Assembly (NCBI GenBank): GCA_964036045.1
Contig: OZ038378.1
Coordinates: 51,026,001 to 51,090,000, forward strand
Direction: 5' to 3'
DNA length: 64,000 nt
Origin: Eutreptiella sp. 'Long Island Sound 2002'
Lineage: Eukaryota; Protista; Euglenida
The notes beneath the pieces are model-generated. The model made no database searches, was not told the origin of the DNA, and saw only the letters and a list, made by a program, of their open reading frames with translations. Positions within the stretch are counted from its first letter, which is position 1; each line of letters opens with the position of its first letter. The position numbers were made by a program, and so were the translations under genes. Shown here one piece after another: positions 1 to 64,000 of the stretch.

Positions 1-1561
1 TTGCTAGATTTCGGTGTCCGTACGGTTGGGCATGGGGCGGGGTATATGGTACATCTATGGAAGCCCACAAAACTTCCATCAAGGTTGGGAACAGACCCTG
101 AGGACCCTGTTGCTGCCGATCACTCAACAGAGGGGTTCAGTGTTATCACTCCAGTGACATAAGAAGCAATCTCCGAAATTACGTCAATCGAATGCCCTCC
201 AGGAGCCTCAGGCCTGAGTTGATTTTTCAGGCTGCATGCAACAGATGACAACATTCTAGGGTCACATCTGCTCACCCCATGCTGACTCCCGCATATCCTC
301 GTGATGTGCGCGTCGTCATTATTCGATGCCTCCCTATGGATGATATCGAAGCATCCGCAAGCCACGCCGGAAGCACAAATAGTTGTCAAGCCGAGGTCAT
401 GGGTACCCTAAAAGAGCAAAATCCGTTCATATTTCATAAAACCATTTATGATGAACAAAAGTACCTTTCATACCGGTACCAAGGGACATTATGACCGATT
501 CAACCTACCATTCACGTCGTTTGAATTTTTATGAACTTTTGGCGAAGTAAGCATAGCAAATGGGCAAAGAGACAAGGCACCACGGGCAAAACGGGCAAGA
601 CATCAACAAAGTGAGCGTACTCATTCAAAAGTTCCGTTCACAGTGGGTACATGGGCCTTGCGCCGCTGGCTCGGCGGGGGCAAGTCGCAACCGTGGCAGC
701 TGCAGCACTGCCATTCGGTGGCCTTACTACGCAGAAGGTGATTGCAATCGATGTCTCTGTTTTGAGTGTAGCTGTGTGCTTCGCAGTAGCCCGCACCCCC
801 CCCCCCCCCGTGCGCACGTACAACTTGAACGTGCGGCCACCACACATGCGTTTTCGCCCGGTGATCTACGATGGTCGTGAGGTTTGACCACCACTTGCCA
901 TTTTTCACCTTTTTTCGTATATTTTCCGGTGTCTCACATTTAGGTGAGAACCCCGGTTCGGTGCATGTTCCCCTTTACGGGGACTTTGACATGTTTTGAC
1001 AGGGCTTTCGGATGCACAGTTGTTTGTTGGACACCATTATGTCACAATTGCACTTTGTATTTTCTGTTTTTTGTGCCCTTGCCAATTGTCCTTTGGGCAG
1101 CCAATGAAGGGGCGGCTTGCAGGGCAAAAAAAGCGGTTTCATGAGGTGGTTGCATTCATGCAAAGGGGGGGGAGGTTGCACGAATTTCTCCCTTCATGAT
1201 CTCTTCGGTGAGCTGCAATGCCAAGGCGCACCATTGTGCGCCACAACCTGCGATCTTTAGAGGTAACGGCCCACAAACGGGACAATCTTGCAGCGCGACA
1301 TCTAAATATCCCCTTACGCGAGTGTTTGCGTTCTACAGTGCATGGTACCACCAATCCAAGTTTTGCAACTGCGGAAGTTGCTGCGCGTCGGACGACCGCA
1401 CCTCATAGGCCATTTTCGTTCAAAAATTGGGGGGTTGGGTTAACACCCTTCGGGTGATTTTTTTTTGTCCGCCGGGGGTTTTTTTTTCGAAAGATTGCCA
1501 TTTTTGCCAGTTTTTGAAAAATAGGAAAACATCCTCCCCTGTTCACAATTTGTTGCATAAT

Positions 1562-1640
1562 TCAGTTCATAATTCAGGTCTCGTTTTATAAACGCGCCGA
1601 GCGCTTTATGAACGCGTCTTATGAACGCGTTTTATGAACA
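1562..1640. repeat. Cluster of TTCATAA/TTATGAAC motifs
   Basis: ttcataattc, tttatgaacgcgtcttatgaacgcgttttatgaac. The same motif occurs at 2190-2315 and 3080-3150. Confidence 0.8.
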
Positions 1641-1689
1641 GATGCACAGGCACACAACAATAACTCAGGCTTCCATGTTTCCTATACTC

Positions 1690-3060
1690 GTTTGTCCTTG
1701 CTTGTCCTTGCTTGTTCATGCCGCCCTACACCTCAGGGCTGGGGCCTGTCAGCTTGCGGTACAAAATTTTCTGCACCTCCCCTGCAACCTGAGGGGGATG
1801 ATTTCCCACCCGGGCCTCCAAGAAGGCCACAAAGACCCTCCCAAAGGTCATGCAACAGTGCAAAATGCACAAAAATACCCGGTTTCTGGCTATGACCGGC
1901 AGCGGCTCGCCGGTGTATCCTGCCGCGTCCAAACTTTTGCGGGTCGCCAGTTAGCGACGATGATTGTTCGCATCGGAATGCGTTGTCCTCCGAGCAGTGA
2001 CGCCATTCCACTGCTTGGCCGTGTTGTCACGCACGGCCTCGTTGAAAATGCTACCCACTTGGGGAGCCACGCTGATGCCCAGCAGCCGCGGGAGCCACGG
2101 CTGGTCCCCACCAAGGAGGATTGCTGCCGGCACCCAGCTGTCGCACGAGTAAAATTTTTTGTAGTCAATAATGGACTGCAGGATGTGTGTTCATAAAAGG
2201 TGTTCATAATTCGTGTTCACAAAATGCGTTCATAATTCATAAATTGGCAGCATGGTGTTTTATGACGGCAGCTTTTCAATTATGAACGCCAGCATTATGA
2301 ACAACTTATGAACACGCAAAAGCAGACTACAAAGCTGTAGCACCTGAGCCCAAATTTGCCCCAAGGGAACCATATCCTTGTCCCCCGTGACGGCCATGCC
2401 GATGAGCCATAGGAAGGCGGATGTGCGCGCCTTTACCCCATGGTTCAATAGCCCCACCAATAGCTGCGACCAACTGCCAGCGGCGCAAGGATACATGTCA
2501 CCCCGCACCACAAAGGTGAGGGGGCGGGTCCAATCAATAGACTGGCACAGTGCTGGCCGGGATTGCACGTATTGTCCCCACGACCGCAGGGGCCAGCAGC
2601 GCCCCGATGGTGCGGGGTTGGCACATTCCAGCGCGGGGGACAACGCAAGCGGAGCAATCAATGACCTCCACGTTGTGTCAAATTAGTCCCGTGCGGGGTT
2701 GGGCCGTGGGAAGGGCAATCTCGTGTGGGCACTTTAGGCGTCGCCCCGGCGGGCGATGTACTAAGACAACACCCGGAAGCCGAACCGGGGTGCACCCAAC
2801 TCCAAAAGGAGCCCTATGAGATAGGGTGCGGGAAATAGCGCCTCCGCATACGTACCGATGGCCTGCACCTTGGTTTTGCGGACCGCTGGGAGCGGAGCGT
2901 GGTCCATTGCCTCCGTAACATGGGCCCGCATGAGGGGGGACAATGACATCCATTGGGCCAACTGGTTGGAAGGCTTGCTGTTCCGAAGACCGGTGGCACC
3001 ATTGAGCCGAACAAGCATCATGTTCAGCTGCGTGAAGACGGAGGGAGGGGAAGACATAAC
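1690..3060 (-). pseudogene. Transib/RAG1-like DDE transposase remnant (two coding blocks, frameshifted)
   Basis: ORFs 2761-3153, 2260-2661 (LTFVVRGDMYPCAAGSWSQLLVGLLNHG) and 1726-1932 (RVFLCILHCCMTFGRVF). The C-x-L-H motif recurs at 23390-23430 (VFLCILPCCMAM) and 7770 (YRMHGVLR). The superfamily is inferred from motif shape only. Confidence 0.45.
2190..2315. repeat. Cluster of TTCATAA/TTATGAAC motifs separating two coding blocks (probable intron)
   Basis: gttcataaaaggtgttcataattcgtgttcac...gttcataattcataa...ttatgaacgcc...ttatgaacaacttatgaac. Confidence 0.8.
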
Positions 3061-3079
3061 AAAATCTGTGGACAAAGAA

Positions 3080-3150
3080 GCGTTCATAAAAGCTGTTCGT
3101 AATTCATGGTTCATATATGAACCGTTCATATATGAAAAATGAATTATAAA
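3080..3150. repeat. Motif cluster including the perfect 16-bp palindrome GGTTCATATATGAACC (3108-3123)
   Basis: Read directly from the sequence. Confidence 0.85.
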
Positions 3151-3393
3151 CAATACTACTTTTGATACAGGTACCTAGGAGTACCTTAAATTCCCAAAAA
3201 AAATGAAATCGCGTTCGAATTCGCGACCTCATGTTCGCATCTGTATCAGCATTCACACGTGGCAGCGGCGGAGGTGGTGGGGTGAGCGAAGGGGTTGGCC
3301 ACTCCCCCCCATTTGATTCATGGTGACATGTGAACACCCGAAAGGGCGGGATGGTCCGGGAAAAGGGGTTGGGCCACTCCCCTTTTTCGGGAG

Positions 3394-5030
3394 TTGCACG
3401 TGGCCCTCCCGGGGTTGCGGGCCGTTCGGCTCATTCCCGCATGTTCAACCGTGGGCAGCCTTTTGGGAATCATGGCCACACACACCATGAGCAAACCCAA
3501 GCCCGGCCTCTGTGCCATCTACCCCACCACCGGCCTGGTCCACTGCCCCATGTGGATGGACATGATTGCCATCCATAAATACTTTGCTCCCGGTGAGCCG
3601 CGGGCTGACCACTCTAACCTTCCTTTTGAATGGCAGGCAGTTCAGGGCCAGTGGTGGGACGATCTGGGCATGTTGCCCAGCCACAGGACCGTGCCCCTTC
3701 TGCACCACATCCCGGATATCACTTTGCCCACTCTCCATCGCATGAAGGGGCTCATGTGGTATCGAGGAATCGCGGACCCCCCCTCCTTCATTAAGCCCGA
3801 GCCCCCCTGGCGCAGGGCACCCGTGCAGGACCCCCCCTCGCATGCCACCGCCAACCCCTCCGTTCTGGCTGCTCGCCCAGCCCCCCCGATGGCTCGTAAC
3901 CTCGTGGACGGCCTCGGCTACACAGTTCACTGCGATATTCTTGCCGCGGAGAACTGCAGGACCACCTGGGGGAGGGTGGAAAAAATTTGGGCGGGGGGGA
4001 AACAAGTTTGTCAACATTTTGTCCCTGTGTTCAATGTGAAACCGCTGGAGGAGCAGAGGAAGGACCCCGCCCTCCCCCATCAGTGCATGTCAAAGCCCTC
4101 CAAAACTTCGGGCATGGCAAGTGCCCTTATTAAAAAATCTATTAACAGCATCAACGACGGTTTCCCCGATTCGTTTCAAGACTTGTTTGACATGCCTTGC
4201 TCCATCATTGTGTCGGGGGACCACCTCCCCCACACGGATGTTTCGACGGCCCCGGACGTGCTGCCCCCGCCTCACCGCTACCCCTCGAGCTGCCACATCT
4301 CGACCTTCGTGGCCCTCTCCCCGCAGTACCGCATCAACGTCCTGGCGGGAACGGCGCAGGGGGAGGCCACGGAGGAGAGGTGCGACGAGGTTGTCCTCCA
4401 ACAAGAGGCGGTCCTCGTCCTCGTCAGCACTGCCCGGCACCGCGGGCTCCCCGCCCCCCCCGGGCAAGAGATGCAGGGCACACTGCTCACGCAGTGGACC
4501 CCCAATCAGCGTGATTCGTGGGTTAAGCCGAATCCGACGCATCTCGACCCCCCCCCCCCTCCCCTTGGAGCTCAAGGACTGCCTCGGCCTGCTGGACGGG
4601 GAGGGCGGGGAGGACGTGCCCACTTTCGGGCAACTGTTCCTATTTGGGGTTGGATTGGAGGCCCGGGTCGGGCTGGCCACCCGGGACAAGATGGACGACA
4701 TCTTCAGCCCCCCCGAGGTGGAGCCAGGCCACCCCGCGTGCACACACCACCACCTAATCCTCTCCTGCCCCGCCCACGACATCTCCCCCGTCATCGTGCA
4801 CGCGGGGGACATCTTGATGTGGAATGGGGCGTACGAGATGTAGGTCGTGAAGGAGGATTCAACGGACGGGGACGCGGAGGTGACATAGGCGCTTGGAGCT
4901 ATACTGCCCCCCACACGTCCTGCCCCCGCCTGGCGGCTACTCCACGCTGAGCCGGCGTGGAAGCGGTCAAAGGAGTCCAAGAAAGGGACGTGGACGGTGA
5001 CCTGCCCGTGTGAGTGTGAGGTATGCATTG
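3394..5030 (+). pseudogene. Protein with a 2OG-Fe(II) dioxygenase-like (PhyH-type) domain; frameshift and TAG stops in the 3' part
   Basis: ORF 3394-4950 contains LPHTD...HISTFVALS...AVLVLVSTARHRG (HxD...H spacing of double-stranded beta-helix dioxygenases). There is a frame change at the poly-C near 4550, TAG stops at 4841 and 4886, and a GT donor (gaggtatgc) near 5022. Confidence 0.55.
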
Positions 5031-5044
5031 TCTTCTACCCCATA

Positions 5045-5166
5045 TTCGCGCGAAGTTCGCGCAAACTTCGTGCGAAGTTCCCGACATTGTGCTACGCATC
5101 CGCAAATGCTTCAGATTAGGTCAAGCATGCAGATTCACGAATTTCGCGCTAAGTTCGCGCGAATTT
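5045..5166. repeat. Cluster of TTCGCGCGAA palindromes and variants (intergenic)
   Basis: ttcgcgcgaagttcgcgcaaacttcgtgcgaa and aagttcgcgcgaattt at 5151-5166. Confidence 0.85.
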
Positions 5167-5479
5167 GGCATGAATAATTCCATTTCATTTCATTCTCAGG
5201 AGCAACGCCACTGGTGGTTGCCGGATCCCCGTGCGGCCACAGCCACGCACGCCCGCAAGCGTTTCCGCCCGGCCGGGCACACTGATGCCACTGCACAGTC
5301 GGGCACAAGGTGCCACGTGACCCTCGACGTGCCCTCGAGTTCGGCCGGCGCCGCCCCCGCATACGCACGGGCGGCCATTGCCGCAGCCCCCCCCGCACCC
5401 CCTGCCTCAGCCCCCGTGGTCGTCGCAAACCCTGTGCCGGGGACGGGGGCCACGGCCTACCCCGCCAACCTCCTCCCCA

Positions 5480-6783
5480 TCAGCTCCCTGTCCATGACGC
5501 GGTCCCAGCCCCTGTCCGCACGGAACCTCGACCTCCCGGGACGCAAGCGGGGAAGGCAGGGGTTCGTGGGGACGACCTGGGAGATCGAGGTGGAGACGCA
5601 GGATGGGCAGCGGCAGCCGCCCCTCAAAATGTCCTTCCCCTGTGCCATCACGTTCCCCAACCCCGGGGGAGGGTGGAAGGAGGGTGAGACGATTATTGCC
5701 CTCTACGCATACCGGCTACGTGGAGGGCATTGGAGATTGGATTGTTGAATGAAGGGTAGGGTGGGGGTGCCGGAGGGGCACCTGAGGCGGTTGGCAGCGT
5801 TGGCGGTGACGAGGGTGAGGGGATGGGGGGACTAGGTGGAGGAGCACATGAGCTATGCCTGGCTCCAAATGTTCACGCGGGCAAAAGAGGAGCACCGCAA
5901 GCATTTGGGGGAGGTGGGGGGAGTGGTGGAAGTGGATGCGGAGGCGGGGGGGGAGGAGGGGGGGGGGGGCGATGCCTCCTCCATGCGGAGCTCCAAGAGC
6001 GGCGGGTCCAGGGGCAAGGTGGGCCGGCCCCGCAAGGCCCCCAAACTTCCCGTGATGTCGGGTGGCTAGCCCTCGGCTGCAAACCCCCCTCCGGCAGCGC
6101 AGGTGGACGCTTGGGTGGCGGCGTAGGCGGGGGCCATGCCCGAGTTGGAGAAGCGGGCTGTGGCAGCGGAGGGGGAGGTTCTCCATCTGCGAGGCAAGCT
6201 CCAGGAGGCAAAGAAGCGGGCACAGGAGGTGGAGCGGCGGGCAAGAGCGGCGGAGTAGCGGGCAACGGCGGCGGAGCGGGACCGGGACAATCTCCGGGCG
6301 CAGGCCCGCGAACCCACGGCGAAGGCGGTCGCGCAAGGGCAACAGCGGGTAGAGCAGACGGAAGGTGGGGGGGCAGGGGCGGGGGTGGGGGCCGGTACGA
6401 GGTACCTTATGGCGGGGAGCCAGGCTTGGAAGGCCCAGGCAACGAAGGCGAAGGGGGAGCTCTTAGCAGTGGCCGCCACCGCGCGCCCGCTGCTTTCCAA
6501 GAGGGACGGGCCAACCTTCGAGTCGGTGGTGCCGGGGTTTCAAGCCGCCTTGGACAGCCATGACGATGTCGAGAGGCGGTACCCGGGGGACGCCGTGGCG
6601 GAGGCCGCCACTAACGCAGCCTTTGGGCTCCCTCCCATCCCCCCCAGCCCCCCGCAGCCCATGGGTCCGGGACCTCCACAGGCACTGCGTCCTCGTATTG
6701 TCGCCCTGCGAACGGCCTGTTTAACCATTGTAATTTACAACGGGGCTGACCACTGTCGTGGTCGGCTCGCGAATTTTGCGTGA
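5480..6783 (+). pseudogene. Unknown protein with AT-hook-like motif (GRPRK) and coiled coil; one frame broken by 5 nonsense codons
   Basis: ORFs 5023-5748, 5836-6069 and 6385-6783 are in the same frame. Stops: TGA 5746, TAG 5833, 6067, 6124 and 6256. The coiled-coil segment reads ELEKRAVAAEGEVLHLRGKLQEAKKRAQEVERR. Confidence 0.6.
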
Positions 6784-6863
6784 TTTCATGCAAATGCGCG
6801 AACAAGTCAGCTGACCACTGTCCTGAGGTTTGTGGGAACTTCGCGCGAAATTCGCGCGAATTT
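6766..6863. repeat. TTCGCGCGAA cluster with the perfect 16-bp palindrome AAATTCGCGCGAATTT (6848-6863)
   Basis: Read directly from the sequence. Confidence 0.85.
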
Positions 6864-7014
6864 GTACAATATTTGTGTCTAATGCCGGTTCCCAACGCAT
6901 GGGATGGTTGTACAATTTTTTTTTGTGTGCCGTTTGCCAATGGGGCCGAATTTCTCTAACTTTTTTGACATTGCAAATTGACATGCATTCCTCATTGTCT
7001 ATTGTCAGTGTTTT

Positions 7015-8615
7015 TTGTCATGGGACGTGAGATTGGCGACAAGGGGAAGAAGGCCTTTGCCCATATCAAGTCCAGGTAGCCCTAGGCCCCTGCTTGAGGA
7101 CATTGCAAGACGTTTTCTCGGGGGAACTAGGAGTGGAGTATCTGGTGAAGCACCTCCCGGACACGGGCCAGATTGTCCTCACGCCGGTAGACGGGGGGGG
7201 GGGGGCAGTGGTGCTCTGCCCACCGCACCATTCATGTGGGAGAAGACCGTCGCCGCGCTGTGGCGCATCCGGTCGCTGCACCTGTCGAGGACGGAGGCGC
7301 GGTACCTCACACTCCATCTAGTGGAGGGGGTACCCTAGGAGGACGTGTGGGTCACCATGCAGCAACTTGCGCAGCCCGCGTCGGAGGGATTTGTAGCCAA
7401 GACGGGGGATGACACGGAGCTATACGGAGCCTTATGCCCGTTACCGTCGCGGTTGCAACACCTGTACCATTGCCAACCGGTTGAACGTGCCCACGTCCAA
7501 CAACCGGGCAATCGAAGGCTGCATTGAATGCCACTAGCAGTGGACGGCACATCGCGGCACGAGGCTTCGTACGTTCATTGCACCTTTGGGGTAACTAGTA
7601 GCCCCGATCAACTAGCAAGTTGGTGGCTACTGGGGGGTAGTGAGTAGTGGGTGACCCTGTACGCGGCTGCTCGAGAGGTTGACTTCGAGCAACAGTGCCG
7701 GGTGGTGGGAGGTTGAGCGCCCCATTGGAGCCATATGTAGACACATCCCAACCAAACGTCGAATTTCCGACTACAGGATGCACGGGGTGCTGCGGGTAAC
7801 CATTTGTGGTATTTCCGGCATGAGGAAGGCGGTGTTGGCTGCCACTGGCAAGTCCGCGGCGGTCGTTGTCCGCAATTTTTCAACCCATCCTAGATGTTCC
7901 TCGCATGGCAACCAAGACGGTAACAAAGGGTGGGAAGGCAAAGGGCAACGAGAGCGCCAACGCGAAGGGCCAGGTTAGGTTGGAGTGTGCCGCGGCTGCG
8001 CAGCTCATGCGCAGCCGGAGGTGGGAGGCACTCATTGACGTGTGCCTTGAAGAGGGGGGAATGAACAACAAGCGGGTGGGGGGGAGACCGTGGGGGGATG
8101 TTTGTAGGCAGTGGTGGGACAATTTTGCCAAGATGTGTATATATGCATTGCGAACATGTTGGCTGTCCGGGGCAGATCTAGGAAGGTTGCGTGAGTGTAG
8201 TATAGCGATGGGCAAAGCCCACCTGCTGTTGGAACGGCCTAAGTTGTTGTGGTCACATTTCTGGATCGACTACATGTACTTTTTTGCCCGCCAACGGAGA
8301 AAGCTCTCTAAATTTTCATGCTTCGCCATGGAAGGCAGCCACCGTAGGCTCAAGCGCATGTTGCGCAACAGCGGGGGCCCAAGCCTTTTGCACGGGCGCC
8401 TAGGTGTGCAAGTTGTCGTCGACAACCACAGCATAGACGACAGCCTCCGTGCGGAGGGGTGGGACGTCACAAAGAGGTTCATGTGTGGGCAAGGCCCGTT
8501 GGCGGTACAACAATTGGCTAGGCGGGCCCGCAAGAGGGCCCTTACTAACCTCAACTATGTATATACCCTTAGTCAACGTTTTAGACGCCGCAAACAGCGC
8601 AAACAACGAGCATAA
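7015..8615 (+). pseudogene. Transib/RAG1-like DDE transposase (frameshifted 5' half, open 3' 249 aa)
   Basis: MPLAVDGT (candidate first Asp), DYRMHGVLRVT, and WSHFWIDYMYFFARQRRKLSKFSCFAMEGSHRRLKRML. The last resembles the RAG1/Transib H-x4-H...G..SE..E..nK..R C-terminal motif. Confidence 0.55.
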
Positions 8616-8689
8616 TACATTTGGACGGTTCCCGGCAAAGAGGACTTGGTTTGTTATGGTGAAGATGTGCATGCCCGTACGCGAAAATT

Positions 8690-8732
8690 GGGCCAAATGC
8701 GCGTGAAGTTCGCGCGAAATTCGCGCGAATTT
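8690..8732. repeat. TTCGCGCGAA cluster with AAATTCGCGCGAATTT (8717-8732)
   Basis: Same motif as at 5045 and 6848, located just after the transposase stop. Confidence 0.85.
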
Positions 8733-9294
8733 TGCCCTAATTAGCATTCGCAAGGGTCGCAGCAGACACAAGCGAACGGCACAATACGAATAGGGCATCA
8801 AACGGCCACCATGGCCACCTAGTGTGTAGATAAGGAGTAATTTTTTATCGCAGGAACCTGTATTTTATTTTTTTCGAATTTTCGAAACCATATCCCCCAT
8901 TCCAACCCATTGAAAAGGCCTTTTTCGGACAAAATAGTTGTTTTGCACACCCATATTCGCATTCTCATTCAAAAGTTCCCTTGACGGCCATTCGCAAAGG
9001 GGACAGATTGGCTGTAAAACGTCACAACGAGGCTCGTCCTCCCGCTTACCTGCTGCTTGCCTCCGCTGCTACTAATTGGTCTACAACGGTAGTTGCTTCT
9101 CCCATTGCTCCATGTGTTGGAGTGCCTTCGGTTCTTGCCTTCTCAGCAACACCGCTCCCTCTAGCGCCTTCTTACAGCTCGGGGGCTGCAGCCTCGGCCA
9201 GCCGGGGCGCTGCATTGGCTCCATTTGCTGCTCCAAGGCCGTGCTCCACAAGGATATGAGCAAAATAAACAAAATATACACAACCGCTATGCCA

Positions 9295-9495
9295 CCGCTA
9301 TGCAACCGTTGATTACTATTTTGCAACCCCCTCATCACACCGCTTGAATGCAACCGGCTATTTGTGCAACCGATTTCTGACACTGCCTGAATGCAACTGC
9401 CTATTTGTGCAACCGCGCTATCATACCCCGTGACTGCAACCGCAAAAATCATGCAACCGATATGCAACCTACTTGCAACCACTTGCAACCTCTGT
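9295..9495. repeat. About 11 co-oriented TGCAAC(C) motifs inside a probable minus-strand intron of an unknown gene (ORF 9081-9704)
   Basis: Repeated tgcaaccg/tgcaaccc. There is a minus-strand donor gtattg near 9510, and the flanking segments have protein-like composition. Confidence 0.7.
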
Positions 9496-10407
9496 GCTAC
9501 TAGTGTGCCAATACATGTTTTTGACCCCACAAAGCAATTCAAACACTGTACGTGTGGGTTCGGAATGATTTCTTGCAACACTAGGGTCTCTGCTGCTGCA
9601 TTCATAACCACGGGCGGGTCCACTTTTGCGTTCTTCGGATATGCGGGGCTCTCATCGAGGTCGGGGTTCATAGGTCTCTTGCGCTTGCTTGTCACCTTCT
9701 TCACCGTGGGCTTACTGCACTACTATTGTTACTGGTACCACGTTTTTTCCTTCCGCCAGCCCTGCTCCACGTTTTCAATAGGAGAGGGCGGCGACAAAGG
9801 CAAAGGGAAACACAAAGCTAATCACATGGTCGTTATTTGAAAACATGTACAATAGATAGGGTCATTGTACCCTATGCATTTTGTCAATGATTCGTCGCCG
9901 CCTCTTCTTTCCCTCACCTCATATTCCATTGTCTACGGAGGGGACGTTTCTGTCCGGAAGCGCTCCGCGCGGCACAATACGTGCTGCGCGTGTTGCTTCA
10001 TAACTCGCAGCACACACATCACGCGCATATCGCGCAGAACGCGCAACACGGCGTTCTAGAGGCACACTTAGAAGCAGCCTTCCGGCGCGCGCAAAACGCA
10101 TAGCACGCGGAGCACATCACTATTGCACACACGCGCACTTTTGGGGGGCCGCGACCTCACAGTTTGGGTATCCAGCCTACGCGGTTGTCCCCCAAGGTTC
10201 GCACTGGTCCCATGGGTAGGGATGGCAGAGGCTTGGCGGGCATGAAGTTCACGATTCCACCACGCGCGCCCTCCACCAACTTCTCCTTCCTAATCTTCGT
10301 CATCCTCCATGTCCTCGTCCTCTTCCCCGTCACTCTCCTCCTCCTCCTCACTCTCTTCCTCCTCATCGTCCTCCCCCTCCTCCTCGCTCTCCTCCTCCGT
10401 GTCATCC

Positions 10408-11932
10408 TCACTCTCCTCCCTCCCCTTCATCCTCCTCGGCCTCGTCGCCCTCCTCCTCCACATCCGCCTCTACCACCCCGGTCACCCCATGTGCCACGGC
10501 AAAGCACCCCACATGGTACCACTTGCCGCACCCACAACAAACGTAGTGGGTCTTGCCCCGGTTGCAATGGGCGCACACCCGGCGGCCCGGCATCCGCACC
10601 GGCACGTGGATGGGCTTGGCCACTGCCACTGTACAAAAGCGGCGCCGGATAAGGTCCCAGTGCCAGTCAAACATGGTACCCGTTCGGGCCCCTCCGAGGG
10701 ACCGGCAGGTCGCGTATGCGTTGACCACGGCATACCGGCGGACAAGCGCACACACCGCATGCGACCACGTCCTCTGACGTCCCATCTGGCGCATCTGGAG
10801 CGCCATCTGGTTGACGCCATCCACCCCACGGGATAGCTGGCGGTAGCTGGCGACCACCGGGTTCACCTCGTTCCCGCTGCGGCGATGCACGGGTCCGGCT
10901 TGTGGGAAGTGGACGTTCGTGAGCATTGGCACTACGCGGGGCGGCTTGTGACCCACCTTTGGGTTCTTGAAGACCACCATGGCGTACCTCGCGTCGTCCA
11001 CAGTGCACGTGGCGGTTTGTCCTTCACCTCGAAGCTCTCCTGCCCTGTCCACCCCGTACGTGGAGCGCTTCGTCATCATCAAGAATGCGTGCCCCTCCGC
11101 AGCGAGGTCACGCGCTAGCTTGTGCGATCCAAAAAAGGAATCCGCACAGAGGGTGGTCCCGGAAGGGAGGAGACCTGTCCACATGGTCATGATCTGCTGG
11201 GCATTGTAGTTGCCCGCACTGTTGCCGAACCGCCGCAGGTGCCCGCGTCTACCCGTGTACAGGTACATGTCCACCACGTACCCACTAGTGGCATCGGCAA
11301 GGCAATAGAGCTTGGTGCCGGTGGAGTGGGGCTTGCGGGCTATGAACATCCGTATTGGGCCGGCACGTATGCCTTTGTGCGGCACCACGGACCCATCCCC
11401 ACAAGCCAGGCCACCCAACTGCCAGCACCAGCCCACTGCCCATTGCACTCCTCCAGTAGTTCAACAACGTCGGGCCGGATGTTACGGCGCAAGACGTAGT
11501 ACTGCTTGCGGCTTAGCAATTGTGCCATGAAGGGGTTGTACAGTAACCCGTCCCGTTCCGAGATGCCGTCTATTTGCATGGGCCGTACCATGCCCAGTAG
11601 AAGGATGAAGGCGTTGTACCTACGGAAATGGAAGCCACTGCTACCATCGATTGGGGCAAACACTACAATCGATTGGCCGAACCGCTAGAATCAAGTGGGA
11701 CACACCTTGGTACTAGGGGGATCAAGTGGGAGAGGTTCGCCTTTCGGAGGGATGCCCGCTGTAATTCCTGGGTGGGAGCCAACATGTGGTCCCACACCTC
11801 ATCCTCGGTGTACCCGACTAGTTCAGTTTGGCCTGGCCGGACTCCATGCATGATATTTGCTGCACAGTCCTCCACGGCGCGTGAACCCGCCCAAAGATTC
11901 GTGGGAAATGACATTTTTAAAGAGCGGTGTGT
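10408..11932 (-). pseudogene. piggyBac-like transposase (DDE_Tnp_1_7) with C-terminal Cys-rich domain, frameshifted
   Basis: IRMFIARKPHSTGTKLYCLADATSGYVVDMYLYTG, LCADSFFGS, YRQLSRGVDGVNQM and the CRD RRVCAHCNRGKTHYVCCGCGKWYHVGCF. It is split over ORFs 11663-11950, 11340-11663 and 10408-11448. Confidence 0.9.
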
Positions 11933-12311
11933 CTGCACAACACGGAACACGGACTTTTAGGCTCCAGAGGCAGAACCGGAGGCAACGCCGAGAACGCGCA
12001 ACACGCGCAGAACGCGCCACACGCAGTCCAGAGGCACAGTCAGAGGCAACACGCAGCACACGTAGCAGAGGGCACTGTGGGTGTTTTTTTCACGGGGGGG
12101 GGGTGGTTTGAGCCTCAATTCCCCTACCACACAGCAATCTGCAGCGGAGGGGGGGGGTTTCAACCTCGATTCCCCGACCACAGAGCAATAGGCAACAGGT
12201 GTGGTATCTTTTTTTGCGGGACACCACCAGTTCGCTTGTGCCGGGCGCCGGGCACTACATGTCCGATCGCCATAATACTCCATTATTGTACAGCCAAGAA
12301 ACCGGGTATAG

Positions 12312-15300
12312 CTACCACATATTACGACGCCACCAGTCCGGCGCCCGTTGAGAAAAAGCGCTTGTCTGCGCCGAAACTTCCCAAGGGGGGACCCGCAAAG
12401 CGGGCTGCGAACTCTGCCGCCCCCGGGACTCGTCGGGGTCCGGCCATCCCGGACTCGGTTCCCCAAGCGGGGAGAAATACCCCTGGGACCCCTCCCCCTC
12501 CCACCCGTCCTCCCCTTGCCAGCCCTCCCAACCCTCTACACTTCTTGGATTTCGCCATCCGTCATCTTGCCCTCGGCTGCCGTCTCCGTATCTGGATCCC
12601 CTTGCGGTTCGGCATGGCGTTCCGGGGAGGCGGGGGGCTCCTCCTTCACTCGCACAGGTGCCTGCAGAACGCGGAAAACGGGGTGCTGTCCTCCAGAGGA
12701 AGGCCGGAATCGAGACACGTGTAACGCGTAACACGCGCAGAACGCGCAACACACGCCAGGGTGTATTCGACAGGCACAACAGAACCATACGGGCATGACG
12801 CGCAAACAGCAGTGACCCCGCAACGCGCACTTGCTCACCTGCCGGACCACCATCGCCCCCTGCTGAGACCTCCGCACGTGCGGCAGCGCCTTTTGTAGCG
12901 CCTTCTGCGGGCTCCTTGGGTCCTTCTTTGGCCCCCTGACCTTCCGTCTCCGGGGGAGGCTTCTGCAGAACGCGAACGACGTGACGTCTGTCCTCCAGAG
13001 GCACGGCGGAGCCAAGACATGTAGAACGCGGAGAACGCGCAACACGCGCAACACGGAGCGCACCGGCCTCTGGAGGTGACAAAGAAGCACGCGTGGAGAA
13101 CACGCAGCACAGCGACCTGCTCCTCCTCCGTCCCTTCTGTTTTGATGCTCTGGGGATCGTCCCGCGTCTCGCCCGTCTCCTGCGGATCTTGTGGAAACAC
13201 AAGGGGGGCAACCAAGTGGCAGAACATTGGGCAGACGAGACCGGGGCTCCACATACATGTGACTCACGGCTCCGTACAAACCACGCATTGAAAGCCGCAA
13301 CGGAAGACGTACGATCGGGTTGGTTCCGCAGCCGCCCACGCACCTTCTTCCTCTCTGCCACATCGGTGAATGGGCCGAGCAGCGCCTTCGGACGAAGCTC
13401 CGGCGGCTTGCCCGATGCGCCGGGGGGCGCGCCCTAGGGCAGGGGAGGCGGGGGACCCCGCGGCGGCGCGCCATACGGCAGGAAGGGGGGTGGCCCCGCG
13501 GCGGCGCGCCACAGGGCAAGGGAGGCGGGTGGCCCCGCGGCGGCTCGCCATGCGGCGGCGGCGGAGGGGGGGCCCGCAGCTGTGGCGGATAGCTGGGCCA
13601 CTGCGGGTCTTCGTGGTATGACTGCTGGTACTGCGGTGGCGGGGCTGGAAGGTGCGGGTACCCGCTCATGTGAGGGGGCGCCCGATCCCAAGCGGCAGTG
13701 TGCACAATGTGTAACACGGCAAGTCCTCCTCTAGAAGTGTGCAAGGAATCATACGTGTAACACGCGTAGAACGCGCATCACGCTTCCATGGGCCTCCAGA
13801 GGCGGCGCGGAGGCACCACCGCGCACACCACCGAGACCACAAAGCACACAGATATCCGCGGTTTCCTCGCCGCCAGCTCTCGGGTGCGCACCAACGACCA
13901 TGCTCCAGACGCCGGAAGTTCGAGTTGCCGTTCCTCTTCCAATTTGTACGCCATCAGGCCGGCCATCCGGACAAACCGGACGAACTTCTCCTGCAGAACG
14001 CGGAAAACAGGATTGGTCCTCCAGAGGCACAGTAGAAGCAAATACCTAGAACGCGGAGAACGGGCATGACGCGCGGAGCGACTACGTAGAAACACAACAG
14101 AGGACGCGCGCAACAGCTGCAAAACATCCGTTTCCATCTCAACGATGTCTTCCATGCCCATTGTGCTCACCCGATCGCTGACCCCACCTCCACGACCGCC
14201 TCGCAGGCCCTGCATTTTCAGCTTGGCCAAACTGAGGCCCTCCGCCGGCGGGCTGAGGTCCACCGGCCATTGGGGCGCGGCGGCGCAACCTGTACAAAAT
14301 GACAGGCCCTTCAAAATCCCCTCGGCCACTTGTCTCGGGCTGCTCGATGGGTAGCGCTTCTCGAAGTGCTCACGGGCTGCTGCAGCCGACTAGGCGTTCT
14401 TGGTCCCGCAGCTCAGCACGCTTTGCACGCTCAGGGCCTGGACACTGGTGTGCAGCAGCAGGGCCAACCCGAGCTCTTGCTTGGACTTGGGTTCCTCCGA
14501 CAGGCACTCCCTGTAGTGCATCACCAGGCGACCCACGGTCGCGTTGAACTCCGTCTCCAAAATTCTCTGCATCGTCTCCACATCACGGTCGTACCCGCCT
14601 TCATGTTGGAACTTCTCTGCTCTTGTCGGTGCGACGCTGATGCTCTTTTGCGGGCCCTCCCCGCCGATCGCAAAGGACACGTTCCCACGGGCCGGCTTGT
14701 CCTTGTCCTTCTTTTTCTTGGGCATGTCGGCCTCGGACTTCTTCGGTGGCACCTCGGGCGGGCTCCGCTCCTCTGCCTTCCGCTTCTTCTTCTCTGCCAT
14801 TGTTTGCGGCTCCTGCTTGACCTCCAGCACGATGGACCGTGCTGCCTTTGCAGAAGAAGAGGAGTGTTTCTCCGGCACAACGGTGTCATCTGGCTCGTCC
14901 TCTGAATGCTCCCTCTTCACTGTGCCTCGGGCCTGCTTCTTGCCATGGGGTGTCAATGGCACGTTGTCGTCTTCCTCCTCTTCCTCCTCTTCCTCCTCCT
15001 CGTCTCCATCGTCCGTTGCCTTCTCCTCCTCCTCCTCCTCCTCACTCTCTTCTTCCTCGCCCTCCAACCAGGTCCACAACCGGTTCGCTTGGATATGCAG
15101 AACGCGCAGCACGCGTAACACGGTGGTGGTGCCCCCAGAGGCGGAGCGAGAGGCACATCGGCGGAACGTGCAGAACGCGCAAGACGCGCAACACGCGTAT
15201 AACGGGGGGCAGAATCACGTACAGATGCAACACGCAGCACGCCCAGAACAACCTTTGTGTACTCGAACCATCCATCCGGCTTAGCGCGGCAATCTTGGAC

Positions 15301-15933
15301 TTTTGCAGGATCCCGGGGCTTGCTTGGGTTCGTCTTGATCTGCAGGCAGTTGGTGGGGTAAGCAGCTTATCGAAAATGAAGACTAGGGACCGTCACGGTG
15401 CGACCAAACGGAACATAATGGCACTTGTCATGCATGCATACTTGATATGCGGCACATTGGTGAGGTACATCTCATCTTCTCGGCGATCCTTGCTGCCGGG
15501 TTTCTTGCGGTTGACCCAGGCTGCGTGCCACCCAGCTGTGCAGAAATGTGTGGCACGGCCCAGAAACAGAAACAAAAAATGTGAGAAAACGACATCGACG
15601 TGGGAGACATCCAAAGGCACAACACCCGTACTCCACCCCATTGAACAATCACATACATGTCTGTTGTTTGATCTGGAACACGATGAACGCGTTGTGCTTC
15701 AGCGTGGCCGCGTTCCCCCAACTGCCCAGGTGGCCCCCCTTGGCCAGCCACTGCTTGTGGCTGTCCGGGAAAAGCGGTGCGGGCATAAAGAAAGGGCTGA
15801 GGTACAGGAGGACGCGTAGCTCGCGCAAAACGTGGGTTCCAGCGTCCAGAAGCGTGATGTCGGTTACGTGCGGAACGCGGAACACGCCTTGCACGGATAT
15901 GCGACACGAGTTATTCGAGTTCCAGAGGCACAC
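12312..15933 (-). pseudogene. Multi-exon 'gene X' (unknown; weak JmjC/cupin-like motif, E/K-rich linker, Pro-rich tail), copy 1
   Basis: Exon peptides FCTAGWHAAWVN, ARGNVSFAIGGEGPQKSISVAPTRAEKF, EEPKSKQELGLALLL and RMAGLMAYKLEEERQLELPASGAWSLVRTRE have homologues at 27.6-29.6 kb and 55-57.4 kb. GT-AG introns lie at 12662-12838, 12963-13116 and 13991-14125. Confidence 0.65.
12662..14125 (-). repeat. Three mutually homologous GT-AG introns (12662-12838, 12963-13116, 13991-14125)
   Basis: All end in CCTCTGGAGGAC..(T)CCGCGTTCTGCAG or a close variant and contain GCGTGTTGCGCGTTCT-type repeats. Related motifs occur at 9960-10140, 11933-12070, 15095-15250 and 15860-16010. Confidence 0.75.
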
Positions 15934-16811
15934 CTAGAAGCGAACGCTTAGAACACGTAACACGCGTAACACACGCGGCACACGGAGCACGAAAGCCAAG
16001 GTAGAGGCAACGGCACGATACGCTTCTCACATGGAAAACGGTGGAAATGAACAAAACGGATGCTTCCATGACGTCCGGCACGTTCGAAAACCCCCCGGAA
16101 CAACAAAACTTTATGGATTCATTTTTGACGAACAAAAAACGTTGATTCCGTTCTGCGCGTGGTAGACAAAGGAATATGGCATACTACACGCCTACAACAA
16201 CCACAAACGGTATATGGACACCATCATACACATGATCCATGGGCGGAGGGCGCGATGAAGTACTCTTGGCTGCTCCCACACCCAACCCCCACAGACCCCA
16301 CCTCCCCCTACAGAGTGTGGTCTGCATGCTATCCTTGGGCATTGTGGAGCGCACCCTCTCACACCCACAAAAGCATGCGGCGCATAGGCACTATATATTC
16401 AAGTGGAGAAATTGCCCCTAACCGACACAAGACACGCATCCACCATCACTGTGGGTATTCCTTCCACCCTGCACCTCACATGACCGACCGCAGGTTCGAC
16501 CGGAGAGAAGGTAGAGAGAAAGCGTACCAGAGGCACTTGTGCAACAAGCCAGGAAATCGTGAACACCACACAAGGCGGCCGTGTGGACTACCACGATCAA
16601 CCCATGTGCCCCACTCATGCTGCAAAAATGGCATATGCAGAGAGGAAGTGCATGAGTGTAACAGCCGGGGTGCCGTCAGGTGCGGCCCCGAGTTTACCCT
16701 CTCCCCTGGTTACCAAGTCACTGTGGGTCTCCCATTTTTTGGGGTGACGGCCTCTTGAAGGCTAGGGACAATGGCAACTGGGATGTGCAAGCACAATAGG
16801 TATACATTCTC

Positions 16812-18300
16812 TTAGACCCGAGACATCAACAGAAGGCTTAACTCTGGGAAACACTGTGGCGTGTCATCCCTACGCTCCCTCCCCTCAGCAGAAACACCGC
16901 GCAGGGCCTCGTAATCTTCAAACATTTCCATGGTCCATTCCTCATCGCGGCGCAATGTGCCATGCATACCGGCTCCTAACCGGCCATCGGGCACACCATC
17001 CCAAGCAGTAGAGTGCACCACTCGCACATTGTGGGGTCCCAGGTGCATGCACCCAAACATCTTTCCCTTGTAACTCCCGCAGCCATCGAACACATGTTGA
17101 GAAAGTGCAGGCATACTGACTTGAGCTATTCCGGGATGTATGATGATTTTCTGTCGACATTGTATGGTCTGCGCAACCAAGGGGTACAAGGTAAAATAAC
17201 TGTCCCCCACCACGGATAACTCAGCAGAGGGTAGTGCAGACCGCAAGCTAGAGAGGTAGTTCGGCATGGCCACACACCAATGGTCGCAGAAAGTGCCATG
17301 TTCACCTCCACAAAACCATTTTCCCTTCTCTCCACAGAGACCACGCTTCAAACAGTTGAGCGGACAAAAAACCTCCTATAGGCACACCCTTAGCTCCTTG
17401 CGAGTAACAAGGGGCCTAAAACAAACAGTTCACTGGTGTATAACTCAAACTGGATGTCCCGGTACTAGAGATATTATAAAACCGGTCCGAAGGTCCGGTG
17501 CCAATGGCGCCAAGATGTTTTAAGAGGCCTTTTGCAATACCACACATCAGCGGTCCTCTCTGAGTGTCGGGTTTCACGAGCGAACATGCCCAGTGCTCCG
17601 CGGGTAGCACATTTCCTTTGGAAGTCTCCCAAAACATATCCTCCACGTCCTTTTCCCACAAAAGCCTAGAACTAGAGGAAGCACTCAAGCGTTGGGCAGC
17701 TTGTGCATGGTCTCGCACACCAAGTCACCTTTGAAAGCTATATGCGTGGAGGGTAGAGACAACAAAAGAAATGATTTGCGGTAACGTGTGTCGGATCCAT
17801 TTTCCCCAAGGCGCAACACAATTGTGACGGAATGAGATCACATCGCGGCATTTCAACCCCGGTGTTTGCGCGCAAGTTTTGAGGTTTCCATTTCAGCATG
17901 ATAAAGAATGCGGGCGCAACAATTATACATATATTCCGCATCATGGGGTCCAAAAGTAGATGTTCCCACCGCATAGCAAAGACGGTGGGATCACCCAAGA
18001 TGTGCCGCCATGCCCAGTGGCGTATAGCATCCACCACCACCCCTCGTGCATTCGCCCGGTGTGCAATGGTGTACAGGGTACTAAGATGCGCTTGGCGCCC
18101 CGTAACAGCCACACCGAGAACCGAAAAGCGGCTACCAAACATCGTGTCAACAGTGATGTGAGTCGCGTACAGAATGCGGCAGACGCCGTATCGCTTAGTG
18201 AGGAACTTGTTGAACAACCCTGCAACAATCCATTGCGACTGCCGCACGGTGCGTGCATGCAGCGCAACTTCTACAGACAAGTGGGGTGCTCATACATATG
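16812..18300 (-). pseudogene. Decayed homologue of the 627-aa putative transposase at 40423
   Basis: ARTVRQSQWIVAGLFNKFLTKRYGVCRILYATHITVD resembles WRTGRQMILSAVRRGVAKEFIRFCAGLRVNKRTRITID (40142-40393). MFWE..KG resembles LFWKPFG. It has many stops and frameshifts. Confidence 0.4.
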
Positions 18301-18464
18301 TATGCAGTCAAAGGCACCCTCAAATAAGTCACCGGCACGTGCTAACGGCCGAAACACTACAAGCTCTGTCATATGCCTTTCTCTACCGAGGTTACACATC
18401 AAATTTTTCCTTTACATGAAAATTTGCATGTTGACTTGAATGCAGGATATTTGCAAATTACCCC

Positions 18465-20405
18465 GCCGGTTACCCACTCCCGTAGTGTAAGTCAAGAAGG
18501 CTTTTTTGCTTTAGGTTTTTTTGGACGTCGTCGATGCGTGTGCAACCCGGGGTGTAACCCCTAGTGTTAGTGCACACTCATTTTTCCTTCCCTAGGCGCG
18601 GTTACATAGGGGTGTCGCCGTTTGAACCGGCGGTTGCCGTCTGCTTTCCCTTCCGTCTTGGTTTGCAAGGTTTTCGTAAAATGCCGTTGCCCCCAGTCCC
18701 CAAGAAGTTCATAGGCAGCTGTCAGGGAACGGTGTGTTCTTGTCGTGACATTGGTGGCACGTTGCGACGCCGAACGCCGTGATTGTCCTTATGGTATGTG
18801 TTTTGCATGTCGTGCATCCAAGGGTTACACGAATGCCAACGCTTACACGTGCAGTTATGCACTCATAATTCCGTGCCCTGCAGCGGTTACGAAAATACCA
18901 ATGGTTACACGTGCGGTTACGCATTCGTAGTTCGGTTCCTTGCATCCGTTGCTCTCATGTGTAACCGGTTACATGTGTGGTCACACCACCGGTTAAATTG
19001 TATGTGTTTTTGTTTCCAGTTTGAGAAGGACGTACAACCACGCTACCTTTGTTCGTGGGCCAAGAAGGCAAGCCCCAAAGAGCCGCTGTTGCAAAATTTC
19101 GTTGGGTCCGGTGTGGCCGATGATGCGGTGGAGGACATTGTGAACAAGGGGACCATGCATCAGTGTGCAAAAAACGGACGTAATGTTTGCGGTTATTTCG
19201 CTGGTCCCTCGGCGAAGGACAACAAAAAGGGAGCCGGAAAGGGCAAGGAATCGGAGGAGAAAGCCCCACCCAAGGCCCGGATGAAGCAGTCCACCAAGGG
19301 AGGCCGTGATGGTGAAAGCTCCGCTTTTGAAAGGTCCCATGGGTTGGCAGATTTCCAAAGGTTGAAGGTGGTCGGGCAGATGTGCCAGCCATGGCCGCGC
19401 AAGGAGTGGACCCCCATCCTCCAAAGGCCCCCCACAGTAAGTCACCCAAGAGAGCGGCAGAAGAGGAGGGAGCTGACGTGGAGGATGTGCACAATGCCTC
19501 AGGGGATGAGGACGAGGAAGAGGAGGACAAAGAGGAGAAGCCATTGCAGAAGCGGAAATGGGAAGGCTAAATCGAAGAATTTAAAAACATCCTTCACGGT
19601 GCATGGACGCGCAAAGGCAGGGGAAAAGGCATTATGGACAACAGAAACCCGGGCAGGGGTCAATGCACGCTCCCCCCACCTAGAGCAGTTGTACTAGCGC
19701 ACCATGGCCATTTTGAAGGAGGAACATGGACTCAACACCACCCAGCTAACGCTCTCTTTTGTCGCTGACCTGGTCGCCTTTTCTGCGATCATCCCGATGG
19801 AGCACTTTTCGGGGGACCCCCTGCACCCATGTGAAGTGGCTTAGGGAGGACTACGCCCGGTCGTTGGCGGTAGCGCTCGACTGCAACAGCACCGTCATGA
19901 CCAGCCGTTTCAAGGCTTGAGGGGGGGGTTCCACACTCGTACGCCGTTCGCTAGTGCCCCTCCGTTTCTTGTCCTCCTGCGTACCATTGTGGCACGCAGA
20001 TCATCGGCGAAACGTCCAAGGCGCTTGCCAGTGCCAAGGTGAAGTTGAAGCAGCGCCATGGGATGACACCGGGCGGCGAAGCAACCCTCGAATGCGCACG
20101 TATGCCCTTTACCCCACCGGTTAGGGAACCTGTTACACTGTGCCTACCTTCGTTTGGACCCAGTTGCATTATGTGCTATCACTTGCACAACCGGTTACTC
20201 GATTTGTTTACAATGCACGTAACGGGTGACAAGTTTGTGTCACTAGTTACATGACCGTTTATAGGATGTGCAGAAGCGAACGTGGGTGCAAGGGTTGTCA
20301 CCGGACGCGCAACCGTTGTTACCGAGTGTGGAACCATTGTTACCTGACATATGCACTGTGTAGGTTTTCGTGCTATACGGCATCATGGGTTACATTCACC
20401 GGTTG
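18465..20405. repeat. GGTTAC/GTAACC motif family; perfect 14-bp palindrome TGTAACCGGTTACA at 18960-18973
   Basis: More than 15 ggttac/gtaacc/accggtt sites concentrated in 18465-19000 and 20110-20405, which are non-coding intervals. Confidence 0.7.
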
Positions 20406-21400
20406 CCCGCATTTGGCGGATGCGGACGATGACCCGCCGGTAGGATTCCCCGAGGGCACCCCACCACTGGCATCTCCAGGCCACCTAGCACCAGCGGGCA
20501 CCACAGTGCCGCAGGAGACGACACCTCAACGTTCTACGCACGTTTGGCCAACTTGGAGTATGCCAGGTCACCTGAAGCGGGGCGGCCACCGTCGCTTGCG
20601 GGAGGCCATCCGGGGGGGAGAATCGGGGTAGGCCATTGAGGTCCCCGCATGTACGAACGCAAGACCTTATGGAAATGTAAACCGAAATGCTGCAAGAAAC
20701 CGCAGAGCACACCTAGAAGCATTTTTGCGTCATGCTCATGGTCATGAAGCAAGGTGGGACCACCCATTCCGGAGTTTGCTGGTGGCTATGCACCGGTTAG
20801 CAGGGCAGAGTGGGACCACAAGATTTACGAGGTGACCAAACTCAGGAAGAAGCGGGGAAGAACGGAACGGCAAAGTCCGGCAGAGGCCCCGCAGAGCAGC
20901 AGCTCGGACAGCAGCACCCCGAGTGACGAAGATGAGGAGCAGCGGAAGAAGCGCAAGGCGCGCAAAAAGGACAGGAAGCAGAGGAAGCGGGAAAAGAAGG
21001 TAGATTTGCAGCGCCACCTGGCGGAGGCCCTCGCCCAGGCTGCAATGCACAAGGTAGGCATAGGTCCGGCGGGTTCGACGGGTTAGGCAGCAGAGACTGG
21101 CAGTGCCGGAGTGCACTAGGCGGGTTCGCCGGTGGCCCTAGGTGTTGCGGCAGGCCTGTTGGGCGCTTTAGGCATTGTCTTTGTGCTGGTTGTGACGGCA
21201 GGCCCTCCGGATGTGACAGGCGGCCCTCCAAGTGTGACAGCGGGCCCTGTGGGTGTCAGAGTGGGCCCTTTGTCCGCGGAGAACCCGGAGCTAGCTCGTC
21301 CGCTACGCCTGCGCCTCAAACTGAGTATAGCCCCTTTGGTCAACGAGCGCCTGGATTTCCGGTTCTTGTTCGTCGTCAATGAGTCACCAATGCGCTCCTG
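18783..21400 (+). pseudogene. Unknown multi-exon gene with K/R/E-rich exons
   Basis: An acceptor tttccag at 19020 precedes FEKDVQPRYLCSW.... Further exon-like blocks lie at 19700-20100 and 20754-21055 (donor aag|gtaggc). No family was recognised. Confidence 0.35.
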
Positions 21401-22499
21401 CATAGGGGATAGGTGTTGAATGAAGCCCACGTGCCTTGACGCACAGGGGTTACGATTTCAATGCGGCCCGAGTGTGCTCATGCACAGGAGCCAAGAGCTC
21501 AATGTGGCCCCAGTGTGCTCAGGCACAAGGGCCAAGATTTCCAAAAGGCCCCCGTGCGCCAATAAATAGGGGCCATGAGTTCAATGAGGCCCTAGCAACA
21601 TGTTGGAGCAGCAACGTGTTTGGAAAAAAATGACCCAAAAATGGAAATTTACTTGTTCCAACAATATAACTTCCAAAAGGAAAATCCACAAGTGCCCAGT
21701 ACCATTGGCACATAGTTGAAAGTGCAATGAGCAAAGTGGACCAAAATGGTCCAAGAATGATCCAAACGTGTTCCGCGGATCACCACCCTCGAAGCCCCCC
21801 TCCCCGTCGCCTAGTGCTCGGATCAACAATGATCCGGATCACCTACGCCTCGCGCCCTGCTTGAGGCACAGGGGTGCGTTGGTAGACATCAAGGTCCGAA
21901 TTCCACAGTCTACCAGGGACAGAAAGTTGACATTTCTTTGCTTTCCTCTCGTTGCCCACGTTATTTTGCGGCTCCCTTTTCCTGGGCCTTTGTAGCAAGA
22001 TTACCTATTTGGAGGTTGTCGGAGGCAATGTAACTATGAAGTCAACTGAAGATGCTGTCCTTTTGCCAAGTCCAGGCCAACTGCATGCGTAGAGCGTGCA
22101 ACTCATATATTTTTTTGGCATGGTGCTTTTGTTGTGGCTCTTGCATGCAATGTGAGGAACTATCGCCCATTTGCACTCTTTGTCTCTTTTGCTCACGGTG
22201 TGTTACGGGTTAAGATTTTTTTTTAATGAAGCCAATTTTGTTCGCGCCAAGTGGTAGTCAGCGCGCCAAGTCGTGACGTGGCACATGCCAAGCCATTCAG
22301 TTGCTTGTACCTCAATTTCTGCTCCTCCCTACACCTCTTCCCATTACATATTACTTGTTGTTAGCGACCTCATTTTCAATAATGCCTCCCCAATTCAAAA
22401 CTGCAAAGAAGGTCACCGTGCAAACCAGGGCCGCCACCAAAACCCGACTTCGCTACAATGATGATTTGCAGCGTGTCATCTAGGATTACCGGCCTCGCT

Positions 22500-23075
22500 C
22501 TTGTGCTGAGCTTCCCCCACGGGCTTCCCCCCAATGTCCTACCGGCTCACCACCCAAGATATGTCCACCTTCCCCAACTTACCCCACGGGTTGGTGGATG
22601 CGCGAGGGAGGACTTTGGCTGCGCTAGAGTGGGACTTCCAGGAGCACGAGGTGCCCTTCTTCATTTCGCGAATCCATTGTACGCACATGCATTTTGCCTC
22701 GGAGAGGGATGTGCTTGGTTGCTTGGCCTACGGGGTGGTCAACATGTTCCCTGCTACCCTCGCAGCCTTCTTGAGTTCGAAGCACAAGACATCTTTGCCA
22801 TTGGCTGCGCCCAAACCGACTGCAACCCGCACCGCATCGGCCACCGCCAATCTCACGTCCTCCTCCAAGTAGAAGAGGTAGTTCGATTGGCAGACGGCCT
22901 TGCAACAATGCAGGATGTACGCCCGCACGACCTCCGCGGCCCGTAGGTCGGCGAGCGATGGGGTATCCGCGTACAAGGCCCGGAGGAGGTTTCGCATGCC
23001 AACCACCGCTTGCAACTCATCGTCCTCCAGGGCGTAGGCCAATAGTGGCCCTAGTTCCTCCCATGTGACGAACAA
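22500..23075 (-). pseudogene. Transib/RAG1-like transposase C-terminal fragment
   Basis: QSNYLFYLEEDVRLAVADAVRVAVGLGAANGKDV resembles RAG1 ITNYFHKTLAHVPEII...GSIGAWASEG. Confidence 0.4.
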
Positions 23076-23240
23076 TGCCCGTGCCTCCTCTCTGCTAGGC
23101 GAAGCCCAGGCCCCAATGGTGATGCCGGTGCCAGTCCGCCAGGCATGCGTTGCACGGCCACGACGTTATCCTTGGGAAGGCCCCTTAGGCGGGCCTCAAT
23201 GAGGCCACTTGGAGGCAGCCGCTGAATTAACAATATTGGT

Positions 23241-23486
23241 GTGTGGGACAAGGTTGCGTCGGCGTGGGTGAAGGTGGGGGTCCGCGGTACATTGGAGCGG
23301 GAGGTGGTGGCCCCTCGCCGCTATCACAAGACAGGCCTCAGCTTGGATAATGGTCGGTGCGTAGGAGACCCGCACGCTGTGGTGGAGCGGTGCTTGGTCT
23401 TCCTATGCATCCTCCCTTGTTGCATGGCCATGGACTATCACGCTATGTGCTTGAGCCGGGCACAAAGAGTTTTACAAAATGCATAA
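23241..23486 (+). pseudogene. Transposase core fragment of the same family as 1726-1932
   Basis: RCLVFLCILPCCMAMD versus RNRVFLCILHCCMTFG. Confidence 0.5.
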
Positions 23487-23599
23487 ACTGAGCGCATAAC
23501 AGGCTGGAGATGTTGATGCGGCCCAAAGATGGAAGTGGGTCGACCCAAGAGGACTCTTCGGCAGAACAAGATCACCACAGATGCGGTCGTGCAATATAA

Positions 23600-24918
23600 T
23601 TGATGCAAGGTGCACCCATGGGAGGCGGCGGCACCCGTTCATTTTTGTGCCTCTAAGTGCCTCAATACCCATGTGGAAGACATCATGCAGCCCACAGTCT
23701 TCACCGCTGCCGACCGTTTCACCGTGATGGGAGTTGGGTGTCCCCACCCCTCCTTCCACAACCCCAGCGCCAGCCATCCCATCTCCAACGCCCCCATTAC
23801 CACCGATGAGCGCCTCCTGGCGTCAGGGTACCGCCAGTCCTTCCCCGCCATCTCCCGTCTCATGTGGATGTGGTTGCAGGCTCTTGGCAACTAGGGAATG
23901 GCGTATGGAATGGTTGGAGACGGTGGACATGCACGCCGTAGGTGAGGGGGGTCGCAGGTATCAGACCAAGGCAACGAATCAGGCCAACTGGTTGTCTAAC
24001 TATCTCGAGCTGAATTTGGTTGCCCATCTCAGGGAGGGCATCCCAGAGCTTGATGGTTTGGAAGCCATGTGTCCCAAACTCTTTACCGATGGGATGCTCC
24101 CCGCCGGAAGGGCTTCCACATCCGGCATGGGGATTTTTCGTTGGGACACTGCATGGCGGGGCAGATTTTGGTGCCGATGATTCCATTGACGCTCTGCCCC
24201 CAAAGCAAGTCGCTTCAGGCATGTCCAAGAGCCCAAGGGGGGTATCATGCTTCTAACCGGTGGGACGTTGTTATTTGGCTGATTAGGAGTCGAACCGTGC
24301 GCTGCGAGACGGCAATCCAATGCGAAGCAAGTAGACCCGGCCGGATGCTTTTCATTATGTTTGTGCCGGCGGGTCTCCGCACACGTATGGTGACGGCCGA
24401 ACCGGAGGCGCTTATGGAGTTAATTAATGCAGTCGGTGCCAGCGATGCATGCCTTGCTAGTGGAGATCCAGGAGGAAAAGCAGAAGGCGAAGGTGGTGAA
24501 GGAGATAAGGGAGAAGGAGGAGCTGGTGACGGTGGAGGAAACGGAGAAGGAGAAGGAGAGGGAGGAGGAGAAGGAGAAGCACAAGCAGGAGAAGGAGGAG
24601 GAGAAGGTGAAGGACAAGGAGGAGATGGAGGAGGAGAAGGAAAATAAGGAGGAGGAAAAGGAGAAGGGGAAGGAGGAGAAGGAGGAGGTGAAGGAGTCGC
24701 AAGAGAAGGAGATGAAGAAGGAGAAGGAGAAGGAGAGGGGGAAGGTGGATGAGGAGGGGGAAACGGTGAAGGACGCGGAGGCTCGAAAGAAGGAGGGGGG
24801 CACACACATGGAGGATGCTGGGGGAGCGGTGCCCGAACGGCAACATGGCATCACTTATGCCATTCCCCTTTCTAGGAAGGAGACGGATGTAATGGGCAGT
24901 CCCGGCGAACAGCCTTAG
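23600..24918 (+). pseudogene. Possible second 2OG-Fe(II) dioxygenase-like gene followed by an E/K-rich low-complexity tail
   Basis: Across a frameshift it reads CPKLFTDGMLP..KGFHIRHGDF...ILVPMIPLT...DVVIW...GRMLFIMF. ORF 24427-24918 is E/K-rich and corresponds to the GA-rich tract at 24480-24795. Confidence 0.35.
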
Positions 24919-25524
24919 GCCAACGGGGACATTGTGGAACGCACGCCGCTGATCATCTGCACCCCTTTCACTGCCTACCTGTCCCAGCCCCGCATCCCGG
25001 TGAAGCCCAACGTTCCTTAAACGGGTTCTCCACGCTCCACGCTCACCGTTGGTGGTTCCCCCCGCCGGACGCCACAACGTCGTGCCGCGCAAATGAAGAG
25101 TCTCGCACGCTTGCATTTGTGTTTGCCGTCCTGGGGGCAACACTCATCTGCGACCCCCGCTCCGAGATGATGTCTCGGGCGCGGGTGGCCACGTTCAGTG
25201 CTCCGTTGTGCAGACAGGACGCGCAGCTAAGCGGCCTCGTGACGATTGACAAGGGCACAAAGGAAGTTACTTGTGCCTGCTCTAAAAAGGTATTCCTCTT
25301 GCTGAGTGACTTGCTTCCAATGCTCCATCCTCTCCATAGTGTTTCCCAATCCTTGACTTGGCGCGCGCCAAATCTTGACTTAACTGGCGCCAACTTCCTT
25401 TCAAGTGTGTGCCACTTTTTCACAACACTTCCCATGCTACATGTTTTCGTTCTAAGATGAGGATCCATTTGCTGAACTTTGGGATGGAGATTGAGGCCGT
25501 GCCGGTTCCCCCCCCCTCCCCTCC

Positions 25525-25989
25525 GTGGCGGGGGGGCTACTGCCGGATGTGGCGGTTGTGCAAAGTGACCCGGCCTCTCCGTGGTCGCCGGAAGGAGAGG
25601 TGGACCGGGCGGTGCCGGAGGTACCAGGGCTGGAATCCTACGAAGAAAACTTCAAGGGAAAACCCAATTTCACGAAGGTGATCAGCCGGGAGGCTACGGT
25701 GGTGGAGCTTGATGACGATGAAGGCCACGGTGTCGCCCAGCTCTACCGTTCGCACGTGGTGCAGCGAGGGGCGGAGCAATCGTTGTTGGTGACTTCCCCC
25801 TTTTGGGGAGTTTTGCCAAGACGGGGTTTTGAGCCATATGAGGTGGCTGCCATGCCCTTCATCCACTTGAAGCGCCCCTCCACCGACCACTGCCTGATTT
25901 TGTGCCATCTTGACCATCTTGCTTGCCTTCAGCGCTGGAAACAAGCGAAGTGGAGTCACGTACCGGACCTGAGGGGGGGCCAGGATTGA
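25525..25989 (+). CDS. Hypothetical protein fragment
   Basis: 154-aa ORF with protein-like composition (YEENFKGKPNFTKVISREATVVEL). No family was recognised. Confidence 0.3.
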   Translation: MAGGLLPDVAVVQSDPASPWSPEGEVDRAVPEVPGLESYEENFKGKPNFTKVISREATVVELDDDEGHGVAQLYRSHVVQRGAEQSLLVTSPFWGVLPRRGFEPYEVAAMPFIHLKRPSTDHCLILCHLDHLACLQRWKQAKWSHVPDLRGGQD

Positions 25990-27589
25990 CCAAGGCCTCC
26001 TATGCTTTTCCGTTGCGTTACAGCAAACTTCTTGAGGGCATGAAAACGGGCAAAGGGGGAGACCGTGCGTCTGAGGGTGCGCTTGAGAATAAGGGTCGGG
26101 ATAGGGTGTCTCAGCGGAGTGGCCCCTCGAAGCAGCCCCGGCGTAAGGGCAAGAAGGGCAAGGAGGGCACCGTTGTGGAGGGTGAGGCAGAGCAGAATGT
26201 TTCAGAAGCCGCGTAAGTTATATTTATGCAAGCCTAAGTAGCTTTGTTGCAATCTGCACTCGACGTTAGACGAAGGGAAGTGAGGATGCGCAAGAGGCTT
26301 TGAAGTTTAAGCGCGTTTTGTTGGAGAGGAGCGAGAAGGCTGGGGACAAGAGAAGGGATGTGTTAAAAAGGGCACTGCATCAAGCACCGCGCACCTTTGG
26401 CGTTGATGGCGGTACTGCAGTTGCACCTTCTTGTGATGTTGGTTGTGAGAGCAGTGACAACAGTGACTTTTGAGTGTATTTGCAAGCAGCCGCTGTTGAG
26501 ATACATAGTGCGCTCAACGCGTGCCGCCATGTTGCAATCACCCTGGGGGCCAACACAGACGTAGTCAAAGAGACACAAAACACTTTTCAGGCCGACCCCT
26601 TGTGTGCGCTGCTCGATCCCGCCAAGACGCCTAGGGCGGAAGGGCGTGAGGGCCGTCCGAGGCACGGCTCGGGCTTAGAGATTGCTTTTGGGTCTTAAGA
26701 GAAGGCCCCCAAACGGCCTCGGAAGTAAAGTTTATTCCTTTGTCCTTGGCTCTTAGGAACCCAATTTGTCGTGTATGTGTGTGTCGAGGTTAGGCTGGCT
26801 CTAGGGCTTTTTGAGGGCAAGGAAAGCAACGGAAATGTCCATTTTTCCTAGTTGCATTAGGTTTGCGTGTAGACCCGCATTGCACAATCTGGCTCCATTG
26901 TCATACGTGTTCAGCATGTGTTGCACGAAGCGATACAAGCAAGCCACAACGTCCCGCGTCTCGCGCCCGTTGTGCACGCTTCTAACGTGTGGCTCCACAC
27001 TTGTTGCCGGTGTCCGATTCCTTGTTAATTGTGTTCTCGGTGTCCTACAGCACTTGTGCACTCTTTGCGGTGCATGTCTGAGCTCTGTCTGCCAGCAAAT
27101 GAGTCTGTTCCGCCCTGAGTGCTACGCCGCCGTGGTGTAGAGCGGCCTAGCACGGTGTGCACATTAGTGGCTTGCCCTCCAGGTGGTGGTGTGGTGGCTC
27201 TGCACTTGTTCCTAGCGCCGAATTGCCTGTTCAGCGCGTTCTCAGTGCCCCGCACATGTGCATGCTTTTTTTTCCTTGCTGTGCACTATGTGCCATGTTG
27301 CCCTTGTACCCCACTTAGTACCAGTTGCCCCACACAACTCTGACTGAGTGCGACCCCATTCCGTGCTGCGACGTCACGAAGGACCATAATGCGGAGGTGG
27401 TTTAAGTGAAGCAACAGACATGTATGTTTGCAATGTTGGAGTTGTAGCCGTCATCCTCGTTTGCACCATCTTTGTCCGTTCCTTTGTGTTGTTCTGCGTG
27501 CCGCCTCTCATTTTGTCCTTTGCGCCTTTGTGTGGTTTGCACGTTTTGCACGTTCCGCACGCTGCCTCTTTGTATGTCCCTAGTGACTG

Positions 27590-30120
27590 CACACCTTCGG
27601 TGCAGCGGGGTACCATGCTGGCTGGGTGCCGGGCATGGTACATGGAACTACCCGACAAAAAGACCAAGACAAATCAGTGGGTGCTGATGCTGACATAGGC
27701 CTGCAACTACATTGTTCGGACAATCAAGGAGAAAGGGGGCAAGACCGAGGGCACCCGATCCTAGGTACATTTTGGTTACTCCCTGGTGTGGAGTATTTGA
27801 GCATGATTCCATGTTGTGTATCCACGCTATCTCTTGCACTTCTCACGAGGGCACAGTGGCCATCATCGTTGATAAGATCCGTGCTGGATCATCCTGCGGT
27901 TTTGTCCCCGATGAACATGAACACGTACGTGCAGTGTGTGTTCCGGACGTTCCGGGTGTTCTGTTTTTTGTGTCCCCCGAGCCACTACCAGACATGGTAT
28001 GTGTTTTCTGCGCCGCACGCATTGTCCACGTTACCGTCCTTGGTGCCGTTTTTCCCGTTGTACGCGTTGTGTGCGTCCTACAGGGGGGAAAAAAGCACAA
28101 CAAGGACAAAAGGGAGAAGAAGAAGCACAGGGAAGAAAACGAAGACGAGAGGAACGACAAGGTGGTAAACGAAGACAAGAGGGGGGAGCAGAAAGAAGAA
28201 GCAAAGGCGAGAAAGAAGAAGACTGCAAAGAAGGAGGCAAGGAATCAGGAGGAGAAGAATGACCCGAAGGGGAAGTCGTAGAGGATCGTGGCGGACGGCG
28301 ATGCTGCTTCCGGTCCAGAGGAGGCTCAGAAGATCAAGGCGGAGCCAGCCCGGATGGCAGCTCTCCCCCGTCGCGCCCCACGCTCCACACACCTAGAGGT
28401 GAGGAGTGCCCCGCCATTGCCATGCGGTACTGCCAGCGGCACTAGCACCAGGAGGGGCAGCAACAACAACAACACCAATAGTAGCACTGGCAGCTCAAAC
28501 AGCAGCAACAAAAGCGAGGTCAGTATTGCGAAGAGCCCAGTGCATAACAAGGGGGCCTCATAGGCGGCATAGACGGAGGCGCTGGAGAAGGGGCAGGCGA
28601 AGGGGAATCCCCATTTCCTAGTGGAGACCAATGGCGGCCCGCCAAGCAAGCTCCACGTTGGCCAAATAAGAAAGGAGAAGTTCACACGATCGGCGAAGTA
28701 AGCGCGGTCCATCGATATTGTCAAGAATTTCTTCAGTAACGAGTACGGTCATTCGCTAGGTACTTTCGGCCACCACAACAACAGCTGTTGTGGGCAGTTG
28801 TAGTCAGCAATTTCGGCTGAAGGAATGTGTGTGCACTGCAGTCTGTGTGTTGTGCATGGGGGCTCTCGTTGTGTCATTGGGGTCATTCCTTTGCATTCCG
28901 CGCGAAGAATTTGTTGCGCATGTGGTCTTTGTGTGTGTCCCTTGAGACCTTCGTGTCGTTCAGCGCCTATTTCGTGTTCTGCAGTGCGTCAAGTTCTCGG
29001 CCTCGCCGCCAATATGCTGAGCCGTGCGCATCCCTGTACGATCCAAGCTGTGTAGTTCTGTGGAACGAAGAACTGCAGCTCGGTCACAAAGGCAATGGAG
29101 CATTTCAAGACAATATGCCGCCAAGGGTATTCTCCGTCCAGTTGGCGATTGCAGCAGTGGGTTCATGGTGGCCGGGGAATTCGAGACGGAGGACCCCAAG
29201 TCAAAACCAGAAGTCCTTCGGCAAGAAAGCCCTTCTGGACGTGAGGCCCAGGGCGTTCTCGGTAGTCGTGACGAGCGTGGGCACGGGCGTTGGGGGGCCG
29301 AGCTCGGACATTTCGGACACAGCCTTCCACATCAAGGATGTGATGGACATGGATCGAGACGAGTTAATCTAGAAGCACAACCCCACCCTCCGTGCAGCTG
29401 GGCTGTTGAGGTGCATGCTCGACGCGGACCAGCAGATAATAGAGGAGCCCGAGTAGGAGATGTGGAGTCTTATGCGGCACACAGAGTCCCAAGAATATCA
29501 AGCTTGGAAGCGCCACAAGGTGTGGTGCTTTTTGTGCAACCCATGTGATACACACTGTCTCTTTCACCGTCCCTGGCGCCGGCCTTGTTTGATCAGCGCA
29601 TTCAGGATGTTTCGTGTGTTGCCTCTCATTTTGACTCCGTGGTCAAGAACCGTGTTCTTTGCGCCTACTATGTATTCTATGCCGCAAGCTAACTACCGTC
29701 TATGATGTCCGCACAGGTGCCACCGGTGCCGGAATTTCGTCCATAGTACCCGCCAAATGGGTGATATCCGCCGTATGCGCAACCGCAGCTGCCAGCGCAG
29801 TCGGACCGCGAAGGAGGGCCGTGGAATTACCCCATGCAGTAGGAGGCGGATTTCGAGGAACGGGTGGAGAACTCGCCCTATCGGGACCGGATCCAACGCC
29901 ACCGCCGCACCACTATCCCCCCCCCCCCCACCAGCACTACACCACTAGTACCCCCGGCCGCCGCCACACCAGCAAGCCGCCCACCACCCCCAAATGCCTC
30001 ACCTCTGCCGGAGGACCAAGATCCGTCGATCACAGAGGAGGACCACGTCGCAGCCGCGGCGCAAGTGACCAAAGATGAAGTGGCGGACGGTAGTGGCGAC
30101 CTAGGTCACAGGGGCGTGTA
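27590..30120 (+). pseudogene. 'Gene X' copy 2
   Basis: AAGYHAGWV matches TAGWHAAWV, AKGNPHFLVETNGGPPSKLHVGQIRKEKF matches ARGNVSFAIGGEGPQKSISVAPTRAEKF, EDPKSKPEV matches EEPKSKQEL, and RAAGLL..EMWSLMRHTE matches RMAGLM..GAWSLVRTRE. Introns lie near 27925-28083 and at 28827-28984 (ends CGTGTTCTGCAG). Confidence 0.7.
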
Positions 30121-30289
30121 GCACGTGAGCTGTGCGTTTGACGTGTTCTGCGCTCCGTCTCTCATAGTGCCCCTTGCTCTTTAGTCCCGTGTGCATAGTG
30201 TTCAACACGTTCTGCGCACTGCGTCTTGGTATGTCCGTGGTGACTACACACGTGTCCTACATGTTCTGGGCGTTCAGCACAATTGCTAA

Positions 30290-30859
30290 CCTTGGTCATG
30301 ATGATGAAGGAGTCTTGATGTGGAGAAGGACAACAACAGCGACTTGGACATGTACATTCAGTTCTCCGAAGGGAAAGGATACGTGTGGCCGGACCTCGAT
30401 GAGGAACGTGGACAACAGTCGTCCCATCCATTCTTTTCATACACCCTTAGTGTCATATTCGCCGCAACATGACTCAAAGAGGCGGACCTTGCTGCCACGC
30501 CCGGTGTGGAGGTAGACGTCGAAGACATAGCCCCCCCTTATTGTCCGCAAGGACGTACAATTTGATGCTTGTAGAATGGGGCCTACGGCCAATGTACTTG
30601 ATAGCTCCAGGCACCGGCCACCAGTGTGGGGAACCAGAGCCTCGTTCCCACAAACCGCCCCACTAATTTTCCATGCGGCGCTCCATGTGGCGTTGCACTC
30701 CTGAAAAAAATCCGTTACATTGGTCCCTACTAACTTTCGTAGACGGGAGTAGTTTTCTGGGGGTACTAGGGACGGTATATACTTGTCGTATGCAAGGTGG
30801 CTCTTGTCCCATATCCCGTCTACCTGCATGGGACGTACCATTCGCAAGCACATAAGCAA
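30290..30859 (-). pseudogene. piggyBac-like transposase fragment (N-terminal/core)
   Basis: LRMVRPMQVDGIWDKSHLAYDKY and GGYVFDVYLHTGRG align with LGMVRPMQIDGISERDGLLYNPF and SGYVVDMYLYTGRRG of the 10.4-11.9 kb copy. Confidence 0.8.
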
Positions 30860-31568
30860 ATCATTGTACGACGCAGCTCATAGTGTTGTAGCACCCATAC
30901 AACACATTGTACATGCTGCACGTGTGTACAGTGATGCTTTTGGGATTGCCCCTCGGGCCTAGAGACACGATGTGCGATGAAATGCGTCCTACATCGATCT
31001 CAATGGTATGGGCCAGCCTAGCGACACCATCTTTGTGTTGTTTGCCCCCTACAACGATTCTGCTCCGTGGGAACTGCGTGCACGTCCCGCACAACATACT
31101 TTTCCACCCATGGGAACAGGGATCGATGGTTGGTTTCGAGTAGGATTGCACACTACACGGCACATATGGGTCACAGCACATGCTTCCACATCTCATCTAG
31201 GGAAAGGCAGCATACGTTTGATCTTCCTGGTACACCATGTAGCAGATTTGCAGCACAGTCCGCACGCTATAGGGGTCCCAATTTGAACTTCTCTATTGAG
31301 GACATGTTGTTGAGCTGTGCATACCAAGGTCGGGGTCCTTAGCAGTTCGATTATGATAGGTGTAGAGAAGGCAAAACGCGTGGGACACTAAAAGCGTCCC
31401 CGGAGCCATGAACAGAGACAACACCTGGAACTATTAACGCGCGGGACAATGCCACTTGGCGCCCGAAACAGGATCGAAGCCAACGTGCGTAACACGTAGA
31501 GGACCAAGAACGCGGGGACACCACATTTTTCTTAGCAGCTTGTTGAGCGTGATAGTCCGGGTGCCTCA

Positions 31569-32425
31569 GTGGCAACCATCGACGAAAGACGCGGGGCCAC
31601 AAGGGCCATAATACATGAGGCTGCAATTGCCATTAATTATGTTAGCGCCGCTAGCAATGTGGTGTCTGTTGTGTGCACACGTGCTGTGACCATGATGGAG
31701 GATTATCCCTCCGTCCACGGCCCTTTGTGTGGACAGCTTCCGGGACGTCATGGGTCCGTTGATCATTTCGCGGCACAACGCCGGCCGTTTCTCATGCTCT
31801 CCAAGCGCGATAAGTGAGATGCGTCACCTACAAGGGCGGCCTAGGAGGGCGACGTGGCACGGGCAACTGTGGCTGACAAAGACTTGCTGTGTACAAGAAC
31901 CCTAAGGTGGGACACAAACCCCGACGCTTGGTCCCCTTCCTTACCAATTGTTGATATGGGGAGGAGGTGCCCAAAACCCGGAGAGGGAACCCTCTCCCTC
32001 CGTTCGTGGCGTGTTACCGGGAGTTCTCCTGTGCCGTAGATGGTGCTAACTAAATGGCACTGCAAATGAGCCAATTGGGGAGGCAAATGACGTGGAGCCA
32101 CGCTTTGCGTGCCCTCATGGTGCGGTACGCGGCTGGGAATGCCTTTGCCACCGCCAAGCCATTGCGGTTTGTGGACGACAACACAACCATGTTGGAAGTC
32201 CAATGGGACATCCTTAGGTGGCGGTACTTTAGCGGCGCGGAGTTCAACAACACATCACCAACCACTGCGGTGCCTACGGTGCATGCACAGGAGCGCCTTG
32301 CGAGCCGCTTGTGCTTGGAGGGTGTTCCGCTTTTACTACGAAGAGCGCGGCTGCGGTGGTATGACGAGCTTCTTGGCCTCAACCGTGCCATAATCCTTCA
32401 TGAATTCAATGATAAAAGGGGCTGA
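31569..32425 (+). pseudogene. piggyBac-like transposase fragment (C-terminal half)
   Basis: PFLMLSKR and MALQMSQLGRQMTWSHALRALMVRYAAGNAFAT align with AFLMMTKR and MALQMRQMGRQRTWSHAVCALVRRYAVVNAYAT. Confidence 0.8.
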
Positions 32426-32429
32426 TTGC

Positions 32430-33070
32430 ACATGATTGGCTGTGGGCAGGCATGATTGCACCTGCAATTTCGCGTTCCGAGCGACCATTGGACCGCGGGC
32501 TGCATGGTGTGCATCAGCACGTGCACAATAGGGTGGCTACCAACCTGCGGAGCTTCCATGGATGGCCAAGGGGGAAGGCAGTAAAGTGGTTGCAATTGCT
32601 CTTGCCCCCATACAGCTCCAAGCACGCACGGCCACGTGCCTCTAAATGGAGGATGAGGGGGGAGATAAGAAAAAGGGGTCGCGGCTAGAGCAAACTGCTC
32701 TTGCCGGGTGGGTGAAGAGTTCCTAGAAGTCACGTCTCCTGCAGGCGGAGGATTTTACAATTTTGTCCACGGAATTAGAAACAATGGGGGGTGCCCACAA
32801 GGCTGGTGGAATGTCCGTTACGTTGTGGGCCCATTTGGTCGATACACCATTGTTGGGGTGGGCAAGTAAATGGGTACACATTACAATTGTGTCAGCCATG
32901 AAAGCGGAACGGGGGCACAAGGCTTTAAAGACTGAGATTTCAAAGCACAGTTTTCGAGGTGGAGCTAAAGGCCGCCGGTTTTTCGAGACTACAGGGGGCA
33001 AGAAGGGCAAGGGCTGGGAAGGGTCAACACAAGCGGAAGGGGTGGGGGGAAGCAATCCGCTCGAATAACT
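32430..33070 (+). pseudogene. Transib/RAG1-like transposase C-terminal fragment
   Basis: LWAHLVDTPLLGWASKWVHITIVSAMKAERGHKALKTEI aligns with LWSHFWIDYMYFFARQRRKLSKFSCFAMEGSHRRLKRML (7866-8615). Confidence 0.55.
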
Positions 33071-35544
33071 TGGTTTGGTGCCCATAAAACAAAAAATTGT
33101 CCGTGTGGGAGCAATCAGGGACAAAACAAAAGGGTTATTTTGAAAATAGGGAGGTTCTCAAATGTGCTGAGAAATGACCCCTGCAGGTAACCAAGACGGT
33201 GGTCCCCCAGCAGGGCTTTCATTTGTTTTTGCCTCCTGCCTTCCTCACTTTGGGAAGATGACTAGTATGTGTAGTCCAGACCGTGGGCCCCTAGCACAGC
33301 TGTCATTTGTTTGCGAATGTGTCCCTACGTTATGAGCAATCGTGCCGATGAATCATATAGCTGATTTGATGCACAAAAAGCAGTAGTGAAGTGTTTCTTC
33401 GTGCAAAGTGTGACAGAGAACGTAGGGTAACGAGGCAGCACATGAGGTCTACCGGGGTGTTAGAATGATACTTGATTAATAGCATTTTGGAATTGGCGGG
33501 CGCCAAGTCTCCTTTTGACATCATATGGTGTCGTTGGCCGTAAGACGCCATCATTTACACATGCCTATAGTCAAATAGGTTATCCGGGAGGCCGGCGGCA
33601 TGAAACGACGGGGTTTTTGAGGGATTTGTATTTTGTTTGAACCCAAAAAGGGCCCCTGGCACCAAAGTTTGGGATGTAGTCACGAAAACTCCATCCGCAC
33701 AATTCCGGCAGCATCTGGCAGCAAGATGGTGAAAAGAAATGGGCTTCTTAGTTACAAATGGGCACCATTGAGTCATTCAAACCAAGCACATTCCATTTCT
33801 AGTACATTGTTCTATTTTGAGCCGCAAAGTTTCTATTTTTAGAGCTCCATTATAACTGCCCAGTTTTCCCTTTCTTTGGGGTCCGTTTCTTTCCAGGGTC
33901 GCTCTATTTTGCCGAATTCAATTTCCACAACACTCTATTGTTAGTAACATTTGTTACTATTTTTAGTAGAACATTCTCATCTTACTTTCCACATCCTTGG
34001 CATCTCGGAACATTCTCTCCGGATCCCCGACCATATTTTCGGGTGCTGTACGCAATGGGGATGTCTCTTTGAGCTCATCTCCCTTGTGGTCTCATTTGTA
34101 AAAATTGACGAGCAAGAAAGAAAACCTCGTCCATTGTTTGTGTCTATGCTTGTTATGGTGCAAATCAATCATCCTCCTCCAAGTCTCAATGTATCTTGGA
34201 TGTGATCCACTGTCCTTATGTCTCCGAATGGGGGCACGGTGGTGCAAGGGGTTGATATTGTGCATGGCGCACATCATATACCTAGTTGTGGTCTTTTATG
34301 CACACCGGCCTACTACGTTGCCTCTGTCCATCTTTGATTTGCCGAGCCTCTGAGTAACCCCCCCCCATGTTGTGAGATGGGAGCCATGCACAGAGGTGGA
34401 TTCACAGACGCACCGATGCCTAGGTGCACCGAGTGGAGGGAGGGGGTGCAGTACCTGATTGCATTGGCACATGCACTCCCATTGCTTGTCTAGAGGGCTG
34501 CTGCCAAGCTCCTCTTCCACCAGGACGCTCAGGTCGGTGATCGGTACACTGGGCACAACTGCGTGCCACCCCCACTGTGCCACGACATCCTCCGCCGTCT
34601 GCGGCACCTGGACCGCTCCGAACCAGCCTTGGTTCACAAAAAGCAGGGCCCAGGCACGGTGCGCAGCACCATCTGGCAGCCATCCACTCCAAGGTAGGGG
34701 GTTGGCAAATCGTCATTATGGATGATGCATTGAGGGTACGCCTCGGGCGCTGCCCAACAGGATGTGCACCAAGTGGTGGGGCTGGGTAGTGCGCCATCAA
34801 CAAGGCGCCCCCGGTGGGAAACAGGCAGGACAACATGGTGTCTACCTGCGGTGCGGCACTTGCATCCACCACGGCATGGGCTACTTGCACCCCCACCTCC
34901 TCGATGTCCAACTGGCTTGTTTCTTTGATCTTGGTGAACATAGTGCTAGAGGACACATATTTGTGGTGTGCCTTTTATTCGAAAAGTGGATTCTCTTTTC
35001 GTCCCTCTTGGATCGAAGCTGCAAAAAATGGTGCATAGGGACATGCGCTTTTCGGTGGAGCAGAGACGAAGGCCCTTTGGATTACCTTTACAAAGATGTT
35101 GAGAAGTCCTCCAAGGGGATGTCGCAGGTCGTACAATTGATGGGAAAATCAAGTTGTTGAGCACAAGAGAGAGCTGGTAAAGCAATTGCAGTTGAAGCCA
35201 GCTTTGGTGATGGTCTCTGACATGGCGGTTGTGTCGCTGGGCATGCGAACCCCAATGTTTCCTTGGTACCTACGTTTCACACCGCAAAGCAGTGGCTTTG
35301 TAAAGCCCCCAGTCACGCGCAATGAAACGTTTGCACGAACCATAGCTTCTTGATGATATTCATGTGCTACAAGCCCACACTTCATGGCTAGAGGAGTTTT
35401 ACACGTGTCTCCCTCCCTCACTGTCTCTTGCCGTCTCTCGATAAAACAAGTGGTGACAAGGTACATGAAAGTAATACGTAAAACATGAAGTATGTGTTCA
35501 CACACCTCTCCGAGCAGAAAGTACAACAAGTTGTCCCCCATAGT

Positions 35545-35820
35545 GACTCAGTAGCGGGGGGGGCTTTACTACCTCAATAACGGGGTTACTGAGGCAGCAC
35601 TGGTGGGTCAATAACTCTCTAACTGCCATAGTAACCCCCTCCCTTAGTGCCACACTAAGGGGGTCACTGACCCCATTCTTGACTCAGTAACCCCCTTACT
35701 GTGGTGGTAACGTCCCCTTACTGCAACCCTTTCTCCAACATAAACCCCCTTATTGATCCCCTTTATTGAGGTCACGCTAAATCCTTGTGTGTGTGCCTAT
35801 GGGGGGTTACGAGGGGGTTT
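35545..35820. repeat. Cluster of CTCAGTAACCCC / GGGGTTACTGAG-type motifs
   Basis: gactcagtagcggg, cctcaataacggggttactgagg, ggggtcactgacccc and gactcagtaaccccc. One further copy lies at 34330. Confidence 0.65.
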
Positions 35821-35954
35821 TAGTGGGTTCCTTGCTGTGGCCCCCTTGGTCCCATCTTCCACCCGTCCTCCCTTCTTTGCCATTTGACATTCTGCCGAGT
35901 ATGGTCCTTGCGGAGCTGCTGTTGCAGGACGTCGTCGAGGGTACCAGGGCGCAG

Positions 35955-36130
35955 CGGTTGGCATAGGTGGAATTTGTGCGTGTTGTCACGTTCGACACCC
36001 CGGAGTATGGTGGGCGCGTGGTAGCAATCCCATGCTACGGAATGCTCTGTCAGCGTTGTGGCGGGCCGCGGAGACGACTTGGCATTCGGAGTGCGTGCCC
36101 AAGTACAAGGTACACCCCTCTTACTATTTG
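35955..36130 (+). pseudogene. Degenerate PHD-finger-like segment
   Basis: ICACCHVRH...MLCQRCGG...TWHSECV across a frameshift, giving C-x2-C...C-x2-C...H-x2-C spacing. Confidence 0.35.
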
Positions 36131-36899
36131 GCCTCACATCTTTACATCTCGTTGCAGGGCCAAATGGCCCTAACTGAGGCTCTAGAGGCGGAAAGCCCTA
36201 GCCCCGCAAGCCCGATCGTTATCCCCTCGCCCCCAAAAATGGCAGGCAAGCAGGCATGCAAGCAAGGAGGCAGGCAAGCAAGCAAGCCGGGGAGGCAAAA
36301 TAAGGCCGCGGGGAGCCAATGGAGGTCAGAGGCCGCAAGTCGGGGACGAGGTCACGGTCTTTCTCTTTGAAGTGGCCCTGTTGATCCCCTGTCCCGTTGG
36401 CGCTGCAGCCTTTCGGGCCGCCAACAAGGCTTCTTGCTGAGCAACGGCGGTGTCACTAACGAGACCACCAATGTTGCGCACGCGGGCCAGGCCCTTTTGT
36501 TGCACCCGTTTGCCGGTGTCTGTAAAGAACACGAGCTGGTGAACGTTGTTGTCTTCCACTCAAATGACCTAGAGCCCATCGGTCACCCGCCCCTCCGTCA
36601 GCTGCTTGATCTCCACAACGCTGGCAGCACCACATTCACCGTTGGCATCTTCTTGCCATCCTATGACAAGACAACAACATAACACAACGAACAGGAAGGG
36701 GAAAGGCACGCACAAACAACACACCAAACACCCGCTAGCGCTCGATAGCCACGAAGGCTGGAGCACCGGCAGATGTCACGTAAGCAGTCTTGAGGTGAGG
36801 ACCTCTGTTGCAAAGTTTATTGCACAGGTTTTGCCACCTGAGACCGTGGAATCTCTTGCCAAGCTCCTAGGGGCACTTGAGAAGATGGTGTAGAAGCGT

Positions 36900-37790
36900 T
36901 GTAAGGAGGCCAGCAGGGCAAAAGGGCAGAAGCTGGAGGGGGATGGGGTGCTTTGGGGGCGGCATTGGGTAGGGAGCCCCCCCCGCCCCCCCCCCCCCCC
37001 ATGATGCACCCCTTTTAAAGTATGGGTAACCCCACCAAATGTACTTCCTACTCTCTAGGGGTGTTTTGCGGTCCAGGTAGGTGTGTTGGCCCAAGTATGG
37101 GGTCACGGCAACATGTTGCGTAGAAGTTGAAAAAATGGCCCGGGAGGGTTTCTACTAGTAGGAACCCATTCCCAGCTATTGATAGGAACGCCCTTCCTTG
37201 CCATCAACCCCCTTCCTACCATTACCGAAAGATGTCTATTTTCTTTCGAGTGTCTTTTTTTTTTTGATGCTATTCGTTGCCGTGTCTGCCCGGCCCTCGG
37301 GCCCTGGCATTGATTGGTGTCGATCGATGTGCCGGCTCTGATCAGATGAGTGTCAAGGAGCACATGCAGGCTTTCTCCACTCCGGAACGCCCCATCCTGG
37401 TCCCCCTCAACTCAAAACACTTCGCTGCGCTTGGTGGCCTTGGGGACCATGATTACCTAGTGCAAGAAGAGCGTTGGCTTCAAGACGGCTTCAATCTGTC
37501 CATGGGTTTTTCTGTCCGCCCTGCTGGGATTAAATCAATTAAGGACCAGTAGTAGGCCCAGATGATGTTTCGTGGTGATTTTGTGAAGTTTCTCTATTGC
37601 TGTTTGAAAAAGGACTTCCAAGCTGCCCAAGAAAATGTTTCAGCTTTGCTTAAATTGCCGCACAAGGGAAAATTTTTGATTTCGTTGTGCCTGACCCGAT
37701 GAGCCGTGACTTGTATGATGAAGGTCTTAGGAGGCCCATAGTGCCCCCTATCGCTTTAGCGAAAAAAGGGGTGATGGGTGGTGTTTTGCG
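36900..37790 (-). pseudogene. Possible 3' fragment of a non-LTR retrotransposon ORF2
   Basis: Decayed minus-strand segments FFAKAIGGTMGLLRPSSY and GESLHVLL resemble post-RT regions. The evidence is weak. Confidence 0.25.
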
Positions 37791-38739
37791 TATGGTGAAA
37801 TGGGGGTTCAAATTTGCATTTTTTCATCAGGCTGGGCTCTGCAGAGCCCACACTAGCCGTGTAAGCCATTTCTGGCCCCAATATTACACATCTTAGATCT
37901 CCGGGCTCTTCAAAACCCAGGTTACAAGTTATACCCTGTGTACCTACCCCCGGTACAACACTCGGCACCTGTATACAGTGGTCAAGTGGCCACGCTACAT
38001 GGCGCTGGGTTAAGTGGTATACCCTCGTTGACATTGTAACACATTCAACCTAAACATTGTCCCCGGACAGGTCAGCAGTAACAGTATTCAAGGATACAAC
38101 TCCTACATACATTACCAGTGGGCAATGATCCAAGACACTTACCACACCAGGCATCACATATTCTGGATGGAACTGCCTAAACAAGGCTTATATTAGGATT
38201 TTTCAACAACCTGGGCTCTGCAGAGGTTGTTGAAGCCCAGAGTTCATAAACTTGGTGCTTGAGGGGTGCTCATTAGGGTCTCCCTATTTGCTGGGCTCTG
38301 CAGAGCCCAGATCTTCACAACTTCCCATTTTGCCCCCTTTTGTGTGACATAATAGCGCTATGACACTTCGAAACTTATTCAACATGTGGTCTGGTAGTAT
38401 TTTTATTATGCCTTTCTGCCGCGTTGCTGTTGTATCGTGTATTACAATGGTGCACCCATGGCATTGTGTAAGTATGACAGTCGCCATTCAGGTCATACGC
38501 TGTAACAAGCCTTGGACTGTTTGCACGCAGTGTAGTCCGACGGGGTCCAGTGGGGTAGTGTTTCTATTGTTGTGGCGCGTCCGATACTATGGGAGTTTTA
38601 GGACACATTGTTTGCAATATACCCTAATCTATTGCAGTTGGTTTTTATGCATACTGTGCAGTGCTCGTACATTTACTATCTGGTCATACGTCCCGTATAT
38701 TAAGTACATGTAACATGCTATCTTCCTTTTACAACAGCC

Positions 38740-39774
38740 ATGGCTGATTTCCCACATGCTAGAGGTACGGAGGTGGATGTACCGGGTTCCGGCCAGGATA
38801 CTGAAGGAGATGAGGCTGTAGGACCTGTACCCTTACCGGTCCCATCGACCAGTGGAACAACAGCGCGTGCTGCAGCTACGCTCGCCTTGCAAGAGGCGAT
38901 TATGTTTACGGGGTCAGCACCCCCATCCCCACCCTGGCCACCAAAGCTTGTCCCCAAGGACCAGCCAACCCCACCAAAGGCCTCCTTCAATGACCCATTG
39001 ACTCCAAAGACAATGGAGTTGCTGAGGGACAACAGTGGTGACCAGGCACGATGGTTCGTGCAGTACATTTGGGGGCTTCGTGCACGGTTCCGTTTTGCAT
39101 TGCGGAACCCAATACGCACCCCCCTTGTCACATGGCAACAAGGGGATCGGATATGCCGATCCCATTTTCTGTCACGCAGCGAGGAGCGGGCTGCATTGAT
39201 CCTGGATACACTGAATCCAGAATCACGTCCCCCTGCTGAGTTGTCTCCCCATCCCCGTATCCCACCTCCTCGGCCACTTCCTCCCCCGCATGCCGACCAA
39301 CCCACACTTACACAGATTGATCGGCACCCCTCCGATCGCCAGCACGTAAGGTCCCTTCCATTACCTGTGGAAGCAGACCGCACCGGTGGGCAGTCAAAAT
39401 ACAGCCTGTTGCCACCAGTGACTGTACCACATCGAGGCACCCCCCCCGCCCTGAGTCACAGTTCAGTCACCTCCAGTGGTAGGCGGTCAGTTAGCGCCCC
39501 GCTGCCCTTGTCTGATAATGCACTACCCCCAAGGAGTTCCCTCCTGCATCCCCCCCCGCGCACTTCTCTGTTGCCCACTGCCGCTTATGCGGACAACCGA
39601 CATACCCCCAGGTACTCACTTTTGCCACATGCGCATGTAGGATTGTTGCCGGATGTGGCTCCATCTGCCCCCCCACAACCATCTACTATCCCGGTAAAGA
39701 AGGATGGTCGGTATCGGTCACGGTGGTCATTACTGCCTGATATGCCCCCGGCCAAATACCGGAAAACTCTGTGA
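38740..39774 (+). CDS. 344-aa Pro-rich hypothetical protein with about 6 'SLLP' motifs
   Basis: Intact ORF containing KYSLLPP, RSSLLHP, RTSLLPT, RYSLLPH, VGLLPD and RWSLLPD. Confidence 0.5.
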   Translation: MADFPHARGTEVDVPGSGQDTEGDEAVGPVPLPVPSTSGTTARAAATLALQEAIMFTGSAPPSPPWPPKLVPKDQPTPPKASFNDPLTPKTMELLRDNSGDQARWFVQYIWGLRARFRFALRNPIRTPLVTWQQGDRICRSHFLSRSEERAALILDTLNPESRPPAELSPHPRIPPPRPLPPPHADQPTLTQIDRHPSDRQHVRSLPLPVEADRTGGQSKYSLLPPVTVPHRGTPPALSHSSVTSSGRRSVSAPLPLSDNALPPRSSLLHPPPRTSLLPTAAYADNRHTPRYSLLPHAHVGLLPDVAPSAPPQPSTIPVKKDGRYRSRWSLLPDMPPAKYRKTL

Positions 39775-40422
39775 TGCATTAAGTGGTTGGTCTACTCCCC
39801 AAATGGGTGGTATGCACCCCCAACTATCATTTCTTGGGACCCTGGGCTCTGCAGAGCCCAGCTTGCGCCAAATGCTACTTTTACCCCTTCTCATCTCTTT
39901 GCTTGTGGCACGTCCCTCCCTCTTTTTCCTCTGTCTATTACACGGCCCGCCATTACTGATTACGGGACGCTGGGCTCTGCAGAGCCCAGCACTCATAACC
40001 TTGGTACTTGAGGGGTGCTTATTGGGGTTTCTCTGTTGGCTGGGCTCTGCAGAGCCCAGACCTTCAGCACTTCCCATTTTGCCCCCTTTTGTGTCCTAGT
40101 CTACGCCTCTAGTTCCTTGTTCTGGTCACCACCTTTTCCTGTTGTGCCACCCAGACTGTCTTATAACTATGGCACCGGTTTCTATGTCGTTGCATGTCAG
40201 CTACATGCGGTCTCTTTGTAAGACAGAATGGCGCACTGGTCGCCAAATGATATTGTCGGCTGTGCGCCGTGGTGTGGCAAAGGAATTCATAAGATTCTGT
40301 GCGGGTCTACGTGTCAACAAGCGGACCCGCATTACGATCGACCGCATTCGCAAGGTGTTGGCACGAAAAAAAATGGCCGCGTTGGCTAACTAATTTTTCC
40401 AAGGAGGGCCTATTATGTATGG

Positions 40423-42306
40423 TTGGGGATGCGTCGCATGGCCTTGCCACAAGCGGCCGTCCCCAGTGGTGAGAGCACCATTGCTGTAATGCGGGCAGAC
40501 ATCCGCAAGCTGGTGCACGCTGGTATCAGCATGCCATCCCGGTTGTCTATTACAGACCAGGGGGCATTACAGTTCCGGAAACTGTGGCGTAGCATTGTTC
40601 GCCGTGATATTGTGGTGTGGGTGGACAGCTGGTGGCATGCCCAGTTTCGGGCCAATCTGGTGAAACCCAATGTCTGTCCAGATGTGACTGCCATAGCGGT
40701 GTTGCGCACAACCCGCCTTCCTCATTTTCTTGGCCACCCGAGTCTGCGTGACCCAATGGACCGGGTGGACACAGTGGCCATGGCAGTTGTTCAACAGCAC
40801 AGAGAAATGTTGAAGGTGTGCACTGATATGTGCAATACACCCATTTCTCGGAGAACCATCCGTGCCCCCCTCGATGTTGCCCGGGAGGCTGGTAGACAGC
40901 AACTCTTTTGGAAGCCATTCGGCATATATGAGTCCCGTACAGGTCAGAACCAAGAGCTCTTGGATCTCCTCGATATGCTACGCACTACCCAACGGCATTG
41001 TCAAAAACCTATGGCATTGCTCGTTGATTGCAACATCCACTACCGGGTGCTCAAATTTTTGTACTCCAGAGCCACCATTGACAGGAATTTTCCGGATTGG
41101 TTGCGGGGTATCTCGTTGATTTACGGCGTGTGGCACCGCTACAAACATGTTTGCAATACCATTTGGCGTAAATTCTTTCCTCTGCTTTCGTACATCACCG
41201 CTCCCGTGTTTGGGGCCGGTGCGCGCATATATAACCATCCCAAACTCATTGTAATAGAGAAAACCATCGCCGCCCTCCTTCTCTCAGCCCCGGGCATACG
41301 GGCACAACTTCGGCAGAAAATTACCCTGTTTGAGGGACGCGCCAACCAAGCAGCCCTAAACACACAGGATGGGTTGCGCATCCTTCGGGGCCTTGAATCC
41401 CTCCTAAATTATTACCTCCCGGCCATCTTTGTAGTAGGACACTTAGTGCGCAATTGCACTTGGGCTGGGCGCGCCGACGGGACTGGTATAGTGGCCACGT
41501 GTGTACTTCAGTGCTGCGTGGGTCTGCTTGTTGACCTAGCCGGTCCAGGTGCAGCAAAAATGGACTATGTCCGTACCATATGCTGTGCACTTCTGTACAA
41601 TACACAATGGCACGACGACACGCCTGGTGCTGCCCATGTGGAGGAATGTTGTGAGGCCCTGCTTGCAAAATTGCGGGCACGGTGCAAGCAACAACCCGAC
41701 AAGCACACGGCGGATGAGGCTGGTGACCTCTTCCGCACCATGCCTCCCCGTCAGGAGGCACGTGCAACGGAGTCCCTCTCCGAAAGTGTGTGTGTTGAGG
41801 TGCGCGACAGGGTATGGGCACTCATGCGTGGTGCAGGACGGGAGGAGCATCCAACTGTGCGATGGTCCTCGGGTCCAGTTAGTGTGGTTGAGGCAGAAAG
41901 AGACACAACGTACGTGTTCCCCGAAAAGGGAACCGGGGGTACCCTAACAGTTGTGTTCATGAAATCTATTCTAAAGCGCTTTTTGCACACCCTAGTAGGT
42001 GGACAAGGGCTCCGCGATGATGCCATGGCTTACATACGTCAACATATCCCACTTAGGCCACCTGTGAACCGCCGCGAGGCCCGGGCAGCTGTAGAAACAG
42101 TTGGGTTCATACCAATTGCAATGAAGCACATTGTTCCCCCAGTGCCAAATGCAATGTTCATTGATCATGTGCGTGCCCCCCCTGAGGATGGCGTACCTGT
42201 GATCCGGGCGAGGGATGCTGTAGATGTTGATGCCCTGTCTAATGGCCTTGTACCTGTTGTGCTCAGTGAGGAGTTGCGTGAATTTGACCTGATAGACTCG
42301 GACTAA
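40423..42306 (+). CDS. Large putative transposase, DUF6589-like (N-terminus probably in ORF 40142-40393, separated by a frameshift)
   Basis: 627-aa open frame. LLVDCNIHYRVLK and IYGVWHRYKHVCNTIWRKF resemble the GDql...GlfH..m....iwr.h pattern I recall for DUF6589. A clear homologue lies at 63001-63978. Confidence 0.6.
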   Translation: MGMRRMALPQAAVPSGESTIAVMRADIRKLVHAGISMPSRLSITDQGALQFRKLWRSIVRRDIVVWVDSWWHAQFRANLVKPNVCPDVTAIAVLRTTRLPHFLGHPSLRDPMDRVDTVAMAVVQQHREMLKVCTDMCNTPISRRTIRAPLDVAREAGRQQLFWKPFGIYESRTGQNQELLDLLDMLRTTQRHCQKPMALLVDCNIHYRVLKFLYSRATIDRNFPDWLRGISLIYGVWHRYKHVCNTIWRKFFPLLSYITAPVFGAGARIYNHPKLIVIEKTIAALLLSAPGIRAQLRQKITLFEGRANQAALNTQDGLRILRGLESLLNYYLPAIFVVGHLVRNCTWAGRADGTGIVATCVLQCCVGLLVDLAGPGAAKMDYVRTICCALLYNTQWHDDTPGAAHVEECCEALLAKLRARCKQQPDKHTADEAGDLFRTMPPRQEARATESLSESVCVEVRDRVWALMRGAGREEHPTVRWSSGPVSVVEAERDTTYVFPEKGTGGTLTVVFMKSILKRFLHTLVGGQGLRDDAMAYIRQHIPLRPPVNRREARAAVETVGFIPIAMKHIVPPVPNAMFIDHVRAPPEDGVPVIRARDAVDVDALSNGLVPVVLSEELREFDLIDSD

Positions 42307-42790
42307 TCACGGGGCGGGTGGCAATGCAGACCCCCCCCCCCAAGGCAGGCCAACCTGCTGTGTACAGGCCCCTTATTGCTGTACCCCAGAGTCTGGGCTC
42401 TGCAGAGCCCAGCTTTCACCGCCACTGAGTTTTCAGGGGTTGTAATACTGGTTTTTGACACTCTAGGCTCTGCAGAGCCCAGCCGGTCCCCACGGTCTGA
42501 TATGTACCCGTATCTGGTCATTTTCAGTTGGTTTCTTATTGCTTTCATAGACTCAGACTAATCATCGAGGGGGCTGGCAATGCAACCCCCCCCCCAGACA
42601 GGCAAATTTGATGTTTACACCCCTGCTATCACTGTACCCCAAGTCTCTGGGCTCTGCAGAGCCCAGGTTTGCCTGACACTGAGTTTTAAGGGGTCGTATT
42701 ACTGGTTGTTGTTACTCTGGGCTGTGCAGAGCCCAGCCTGTCACCAGTGCCCGATATGTACTCCCATCTGGTCATTTGCTGTTCCTTTCT
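42292..42790. repeat. Tandem duplication, period about 254 bp, each unit carrying a palindrome doublet
   Basis: atagactcggactaatca (42292) versus atagactcagactaatca (42547). Palindromes at 42393/42463 versus 42647/42717. Confidence 0.9.
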
Positions 42791-43323
42791 TAGGGCTGGG
42801 CCAGTCCTGGACCATGCCATCTTCGTGCTTTGATCTGTGCACACATCTCCATTCTTTCGTATTGTAGTGTGCACCCGCTGCGTCAGCCTGTGTGACCCTC
42901 GAAGAGGTGTGCCTGGCACTGGTGTACTCACTGTTATGATTATTGGAGTTAAATTGCCACAGGCAGGTTTGGCTGTGTTGTTTCAGGCCATTTGCACGGG
43001 CCCAAGTTCCAGCTGGTTCATACCTGTGTCAACGAGCGACGTTTTAGTGGGCCTGTTTGATGCTGTGACCATCAATGTGCCCTGGACATTGTACTTGAGA
43101 TGCCTCTGCAGTGATTTGCTGTTTTGAAGACAGTTTTGGCTATTTCAACCCATGTGGGTGCCAATTTGAATGCTTTGATCCGACTAATTTGCTGTCCAAA
43201 TCTGCCATTTGCCACCATTGATGCTTTGAACTGTGTGATTGTTGTGCCGTTTTTGGTGACTTGATTTGTCCTGTAAAGTCTGTGTGTTTTTGGACCATGT
43301 GTGACATACCAAACGAAGTTGCC

Positions 43324-46300
43324 ATGGATGGCAACACCGCTGAGACACCAGCGATGGACACACTGGAAGCCGAGAAAGTGGACGCACTGCAGTCAGAGCC
43401 CTCCATAGAGGATGCTGTAAAGGGCAGCACTGTTGCTGGGGCCAGCCAGGCCAGTCAATCTCCCTCGCAAGTGGTGAACAAGGGTCGTGTCGCAAGGAAG
43501 ATGGGCAGTATCAAGGACTCCTCAACCGTACTGGCCATTCAAAACTACGTGGAGGTGCGGAGAGCGAAGGTGCCGCGCAAGGAATTGAAGATTGATAGGT
43601 GCATGGAGTATGGCCAATCCAGGATCATTGATTGGGACCGCGTGGCGGAGGTGAAGGAGGACCTACTGGCAAACCCCCCCGATGGCCGACTGCAGCTTCT
43701 GGTTTGGGACGACAAAGGTATGGGATTGTTGTGACGCAACTCGATCAATGTAATTGGCTACGTGGCCTGCCCTGTGTGACCTGCCATGCTGTTGTATTCA
43801 GTGGGAGCCCTGTGGGTGATTGGAGGCCAACACGGCGTTGCGGCATGTGATGAAATTTGCAAGGATGTGACAGCAAGGATGGGCGAGGTCGAGGACTGGA
43901 TGACTAACTTTGACGTGCGCATCGTCAAGTTTGATACATCCGCCGAGATCAGGCGAAAGTTCGCCGGACAACACAAAAAAGGCGCAGCACTGTGGGCGTG
44001 AGAGCAGTGTACCCCAACTGTTGAACAATTTCCTACAACTGGCGGCTGAGGACACACAATGCAAGAAGACAGTTGTCACCTTGATGTGTGAGGCAATCGT
44101 GGAGGCGGGGCTGACTACAAAATCCGGCAACACGGAGACAATCGTCAAGCAAATGAGGCCAGCTGCCCATATGGCCCTGACCTGTGGTGCCACCTTCACG
44201 GACGCACTCGGCAAGATGGTGGAACGCAAGCAGGTGATTGCCCTTTACACAATGCGATGCTTTGCTAGAATGCAACCCGACAATTTGTGGCGCGTATGCA
44301 ACTACATGGCCTCGCCGAAGAGTACGGTACCGGGCTTCCAGAAGCTGGCAAAGGAGCTCCGCGCTGGGGAATTGTGGTGGTATCACTTTGGTCATCCCGA
44401 CATGCCAGTTGAGCGCATCCACCCTTCACGACGTATGCTGTTGCTTTGTAAGCCCCTGCCTTTTGTTGTGATTGGGCCGCTTCGGCAGGGAGCCTGGATG
44501 AAGTGTAATGACCGATTTCAGTGTGGCAGTTTGGGTCTGCTGGGCTCTGCAGAGCCCAGGATCCCCTGGGTTGCCAATTGACTGCATGCAAACTTGCAAA
44601 GAGACGCTGGATTTGTAGGATTGCTCAAACTTCCGCAACTTCACTCATGATGACCGGTGCACTCTTGCCTAATGATGTCCAAGCCCCCCCCCCCCCGGGA
44701 GAACCCCTAATTCACCATTTTGTTCATGCAAGGCTTTGCAGAGCCCTGATGGAGGGAGTTGACCAATTTCAGACGCCATATTACCATCTGCAGAGTTCTG
44801 GGCTCTGCAGAGCCCAGGATCCCTTGGGATGCCAATTGACTGCATGTACAGAGACGCTTGATCTGTTGGATTGTCCGAACTTCCGCAACTTCACTCCCGA
44901 TTACCGGTGCACTGTTGCCTAATGATGCCCAAGCCCCCCCCCCCCCCCGGGACAACCCCTAATTCACCATTTTGGTCATGCTGGGCTCTGCAGAGCTCAG
45001 ATGGAGGGAGTTAACCAATTTCAGACGCCATATTACCATCTGGAGAGTTCTGGGCTCTGCAGAGCCCAAGATCCCCTGGGATGCCAATTGACTGCATGTA
45101 CAGAGACGCTGGATGTGTTGGATTGTCCGAACTTCCGCAACTTCACTCCCGATTACCGGTGCACTCTTGCCTAATGATGTCCAAGCCCCCCCCCCTCCCC
45201 GGGACACCCCCCAATTCACCATTTTCGTCATGCTATGCTCTGCAGAGCCCAGATGGAGGGAGTTGACCCAATTTTAGATGCCATATTACCATTTGGAGAG
45301 TTCTGGGCTCTGTAGAGCCCAGGATCCCCTGGGATGCCAATAGACTGCATGTACAGAGACGCTGGACTTGTTGAAGCTTCCTTGACGCTGGACCTGTTGA
45401 CCACTGCGGCCTGGCCTATTGATGTCCCACGAACCCCCCCCCCCCCCGGGCCACCCCGCAAATTGCCAATTTAGTCATGCTGGGCTCTGCAGAGCCCAAA
45501 TGAACCACAGCGACCAATTTCAGCCTTCATGTTACCAATTTGACAGTGCTGGGCTCTGCAGAGCCCAGGATCCAACAAAATGCAAATTTATGCTTTGCCG
45601 GATCGCTGTGACTTGGTGGATCGCTGCCCTCCTGCCCTCCTCTATGGCTCCTGTACACACAGGCACAAAGACTGAAGTGGCTCGCATCTCAAAGAAGTTT
45701 AGTCACCGTCTGGCGACTTTTGGTGCATGGCAAGGGAGCTGGGAGTACAGCGAGAGCACGCCCTGGCCACCGCTCCAGGCGCTGTTGAAGGCAGGTCTCT
45801 GGGTCAGCGATCGAGAAGATGTCGAAGCCCATCGCAGAATGCTTGTGAGACCAGTGTTGAACCCAGCTGTTGAGGTGTTTGGTGGCGAGGTGGCAAAGGT
45901 CAATGTTGGCACGGGGTCACAATCTGGAGAAATTTGGGCGTACGATGGATCGGTGACCGCAGTCCCAAACGAGATCAAACTGCTGAAGTACAATCTCGTC
46001 ATTGTTGAAGTCCCGCGGCGTGGAGGGTGGATCCCTGGTGCGCAGACTGTGCGTGTGCTGTCTCAAGGGGTACTTGGCGCCTTTCATGGACACCATAAGA
46101 ATTTGGTCGCTGTGGAACAACACTTGCGGTCGCAATTGGAAGATTTGTACCCAACGGCTTTGCGCATGGCTGTGTACCACCTGGGGCGCCGAGAAGAGCC
46201 ATATTTTTTGAGCAGTCAACCTTGTTGCTGGTGAAGACCCATGGGCTGGGCCCTGCAGTGCCGCACTTCCTCACACAAAGGTCGTTCACTGAAGGTCTGT

Positions 46301-47010
46301 GGCTGGGTCTGGCTATTTTGTGGTGGTTGGTGAATTTGCTGGAGGACCTCAACGAAGACTCGGACGACACGCACATGGATGGTGATGCATCGCGCTGCCT
46401 GTGGGCACTGTACTATGGCCGCCGCCCCGACCTGATCAGTCTGGGCTGTATTCACTTGCCTGTCCCGTTGAATTGCGCATGGGGTGTACTATCCGATGGT
46501 CCCTACAATGCAGCTGATGTGGTGAACCTGCTGAAGACGAGCGTCCGGAAAGGGGACACGGAGGAGGATGTTGAGTGGCGGAGTGTCACGCACTGGGCAA
46601 GCACCGGGCAGCCGCTGTTCCGGCAGGAGTCCCCTGACCAGGCAGCAGACGCGGACACGAGTGAGTCAGAAGTCGAGGAGGTGCCGGATCCGCAAACTCC
46701 CAAGCCGAAGGGGAGAAACACCGAAAAGCAGCGGCAGAAGGATCATGGGAAGGCGGAGCGCGAGTCGCGGAAGCAAGAGGAGGCACGGGAGAAGCAACGT
46801 AAGAAGGAGGAGAAGGAGAAGGAGAAAAAGGCAAGAGAGGACGAACGAGCAAATCGCAAGAGAAAAGAAGAGGAGGATAAGTTGGCAACGGCAGCCGCTG
46901 GCGCGTCCCCATCGCAGAAAAAAAGGGCAGTTGAGGGCCTGGAGGCCACCCTGCAACGTGGTGTCCGGGTTGGCTTGTCCAAGAGCAACGGCAAGAGCAA
47001 CGGCAAGTGA
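43324..47010 (+). pseudogene. ParB/Srx-like N-terminal domain fused to a degenerate beta-class DNA amino-methyltransferase-like fold, plus E/K-rich tail (multi-exon, frameshifts)
   Basis: YGQSRIIDWDRVAEVKEDLLANPP, then intron 43718-43801, then WVIGGQHGVAA. After IHPSR there is an intron holding the 252-bp array. The later LWWLVNLLEDLNEDSDDTHMDGDASRCLWALYYGRR resembles MTase motif X/I. Homologous to 58420-60874. Confidence 0.6.
44540..45568. repeat. Tandem array of about 4 x 252 bp, two palindromes and a poly-C run per unit, inside an intron
   Basis: Unit starts at 44540, 44798, 45050, 45303 and 45549 (periods 258, 252, 253, 246). Confidence 0.95.
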
Positions 47011-48962
47011 CCAGAGGCCCCACATACCGCCGGATCATGACTGTCGCTGGACCATACCGGACATACAACCACAGACGCGTCCGTGTTACTCTGCTGGTTT
47101 TGTGAGCGCCTGATGTGACTGGGCTTGTCCTGTGCAGTCCCAAATGGTTGTGGGACAGTGAATGATGTGCCTGTTTGACGCTGTACGTGTTTGTGGCTGA
47201 ATTTGACGCTCATTTTTTTGATTTGCACTGAGCTGGGCTCTACAGAGCCCAGCTTGCCAGATTTGCTTGATTTGCCCCCGAATATGAACAATTTTATACT
47301 GCTGGGCTCTGCAGAGCCCAGCATGTTGTTTCAGGCCAATTTGCATGCCTCCTGGTGGTACGCAGTGCTGCTTTCATCTCAACAGTGTCCCTGTGTCCCT
47401 GTGTGAATTTGGTTGTATCAGCACAACATTGTGCTCTGGCATTTCTTTTGGTACGTCCCTCGTTGACACAGTGTGCCAACTGTCGAGTTTTCTCACAATT
47501 TTGGTCCATATACGGTGCCAGGTTTGTGTGTATGAGCCCCAGATCATTTAATTCTTGCTATTTTTTTACCAGTCCATGCCCTGCAAAGTCCAGATGCCTT
47601 TTGTAACTCTGATTTGGTCCTGACATGTTCTGTTGCCCGTGCCTGGGCCTTGCAGAGCTCAGCTGAACGTGTCTGTCATTTCGAGTTTACCAGGTATGCC
47701 CTGAGTCCAATTTCAAGTCAGTAGTTTGGGCACATGTTTGCTTTTTATCGCTGAGCCACGTTTTATTCCTCGCTGTCATGTATGCTCAATTGCATTGATC
47801 TGTTGGGCCTGTGTTTTTTCATTTCTCCAGCGGTTGACAGTGCGTATGTTGGACATTGGCCTGACACTGTCTACTGTGCGATGCTTAATTTTTTGATGTG
47901 ATTTGTGGCAGATTTTTGTTGGTGTCAACCATTTATCGATAGTTCAACATTTGCTCGGAATTTAGAAGGGGGAACAGTCTTTGTGTGGCCAGGTGTTAGT
48001 AGGTGCTTGTGAACCACATCTGGGGACACATCAGTCTGTAGTCAATAGAGCATCCAATTTTGTTGTTCTGGCGGACCTCCTACAGCGCACATAACGGTTT
48101 TCTCAACTTCTGTGCCTTGTTTTGTGTGTGTTCGTGCCTTAGACTCGTCAACTAGTGTGTACAGCTTCCATGCCTTGTGTATGACTGGTGCTCTAGTGGT
48201 CTATCGCTTATTGCGCTGAGATTTTTTTCGCGGGGGGGGGGGGGGGCGGGGGAGGGGTATAGGCCGATGCCTATTGTAGCCATTACTACACTGGTGGTCT
48301 GGCTTGTTTATCAATAGCGTAATTCATGGGTGCTTTGTGATGTTTGTATTGAGCAGAGCCCAGCCAGTAGGAATTCCCTATTTAACGCCCTGTTACTACC
48401 TGTTTGCCTGTACACTGTTGTGTTGGTGTACCACCCTGTACTATTACCCCCGTTTTTAGTGAATTTCATGTATCTGGGCTCTGCAGAGCCCAGTCTTTCA
48501 GAAATGCTGCCTTGCACCCTCCTTTTGTATAGGTGCTATTCTCTGTTGTGATAGGGGACACCTTCTTCACAGGCGGTGCATGTAAGGTCACGAATGCCGT
48601 TATAATACCACGGGTGCTAGAAGAACCGCAGCACATGCCGTTGCCACCTATGTGCTCCATTTGTGATATCAGACTGTGAAACATAGTTTTATGGTGCGAC
48701 TGGTCCATTTTCAGTATTTCAGACCTCCAAAATTGGAAAAAACAGTCGCTGCGCTTGCATGCTGTGGGGGCCCAAAATGGTGCCTTTTGGGTGCTTCGCA
48801 CCCCTAAATTGCGTGTCGTTCCTCCTCCCCATACACCCTGGCTGGGAACCACCCCTCCGTTACGCTTGGCTATGCAGCAGGGAGGCTAGGCTTTGTGTAG
48901 GACATGAATTTTTTTTGAAAAAAAGATAGGGGGCACTATGGGCCTCCTAAAAAGGTGGCCGC

Positions 48963-50078
48963 ATGGCCAAAGAGATGCTCATTACTGCTGAGTGCATTTG
49001 CAAGGGCGAGCGCAATGTCCTGAGCCAAGGCATGAAAACTGCCTGGGTCCCCTGGGTGGTGCGTGTTACTTATGCGTCCTCTCAATCCGCGAACCCTGCC
49101 GATTTACGCACGTTACCCTTATTTGCCACGGGCCAAGACCCGGAGCACCGCTTTTTCGTTGAATCTGAGATGTCACCTTCGTTGATGGCTGTGCAAGCGC
49201 ATGTTCAGTGGGCCGAGCAAATGGTTGAGCATCTTTGTGGTACCCGTTGTGGTCTGGATGAAACCCCTGGGACTGATCCCAAGCACACAAAAATCTATTT
49301 CAAAGACCTCACTCCTTCTGATGTCAACGAGTTGGTGGATAGATTTGGATCACTCCCACAGCTTGCTTTGATGACTTCTGCTATGTACGAAGGACGTGTG
49401 ATTGACAAATTCCCGCATGTCTTCAACATGTATACCAGTGCCGCACGCCGTTCTGAGGTTGGTCCCCAAATGTTTGCCTTCCTTCTCAGCGCTCTCTGGA
49501 ATGATGGTAAAGTGTTGACGGATAACAACCTTGCAATCCATGCTTCCTCTTACACTAAAATCCGAGTTGGGTGTAATGTTGAAGAGCGCCAGCAGTTCAT
49601 GGCGTTCATAAATTCTCTGACTGAGTTCGAATTGAGTGTCAAGAATGAAATTACAAACGAACCGCTCATGCAAGAAGACCTTGACTCTGACGCTAGTTCT
49701 GTGCAATCGGAACGGGGCAGCGTCGAGACATGTATGATCATGGGGGTTCCGCCATTCTGGAAGGAGGAGCACCTACGTGCTTTATTGGAGTCCATGGGTG
49801 ACAAGGACTTTTTGACCAACAAACTACCTTGGAACGTTGAAGAGGTTGGGACCACTATGCGGCGTGTTCAGGCGCCCAAGGCCGCCTCTTGGGTCGGCAA
49901 AATGTTCCGTAGCAAGGAGGGTTGCGTTCTGCTGGTCATTAGCAGTGCGGAATGCAGGGAGCGCAAGCAAAAGCGGCTGGCGTCCAGGCCTGCTGCTAAG
50001 CGGTCCCCCATAGAGCGTGCTCATGCTGCTGTCCAAGTGACGGCAAACCTCGTTATCATCCCCTGGTGGTGCACCTGA
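48963..50078 (+). CDS. LINE ORF1-like protein (371 aa, RRM-like segment)
   Basis: Intact ORF directly upstream of APE-RT. CMIMGVPPFWKEEHLRALLESMG is RRM-like. Confidence 0.6.
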   Translation: MAKEMLITAECICKGERNVLSQGMKTAWVPWVVRVTYASSQSANPADLRTLPLFATGQDPEHRFFVESEMSPSLMAVQAHVQWAEQMVEHLCGTRCGLDETPGTDPKHTKIYFKDLTPSDVNELVDRFGSLPQLALMTSAMYEGRVIDKFPHVFNMYTSAARRSEVGPQMFAFLLSALWNDGKVLTDNNLAIHASSYTKIRVGCNVEERQQFMAFINSLTEFELSVKNEITNEPLMQEDLDSDASSVQSERGSVETCMIMGVPPFWKEEHLRALLESMGDKDFLTNKLPWNVEEVGTTMRRVQAPKAASWVGKMFRSKEGCVLLVISSAECRERKQKRLASRPAAKRSPIERAHAAVQVTANLVIIPWWCT

Positions 50079-50214
50079 TTTTGTGGCGCCGTATGGCGGC
50101 AAGTTCCAGTTTAAGCGGATGAAGACAGCCCAATGAGCCTGCCCAATGAGCCCATTGGACCTTGCCACAATTCCTCTGTTCCTGCTTCTACATGTGATGT
50201 GTTCATCTTTGGGG

Positions 50215-52416
50215 AACCCTTGAATGTCGCTACGTTTAATGCATATGGGTTGAATGCCGTTCTGCAGAAGTCATCGTCAGACTGCTCCCAAAAGTCGCAC
50301 CGTCGTACACGGTTGCTGTATCTCATCCAGGAATTAAGTACTTCTTAGTTGGACATTGTTGGGATCCAGGAGCCCATTTTCCGCACCCTTGAGGTAACAC
50401 CGCGTTGTGGGCCTGGAAAGCCCTGTGAGTTCCATCGGGCAGTCAACCGGTTGGATGATGCTGGTTTCCCTTTTATAGCCAACTGTTCGCCGCAGGGTCG
50501 GGGGGGGGGGGGGGGTTGGACTAGTTTTTTCTAAACGCGGACTGTTGAGTTAGCCTTGTCCACGCAGCCTCCACGCTGTTTGTGCGGTTGCCCCATGATA
50601 CAGGGCAATGGCTGCAGGTTTTGGTGGCCCATTTCCATCATGAGGGACAGAGTCGTTAGCGCATGTGGGGTGATGTATCATTGGTCCTGTGGGATGCCAA
50701 TGTCCCAGCTTCAATGTTGTGTGATCATAGTTCTGCTGTGCTGCCTGGTTACGATTTTAAAACGATCTTATCTCATGACGCTTCGAGGCATGTGCTAGCA
50801 GCACGAGAGCTGGAGGTTGTGTGCGTAGGGCATTTGGGTCTGTCAGAAGCCTGGAGGCTAGCTCACCCTGTAGAGGATACGGCTGCTGAATTGCGCCCAA
50901 AGGGGTGGATTTGGGGCTTTCCGGCCCACAAGGAGGACGAGTCTCAGGAAGCACAGCTATAGCGACATGTGGGTCTGAGGCGTATCGATAGGATTCATGT
51001 ATCGAGCTGTATTATCCCGGCTGTGATAGGGGCTTTTACGCGGTTTATTTGGGGGGTGTAATCGCAACGCGGTTGTTGTGCATTTGAATTTTTCACTCGC
51101 TGCCGCGTGGTCGCCGTTGGAAGTGTCCAGTTTAAGTTCTTGCAAGACCTGGTAGCTTGTGATTCTTTGAAGCATGACCTCATGGCGTTGCCAGAGTCTG
51201 GATTGTGGTGGGAGAACGCGCAGGAATGCATTATCAGAGTCGCCAATTCACATTTTTCAATGCACCGATCTGTTGGTATTACGGAGGTAGCGGCTTATGT
51301 GCGTTCATCCAGCTCAGACTATGTTTGCCCCGCTGGGGTGGCGTTGTTAAAACGACATGGGTATGTACTAGTCGTGAACAATACATGGCTTTGGTGAAGC
51401 CGATGGAACTGGAGTTTGACAAAAACACTAATTCCTCTATTTTTGATAAATTACTGGCGGAATTACAATTGACAGCGTCCACGCCACACGAACGGGCCCC
51501 GCGTAAGCAAGAAATTTTCCGGCTGATGCGCCAGTTACAGGAGCGAAAGAGATTGCAGCAGCTCAGGTGGGCAGGTGGTACTGTCATTAGGGATAAACTT
51601 CGCATTGCATCAGAACTCTCGGCTTTCGGGTCGTCAATTATGCAGGGTGGTGCTAAGTCACAGCACGAGATAGAGAGTTACCTCACTTTCAAAGGAGTCC
51701 ACTTCAGGTTGGCGTAGTGCACGCCCGTGCTTTTTACAAAGCTTAATGCCGAGTTAGGTACTGCAGCGTTGGAAAGGCTGAAAAATGGACCACTGCCACG
51801 ATTGGATGGTATCCCATCGTCCGTATACCGGCATTTTTGTGATGTACTTGTGCCTCAAATTTTGAATTCACTGCATGGCTTTATGGCGGGTGGTGTCCCC
51901 CCTGACTCCTGGATACTGGCACTTGTATCTTACATCCCTAAACAGCCGGGTGTGCCGGTGGTGTAGGGACTTTGACCAATATCGGTTTGCAATGTTTTGC
52001 ATAAATGCGTTACGACAGCGTTGTTAATGCCAATAAAAGACATATTGCACTAATTAGTCCTGATGCAACAAAATTGTTGCCTCACAGGGTGTTGAATTAT
52101 GGAGCACGTTTGGCATGCTAAAGGTGCATGGCATGAAATGTCGCAGGGTTTTATGATGACAGTGGATTTTCGGAAAGCATACGAAACGGTTACTTTTGAA
52201 TACCTGGCAGCGGTGTTGAACCTGATGCAGTTGCCTTTGCCGTACATCGGTCTCATTTTGCATGTTATGGCTTCCCCTAGGTTGTACGTGGTGGGGGGGG
52301 ATGTGATTTCTGAGGTGGTGCACTGGCCATCTCCCGGTATAAGACAAGGAGACCCGCTTAGTCCGGCCCTGTTTGTGTTGGCGGTGTCCAGTTGGGTTCT
52401 GCTATGGAGGCTTTAA
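50215..52416 (+). pseudogene. Non-LTR retrotransposon ORF2: AP endonuclease + reverse transcriptase, decayed and truncated before YADD
   Basis: LNVATFNAYGL, DIVGIQE, RRIDRIHV, PRLDGIP, PISVCNVLHK, VDFRKAYETV and GIRQGDPLSPALFVLAV. It has multiple stops and frameshifts. Confidence 0.93.
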
Positions 52417-53564
52417 GCTGCCTGATCCCCTGAGGACTGAGCCATCCCACGAACAGGCCTGAAGCATTGGGCGCGCATGAGACGTCCCCCTTCACGGTGA
52501 GTGTTTGTGTCTCGCCTCCTCAACCCCAATTCGGGGGCTGACCTGGTTTGGCATCAAAACTTCGAAGCAAGTCATTGCTCATTTTGAAAAAATCTCTCCC
52601 TGAAACCAAATCATATTGACCTCAAGCCATGTATCCCCCCTTTTGGGCAAGACCACCCGGTACAACCCTTGCATGTGGGCGGTATGGGTGTAGCCTAAAA
52701 GTCACACGGAGGAGCCCCGAATGCTTTGGGTGCTCGAAGCAAATCTCGTGTGCCAAACACTGGGGGGATTTGTGAAGTGGTTGTGAACGTGGGGAGCAAG
52801 CCCCCTCATTACCCTCCATTACTGCACTGGAGCCAGAGCCAGGCGTTCCTTTTGAATGTATCTTCTAGTGCTTGGTTCCTGCGGGCGGCACGACATTGTA
52901 CACTGTCCATGGGCGGGCACCCGTGTGGCCTATTGCTCGTCCCCACGATGCTACGCCGCGCTTGGAGGATTGCCCGATCGCCGCTTGAGCCCACAAGGAA
53001 GCAATCTTGCCACCAATGTCGCCGGACCACCTTTTCCTTGGCACACGGGCGGGCAGATTTTGGTGGTGGTGTGTGGTCAATGGGGTGGTTTTGCCCCGTC
53101 GGACAGCAACGAGGATGGGGGCCAGCTTTTTCGATACAATCAAGTCCCGCCGCCACGTCCGGGAGCGTTGGCCCGGTCTTTCACGGACCCAAGAATCCTG
53201 TGCAGGCGAACTGGGCCGTGCACAACCCACGTGAGGAGGGGCAACTGTACTGTCCCTATGAGCACTGTTTATTTGTTGTTCCTGCATTCACATGACGCCC
53301 TTTTTTGATGTATTCCTTGTCATAGACAACTCGGTGTGCTGCATTTCCGATTCGAGACAACCTTGTTTGCTGAATTTGCACTCCGAGACAAACCTGAAGG
53401 TGGCAGCAAATGCAGCAGAAAGAACGGCAGCCGCTGTTCAGTCTGCCTTCACCGCTATCATTGCCGTAGTAGCCCGTCCCAATCAGTGTCCCCAGAAGTA
53501 GGACCAAAACGACAAACACGACTAACGCAATGCACAGAGCACGCACCTTGTCTTGGGCACCCTT

Positions 53565-53845
53565 GCCTTGTGCTTGATGTGTGTTGGCTACCCGGCAAAG
53601 GAGTGGGATGGGTTTTAGGGCTTTTGTCTCAATTCGTTGCGGAAAGAATGCTTTCGGAGCTGTTTTGTGCCATGCAACACACCCACCGCGCTTTGATTGT
53701 TGTACTTGTTGTATGTTTGCTACCCAGCAAAGGAGTGGGACGGGTTTCAGGGCCTTTGTCACAAATTGGTTTCGGAAACAATGCTTTTAGACATCTGTTA
53801 TGCCATGGAACAGCCCCAATGCGCTTTGATTGTTGTGCTTTGATT
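53565..53845. repeat. Tandem repeat, about 2.1 x 130 bp
   Basis: ctacccggcaaaggagtggg at 53589 and ctacccagcaaaggagtggg at 53719. Confidence 0.85.
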
Positions 53846-55004
53846 GGCAGGAAGGGTACATGGAAGGGTGGTAGGAAGGGGTGTTCTTGGCCTAGAAAAA
53901 CGTGGTAGAAAGGGTGTCAGGAACCGTGTTCCTGGCCAAAAACGGGGCTCCTACGTGGGCCACACAAGTGTTCCTGGCCCGGAAACCCCTGCCACGAAGT
54001 ACGAGCCAATAGTTGTGTCGATCTTTTTCCAAAAGTGTTGAAATAGCATTATGCACCAAGACACATTGAGCGGGCGCTATACATCCATTCGCCAAAGGAA
54101 GAGCACTCTACAAATAATGAAATGTGATCTTTGCAAGCATGCATTGTACAGTCAATTGTGTGCATGCATGCCGGTGATTATGGGGTAGGAACATTGCCAT
54201 CCAAGCGAACACTAGCTCGGAAGCCTGCCAACCACGCGCCTCATCCATTTTTCACCAACCCATCGACTCTGAGTTGCGAAAAATGGGTACATCTTCCCCC
54301 CTAGGCTCCCAGCTTAAATCACGAGGATCTCCTGGCCCATCTCTCTATCTTCCGGACTTTTTGTCGTTCCGCCCGTCTCTCCCTCTTTCGGAATTCCTCT
54401 CTTGCTCTCCACTTCTTTCGGATCCATCTCACCCGGCACCTCCTCTTTCTTCACCGGTGGAACACCAGTGTGTCCGTCCTATGCATTGAGGGGCTCTTGC
54501 TTTATCCTCAAAAAATGTGGCACATAGATAACACGTGGTACAATTAAAGGTAGTTCCGGAGGCAAACCCAAAGGTGGGGAAGCCAAAGGCGAAGAATAGG
54601 CCACAAGCGGCACTGTCAGACCAAGGGCAACACATAAGACATGTAACACAAACAACCAGTAAAACACACACTCGGGCAGCTTCTTTATGCTAGAATGGGG
54701 GCAGAACATCACGATGCGTCTGATGCTTTGTGCTAGCATCTAGCGGTGCGTCTAGCCTGTCACGAAGCGGCGGATTGTGGCTTGGAGGCGGACCGTGAGG
54801 CGGCAGAGGGTAACTGGAGTAGGTGGTCGTAGTTGAAGGGGGTGGACAATTGTAACGGCGGAGGTGCGGGTACTACTCCTTCATTGAGGAGAATACACCG
54901 GTGGCCTCCATGGAAACGTCCATACTAGTCGTTATAGTTCCCGGGGTACTCCTCATGGAACGGGGAGAATGCTCAAACGGCAGAGGCAACCGTCAGGGGC
55001 AATT

Positions 55005-56600
55005 GAAGAAGCACCTATGTATAAGATGGAAACACGCAACACGCGCCAAACCGAAAGGGGGCATCCTCCATAGGCGTGTTTGGGGGTTAAGAAAAGAAAA
55101 ATACCCGTTGCCGCAAGTTATGACGTCTCAACAACGCTTAACGGCCACTTCCCAGCATCGGGCGGCCCCTCTCCTTGGTGACTTCGTACTCCGCATAGTC
55201 GAAGCCTTGCAGCATGTGCAAATTTTTTCTGGCCCGAACCATGCAGAAAAGTGGGTTAAGAGGTGCAATATATGGAGGCACCCTCCGGAGATGCACCAAG
55301 AGGCGGCAAAATAGGGTGCGCAAAAGGAACACGTAAGGCGGACACACAGGCAAAACAACAGGTACTGCTTGGACACACGGAAGAGTTGCCGGAGATCTGT
55401 TTGCATGCCGAGGTGTCCTTGAAAGTCATGATGCTGATCCGATCATTGGGCAAAATCGACTGGGGCCTCCAAGGAAACCTCCATACTAGTATTTGTGGTA
55501 CCCGGGGTAGTACTCGTGGAACAAGGAGCATGCGTACATGGCGGAGGCAACTTGTAGAGGCAATGCAAGAAGCACCTATGTATAAGACGGAAACACGTAA
55601 CACGCGCAAAACCTAAAGGGGGCATCCTCCGTAGACGTGTTTCAAGGTCACAAGGAAGGAACGCACCCAATCCCGCAAGTTCCGACTTCTCAGCAGCGCT
55701 TCAGCGCCACTTTCTAGCATCATGCGGCGCCTCTCCTTGGTGAGTTCGTAGTCCGCATAGTCCAACCCTTGCAGCGTGTGCAAATTTTGCCCGGCCCGAA
55801 CCATGCAGGGAAATGGGTTAGGAGGCGCAAAACATGGAGGCACCCTTTGGAGACGCACCAAGCGGCGGCACATAAGGGTGCGCAAAAGGCGTATTGCGCT
55901 CTAAACCCGTAAGGCAGCCACAGAGGCAACACAACAGGTACTGCTTGGACACACGGAAGAGTTGCCGGAGATTCGTCTGCATGCCGAGGTGTCCTCGAAA
56001 GCCATGATGCTCGTCCGCTCATTGGGCAGAATCGACTGGGGCCTCCAAGGAAACCTCCATACTAGTATTTGTGGTACCCGGGGTAGTACTCGTGGAACAA
56101 GGAGCATGCGTACATGGCGGAGGCAACTTGCAGAGGCAATGCAAGAAGCACCTATGTATAAGACGGAAACACGTAGCACGCGCAAAACCTAAAGGGGGCA
56201 TCCTCCGTAGACGTGTTTGAAGGTAACAAGGAAGGAACGTGCTCGATGCCGCAGGTTCGGACTTCTCAACAGCGCCTCGGCGCCACTTTCTAGCATCATG
56301 CGGCGCCTCTCCGTGGTGCGTTCGTAGTCTGCATAGTCCAACCTCGTGCAATGTCCCCAAAACTTCCCGGCACAAACCATGCAGAAATCTGGGTTAGGAG
56401 GCGCAAAATATGGAGGCAGCCCCTAGAGGCACACCAAGAGGCGGCAAAATAGCACACGAAAATGGCGCATTGCGCTCTAAACATGTAGGGGGGCACACAG
56501 AGCCAACACAACACGTACTGCTCGGGACACACGGAAAAGTTGCTAGAGATGCGTCTTCATGCCGAGGTGTCCTCCAAACTCTTGCCGCTGATGCGCTCAT
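55005..56600. repeat. Tandem triplication (561/576-bp period) of a two-exon module of gene X
   Basis: gcacctatgtataaga at 55011, 55572 and 56148. The minus-strand peptides NERTSIMAFEDTS and DYADYELTKERRRMMLESGAEALLRSR match gene X SDRVSTMGMEDIV and LMAYKLEEERQLELPASGAWSLVRTR. Confidence 0.9.
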
Positions 56601-57700
56601 GCCGGTCCTTCCGTAATCCTCCGCCTTTTCTCCTAATCCGGGGGTGGGATAACCTCCCTCACGCAAAGATCTCCAAACTTGGTGACCTACTCAAGGCCTT
56701 GCCCGCACCACGTGCACAGGGACACAGAGCGCATGAGACGCGTTTCCACTTGCCATTGGGTGCTAACGGGGTATGTGCACTCAAACGGAACACGTGCGGA
56801 GGCATTACCCCAGGCACCTTCTGTCCCGTGGTGGAGAAGCGATAGCAAGTTGTATGCTCCAACATCCGTTGTAAGCAACAGGGCGAGGCCCAGCTCGCGG
56901 CGTGCAGCTCCATTCTCCGCAAGGCATTTTGAGTAGTCATGCAAACACACCCAATTAAGGTGCTGCACCCCTCTCCGACACACAGTGCATGTCCGCTTTG
57001 TCCCCGGTCCTGTCCGCGATTTTTTCATGGCTTGTAGATGTGGTTGGCATCGTCCTTCATGGGCTGCTTTGCTCCACCACAAACAAGACACTTCCCCACA
57101 CAATTTATTTGTCTTTTTCGTATTTCCCCTCTTCTTTCTTCAAGGTGCTCTTGTTGTTGGGCTTCCTCTTCTTTTCCGCGGCCATTCCTTGTGGGCCCGT
57201 GTTTTGGATGCCTGATAGGTGTTGAAGTTGTGTGCCTTGGTGTGCGCAGCTACCTCCACCATGGCACTCCGAAATTCGTTGGCATTGTGCTGCTGCTTGA
57301 TCTCTCCGATGGGGTTACAAGGTGCGACGGGGGCAAAAGCTGCCTTGACACCTTTGGCCTTCGTCTTTGCTTCCCTACCTTTTTCCACCTTCTCTCTAAC
57401 AGTCCACCTATGGCGTCAAGGGGTTCTCCTCTCAACCCTCTTCCTCCTCATTCTTAGTGTATCTCAATCTTTTCGTCCGCATTGGTGTTGCCCGAATCCT
57501 CATCCACCTCATCCTTGGGCACCCACGTCCACACTGTGTTCCTTGCAGTCTGTAGAATACACAAAACACGAGAGTTGCCTTTGGGAGCAAAGGCGGAGGC
57601 ATACGCAAAGAACCGGCAAAATGCGGAACAGGCGCAACATACGCAAAGCAACACGTAGAGGCAAGTGCGGACATGAATGACGACAGCTCGCGGAACACCG
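56600..57700 (-). pseudogene. 'Gene X' copy 3
   Basis: HDYSKCLAENGAARRELGLALLLTTDVGAYNLLSLL aligns with HYRECLSEEPKSKQELGLALLLHTSVQALSVQSVL. Confidence 0.7.
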
Positions 57701-58419
57701 CACATTGTTGTCTACCACATGAGCGTGTCTTTGTGGGTGACGGGCTTCCTGGACCACCGCGAGGCTCTTGGCCTTGCCTTGCGGGGGCTTCTGCAAATAG
57801 GGGTCAAGGTGGGGGGGTGGAGAAACTCAAGCACCATGCGCTTTTCATCTATGCCCCCTTTTGTATCGTTCCGCCACTCGCGATACATTCTTAGGTGGCC
57901 GAAGCATGTACGCTTTTGTACCGGGAAGTCTACAAATTTGGTAGAGGTAATTTGCCCGATTTACCTGCTTTTTTTAACCACACAATTTGACTACTCAGTT
58001 TTTTGGCCCAATTACCCACAAAAATGCATGATTTTCCTCCAACAAAGCTCACACAAATTTTGCCATTTTACCCACTTTTCCGTAAAAAGCACCATATTTT
58101 GGGGGGTTTCGGGCTATAAAACCTTGCTCTTTGTTGTTGTCCTCTCCTTGCTTCTTTTTTTTGCACACTTAAAAATCCAATTTTTACGCCGGAGGTTTCC
58201 CAAATGCTGTAAAAGTACAACACTTTCCGATTCGTATTGCGAGGCCTCGCAATATGAGACATGAATCAACATAATTCTTTGCAATTACACACACCTTTGG
58301 GTCACACAGAAGCAAGCAAAAAGAGAACACAGCGTATCAATACATTGTTTGCGTTGACACGTGAGGCTTTCGGAATGCGAGGCCTCGCAATACTGACTGC
58401 TGCTGCCTTAGGGTCATTA

Positions 58420-60874
58420 TAATCATCATCTCCAGATGATGCTTCTTCGGCTTTTTCCGCTTTGGCGCCTGGCTGGCCTCCGGCTCCTCTTCATCTGCAT
58501 CGCCAGCCTCGAACAGCCGAAGCTGCGTTGACTTCCGAGGAGATGGCCGATCAGATCCTGGCAGCACCGGGTCTTCATCATCGTCCTCAGGATCCTCCAA
58601 GTCCTCGGCTACGACTTCTGCATGGGCATGTTGACTCGCTTCCTCTGCAGTCGACACTTCCAGACGGGCATACCCCACATTCTCGTCCTCGACCCACATT
58701 GGCATGCGGAACTCGATCCAGAGCTCCCATTGCGCCAACTTGGTCTGGTCAAATCCCGCCTGCACACGCTGCGTCACCTCGTGATGGTAGCTCCGTGCTC
58801 AGTCCGATCACTTTTGTTTGGTCAGCTGCAGAGAACAAACTTGTGGAGGATCATCCAAAGCTGCCACTTTCGCCGCCATATGCACATCGCGATCGAAGAT
58901 CATGACGTTGTCAGAGCGGTCTCTGTTCCGCATCAGCGTTGCGAGCCACGTATAGAGGACAAGGGGCATGAGCCCTGGTTCATCACGTTTGCGGCGACCC
59001 AAGCCGCTGTATGGTGGAATCTGCGATGAGGAGTAGCGAGATGTCAAAGGCATTGCAAGGCCTCGCAATCCAAAAGCCTTGTACATACCTTTTTCTTGAT
59101 CTTCACACCGGGCACTAGAACCAGTGCTTTCACTTGAATTCCGCCTTTTCTAGTTTTGCCCGCACCCGGTAGCCAGTAACACACTTGCACTTTCTCATAC
59201 CAGTAATCGTTCTCCGCAATTCCAGGTGCCTCCAGAATTGTTGCCAGAGCGTCCCACACGGGCGACACCTCGCCGTAGATCACAAGCACAGCTTCGGGGT
59301 TGTCGATCAACTTGGCCATCACAACGGGACTCACTGAATCAGTACCGTCCGCCAGATTCGCATTCAGAATAATCATGTCGGTGTCTAGCGCCTCCAAAAA
59401 CTTAAGGGGATCTTGCGGATCTTTTTAGGGGGTGCACAGCATTTTCACCATCTTTCCACTGGCCTCAATGTTCAGCACATCCACTTTTCCAGACTCCGTA
59501 GACTTGACCTCCGTCAAGGGCGATGCCAGTCCTGCACGCAGGCGACCAAGGTCCATTGATGCCCCATGCTTTGGAAAAGTGTGTCCCAATGCCGTCCAGA
59601 ACCGCGCCTTGCTCAGCGTTTCCCATTTTGGCGACGGAGCCTCAGCTTTCCATTGCTAGGTCCCCAAAGGGATCCGAAACCAATTGACATCCCAGTCATG
59701 CAACGGTACCCTCTCTGCCAAACCGGCCTCTGCACACGTGTGGAAAGTTTGTATTGATCGACCGTGCTTCGTGTTTGCGTGTTTGCCTACTTGCTTGCGA
59801 GGGGAACATACTTCGAGAGGGATGGATGACGCTGTCCGGAGCGGCTCCCCAATGGCAATTGATCCACTGCTGCTTCTGGTAAGTCGTGGCCTGGTCTTGG
59901 ATTTCCTTGATGTTCGTCTTTGGTCTCGACATGTCGGCGGCGACCCGTTGTAGGAGGGCTGGCTCGTACAGACTCTGTAGAAACTTCAGCTGGTTCATTG
60001 TCACTGCTGTGTCCATGTTCTCGAAATTCATCAGGGACTGCACCGCTGCGTCCTCCGCGTGGTACACCCACGTCAAGAACGGTCCAAACGCCTTCACCGC
60101 ATAAGTCTCAACAGGAGGAGGGTACGTAGCCAGATTGCGGATTGTGAGGCCTCGCATTCGAAAAAGGAACATACTTGGAGTTCATCATCGGAAACCTGTG
60201 GAGGAATCCATGCATATCCGCTCGCGGCCTTCGGAATGGTTCGGTGAATGTGATCCCTGGCAGACTCGTCAGGCACAGCTGGCGAATCTTGCGAATGCAT
60301 AAGGAAGTTGTCAGCTGCTTCCGACGGTGGCACGGCAGAGATGTCTAGATCGATGGCCTGCTTCCGACCTGCGAGTCCTACCCGAGTAGCCCAACTCGTC
60401 TCCGTCTTCAGCAGGTTGACCTTAACAATTTGCATCCACTGCGGTGGGTTGAGGCCTTTCTCAAGACGTTCGTTTCGGAGCTCTTTGAGCGCATAGACGC
60501 AGTGCTGCTTTGCAATACTGATCCAATCATCGGCTTGAGACGGAAAAAGGGTGTTGAGAGCATGCACATGAAATGTCGCCGCCGCGGCCCGGTTACGTAC
60601 TTGGTGATTGCCATGTAGTCACGGTCACGGGCTCCTCAGGAGGGTTTGCCATGAGACTTCTCTTAACCTCGTCCACTCGCTTTTGTTGATACTTCCAGAT
60701 CTGACCGTACTTCTTCTGCTTGTCGATCACAAGGCTCGTGACGTGGACCTCCACTTGCAAAGGCTTCTTGTAGAACCTCAGGAACTCCTCTGGCACCGTG
60801 TCCTGCGTGGACGGTACTTGTGAGGTGTTTGGTGATGCTCTGCCCGCTTTTGTTTGCGTCAAGCTCTCTGCCAT
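58420..60874 (-). pseudogene. ParB/Srx-like + degenerate MTase-like fold gene of element B
   Basis: LVIDKQKKYGQIW...VDEVKRSLMANPPEEPVTV, WISIAKQH and WINCHWGAAPDSVIHPSR, followed by an intron at the same position as in element A. The later PLVLYTWLATLMRNRDRSDNVMIFD resembles MTase motif X/I. It has in-frame stops. Confidence 0.6.
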
Positions 60875-63360
60875 GTTGAAATAGGCTTGTAAAAAGGGAA
60901 AAAACTGTATGTATTTATGCTTGGATTGCGAGGGCTCGCAATCGACAACATAGGTATTTGTTTGCAATTACCTACTTCGTGTTGCGAGGCCTCATATTAC
61001 GGTAAGAACATCTATCCAAAAACGTACTTTTTCAGCATACAATTGCGAGGGCTCGCATTCCCAACACGCAGGAGCGAGCAAAAGCACCGGCATGCGCGCA
61101 ACAACAACAACAGAGCTCGGAATCAACCTAAAACCGATTCTATGCATCGGTAAACGCCCAAATTGTGTCCAGAATGTTCGTTCGCTGCGCAACAGACCGC
61201 AGCGGAACCTTGTTGTCCATCAATCGTAGCAAGGCAGGTGAGAAGTTCCGGGGCCGCCGCAGAAATGTATGCAAAACATCTGTCACCATAACCCTGTATG
61301 TGTCCACGTCCGGCTCGCTGTAAGGGTCGGACGGGAAATCCGGTTCAGCCTCCCAGTGCCTCTCCATAGTCGAGGTACCCGATTGCCAGGGACAGTACCT
61401 GATTCTCAGGCGGTCGTCAGTAAGATACGAGCGCAAGGGCTATCGTATCTCGGTTTCAATGTCGGACAAGAAACCACTCACCAGGAGTTTTGGTCTAAGA
61501 AAAGCCAGCGGTGGATCGACTGTACTATCCTGCCAAAGGTGCCATGTCCGAAGTGTGGTCAACGGCATTGGTACCACGAGGCAGAGGCCTTTGGCCGTGG
61601 AGCCTGACTACGAGAACATGGGGGGGGCGCGTTGGATGAGGTGGACAGGGGGGGTCGGGCACTCCGCGAGGCCATACAGCAGTACCTTGATGCCATACAG
61701 TCAGAGCCTGGACACACCTGGCTGTCGGCGGCAGCACATGCCCTGGAGAAGAGCACCAGGAAGGGATACGCAGCAGCCCTTCGACGGCTGCGGAAACGCA
61801 GTCGGGAACATTTTGGGGCGAGCCCACGCCAGGTTCTGGAGTTGGAGATCAAGGAAATGGTGGCAAGTGAGAACGCGGAGGGGAAACTCAAAACGTTACT
61901 GTCCGCCTGCAGGCAGTTGGACAAGTTACGGCTTCATCCCAGGATTGTGGAAGCCTCGGACTGGCAGGTGGTCAAGTGGTTGGCAAAGAGGCGGGTACAT
62001 AGCCAGATTGCGGATTGTGAGGCCTCGCATTCGAAAAAGGAACATACTTGGAGTTCATCATTGGAAACCTGTGGAGGAATCCATGCATATCCGCTCGCGG
62101 CCTTTGGAATGGTTCGGTGAATGTGATCCCTGGCAGACTCGGTAGGCACAGCCGGCGAATCTTGCAAATGCATAAGGAAGTTGTCGGCTGCTTCCGACGG
62201 TGGCACGGCAGAGATGTCTAGATCGATGGCTTGCTTCCGACCTGCGATTCCTACCCGAGTAGCCCAACTTGTCTCCGTCTTCAGCACGTTGACCTTAACA
62301 ATTTGCATCCACTGCGGTGGGTCGAGGCCTTTCTCAAGACGTTCGTTTCGGAGCTCTTTGAGCGCACAGACGCAGTGCTGCTTTGCAATAACGATCCAAT
62401 CATCGGCTGGAGACGGAAAAAGGGTGTTGAGAGCATGCACACGAAAGGTCGCCGCTGCGGCCCGGTTAGGTACTTGGTGATTGCCATGCAGTCACGGTCA
62501 CGGGCTCCTCAGGAGGGTTTGCCATGAGACTTCTCTTAACCTCGTCCACTCGCTTTTGTTGCTACTTCCGGATCTGACCGTACTTCTTCTACTTGTAGAT
62601 CACAAGGCTCGTGACGTGGACCTCCACTTGCAAAGGCTTCTTGTGGAACCTCAAGAACTCCTCTGGCACCGTGTCCTGCGTGGACGGTACTTGTGAGGTG
62701 TTTGGTGATGCTCTGCCCGCTTTTGTTGGCGTCAAGCTCTGTGCCATGTTGAAATGGTTTTGTAAAAAGGGAGAAAACTGTATGTATTTATGCTTGGATT
62801 GCGAGGGCTCGCAATCGACAACGTAGGTATTTGTTTGCAATTACCTACTTCGTGTTGCGAGGCCTCACATTAAGGTAAGAACATCTATCCAAAAACGTAC
62901 TTTTTCAGCATACAATTGCGTGGGCTCGCATTCCCAACACGCAGGAGCGAGCAAAAGCACCGGCATGCGCGCAACAACAACAACAGAGCTGGGAATCAAC
63001 CTAAAACCGATTCAATGCATCGGTAAAGGCCCAGATTGTGTCCAGAATGTTCGTTCGCTGCGCAACCGACCGCAGCGGAACCTTGTTGTCCATCAATCGT
63101 AGCACGGCAGGTGAGAAGTTCCGGGGCCGCCGCAGAAATGTACGCAAAACATCTGTCACCATAGTCCTGTATGTGTCCACATCCGGCTCGCTGTAAGGGT
63201 CGGACGGGAAATCCGGTTCAGCCTCCCGGTGCCTCTCCATAGTCGAGGTACCTGATTGCCAGGGACAGTACCCAATTCTCAGGCGGTCGTCAGTAACATA
63301 CGAGCGCAAGCGCTGTCGGATCTCGGTTTCAATGTCGGACGACAAACCACTCACCAGGAG
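60121..63360. repeat. Direct duplication of about 1367 bp (60121-61487 and 61994-63360; offset 1873)
   Basis: Near-identical text in both copies, and duplicated ORFs 60094-60567/61934-62440 and 61140-61436/63001-63612. Confidence 0.97.
61488..61993 (+). mobile_element. DIRS/tyrosine-recombinase retroelement fragment (gag-like zinc knuckle end + YR N-terminus)
   Basis: VPCPKCGQRHWYHE, followed by SAAAHALEKSTRKGYAAALRRL...LKTLLSACRQLDKL, which resembles the YR core-binding domain start. Confidence 0.55.
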
Positions 63361-64000
63361 GCGTCTGTTAATTCTAGTAGGGCAGATTGCGACAAACAAA
63401 TCTTCCACGTCGCTCGGTGTGACGGCCCAGGTGTGTCTGTCTTTCATGGACCCCAGTCGACTGAGCATAACTTCGCCAAACTCTTTACCATGACACAATC
63501 CGGGCAGGGCGCCGTTGAACGCCTGCCAATGCAACAAGGCGACACCGATGGTCCTCACATACACAAGTGGGTCAGCTGCAGCCCTGCCAAGCTCTATTAA
63601 AAGCACGAACACCAGTCGCAGAACATGATGGGCGTCGATGGCCGATCCTGGGTGCCGTCCGGACTAGTTGCATTGCCTCACGAGAAATCCACAGTAGAGG
63701 ACAAGCGGACACCAGTTCTGCAGAAGGTTCACCATAGCTTTACATACCACACCCTTTAGTCGATCCATCGCCGTCCCACTGTGATCGGCAACAGCCTGTA
63801 ATCTGTTGGACTTCCGCCACAACTGCCGCAAGAAATGCGGCGCACACTTCAGGATGCCAGCAATAGTTCTCTCCATGACTCTCAGCTTCGGGCACGACCC
63901 TACTTTTTTTCCCACTCCTAAGCGGCCAAAGCGGAAGTACACAAGCAGCGAATGAAAGCGCCGCCACACGTTTGTCACAAGGTATTTATAGGGATGCCAA
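63001..64000 (-). pseudogene. DUF6589-like putative transposase of element B (runs off the window)
   Basis: TNVWRRFHSLL...PKLRVMERTIAGILKCAP...NLLQNWCPLVLYCGFLVRQCN and YVRTIGVALL align with NTIWRKFFPLL...PKLIVIEKTIAALLLSAP...SLLNYYLPAIFVVGHLVRNCT and YVRTICCALL of the 627-aa ORF. Confidence 0.75.

Follow-up and report, generated by a model that had tools for sequence, protein, structure and literature searches.

The window, i.e., the whole stretch of 64,000 nucleotides of Eutreptiella DNA that was analyzed, contains two dead transposons, A and B, with a DUF6589-like open reading frame (ORF) and a ParB-like accessory protein, and it is held with moderate confidence that this protein is the likeliest binder of the palindromes specific for each family. 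A and B are two diverged members of one lineage of DNA transposons of the cut-and-paste type, with terminal inverted repeats (TIRs) and target site duplications (TSDs). The genes of each element are a proline-rich ORF1, a large ORF resembling DUF6589 that is presumed to be the transposase, and a gene for an accessory protein of three domains. All non-coding segments (subterminal, intergenic, and intronic) bear a family-specific perfect palindrome of 14-20 bp. The features are compiled in Table 1.

Table 1. Features of elements A and B in the window.
Feature	Position	Strand	Remarks
Element A	37726-48951	+	11.2-kb cut-and-paste transposon, 41-nt inverted ends, 5-bp target duplication
TSD AAGGT, left copy	37721-37725		identical pentamer after right end
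Left TIR of A	37726-37767	+	begins CTTAGGAGGCC; 41 nt, 88% complementary to 48910-48950
Two palindrome A doublets	37832-38310		37832/37901 and 38211/38291; 38211 copy split by short insertion
ORF1, 344 aa, proline-rich	38740-39774	+	open reading frame; 78-89% conserved in L001-L004
Palindrome A single and doublet, gap between ORF1 and large ORF	39842-40059		39842; 39970/40040
Large ORF, presumed transposase, ~712 aa	40169-42306	+	frameshift near 40375-40395 in window copy
Two palindrome A doublets, gap between large ORF and accessory gene	42393-42736		42393/42463, 42647/42717; block duplicated 254 bp apart
Accessory exon 1	43297-43717	+	acidic N-terminus, predicted first half of ParB/Srx domain; splice GT at 43718
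Accessory exon 2	43802-44432	+	GGQH, predicted rest of ParB/Srx domain and helical middle domain; terminates ...IHPSR; frameshift near 43990
Intron 2	44433-45662	+	252-bp tandem array, 9 palindromes (4 doublets, 1 single)
Accessory exon 3	45663-47010	+	predicted C-terminal alpha/beta domain, K/E-rich tail; frameshift ~46207
Downstream palindromes of A	47233-48493		doublet 47233/47302, degenerate 47643, single 48474
Right TIR of A	48910-48951	-	final base mutated: CTAAA for CTAAG
TSD AAGGT, right copy	48952-48956		same pentamer as left copy
Element B	57890-64000	-	3' end 57890 (...GGCCACCTAAG); continues past window edge; degenerate
Palindrome B, 14-bp core TGCGAGGCCTCGCA, 11 sites	58238-62930		58238, 58376, 59054, 60143, 60927, 60983, 61044, 62016, 62800, 62856, 62917
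B accessory gene, more complete copy	58400-60874	-	exons ~60874-60601, 60533-60175, 60106-59812 (ends IHPSR), 59730-59089 (two stops), 59020-58841, and tail
Duplicated ~1.36-kb segment in B, first copy	61988-63350	-	second copy 60115-61477; 96% identical, spacing 1873
B large ORF, 3' part	63001-64000	-	cut by window edge; one break near 63650

Structure and Genes of the Two Elements

An earlier sequence-only reading had placed element A at 37.8-48.5 kb, but the TIRs and the TSD define a true span of 37726-48951. A second copy, L001, is 95% identical, and the similarity starts and stops exactly at the 41-nt TIRs (start 37726). The TSD of L001 is AGAAG, in contrast to AAGGT for the window copy. 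The latter is broken by frameshifts near 40375, 43990, and 46207. The accessory gene of A was recovered in the DNA runs as thousands of contig pieces with at least 90% identity, and no RNA evidence of its expression or splicing was found. Two further copies, L002 and L003, are internally deleted: ORF1 and the large ORF are kept, as are the palindromes, whereas the accessory gene is missing.

Element B, previously given as 58.2-64 kb, starts at 57890 and continues beyond the window. It contains in-frame stops as well as an internal duplication, whose first copy has three palindromes in addition to the large-ORF end and to accessory exons 1-2, which are interrupted by in-frame stops. Its large ORF is 30% identical to that of A (E 5e-31), and the accessory exons are 28-31% identical. 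The terminal 11-12 nt of B resemble the end of A, and the terminal CTTAGGNGGCC is common to both.

Pfam searches gave no match for ORF1 or for the large ORF; for the latter, DUF6589 was indicated by language-model features, and the motifs VDNW, LLVDCN, and VIEK are conserved. The large ORF of A is 93% identical to P0001 (663 aa, 83 member sequences), and its N-terminal part sits in a different frame in the window copy. Exon 1 of the accessory gene is 38% identical to residues 68-127 of the relative P0061 (E 5e-10), and the intact exon 2 of L001 (13499-14128) is 27% identical to residues 130-303 (E 3e-19). The window copy differs at 43976-43991 from the reading of the other copies. The extra base at 46206 in exon 3 is present in most other copies, and intact versions of this exon are P0096 and P0097.

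The order of large ORF, three to four palindromes, and ParB-like gene, which had been proposed before, was found in both elements. The gap from the stop of the large ORF to the accessory ATG contains four sites in A (42393-42736; stop at 42306, ATG near 43297) and three in B (62917, 62856, 62800; stop at 63001, ATG at 62745). The intron after IHPSR is also shared, as had been noticed, and it has the same phase (A 44432/44433, B 59812/59811). It recurs in many database relatives ending in ...HP(S/T)R.

Predicted Fold of the Accessory Protein

The accessory protein is predicted to consist of an N-terminal ParB/sulfiredoxin (Srx) fold, a helical middle domain, and a C-terminal alpha/beta domain. 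The expected ParB/Srx fold was recovered by modelling P0061, which aligns collinearly with exons 1 and 2 (38% and 27% identical), instead of the broken window copy. The model of residues 60-313, the uninterrupted N-terminal half, had a pLDDT of 87. A Foldseek search of the PDB with this model revealed ParB, Noc, or KorB as the top 18 matches (best E 3e-5). With VIA-align the first 32 entries were all ParB/Srx-fold proteins, and thereafter Z fell to 3; the match to Myxococcus xanthus ParB had a Z of 10.3 and an rmsd of 2.6 Å over 95 residues with 23% identity. Pfam and PDB sequence searches yielded no profile connecting the accessory family to ParB.

In the model GGQH is flanked by a strand and a helix, as is the GERR of ParB that it replaces. 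The arginine-rich CTP motif of ParB is absent, and thus there is no indication of a CTP clamp like that of ParB. The presence of GGQH had been stated for the protein in general; it is correct for A, whereas B has AKQH at this place. The helical middle domain was covered solely by the long, high-rmsd alignments of Foldseek, and VIA-align gave no match of it to the helix-turn-helix of ParB. The C-terminal domain, for which an MTase fold had been suggested, was modelled too poorly (pLDDT 41) to confirm this fold, and it had neither a PF01555 match nor a DPPY motif, the lack of which had already been noted. Two of the 12 fold clusters of the AlphaFold database nearest to the P0061 model carry the name 'DNA methylase N-4/N-6 domain-containing protein'; both aligned over their ParB part. 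If the accessory protein descends from a ParB-methylase fusion, its methylase part is degenerate.

Family-Specific Palindromes

Palindrome A, CTGGGCTCTGCAGAGCCCAG, has 20 sites with at most two mismatches, all within 37832-48493, vs. 0 expected. When four mismatches were allowed, 23 sites were found, ten as doublets with a spacer of 49-50 bp. The palindromes of A are mostly doublets, with a fixed length and a freely varying sequence of the spacer: spacers of unrelated doublets are only 33% identical, while the 20-mers are still perfect.

For B, a 20-bp palindrome had also been proposed, but a single exact 20-mer is present (58235), together with one copy with two mismatches. The 14-bp core accounts for the marking of B, with 11 sites at up to two mismatches, all within 58238-62930, vs. 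0.26 expected. Four of them lie within the duplication with 1.87 kb spacing, and thus seven are independent. The spacings include 56-61 bp and 138 bp, in addition to singles.

The view that the sites avoid exons holds for A, where all are intergenic or in intron 2 and none is in a coding exon, but the B site at 58373 may fall inside the final codons of a degenerate reading frame. As had been reported, A carries only palindrome A and B only palindrome B, and both are absent from the remaining ~46 kb. The window also contains a third palindromic family of repeats (5040-8743), beside which no ParB-like gene was detectable; this speaks against the accessory protein as the binder of palindromes.

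The claim that each family has its own palindrome could be extended from A and B to five further contigs from other samples, three of which have doublets at 67-72 bp. The palindromes were ACCCGAAATTTCGGGT in L005 (9 copies, doublets at 67-68 bp), TTTCGCATATGCGAAA in L009 (2 copies), GTGCGCGTACGCGCAC in L007 with a variant nearby, CTGGGCGCGATCGCGCCCAG-like in L010 (6 copies that flank the large ORF, one doublet at 72 bp), and a GCGATCGC core in L012 (3 copies).

It is highly improbable that the palindromes are functionless by-products of internal tandem duplication, of gene conversion, or of the spread of a very small MITE-like insertion in a master copy. A palindrome has been retained by six or more families from several samples, with a different sequence in most, and in the longer contigs the palindromes occupy the same kinds of places as in the window. 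The doublets of the three other families, the perfect 20-mers next to diverged spacers in A, and the absence of copies elsewhere in the window also argue against it. It is true that the 252-bp tandem array and the 254-bp duplication supply part of the count, that the array length varies between copies, and that the decay after insertion is neutral (5.4% for palindromes between two dead copies vs. 4.7%). Selection is therefore inferred solely from the comparison between families.

Proposed Role of the Palindromes

The palindromes would be selected cis-sites of a dimeric DNA-binding protein encoded by the element, and they are probably landing sites of the ParB-like accessory protein, which might bind via its helical domain. 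In this way a family would distinguish its own copies from all others. With less confidence, the most plausible role of the bound protein would be to set the transcriptional or chromatin state of the copies of its family, as do KorB on plasmid RK2 and VANC on VANDAL elements; alternatively, like TnpA in En/Spm, it could draw the long element together so that it can transpose.

One different explanation, which we consider unlikely, is that the palindromes are bound by the transposase (the large ORF) or by ORF1, akin to the subterminal or internal motifs of other DNA transposons, and that the ParB-like protein has an unrelated role. Sites 100-600 bp from both ends (37832-38310, 47233-48493) and the flanking of the large ORF in L010 would agree with this, and the palindromes in L002 and L003, with ORF1 and the large ORF but without the accessory gene, fit it equally well. 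However, most sites are distant from the ends, i.e., intergenic or in the intron of the accessory gene, and perfect palindromes of 16-20 bp would match a ParB-type helix-turn-helix protein that binds as a dimer. In the published red-algal case, described below, the arrays likewise adjoin a ParB-like gene. Moreover, A and B have conserved terminal sequences but unrelated palindromes, as would be expected if the transposase recognized the ends and a second protein the palindromes.

Action of the palindromes as nucleic-acid structures is distinctly improbable. A doublet could form a hairpin with a 20-bp stem in RNA or single-stranded DNA, and such structures could terminate transcripts, supply a small-RNA pathway directed at all copies, or form cruciforms. 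Indeed, a long hairpin was predicted for every doublet (-23 to -28 kcal/mol, z -6.5 to -8.2), and the genes are bracketed by sites where UTRs or transcript ends would lie. Yet the hairpin follows trivially from two identical palindromes, B has singles and spacings of 56-61 bp or 138 bp, and neither the family-specific sequence nor the fixed spacer length would be explained.

Comparison with Known Systems

Under the preferred reading, i.e., binding by the ParB-like protein, there are parallels in bacteria. KorB of plasmid RK2 is a global repressor with operators dispersed through the intergenic regions of the replicon, and sopC consists of tandem repeats with a palindrome in each. KorB, SopB (with sopC), and ParB (with parS) of plasmids and chromosomes are ParB-fold proteins that act as dimers on palindromes of 13-16 bp, and KorB, ParB, and Noc were the top structural matches of the P0061 model; one of them, PDB entry 8qa8, names KorB as a transcriptional repressor in its title. 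In contrast to these systems, the elements studied here are eukaryotic nuclear transposons without a partner ATPase, and the protein has GGQH in place of the CTP-binding motif GERRxR and a different C-terminal domain. TnpA of En/Spm (CACTA) binds repeated motifs including inverted pairs, aids end pairing, and counteracts methylation. It is similarly a second element-encoded protein with repeated motifs, as the ParB-like protein would be, but its motifs are 12 bp long and solely subterminal, and the protein is unrelated.

VANC of the Arabidopsis VANDAL elements is an element-encoded anti-silencing protein whose targets lie in non-coding DNA of the family that encodes it. These targets are short motifs arranged as tandem repeats, and related families have different ones; both the binding of VANC and the hypomethylation were demonstrated experimentally (Hosaka et al. 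2017, PMC5735166). The present protein may bind in a similar way, but the fold of VANC is unrelated, and its motifs are short and non-palindromic.

The elements had been regarded as a candidate new system, but ParB-like accessory proteins of algal transposons have already been published in 2011 and 2025, in the red-algal case with adjacent inverted-repeat arrays. ParB-like proteins in algal transposons are attributed to Iyer, Abhiman & Aravind 2011 in PMC12477816, which describes fusions of ParB with an N4/N6 DNA methyltransferase (Ectocarpus Sola1-1); these differ in that the present protein has neither the PF01555 match nor the DPPY motif. PAG3 is an accessory protein of red-algal Plavaka (and Zisupton/Fanzor-associated) transposons, for which binding to its own element was proposed (Petroll et al. 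2025, 10.1101/2025.02.11.637652). Compared by description, PAG3 likewise has a remotely ParB-like N-terminal domain, and inverted-repeat arrays that differ between families adjoin its gene. However, its C-terminal domain is a putative 2OG-dependent oxygenase instead of the alpha/beta domain, its transposase is of the EnSpm/Plavaka type instead of a DUF6589-like ORF with CTTAG termini and 5-bp TSDs, and the host lineage is different. In the present elements the palindromes are spread across all non-coding parts, and fixed-spacer doublets occur in A and in some related contigs.

Structure of element A and of its relative B

The palindrome-bearing region of element A is bounded by 41-nt inverted repeats, and the termini of the element read CTTAG...CTAAG. 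Proteins 93% identical to the product of its large ORF are present in an ENA assembly. One of the respective loci, L001, matches the window at 95% identity between 37726 and 48950, to the base at either end, and shows no similarity beyond these borders. The target-site duplications differ, i.e., AAGGT was found on both sides of the window copy and AGAAG around the L001 copy. The terminal inverted repeats (TIRs), the differing 5-bp target-site duplications (TSDs) and the sharp edges thus identify A as an 11.2-kb TIR element with a 5-bp TSD, and the TIRs, the TSDs and the multiple, sharply bounded copies are those of a cut-and-paste DNA transposon. DNA runs contained thousands of contig pieces that matched at an identity of at least 90%, and therefore the A family is a high-copy family.

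All genes of element A are located on the plus strand, and their coordinates are summarized in the table. The window copy is dead; the two places at which its accessory gene is frameshifted are read through in L001 and in most other copies. A search for expression yielded DNA-like runs that hold the sequence, in which the introns were covered and no splice joints were seen, and nothing in the small RNA-labelled run. Just upstream of A, at 37248-37266, lies GAGTGTCTTTTTTTTTTTG, two mismatches away from the Euglena spliced leader, which may serve as a hint at the host lineage only.

Element B is read on the minus strand and is truncated by the window edge at 64000. Its visible end at 57890, ...GGCCACCTAAG, is near to the terminus of A in sequence, and the terminal CTTAGGNGGCC is common to both. 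The large ORFs of B and A are 30% identical (E 5e-31) and the accessory exons 28-31%. B contains several in-frame stops, and one piece of it is present twice; in accessory exon 1, a CAG of the downstream copy of this piece corresponds to TAG in the upstream copy. The sequence-only reading had proposed that A and B share the gene order large ORF, three or four palindromes, accessory gene, as well as an intron straight after IHPSR. Both features were found in both elements, the intron being phase-1 in each case, and the ...HP[ST]R exon end was found again in many database fragments. Several tandem units were observed between the two elements (table).

The large ORF of the window and its homologues P0001, P0014 and P0016 gave no hmmscan match at E values up to 1, PF20231 (DUF6589) included. 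By language-model features, DUF6589 clusters were nearest, with 69 of the 100 top clusters and a score of 0.84. An alignment with relatives of 34-43% identity revealed conserved VDNW, LLVDCN, WHPYKH and VIEK, and VDNW, LLVDCN and VIEK are acidic motifs. The accessory gene is missing from two A-family copies with internal deletions, L002 and L003, but ORF1, the palindromes and the large ORF have been kept; the end of accessory exon 3 follows directly on the large ORF in L003. This retention and the TIR/TSD structure point to the large ORF as the putative transposase.

Features of the window and of related database contigs
Sequence	Feature	Position	Strand	Motif	Remarks
Window	Short arrays, 11-bp period	5040-5090, 5127-5177, 6813-6874, 8682-8743		TTCGCGCGAA	
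Window	Element A, terminal inverted repeats	37726-37767, 48910-48951			41 nt, 88% complementary; repeat search
Window	Element A, ORF1	38740-39774	+		proline-rich, no assigned function
Window	Element A, large ORF	40169-42306	+		frameshift near 40375-40395 in window copy
Window	Element A, accessory gene, three exons	43297-43717, 43802-44432, 45663-47010	+		frameshifts near 43990 and 46207 in window copy
Window	Tandem units between A and B	54903-56600			about three units, 560-580 bp, 82-95% identical
Window	Element B, duplicated piece	60115-61477, 61988-63350			about 1.36 kb; about 510 bp unrelated sequence between
L004	Perfect 14-bp palindrome, two copies	4197, 6085		TTATCGCGCGATAA	DNA flanking an A-family copy
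L005 (4.7 kb)	P0061 and its C-terminal exon			ACCCGAAATTTCGGGT, 9 copies	intronic and downstream sites, among them three 67-68-bp doublets
L007	Accessory-gene exon			GTGCGCGTACGCGCAC and variant	variant 84 bp downstream
L009	Accessory-gene exon			TTTCGCATATGCGAAA, 2 copies	one each side of exon
L010	Large ORF, 34% identical to that of A			about six sites like CTGGGCGCGATCGCGCCCAG	includes one 72-bp doublet
L010	Second inverted-repeat motif, four copies	1-1200, 3280-3618		GGTGTTTnTCAACACC	besides the 20-bp palindromes
L012	Accessory-gene exon			GCGATCGC-core palindromes, 3 copies	surround accessory exon

Distribution and spacing of the palindromes

Palindrome A, the 20-mer CTGGGCTCTGCAGAGCCCAG, was found at 20 sites with up to two mismatches, all of them between 37832 and 48493 and with none expected; up to four mismatches increased the number to 23. 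The palindrome that had been proposed for B, the 20-mer TATTGCGAGGCCTCGCAATA, has a single exact site and one copy with two mismatches, but its 14-bp core TGCGAGGCCTCGCA does recur, at 11 sites with up to two mismatches, all located at 58238-62930 (0.26 expected). Four of the 11 lie inside the internal duplication of B, and thus seven are independent. Both palindromes are absent from the rest of the window. As had been claimed from the sequence, each element carries its own palindrome only, and the A sites avoid coding sequence, 23 of 23 being non-coding. They are subterminal, between each gene pair and, in nine cases, in intron 2, where they belong to a 252-bp tandem array.

Ten pairs of sites in element A form doublets, i.e., two palindromes whose starts are 69-70 bp apart. 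Unrelated A doublets have spacers of only 33% identity, yet always of 49-50 bp, and thus the palindrome and the distance are conserved within the doublets and the spacer sequence is not. The fixed spacing is a concrete structural constraint that could be explained by a binding or structural study. The possibility that the 90-bp doublets are MITEs was also considered, and was rejected because the spacers are unrelated in sequence. Two dead copies of the A family differ by 5.4% at the palindromes versus 4.7% elsewhere, a comparison that is silent on selection in the master lineage, because equal decay is expected after the insertion of copies that are both dead.

Palindromes of other families were found on the contigs L005, L007, L009, L010 and L012, which all stem from other samples (table). 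An exact search of metagenome contigs for palindrome A found none, and a narrower-alignment search for related loci yielded a single extra locus. Subfamilies with a large ORF 72-74% identical to that of A have retained the palindrome of A. The L010 sites at 478, 1095, 3393 and 3465 have the outer CTGGGC...GCCCAG in common with palindrome A, and the central 8 bp differ (TCTGCAGA versus GCGATCGC). Judged from these sequences, specificity may change chiefly through the central bases of the palindrome. A second inverted-repeat motif was also observed on L010, so one element can carry two kinds of site. The palindromes observed on L004, in the DNA next to an A-family copy, may belong to another element family.

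Domains of the accessory protein

A Pfam scan of every raw ORF and of the database homologues at E values up to 1 assigned no family to any piece of the accessory protein, and a PDB-sequence profile search with the N-terminal alignment retrieved no ParB and noise only. When the intact exon 2 of L001 was used for an exhaustive phmmer search, 77 relatives were obtained, and in five relatives of 277-333 aa the parts that correspond to exons 1 and 2 are contiguous. P0061, one of these five, is collinear with the window exon 1 (38%, E 5e-10) and the A-family exon 2 (27%, E 3e-19). Its residues 60-313 were modeled from an alignment of 27 sequences with a pLDDT of 87. The 18 best PDB matches of this model in Foldseek were ParB, Noc or KorB (best E 3e-5), and VIA-align superimposed it on ParB of Myxococcus xanthus with a Z of 10.3 and an rmsd of 2.6 Å over 95 residues (23% identity). 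The first 32 entries of the VIA-align ranking were all of the ParB/Srx fold, and then Z fell to 3. Among the nearest clusters in the AlphaFold DB were ParB proteins, together with two proteins named 'DNA methylase N-4/N-6 domain-containing', which aligned over the ParB part. The N-terminal ParB/Srx fold of the sequence-only reading was thus recovered on a homologue collinear with exons 1 and 2, and the same fold is well supported, by homology to this model, for the accessory protein of the window.

The GGQH motif that had been put forward as a signature is nearly invariant, but B has AKQH. At the position equivalent to GERRxR the families have GGQH, AGQH, SGQH or, in B, AKQH, and an arginine is found in no family. 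With GGQH or AKQH in place of GERR, nothing points to a CTP switch like that of ParB. The N-terminal fold is followed by a five-helix domain. The Foldseek alignments span this domain (222-233 columns, rmsd 13-17 Å), but VIA-align matched residues 17-135 only, and the middle helical domain had no independent match to the helix-turn-helix of ParB.

A profile search retrieved P0096 and P0097, in which the A-family exon 3 is intact, and an intact distant version of the C-terminal part is encoded on the metagenome contig L005; the homologue contigs L006-L009 are too short for C-terminal domains. Neither P0097 nor the L005 C-terminal part matched Pfam, PF01555 included, even at E 10. The PDB-sequence profile search with the C-terminal alignment gave noise only, and Atlas feature searches with this domain resulted in recognition below the threshold or scores of at most 0.80. 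The lack of a DPPY motif, already remarked upon from the sequence, was seen again: its position is occupied by VEVPRRG in A and by EVPPAY in L005. A model of the P0097 residues 1-340, based on 19 sequences from only three families, had a pLDDT of 41. It gave weak Foldseek matches (E 7.5e-3 or worse), enriched in N6-adenine methylases (CcrM, METTL14, MTA1, RsrI), and a generic alpha/beta core only in VIA-align (Z up to 8.1), and at this pLDDT the fold searches cannot separate a methylase, as proposed in the sequence-only reading, from anything else.

The candidate binder of the palindromes

The palindromes would be protein-binding sites, and the ParB-like protein would be the protein that binds them. 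It is favoured over the transposase because the termini of A and B are nearly alike while the palindromes are unrelated, because the sites occur across the whole element and are clustered beside and inside the accessory gene, and because a dimeric protein of the ParB type would fit perfect palindromes of 16-20 bp. Against the ParB-like protein speaks that the sites are kept in the deletion derivatives without the accessory gene, and that a third palindromic family, with six core sites of the TTCGCGCGAA arrays versus 0.16 expected, has no ParB-like gene nearby. No ParB-like gene or large ORF homologue was detectable around these arrays, and the ORFs there were without a Pfam match.

A more far-reaching version of binding by the ParB-like protein would be a nucleotide-switched eukaryotic clamp of the ParB type, which loads at the family-specific doublets, spreads over the whole element, and shields the copies of the family from silencing or tethers the excised DNA to chromatin and so prevents its loss at cell division. 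We regard this version as improbable; if it were true, a plasmid-style partition or operator system would operate in a eukaryotic nucleus.

Comparison with known systems

The observation is real and well formed, but the system is not new as such, because ParB-like proteins of algal transposons have already been published (PAG3 and the Ectocarpus ParB-methylase), and the literature on red and brown algae contains the general idea. PAG3 of red-algal Plavaka, Zisupton and Fanzor-linked elements consists of a ParB-like N-terminus and a putative 2OG oxygenase, tandem inverted-repeat arrays adjoin its gene, and it was proposed to bind and modify its own element (10.1101/2025.02.11.637652). The Sola1 element of Ectocarpus encodes a ParB-methylase accessory protein, and earlier green- and red-algal cases were cited (PMC12477816). 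A ParB-like N-terminus and inverted-repeat arrays by the gene were also found here, in likeness to PAG3 as known from its description. As to a 2OG oxygenase like the putative one of PAG3, the C-terminal domain has no Pfam or PDB sequence match, and its model is too poor for a verdict. In contrast to ParB-N4/N6 methyltransferase fusions, neither PF01555 nor a DPPY-type motif was matched. A literature search for such elements in organisms of the host's kind found none. The present elements add a host lineage and a type of putative transposase that are new, a probably different C-terminal domain and a clear co-variation across several families.

As working models for the effect of binding, the closest would be TnpA of En/Spm, KorB with the dispersed operators at which it acts, and VANC, which acts on VANDAL elements (PMC5735166). 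If the ParB-like proteins bind the palindromes of their families, the elements would form a natural set of orthogonal pairs of protein and DNA site in a eukaryote and would be, after plant VANC, a second, independent case of transposons that evolve private self-recognition codes.
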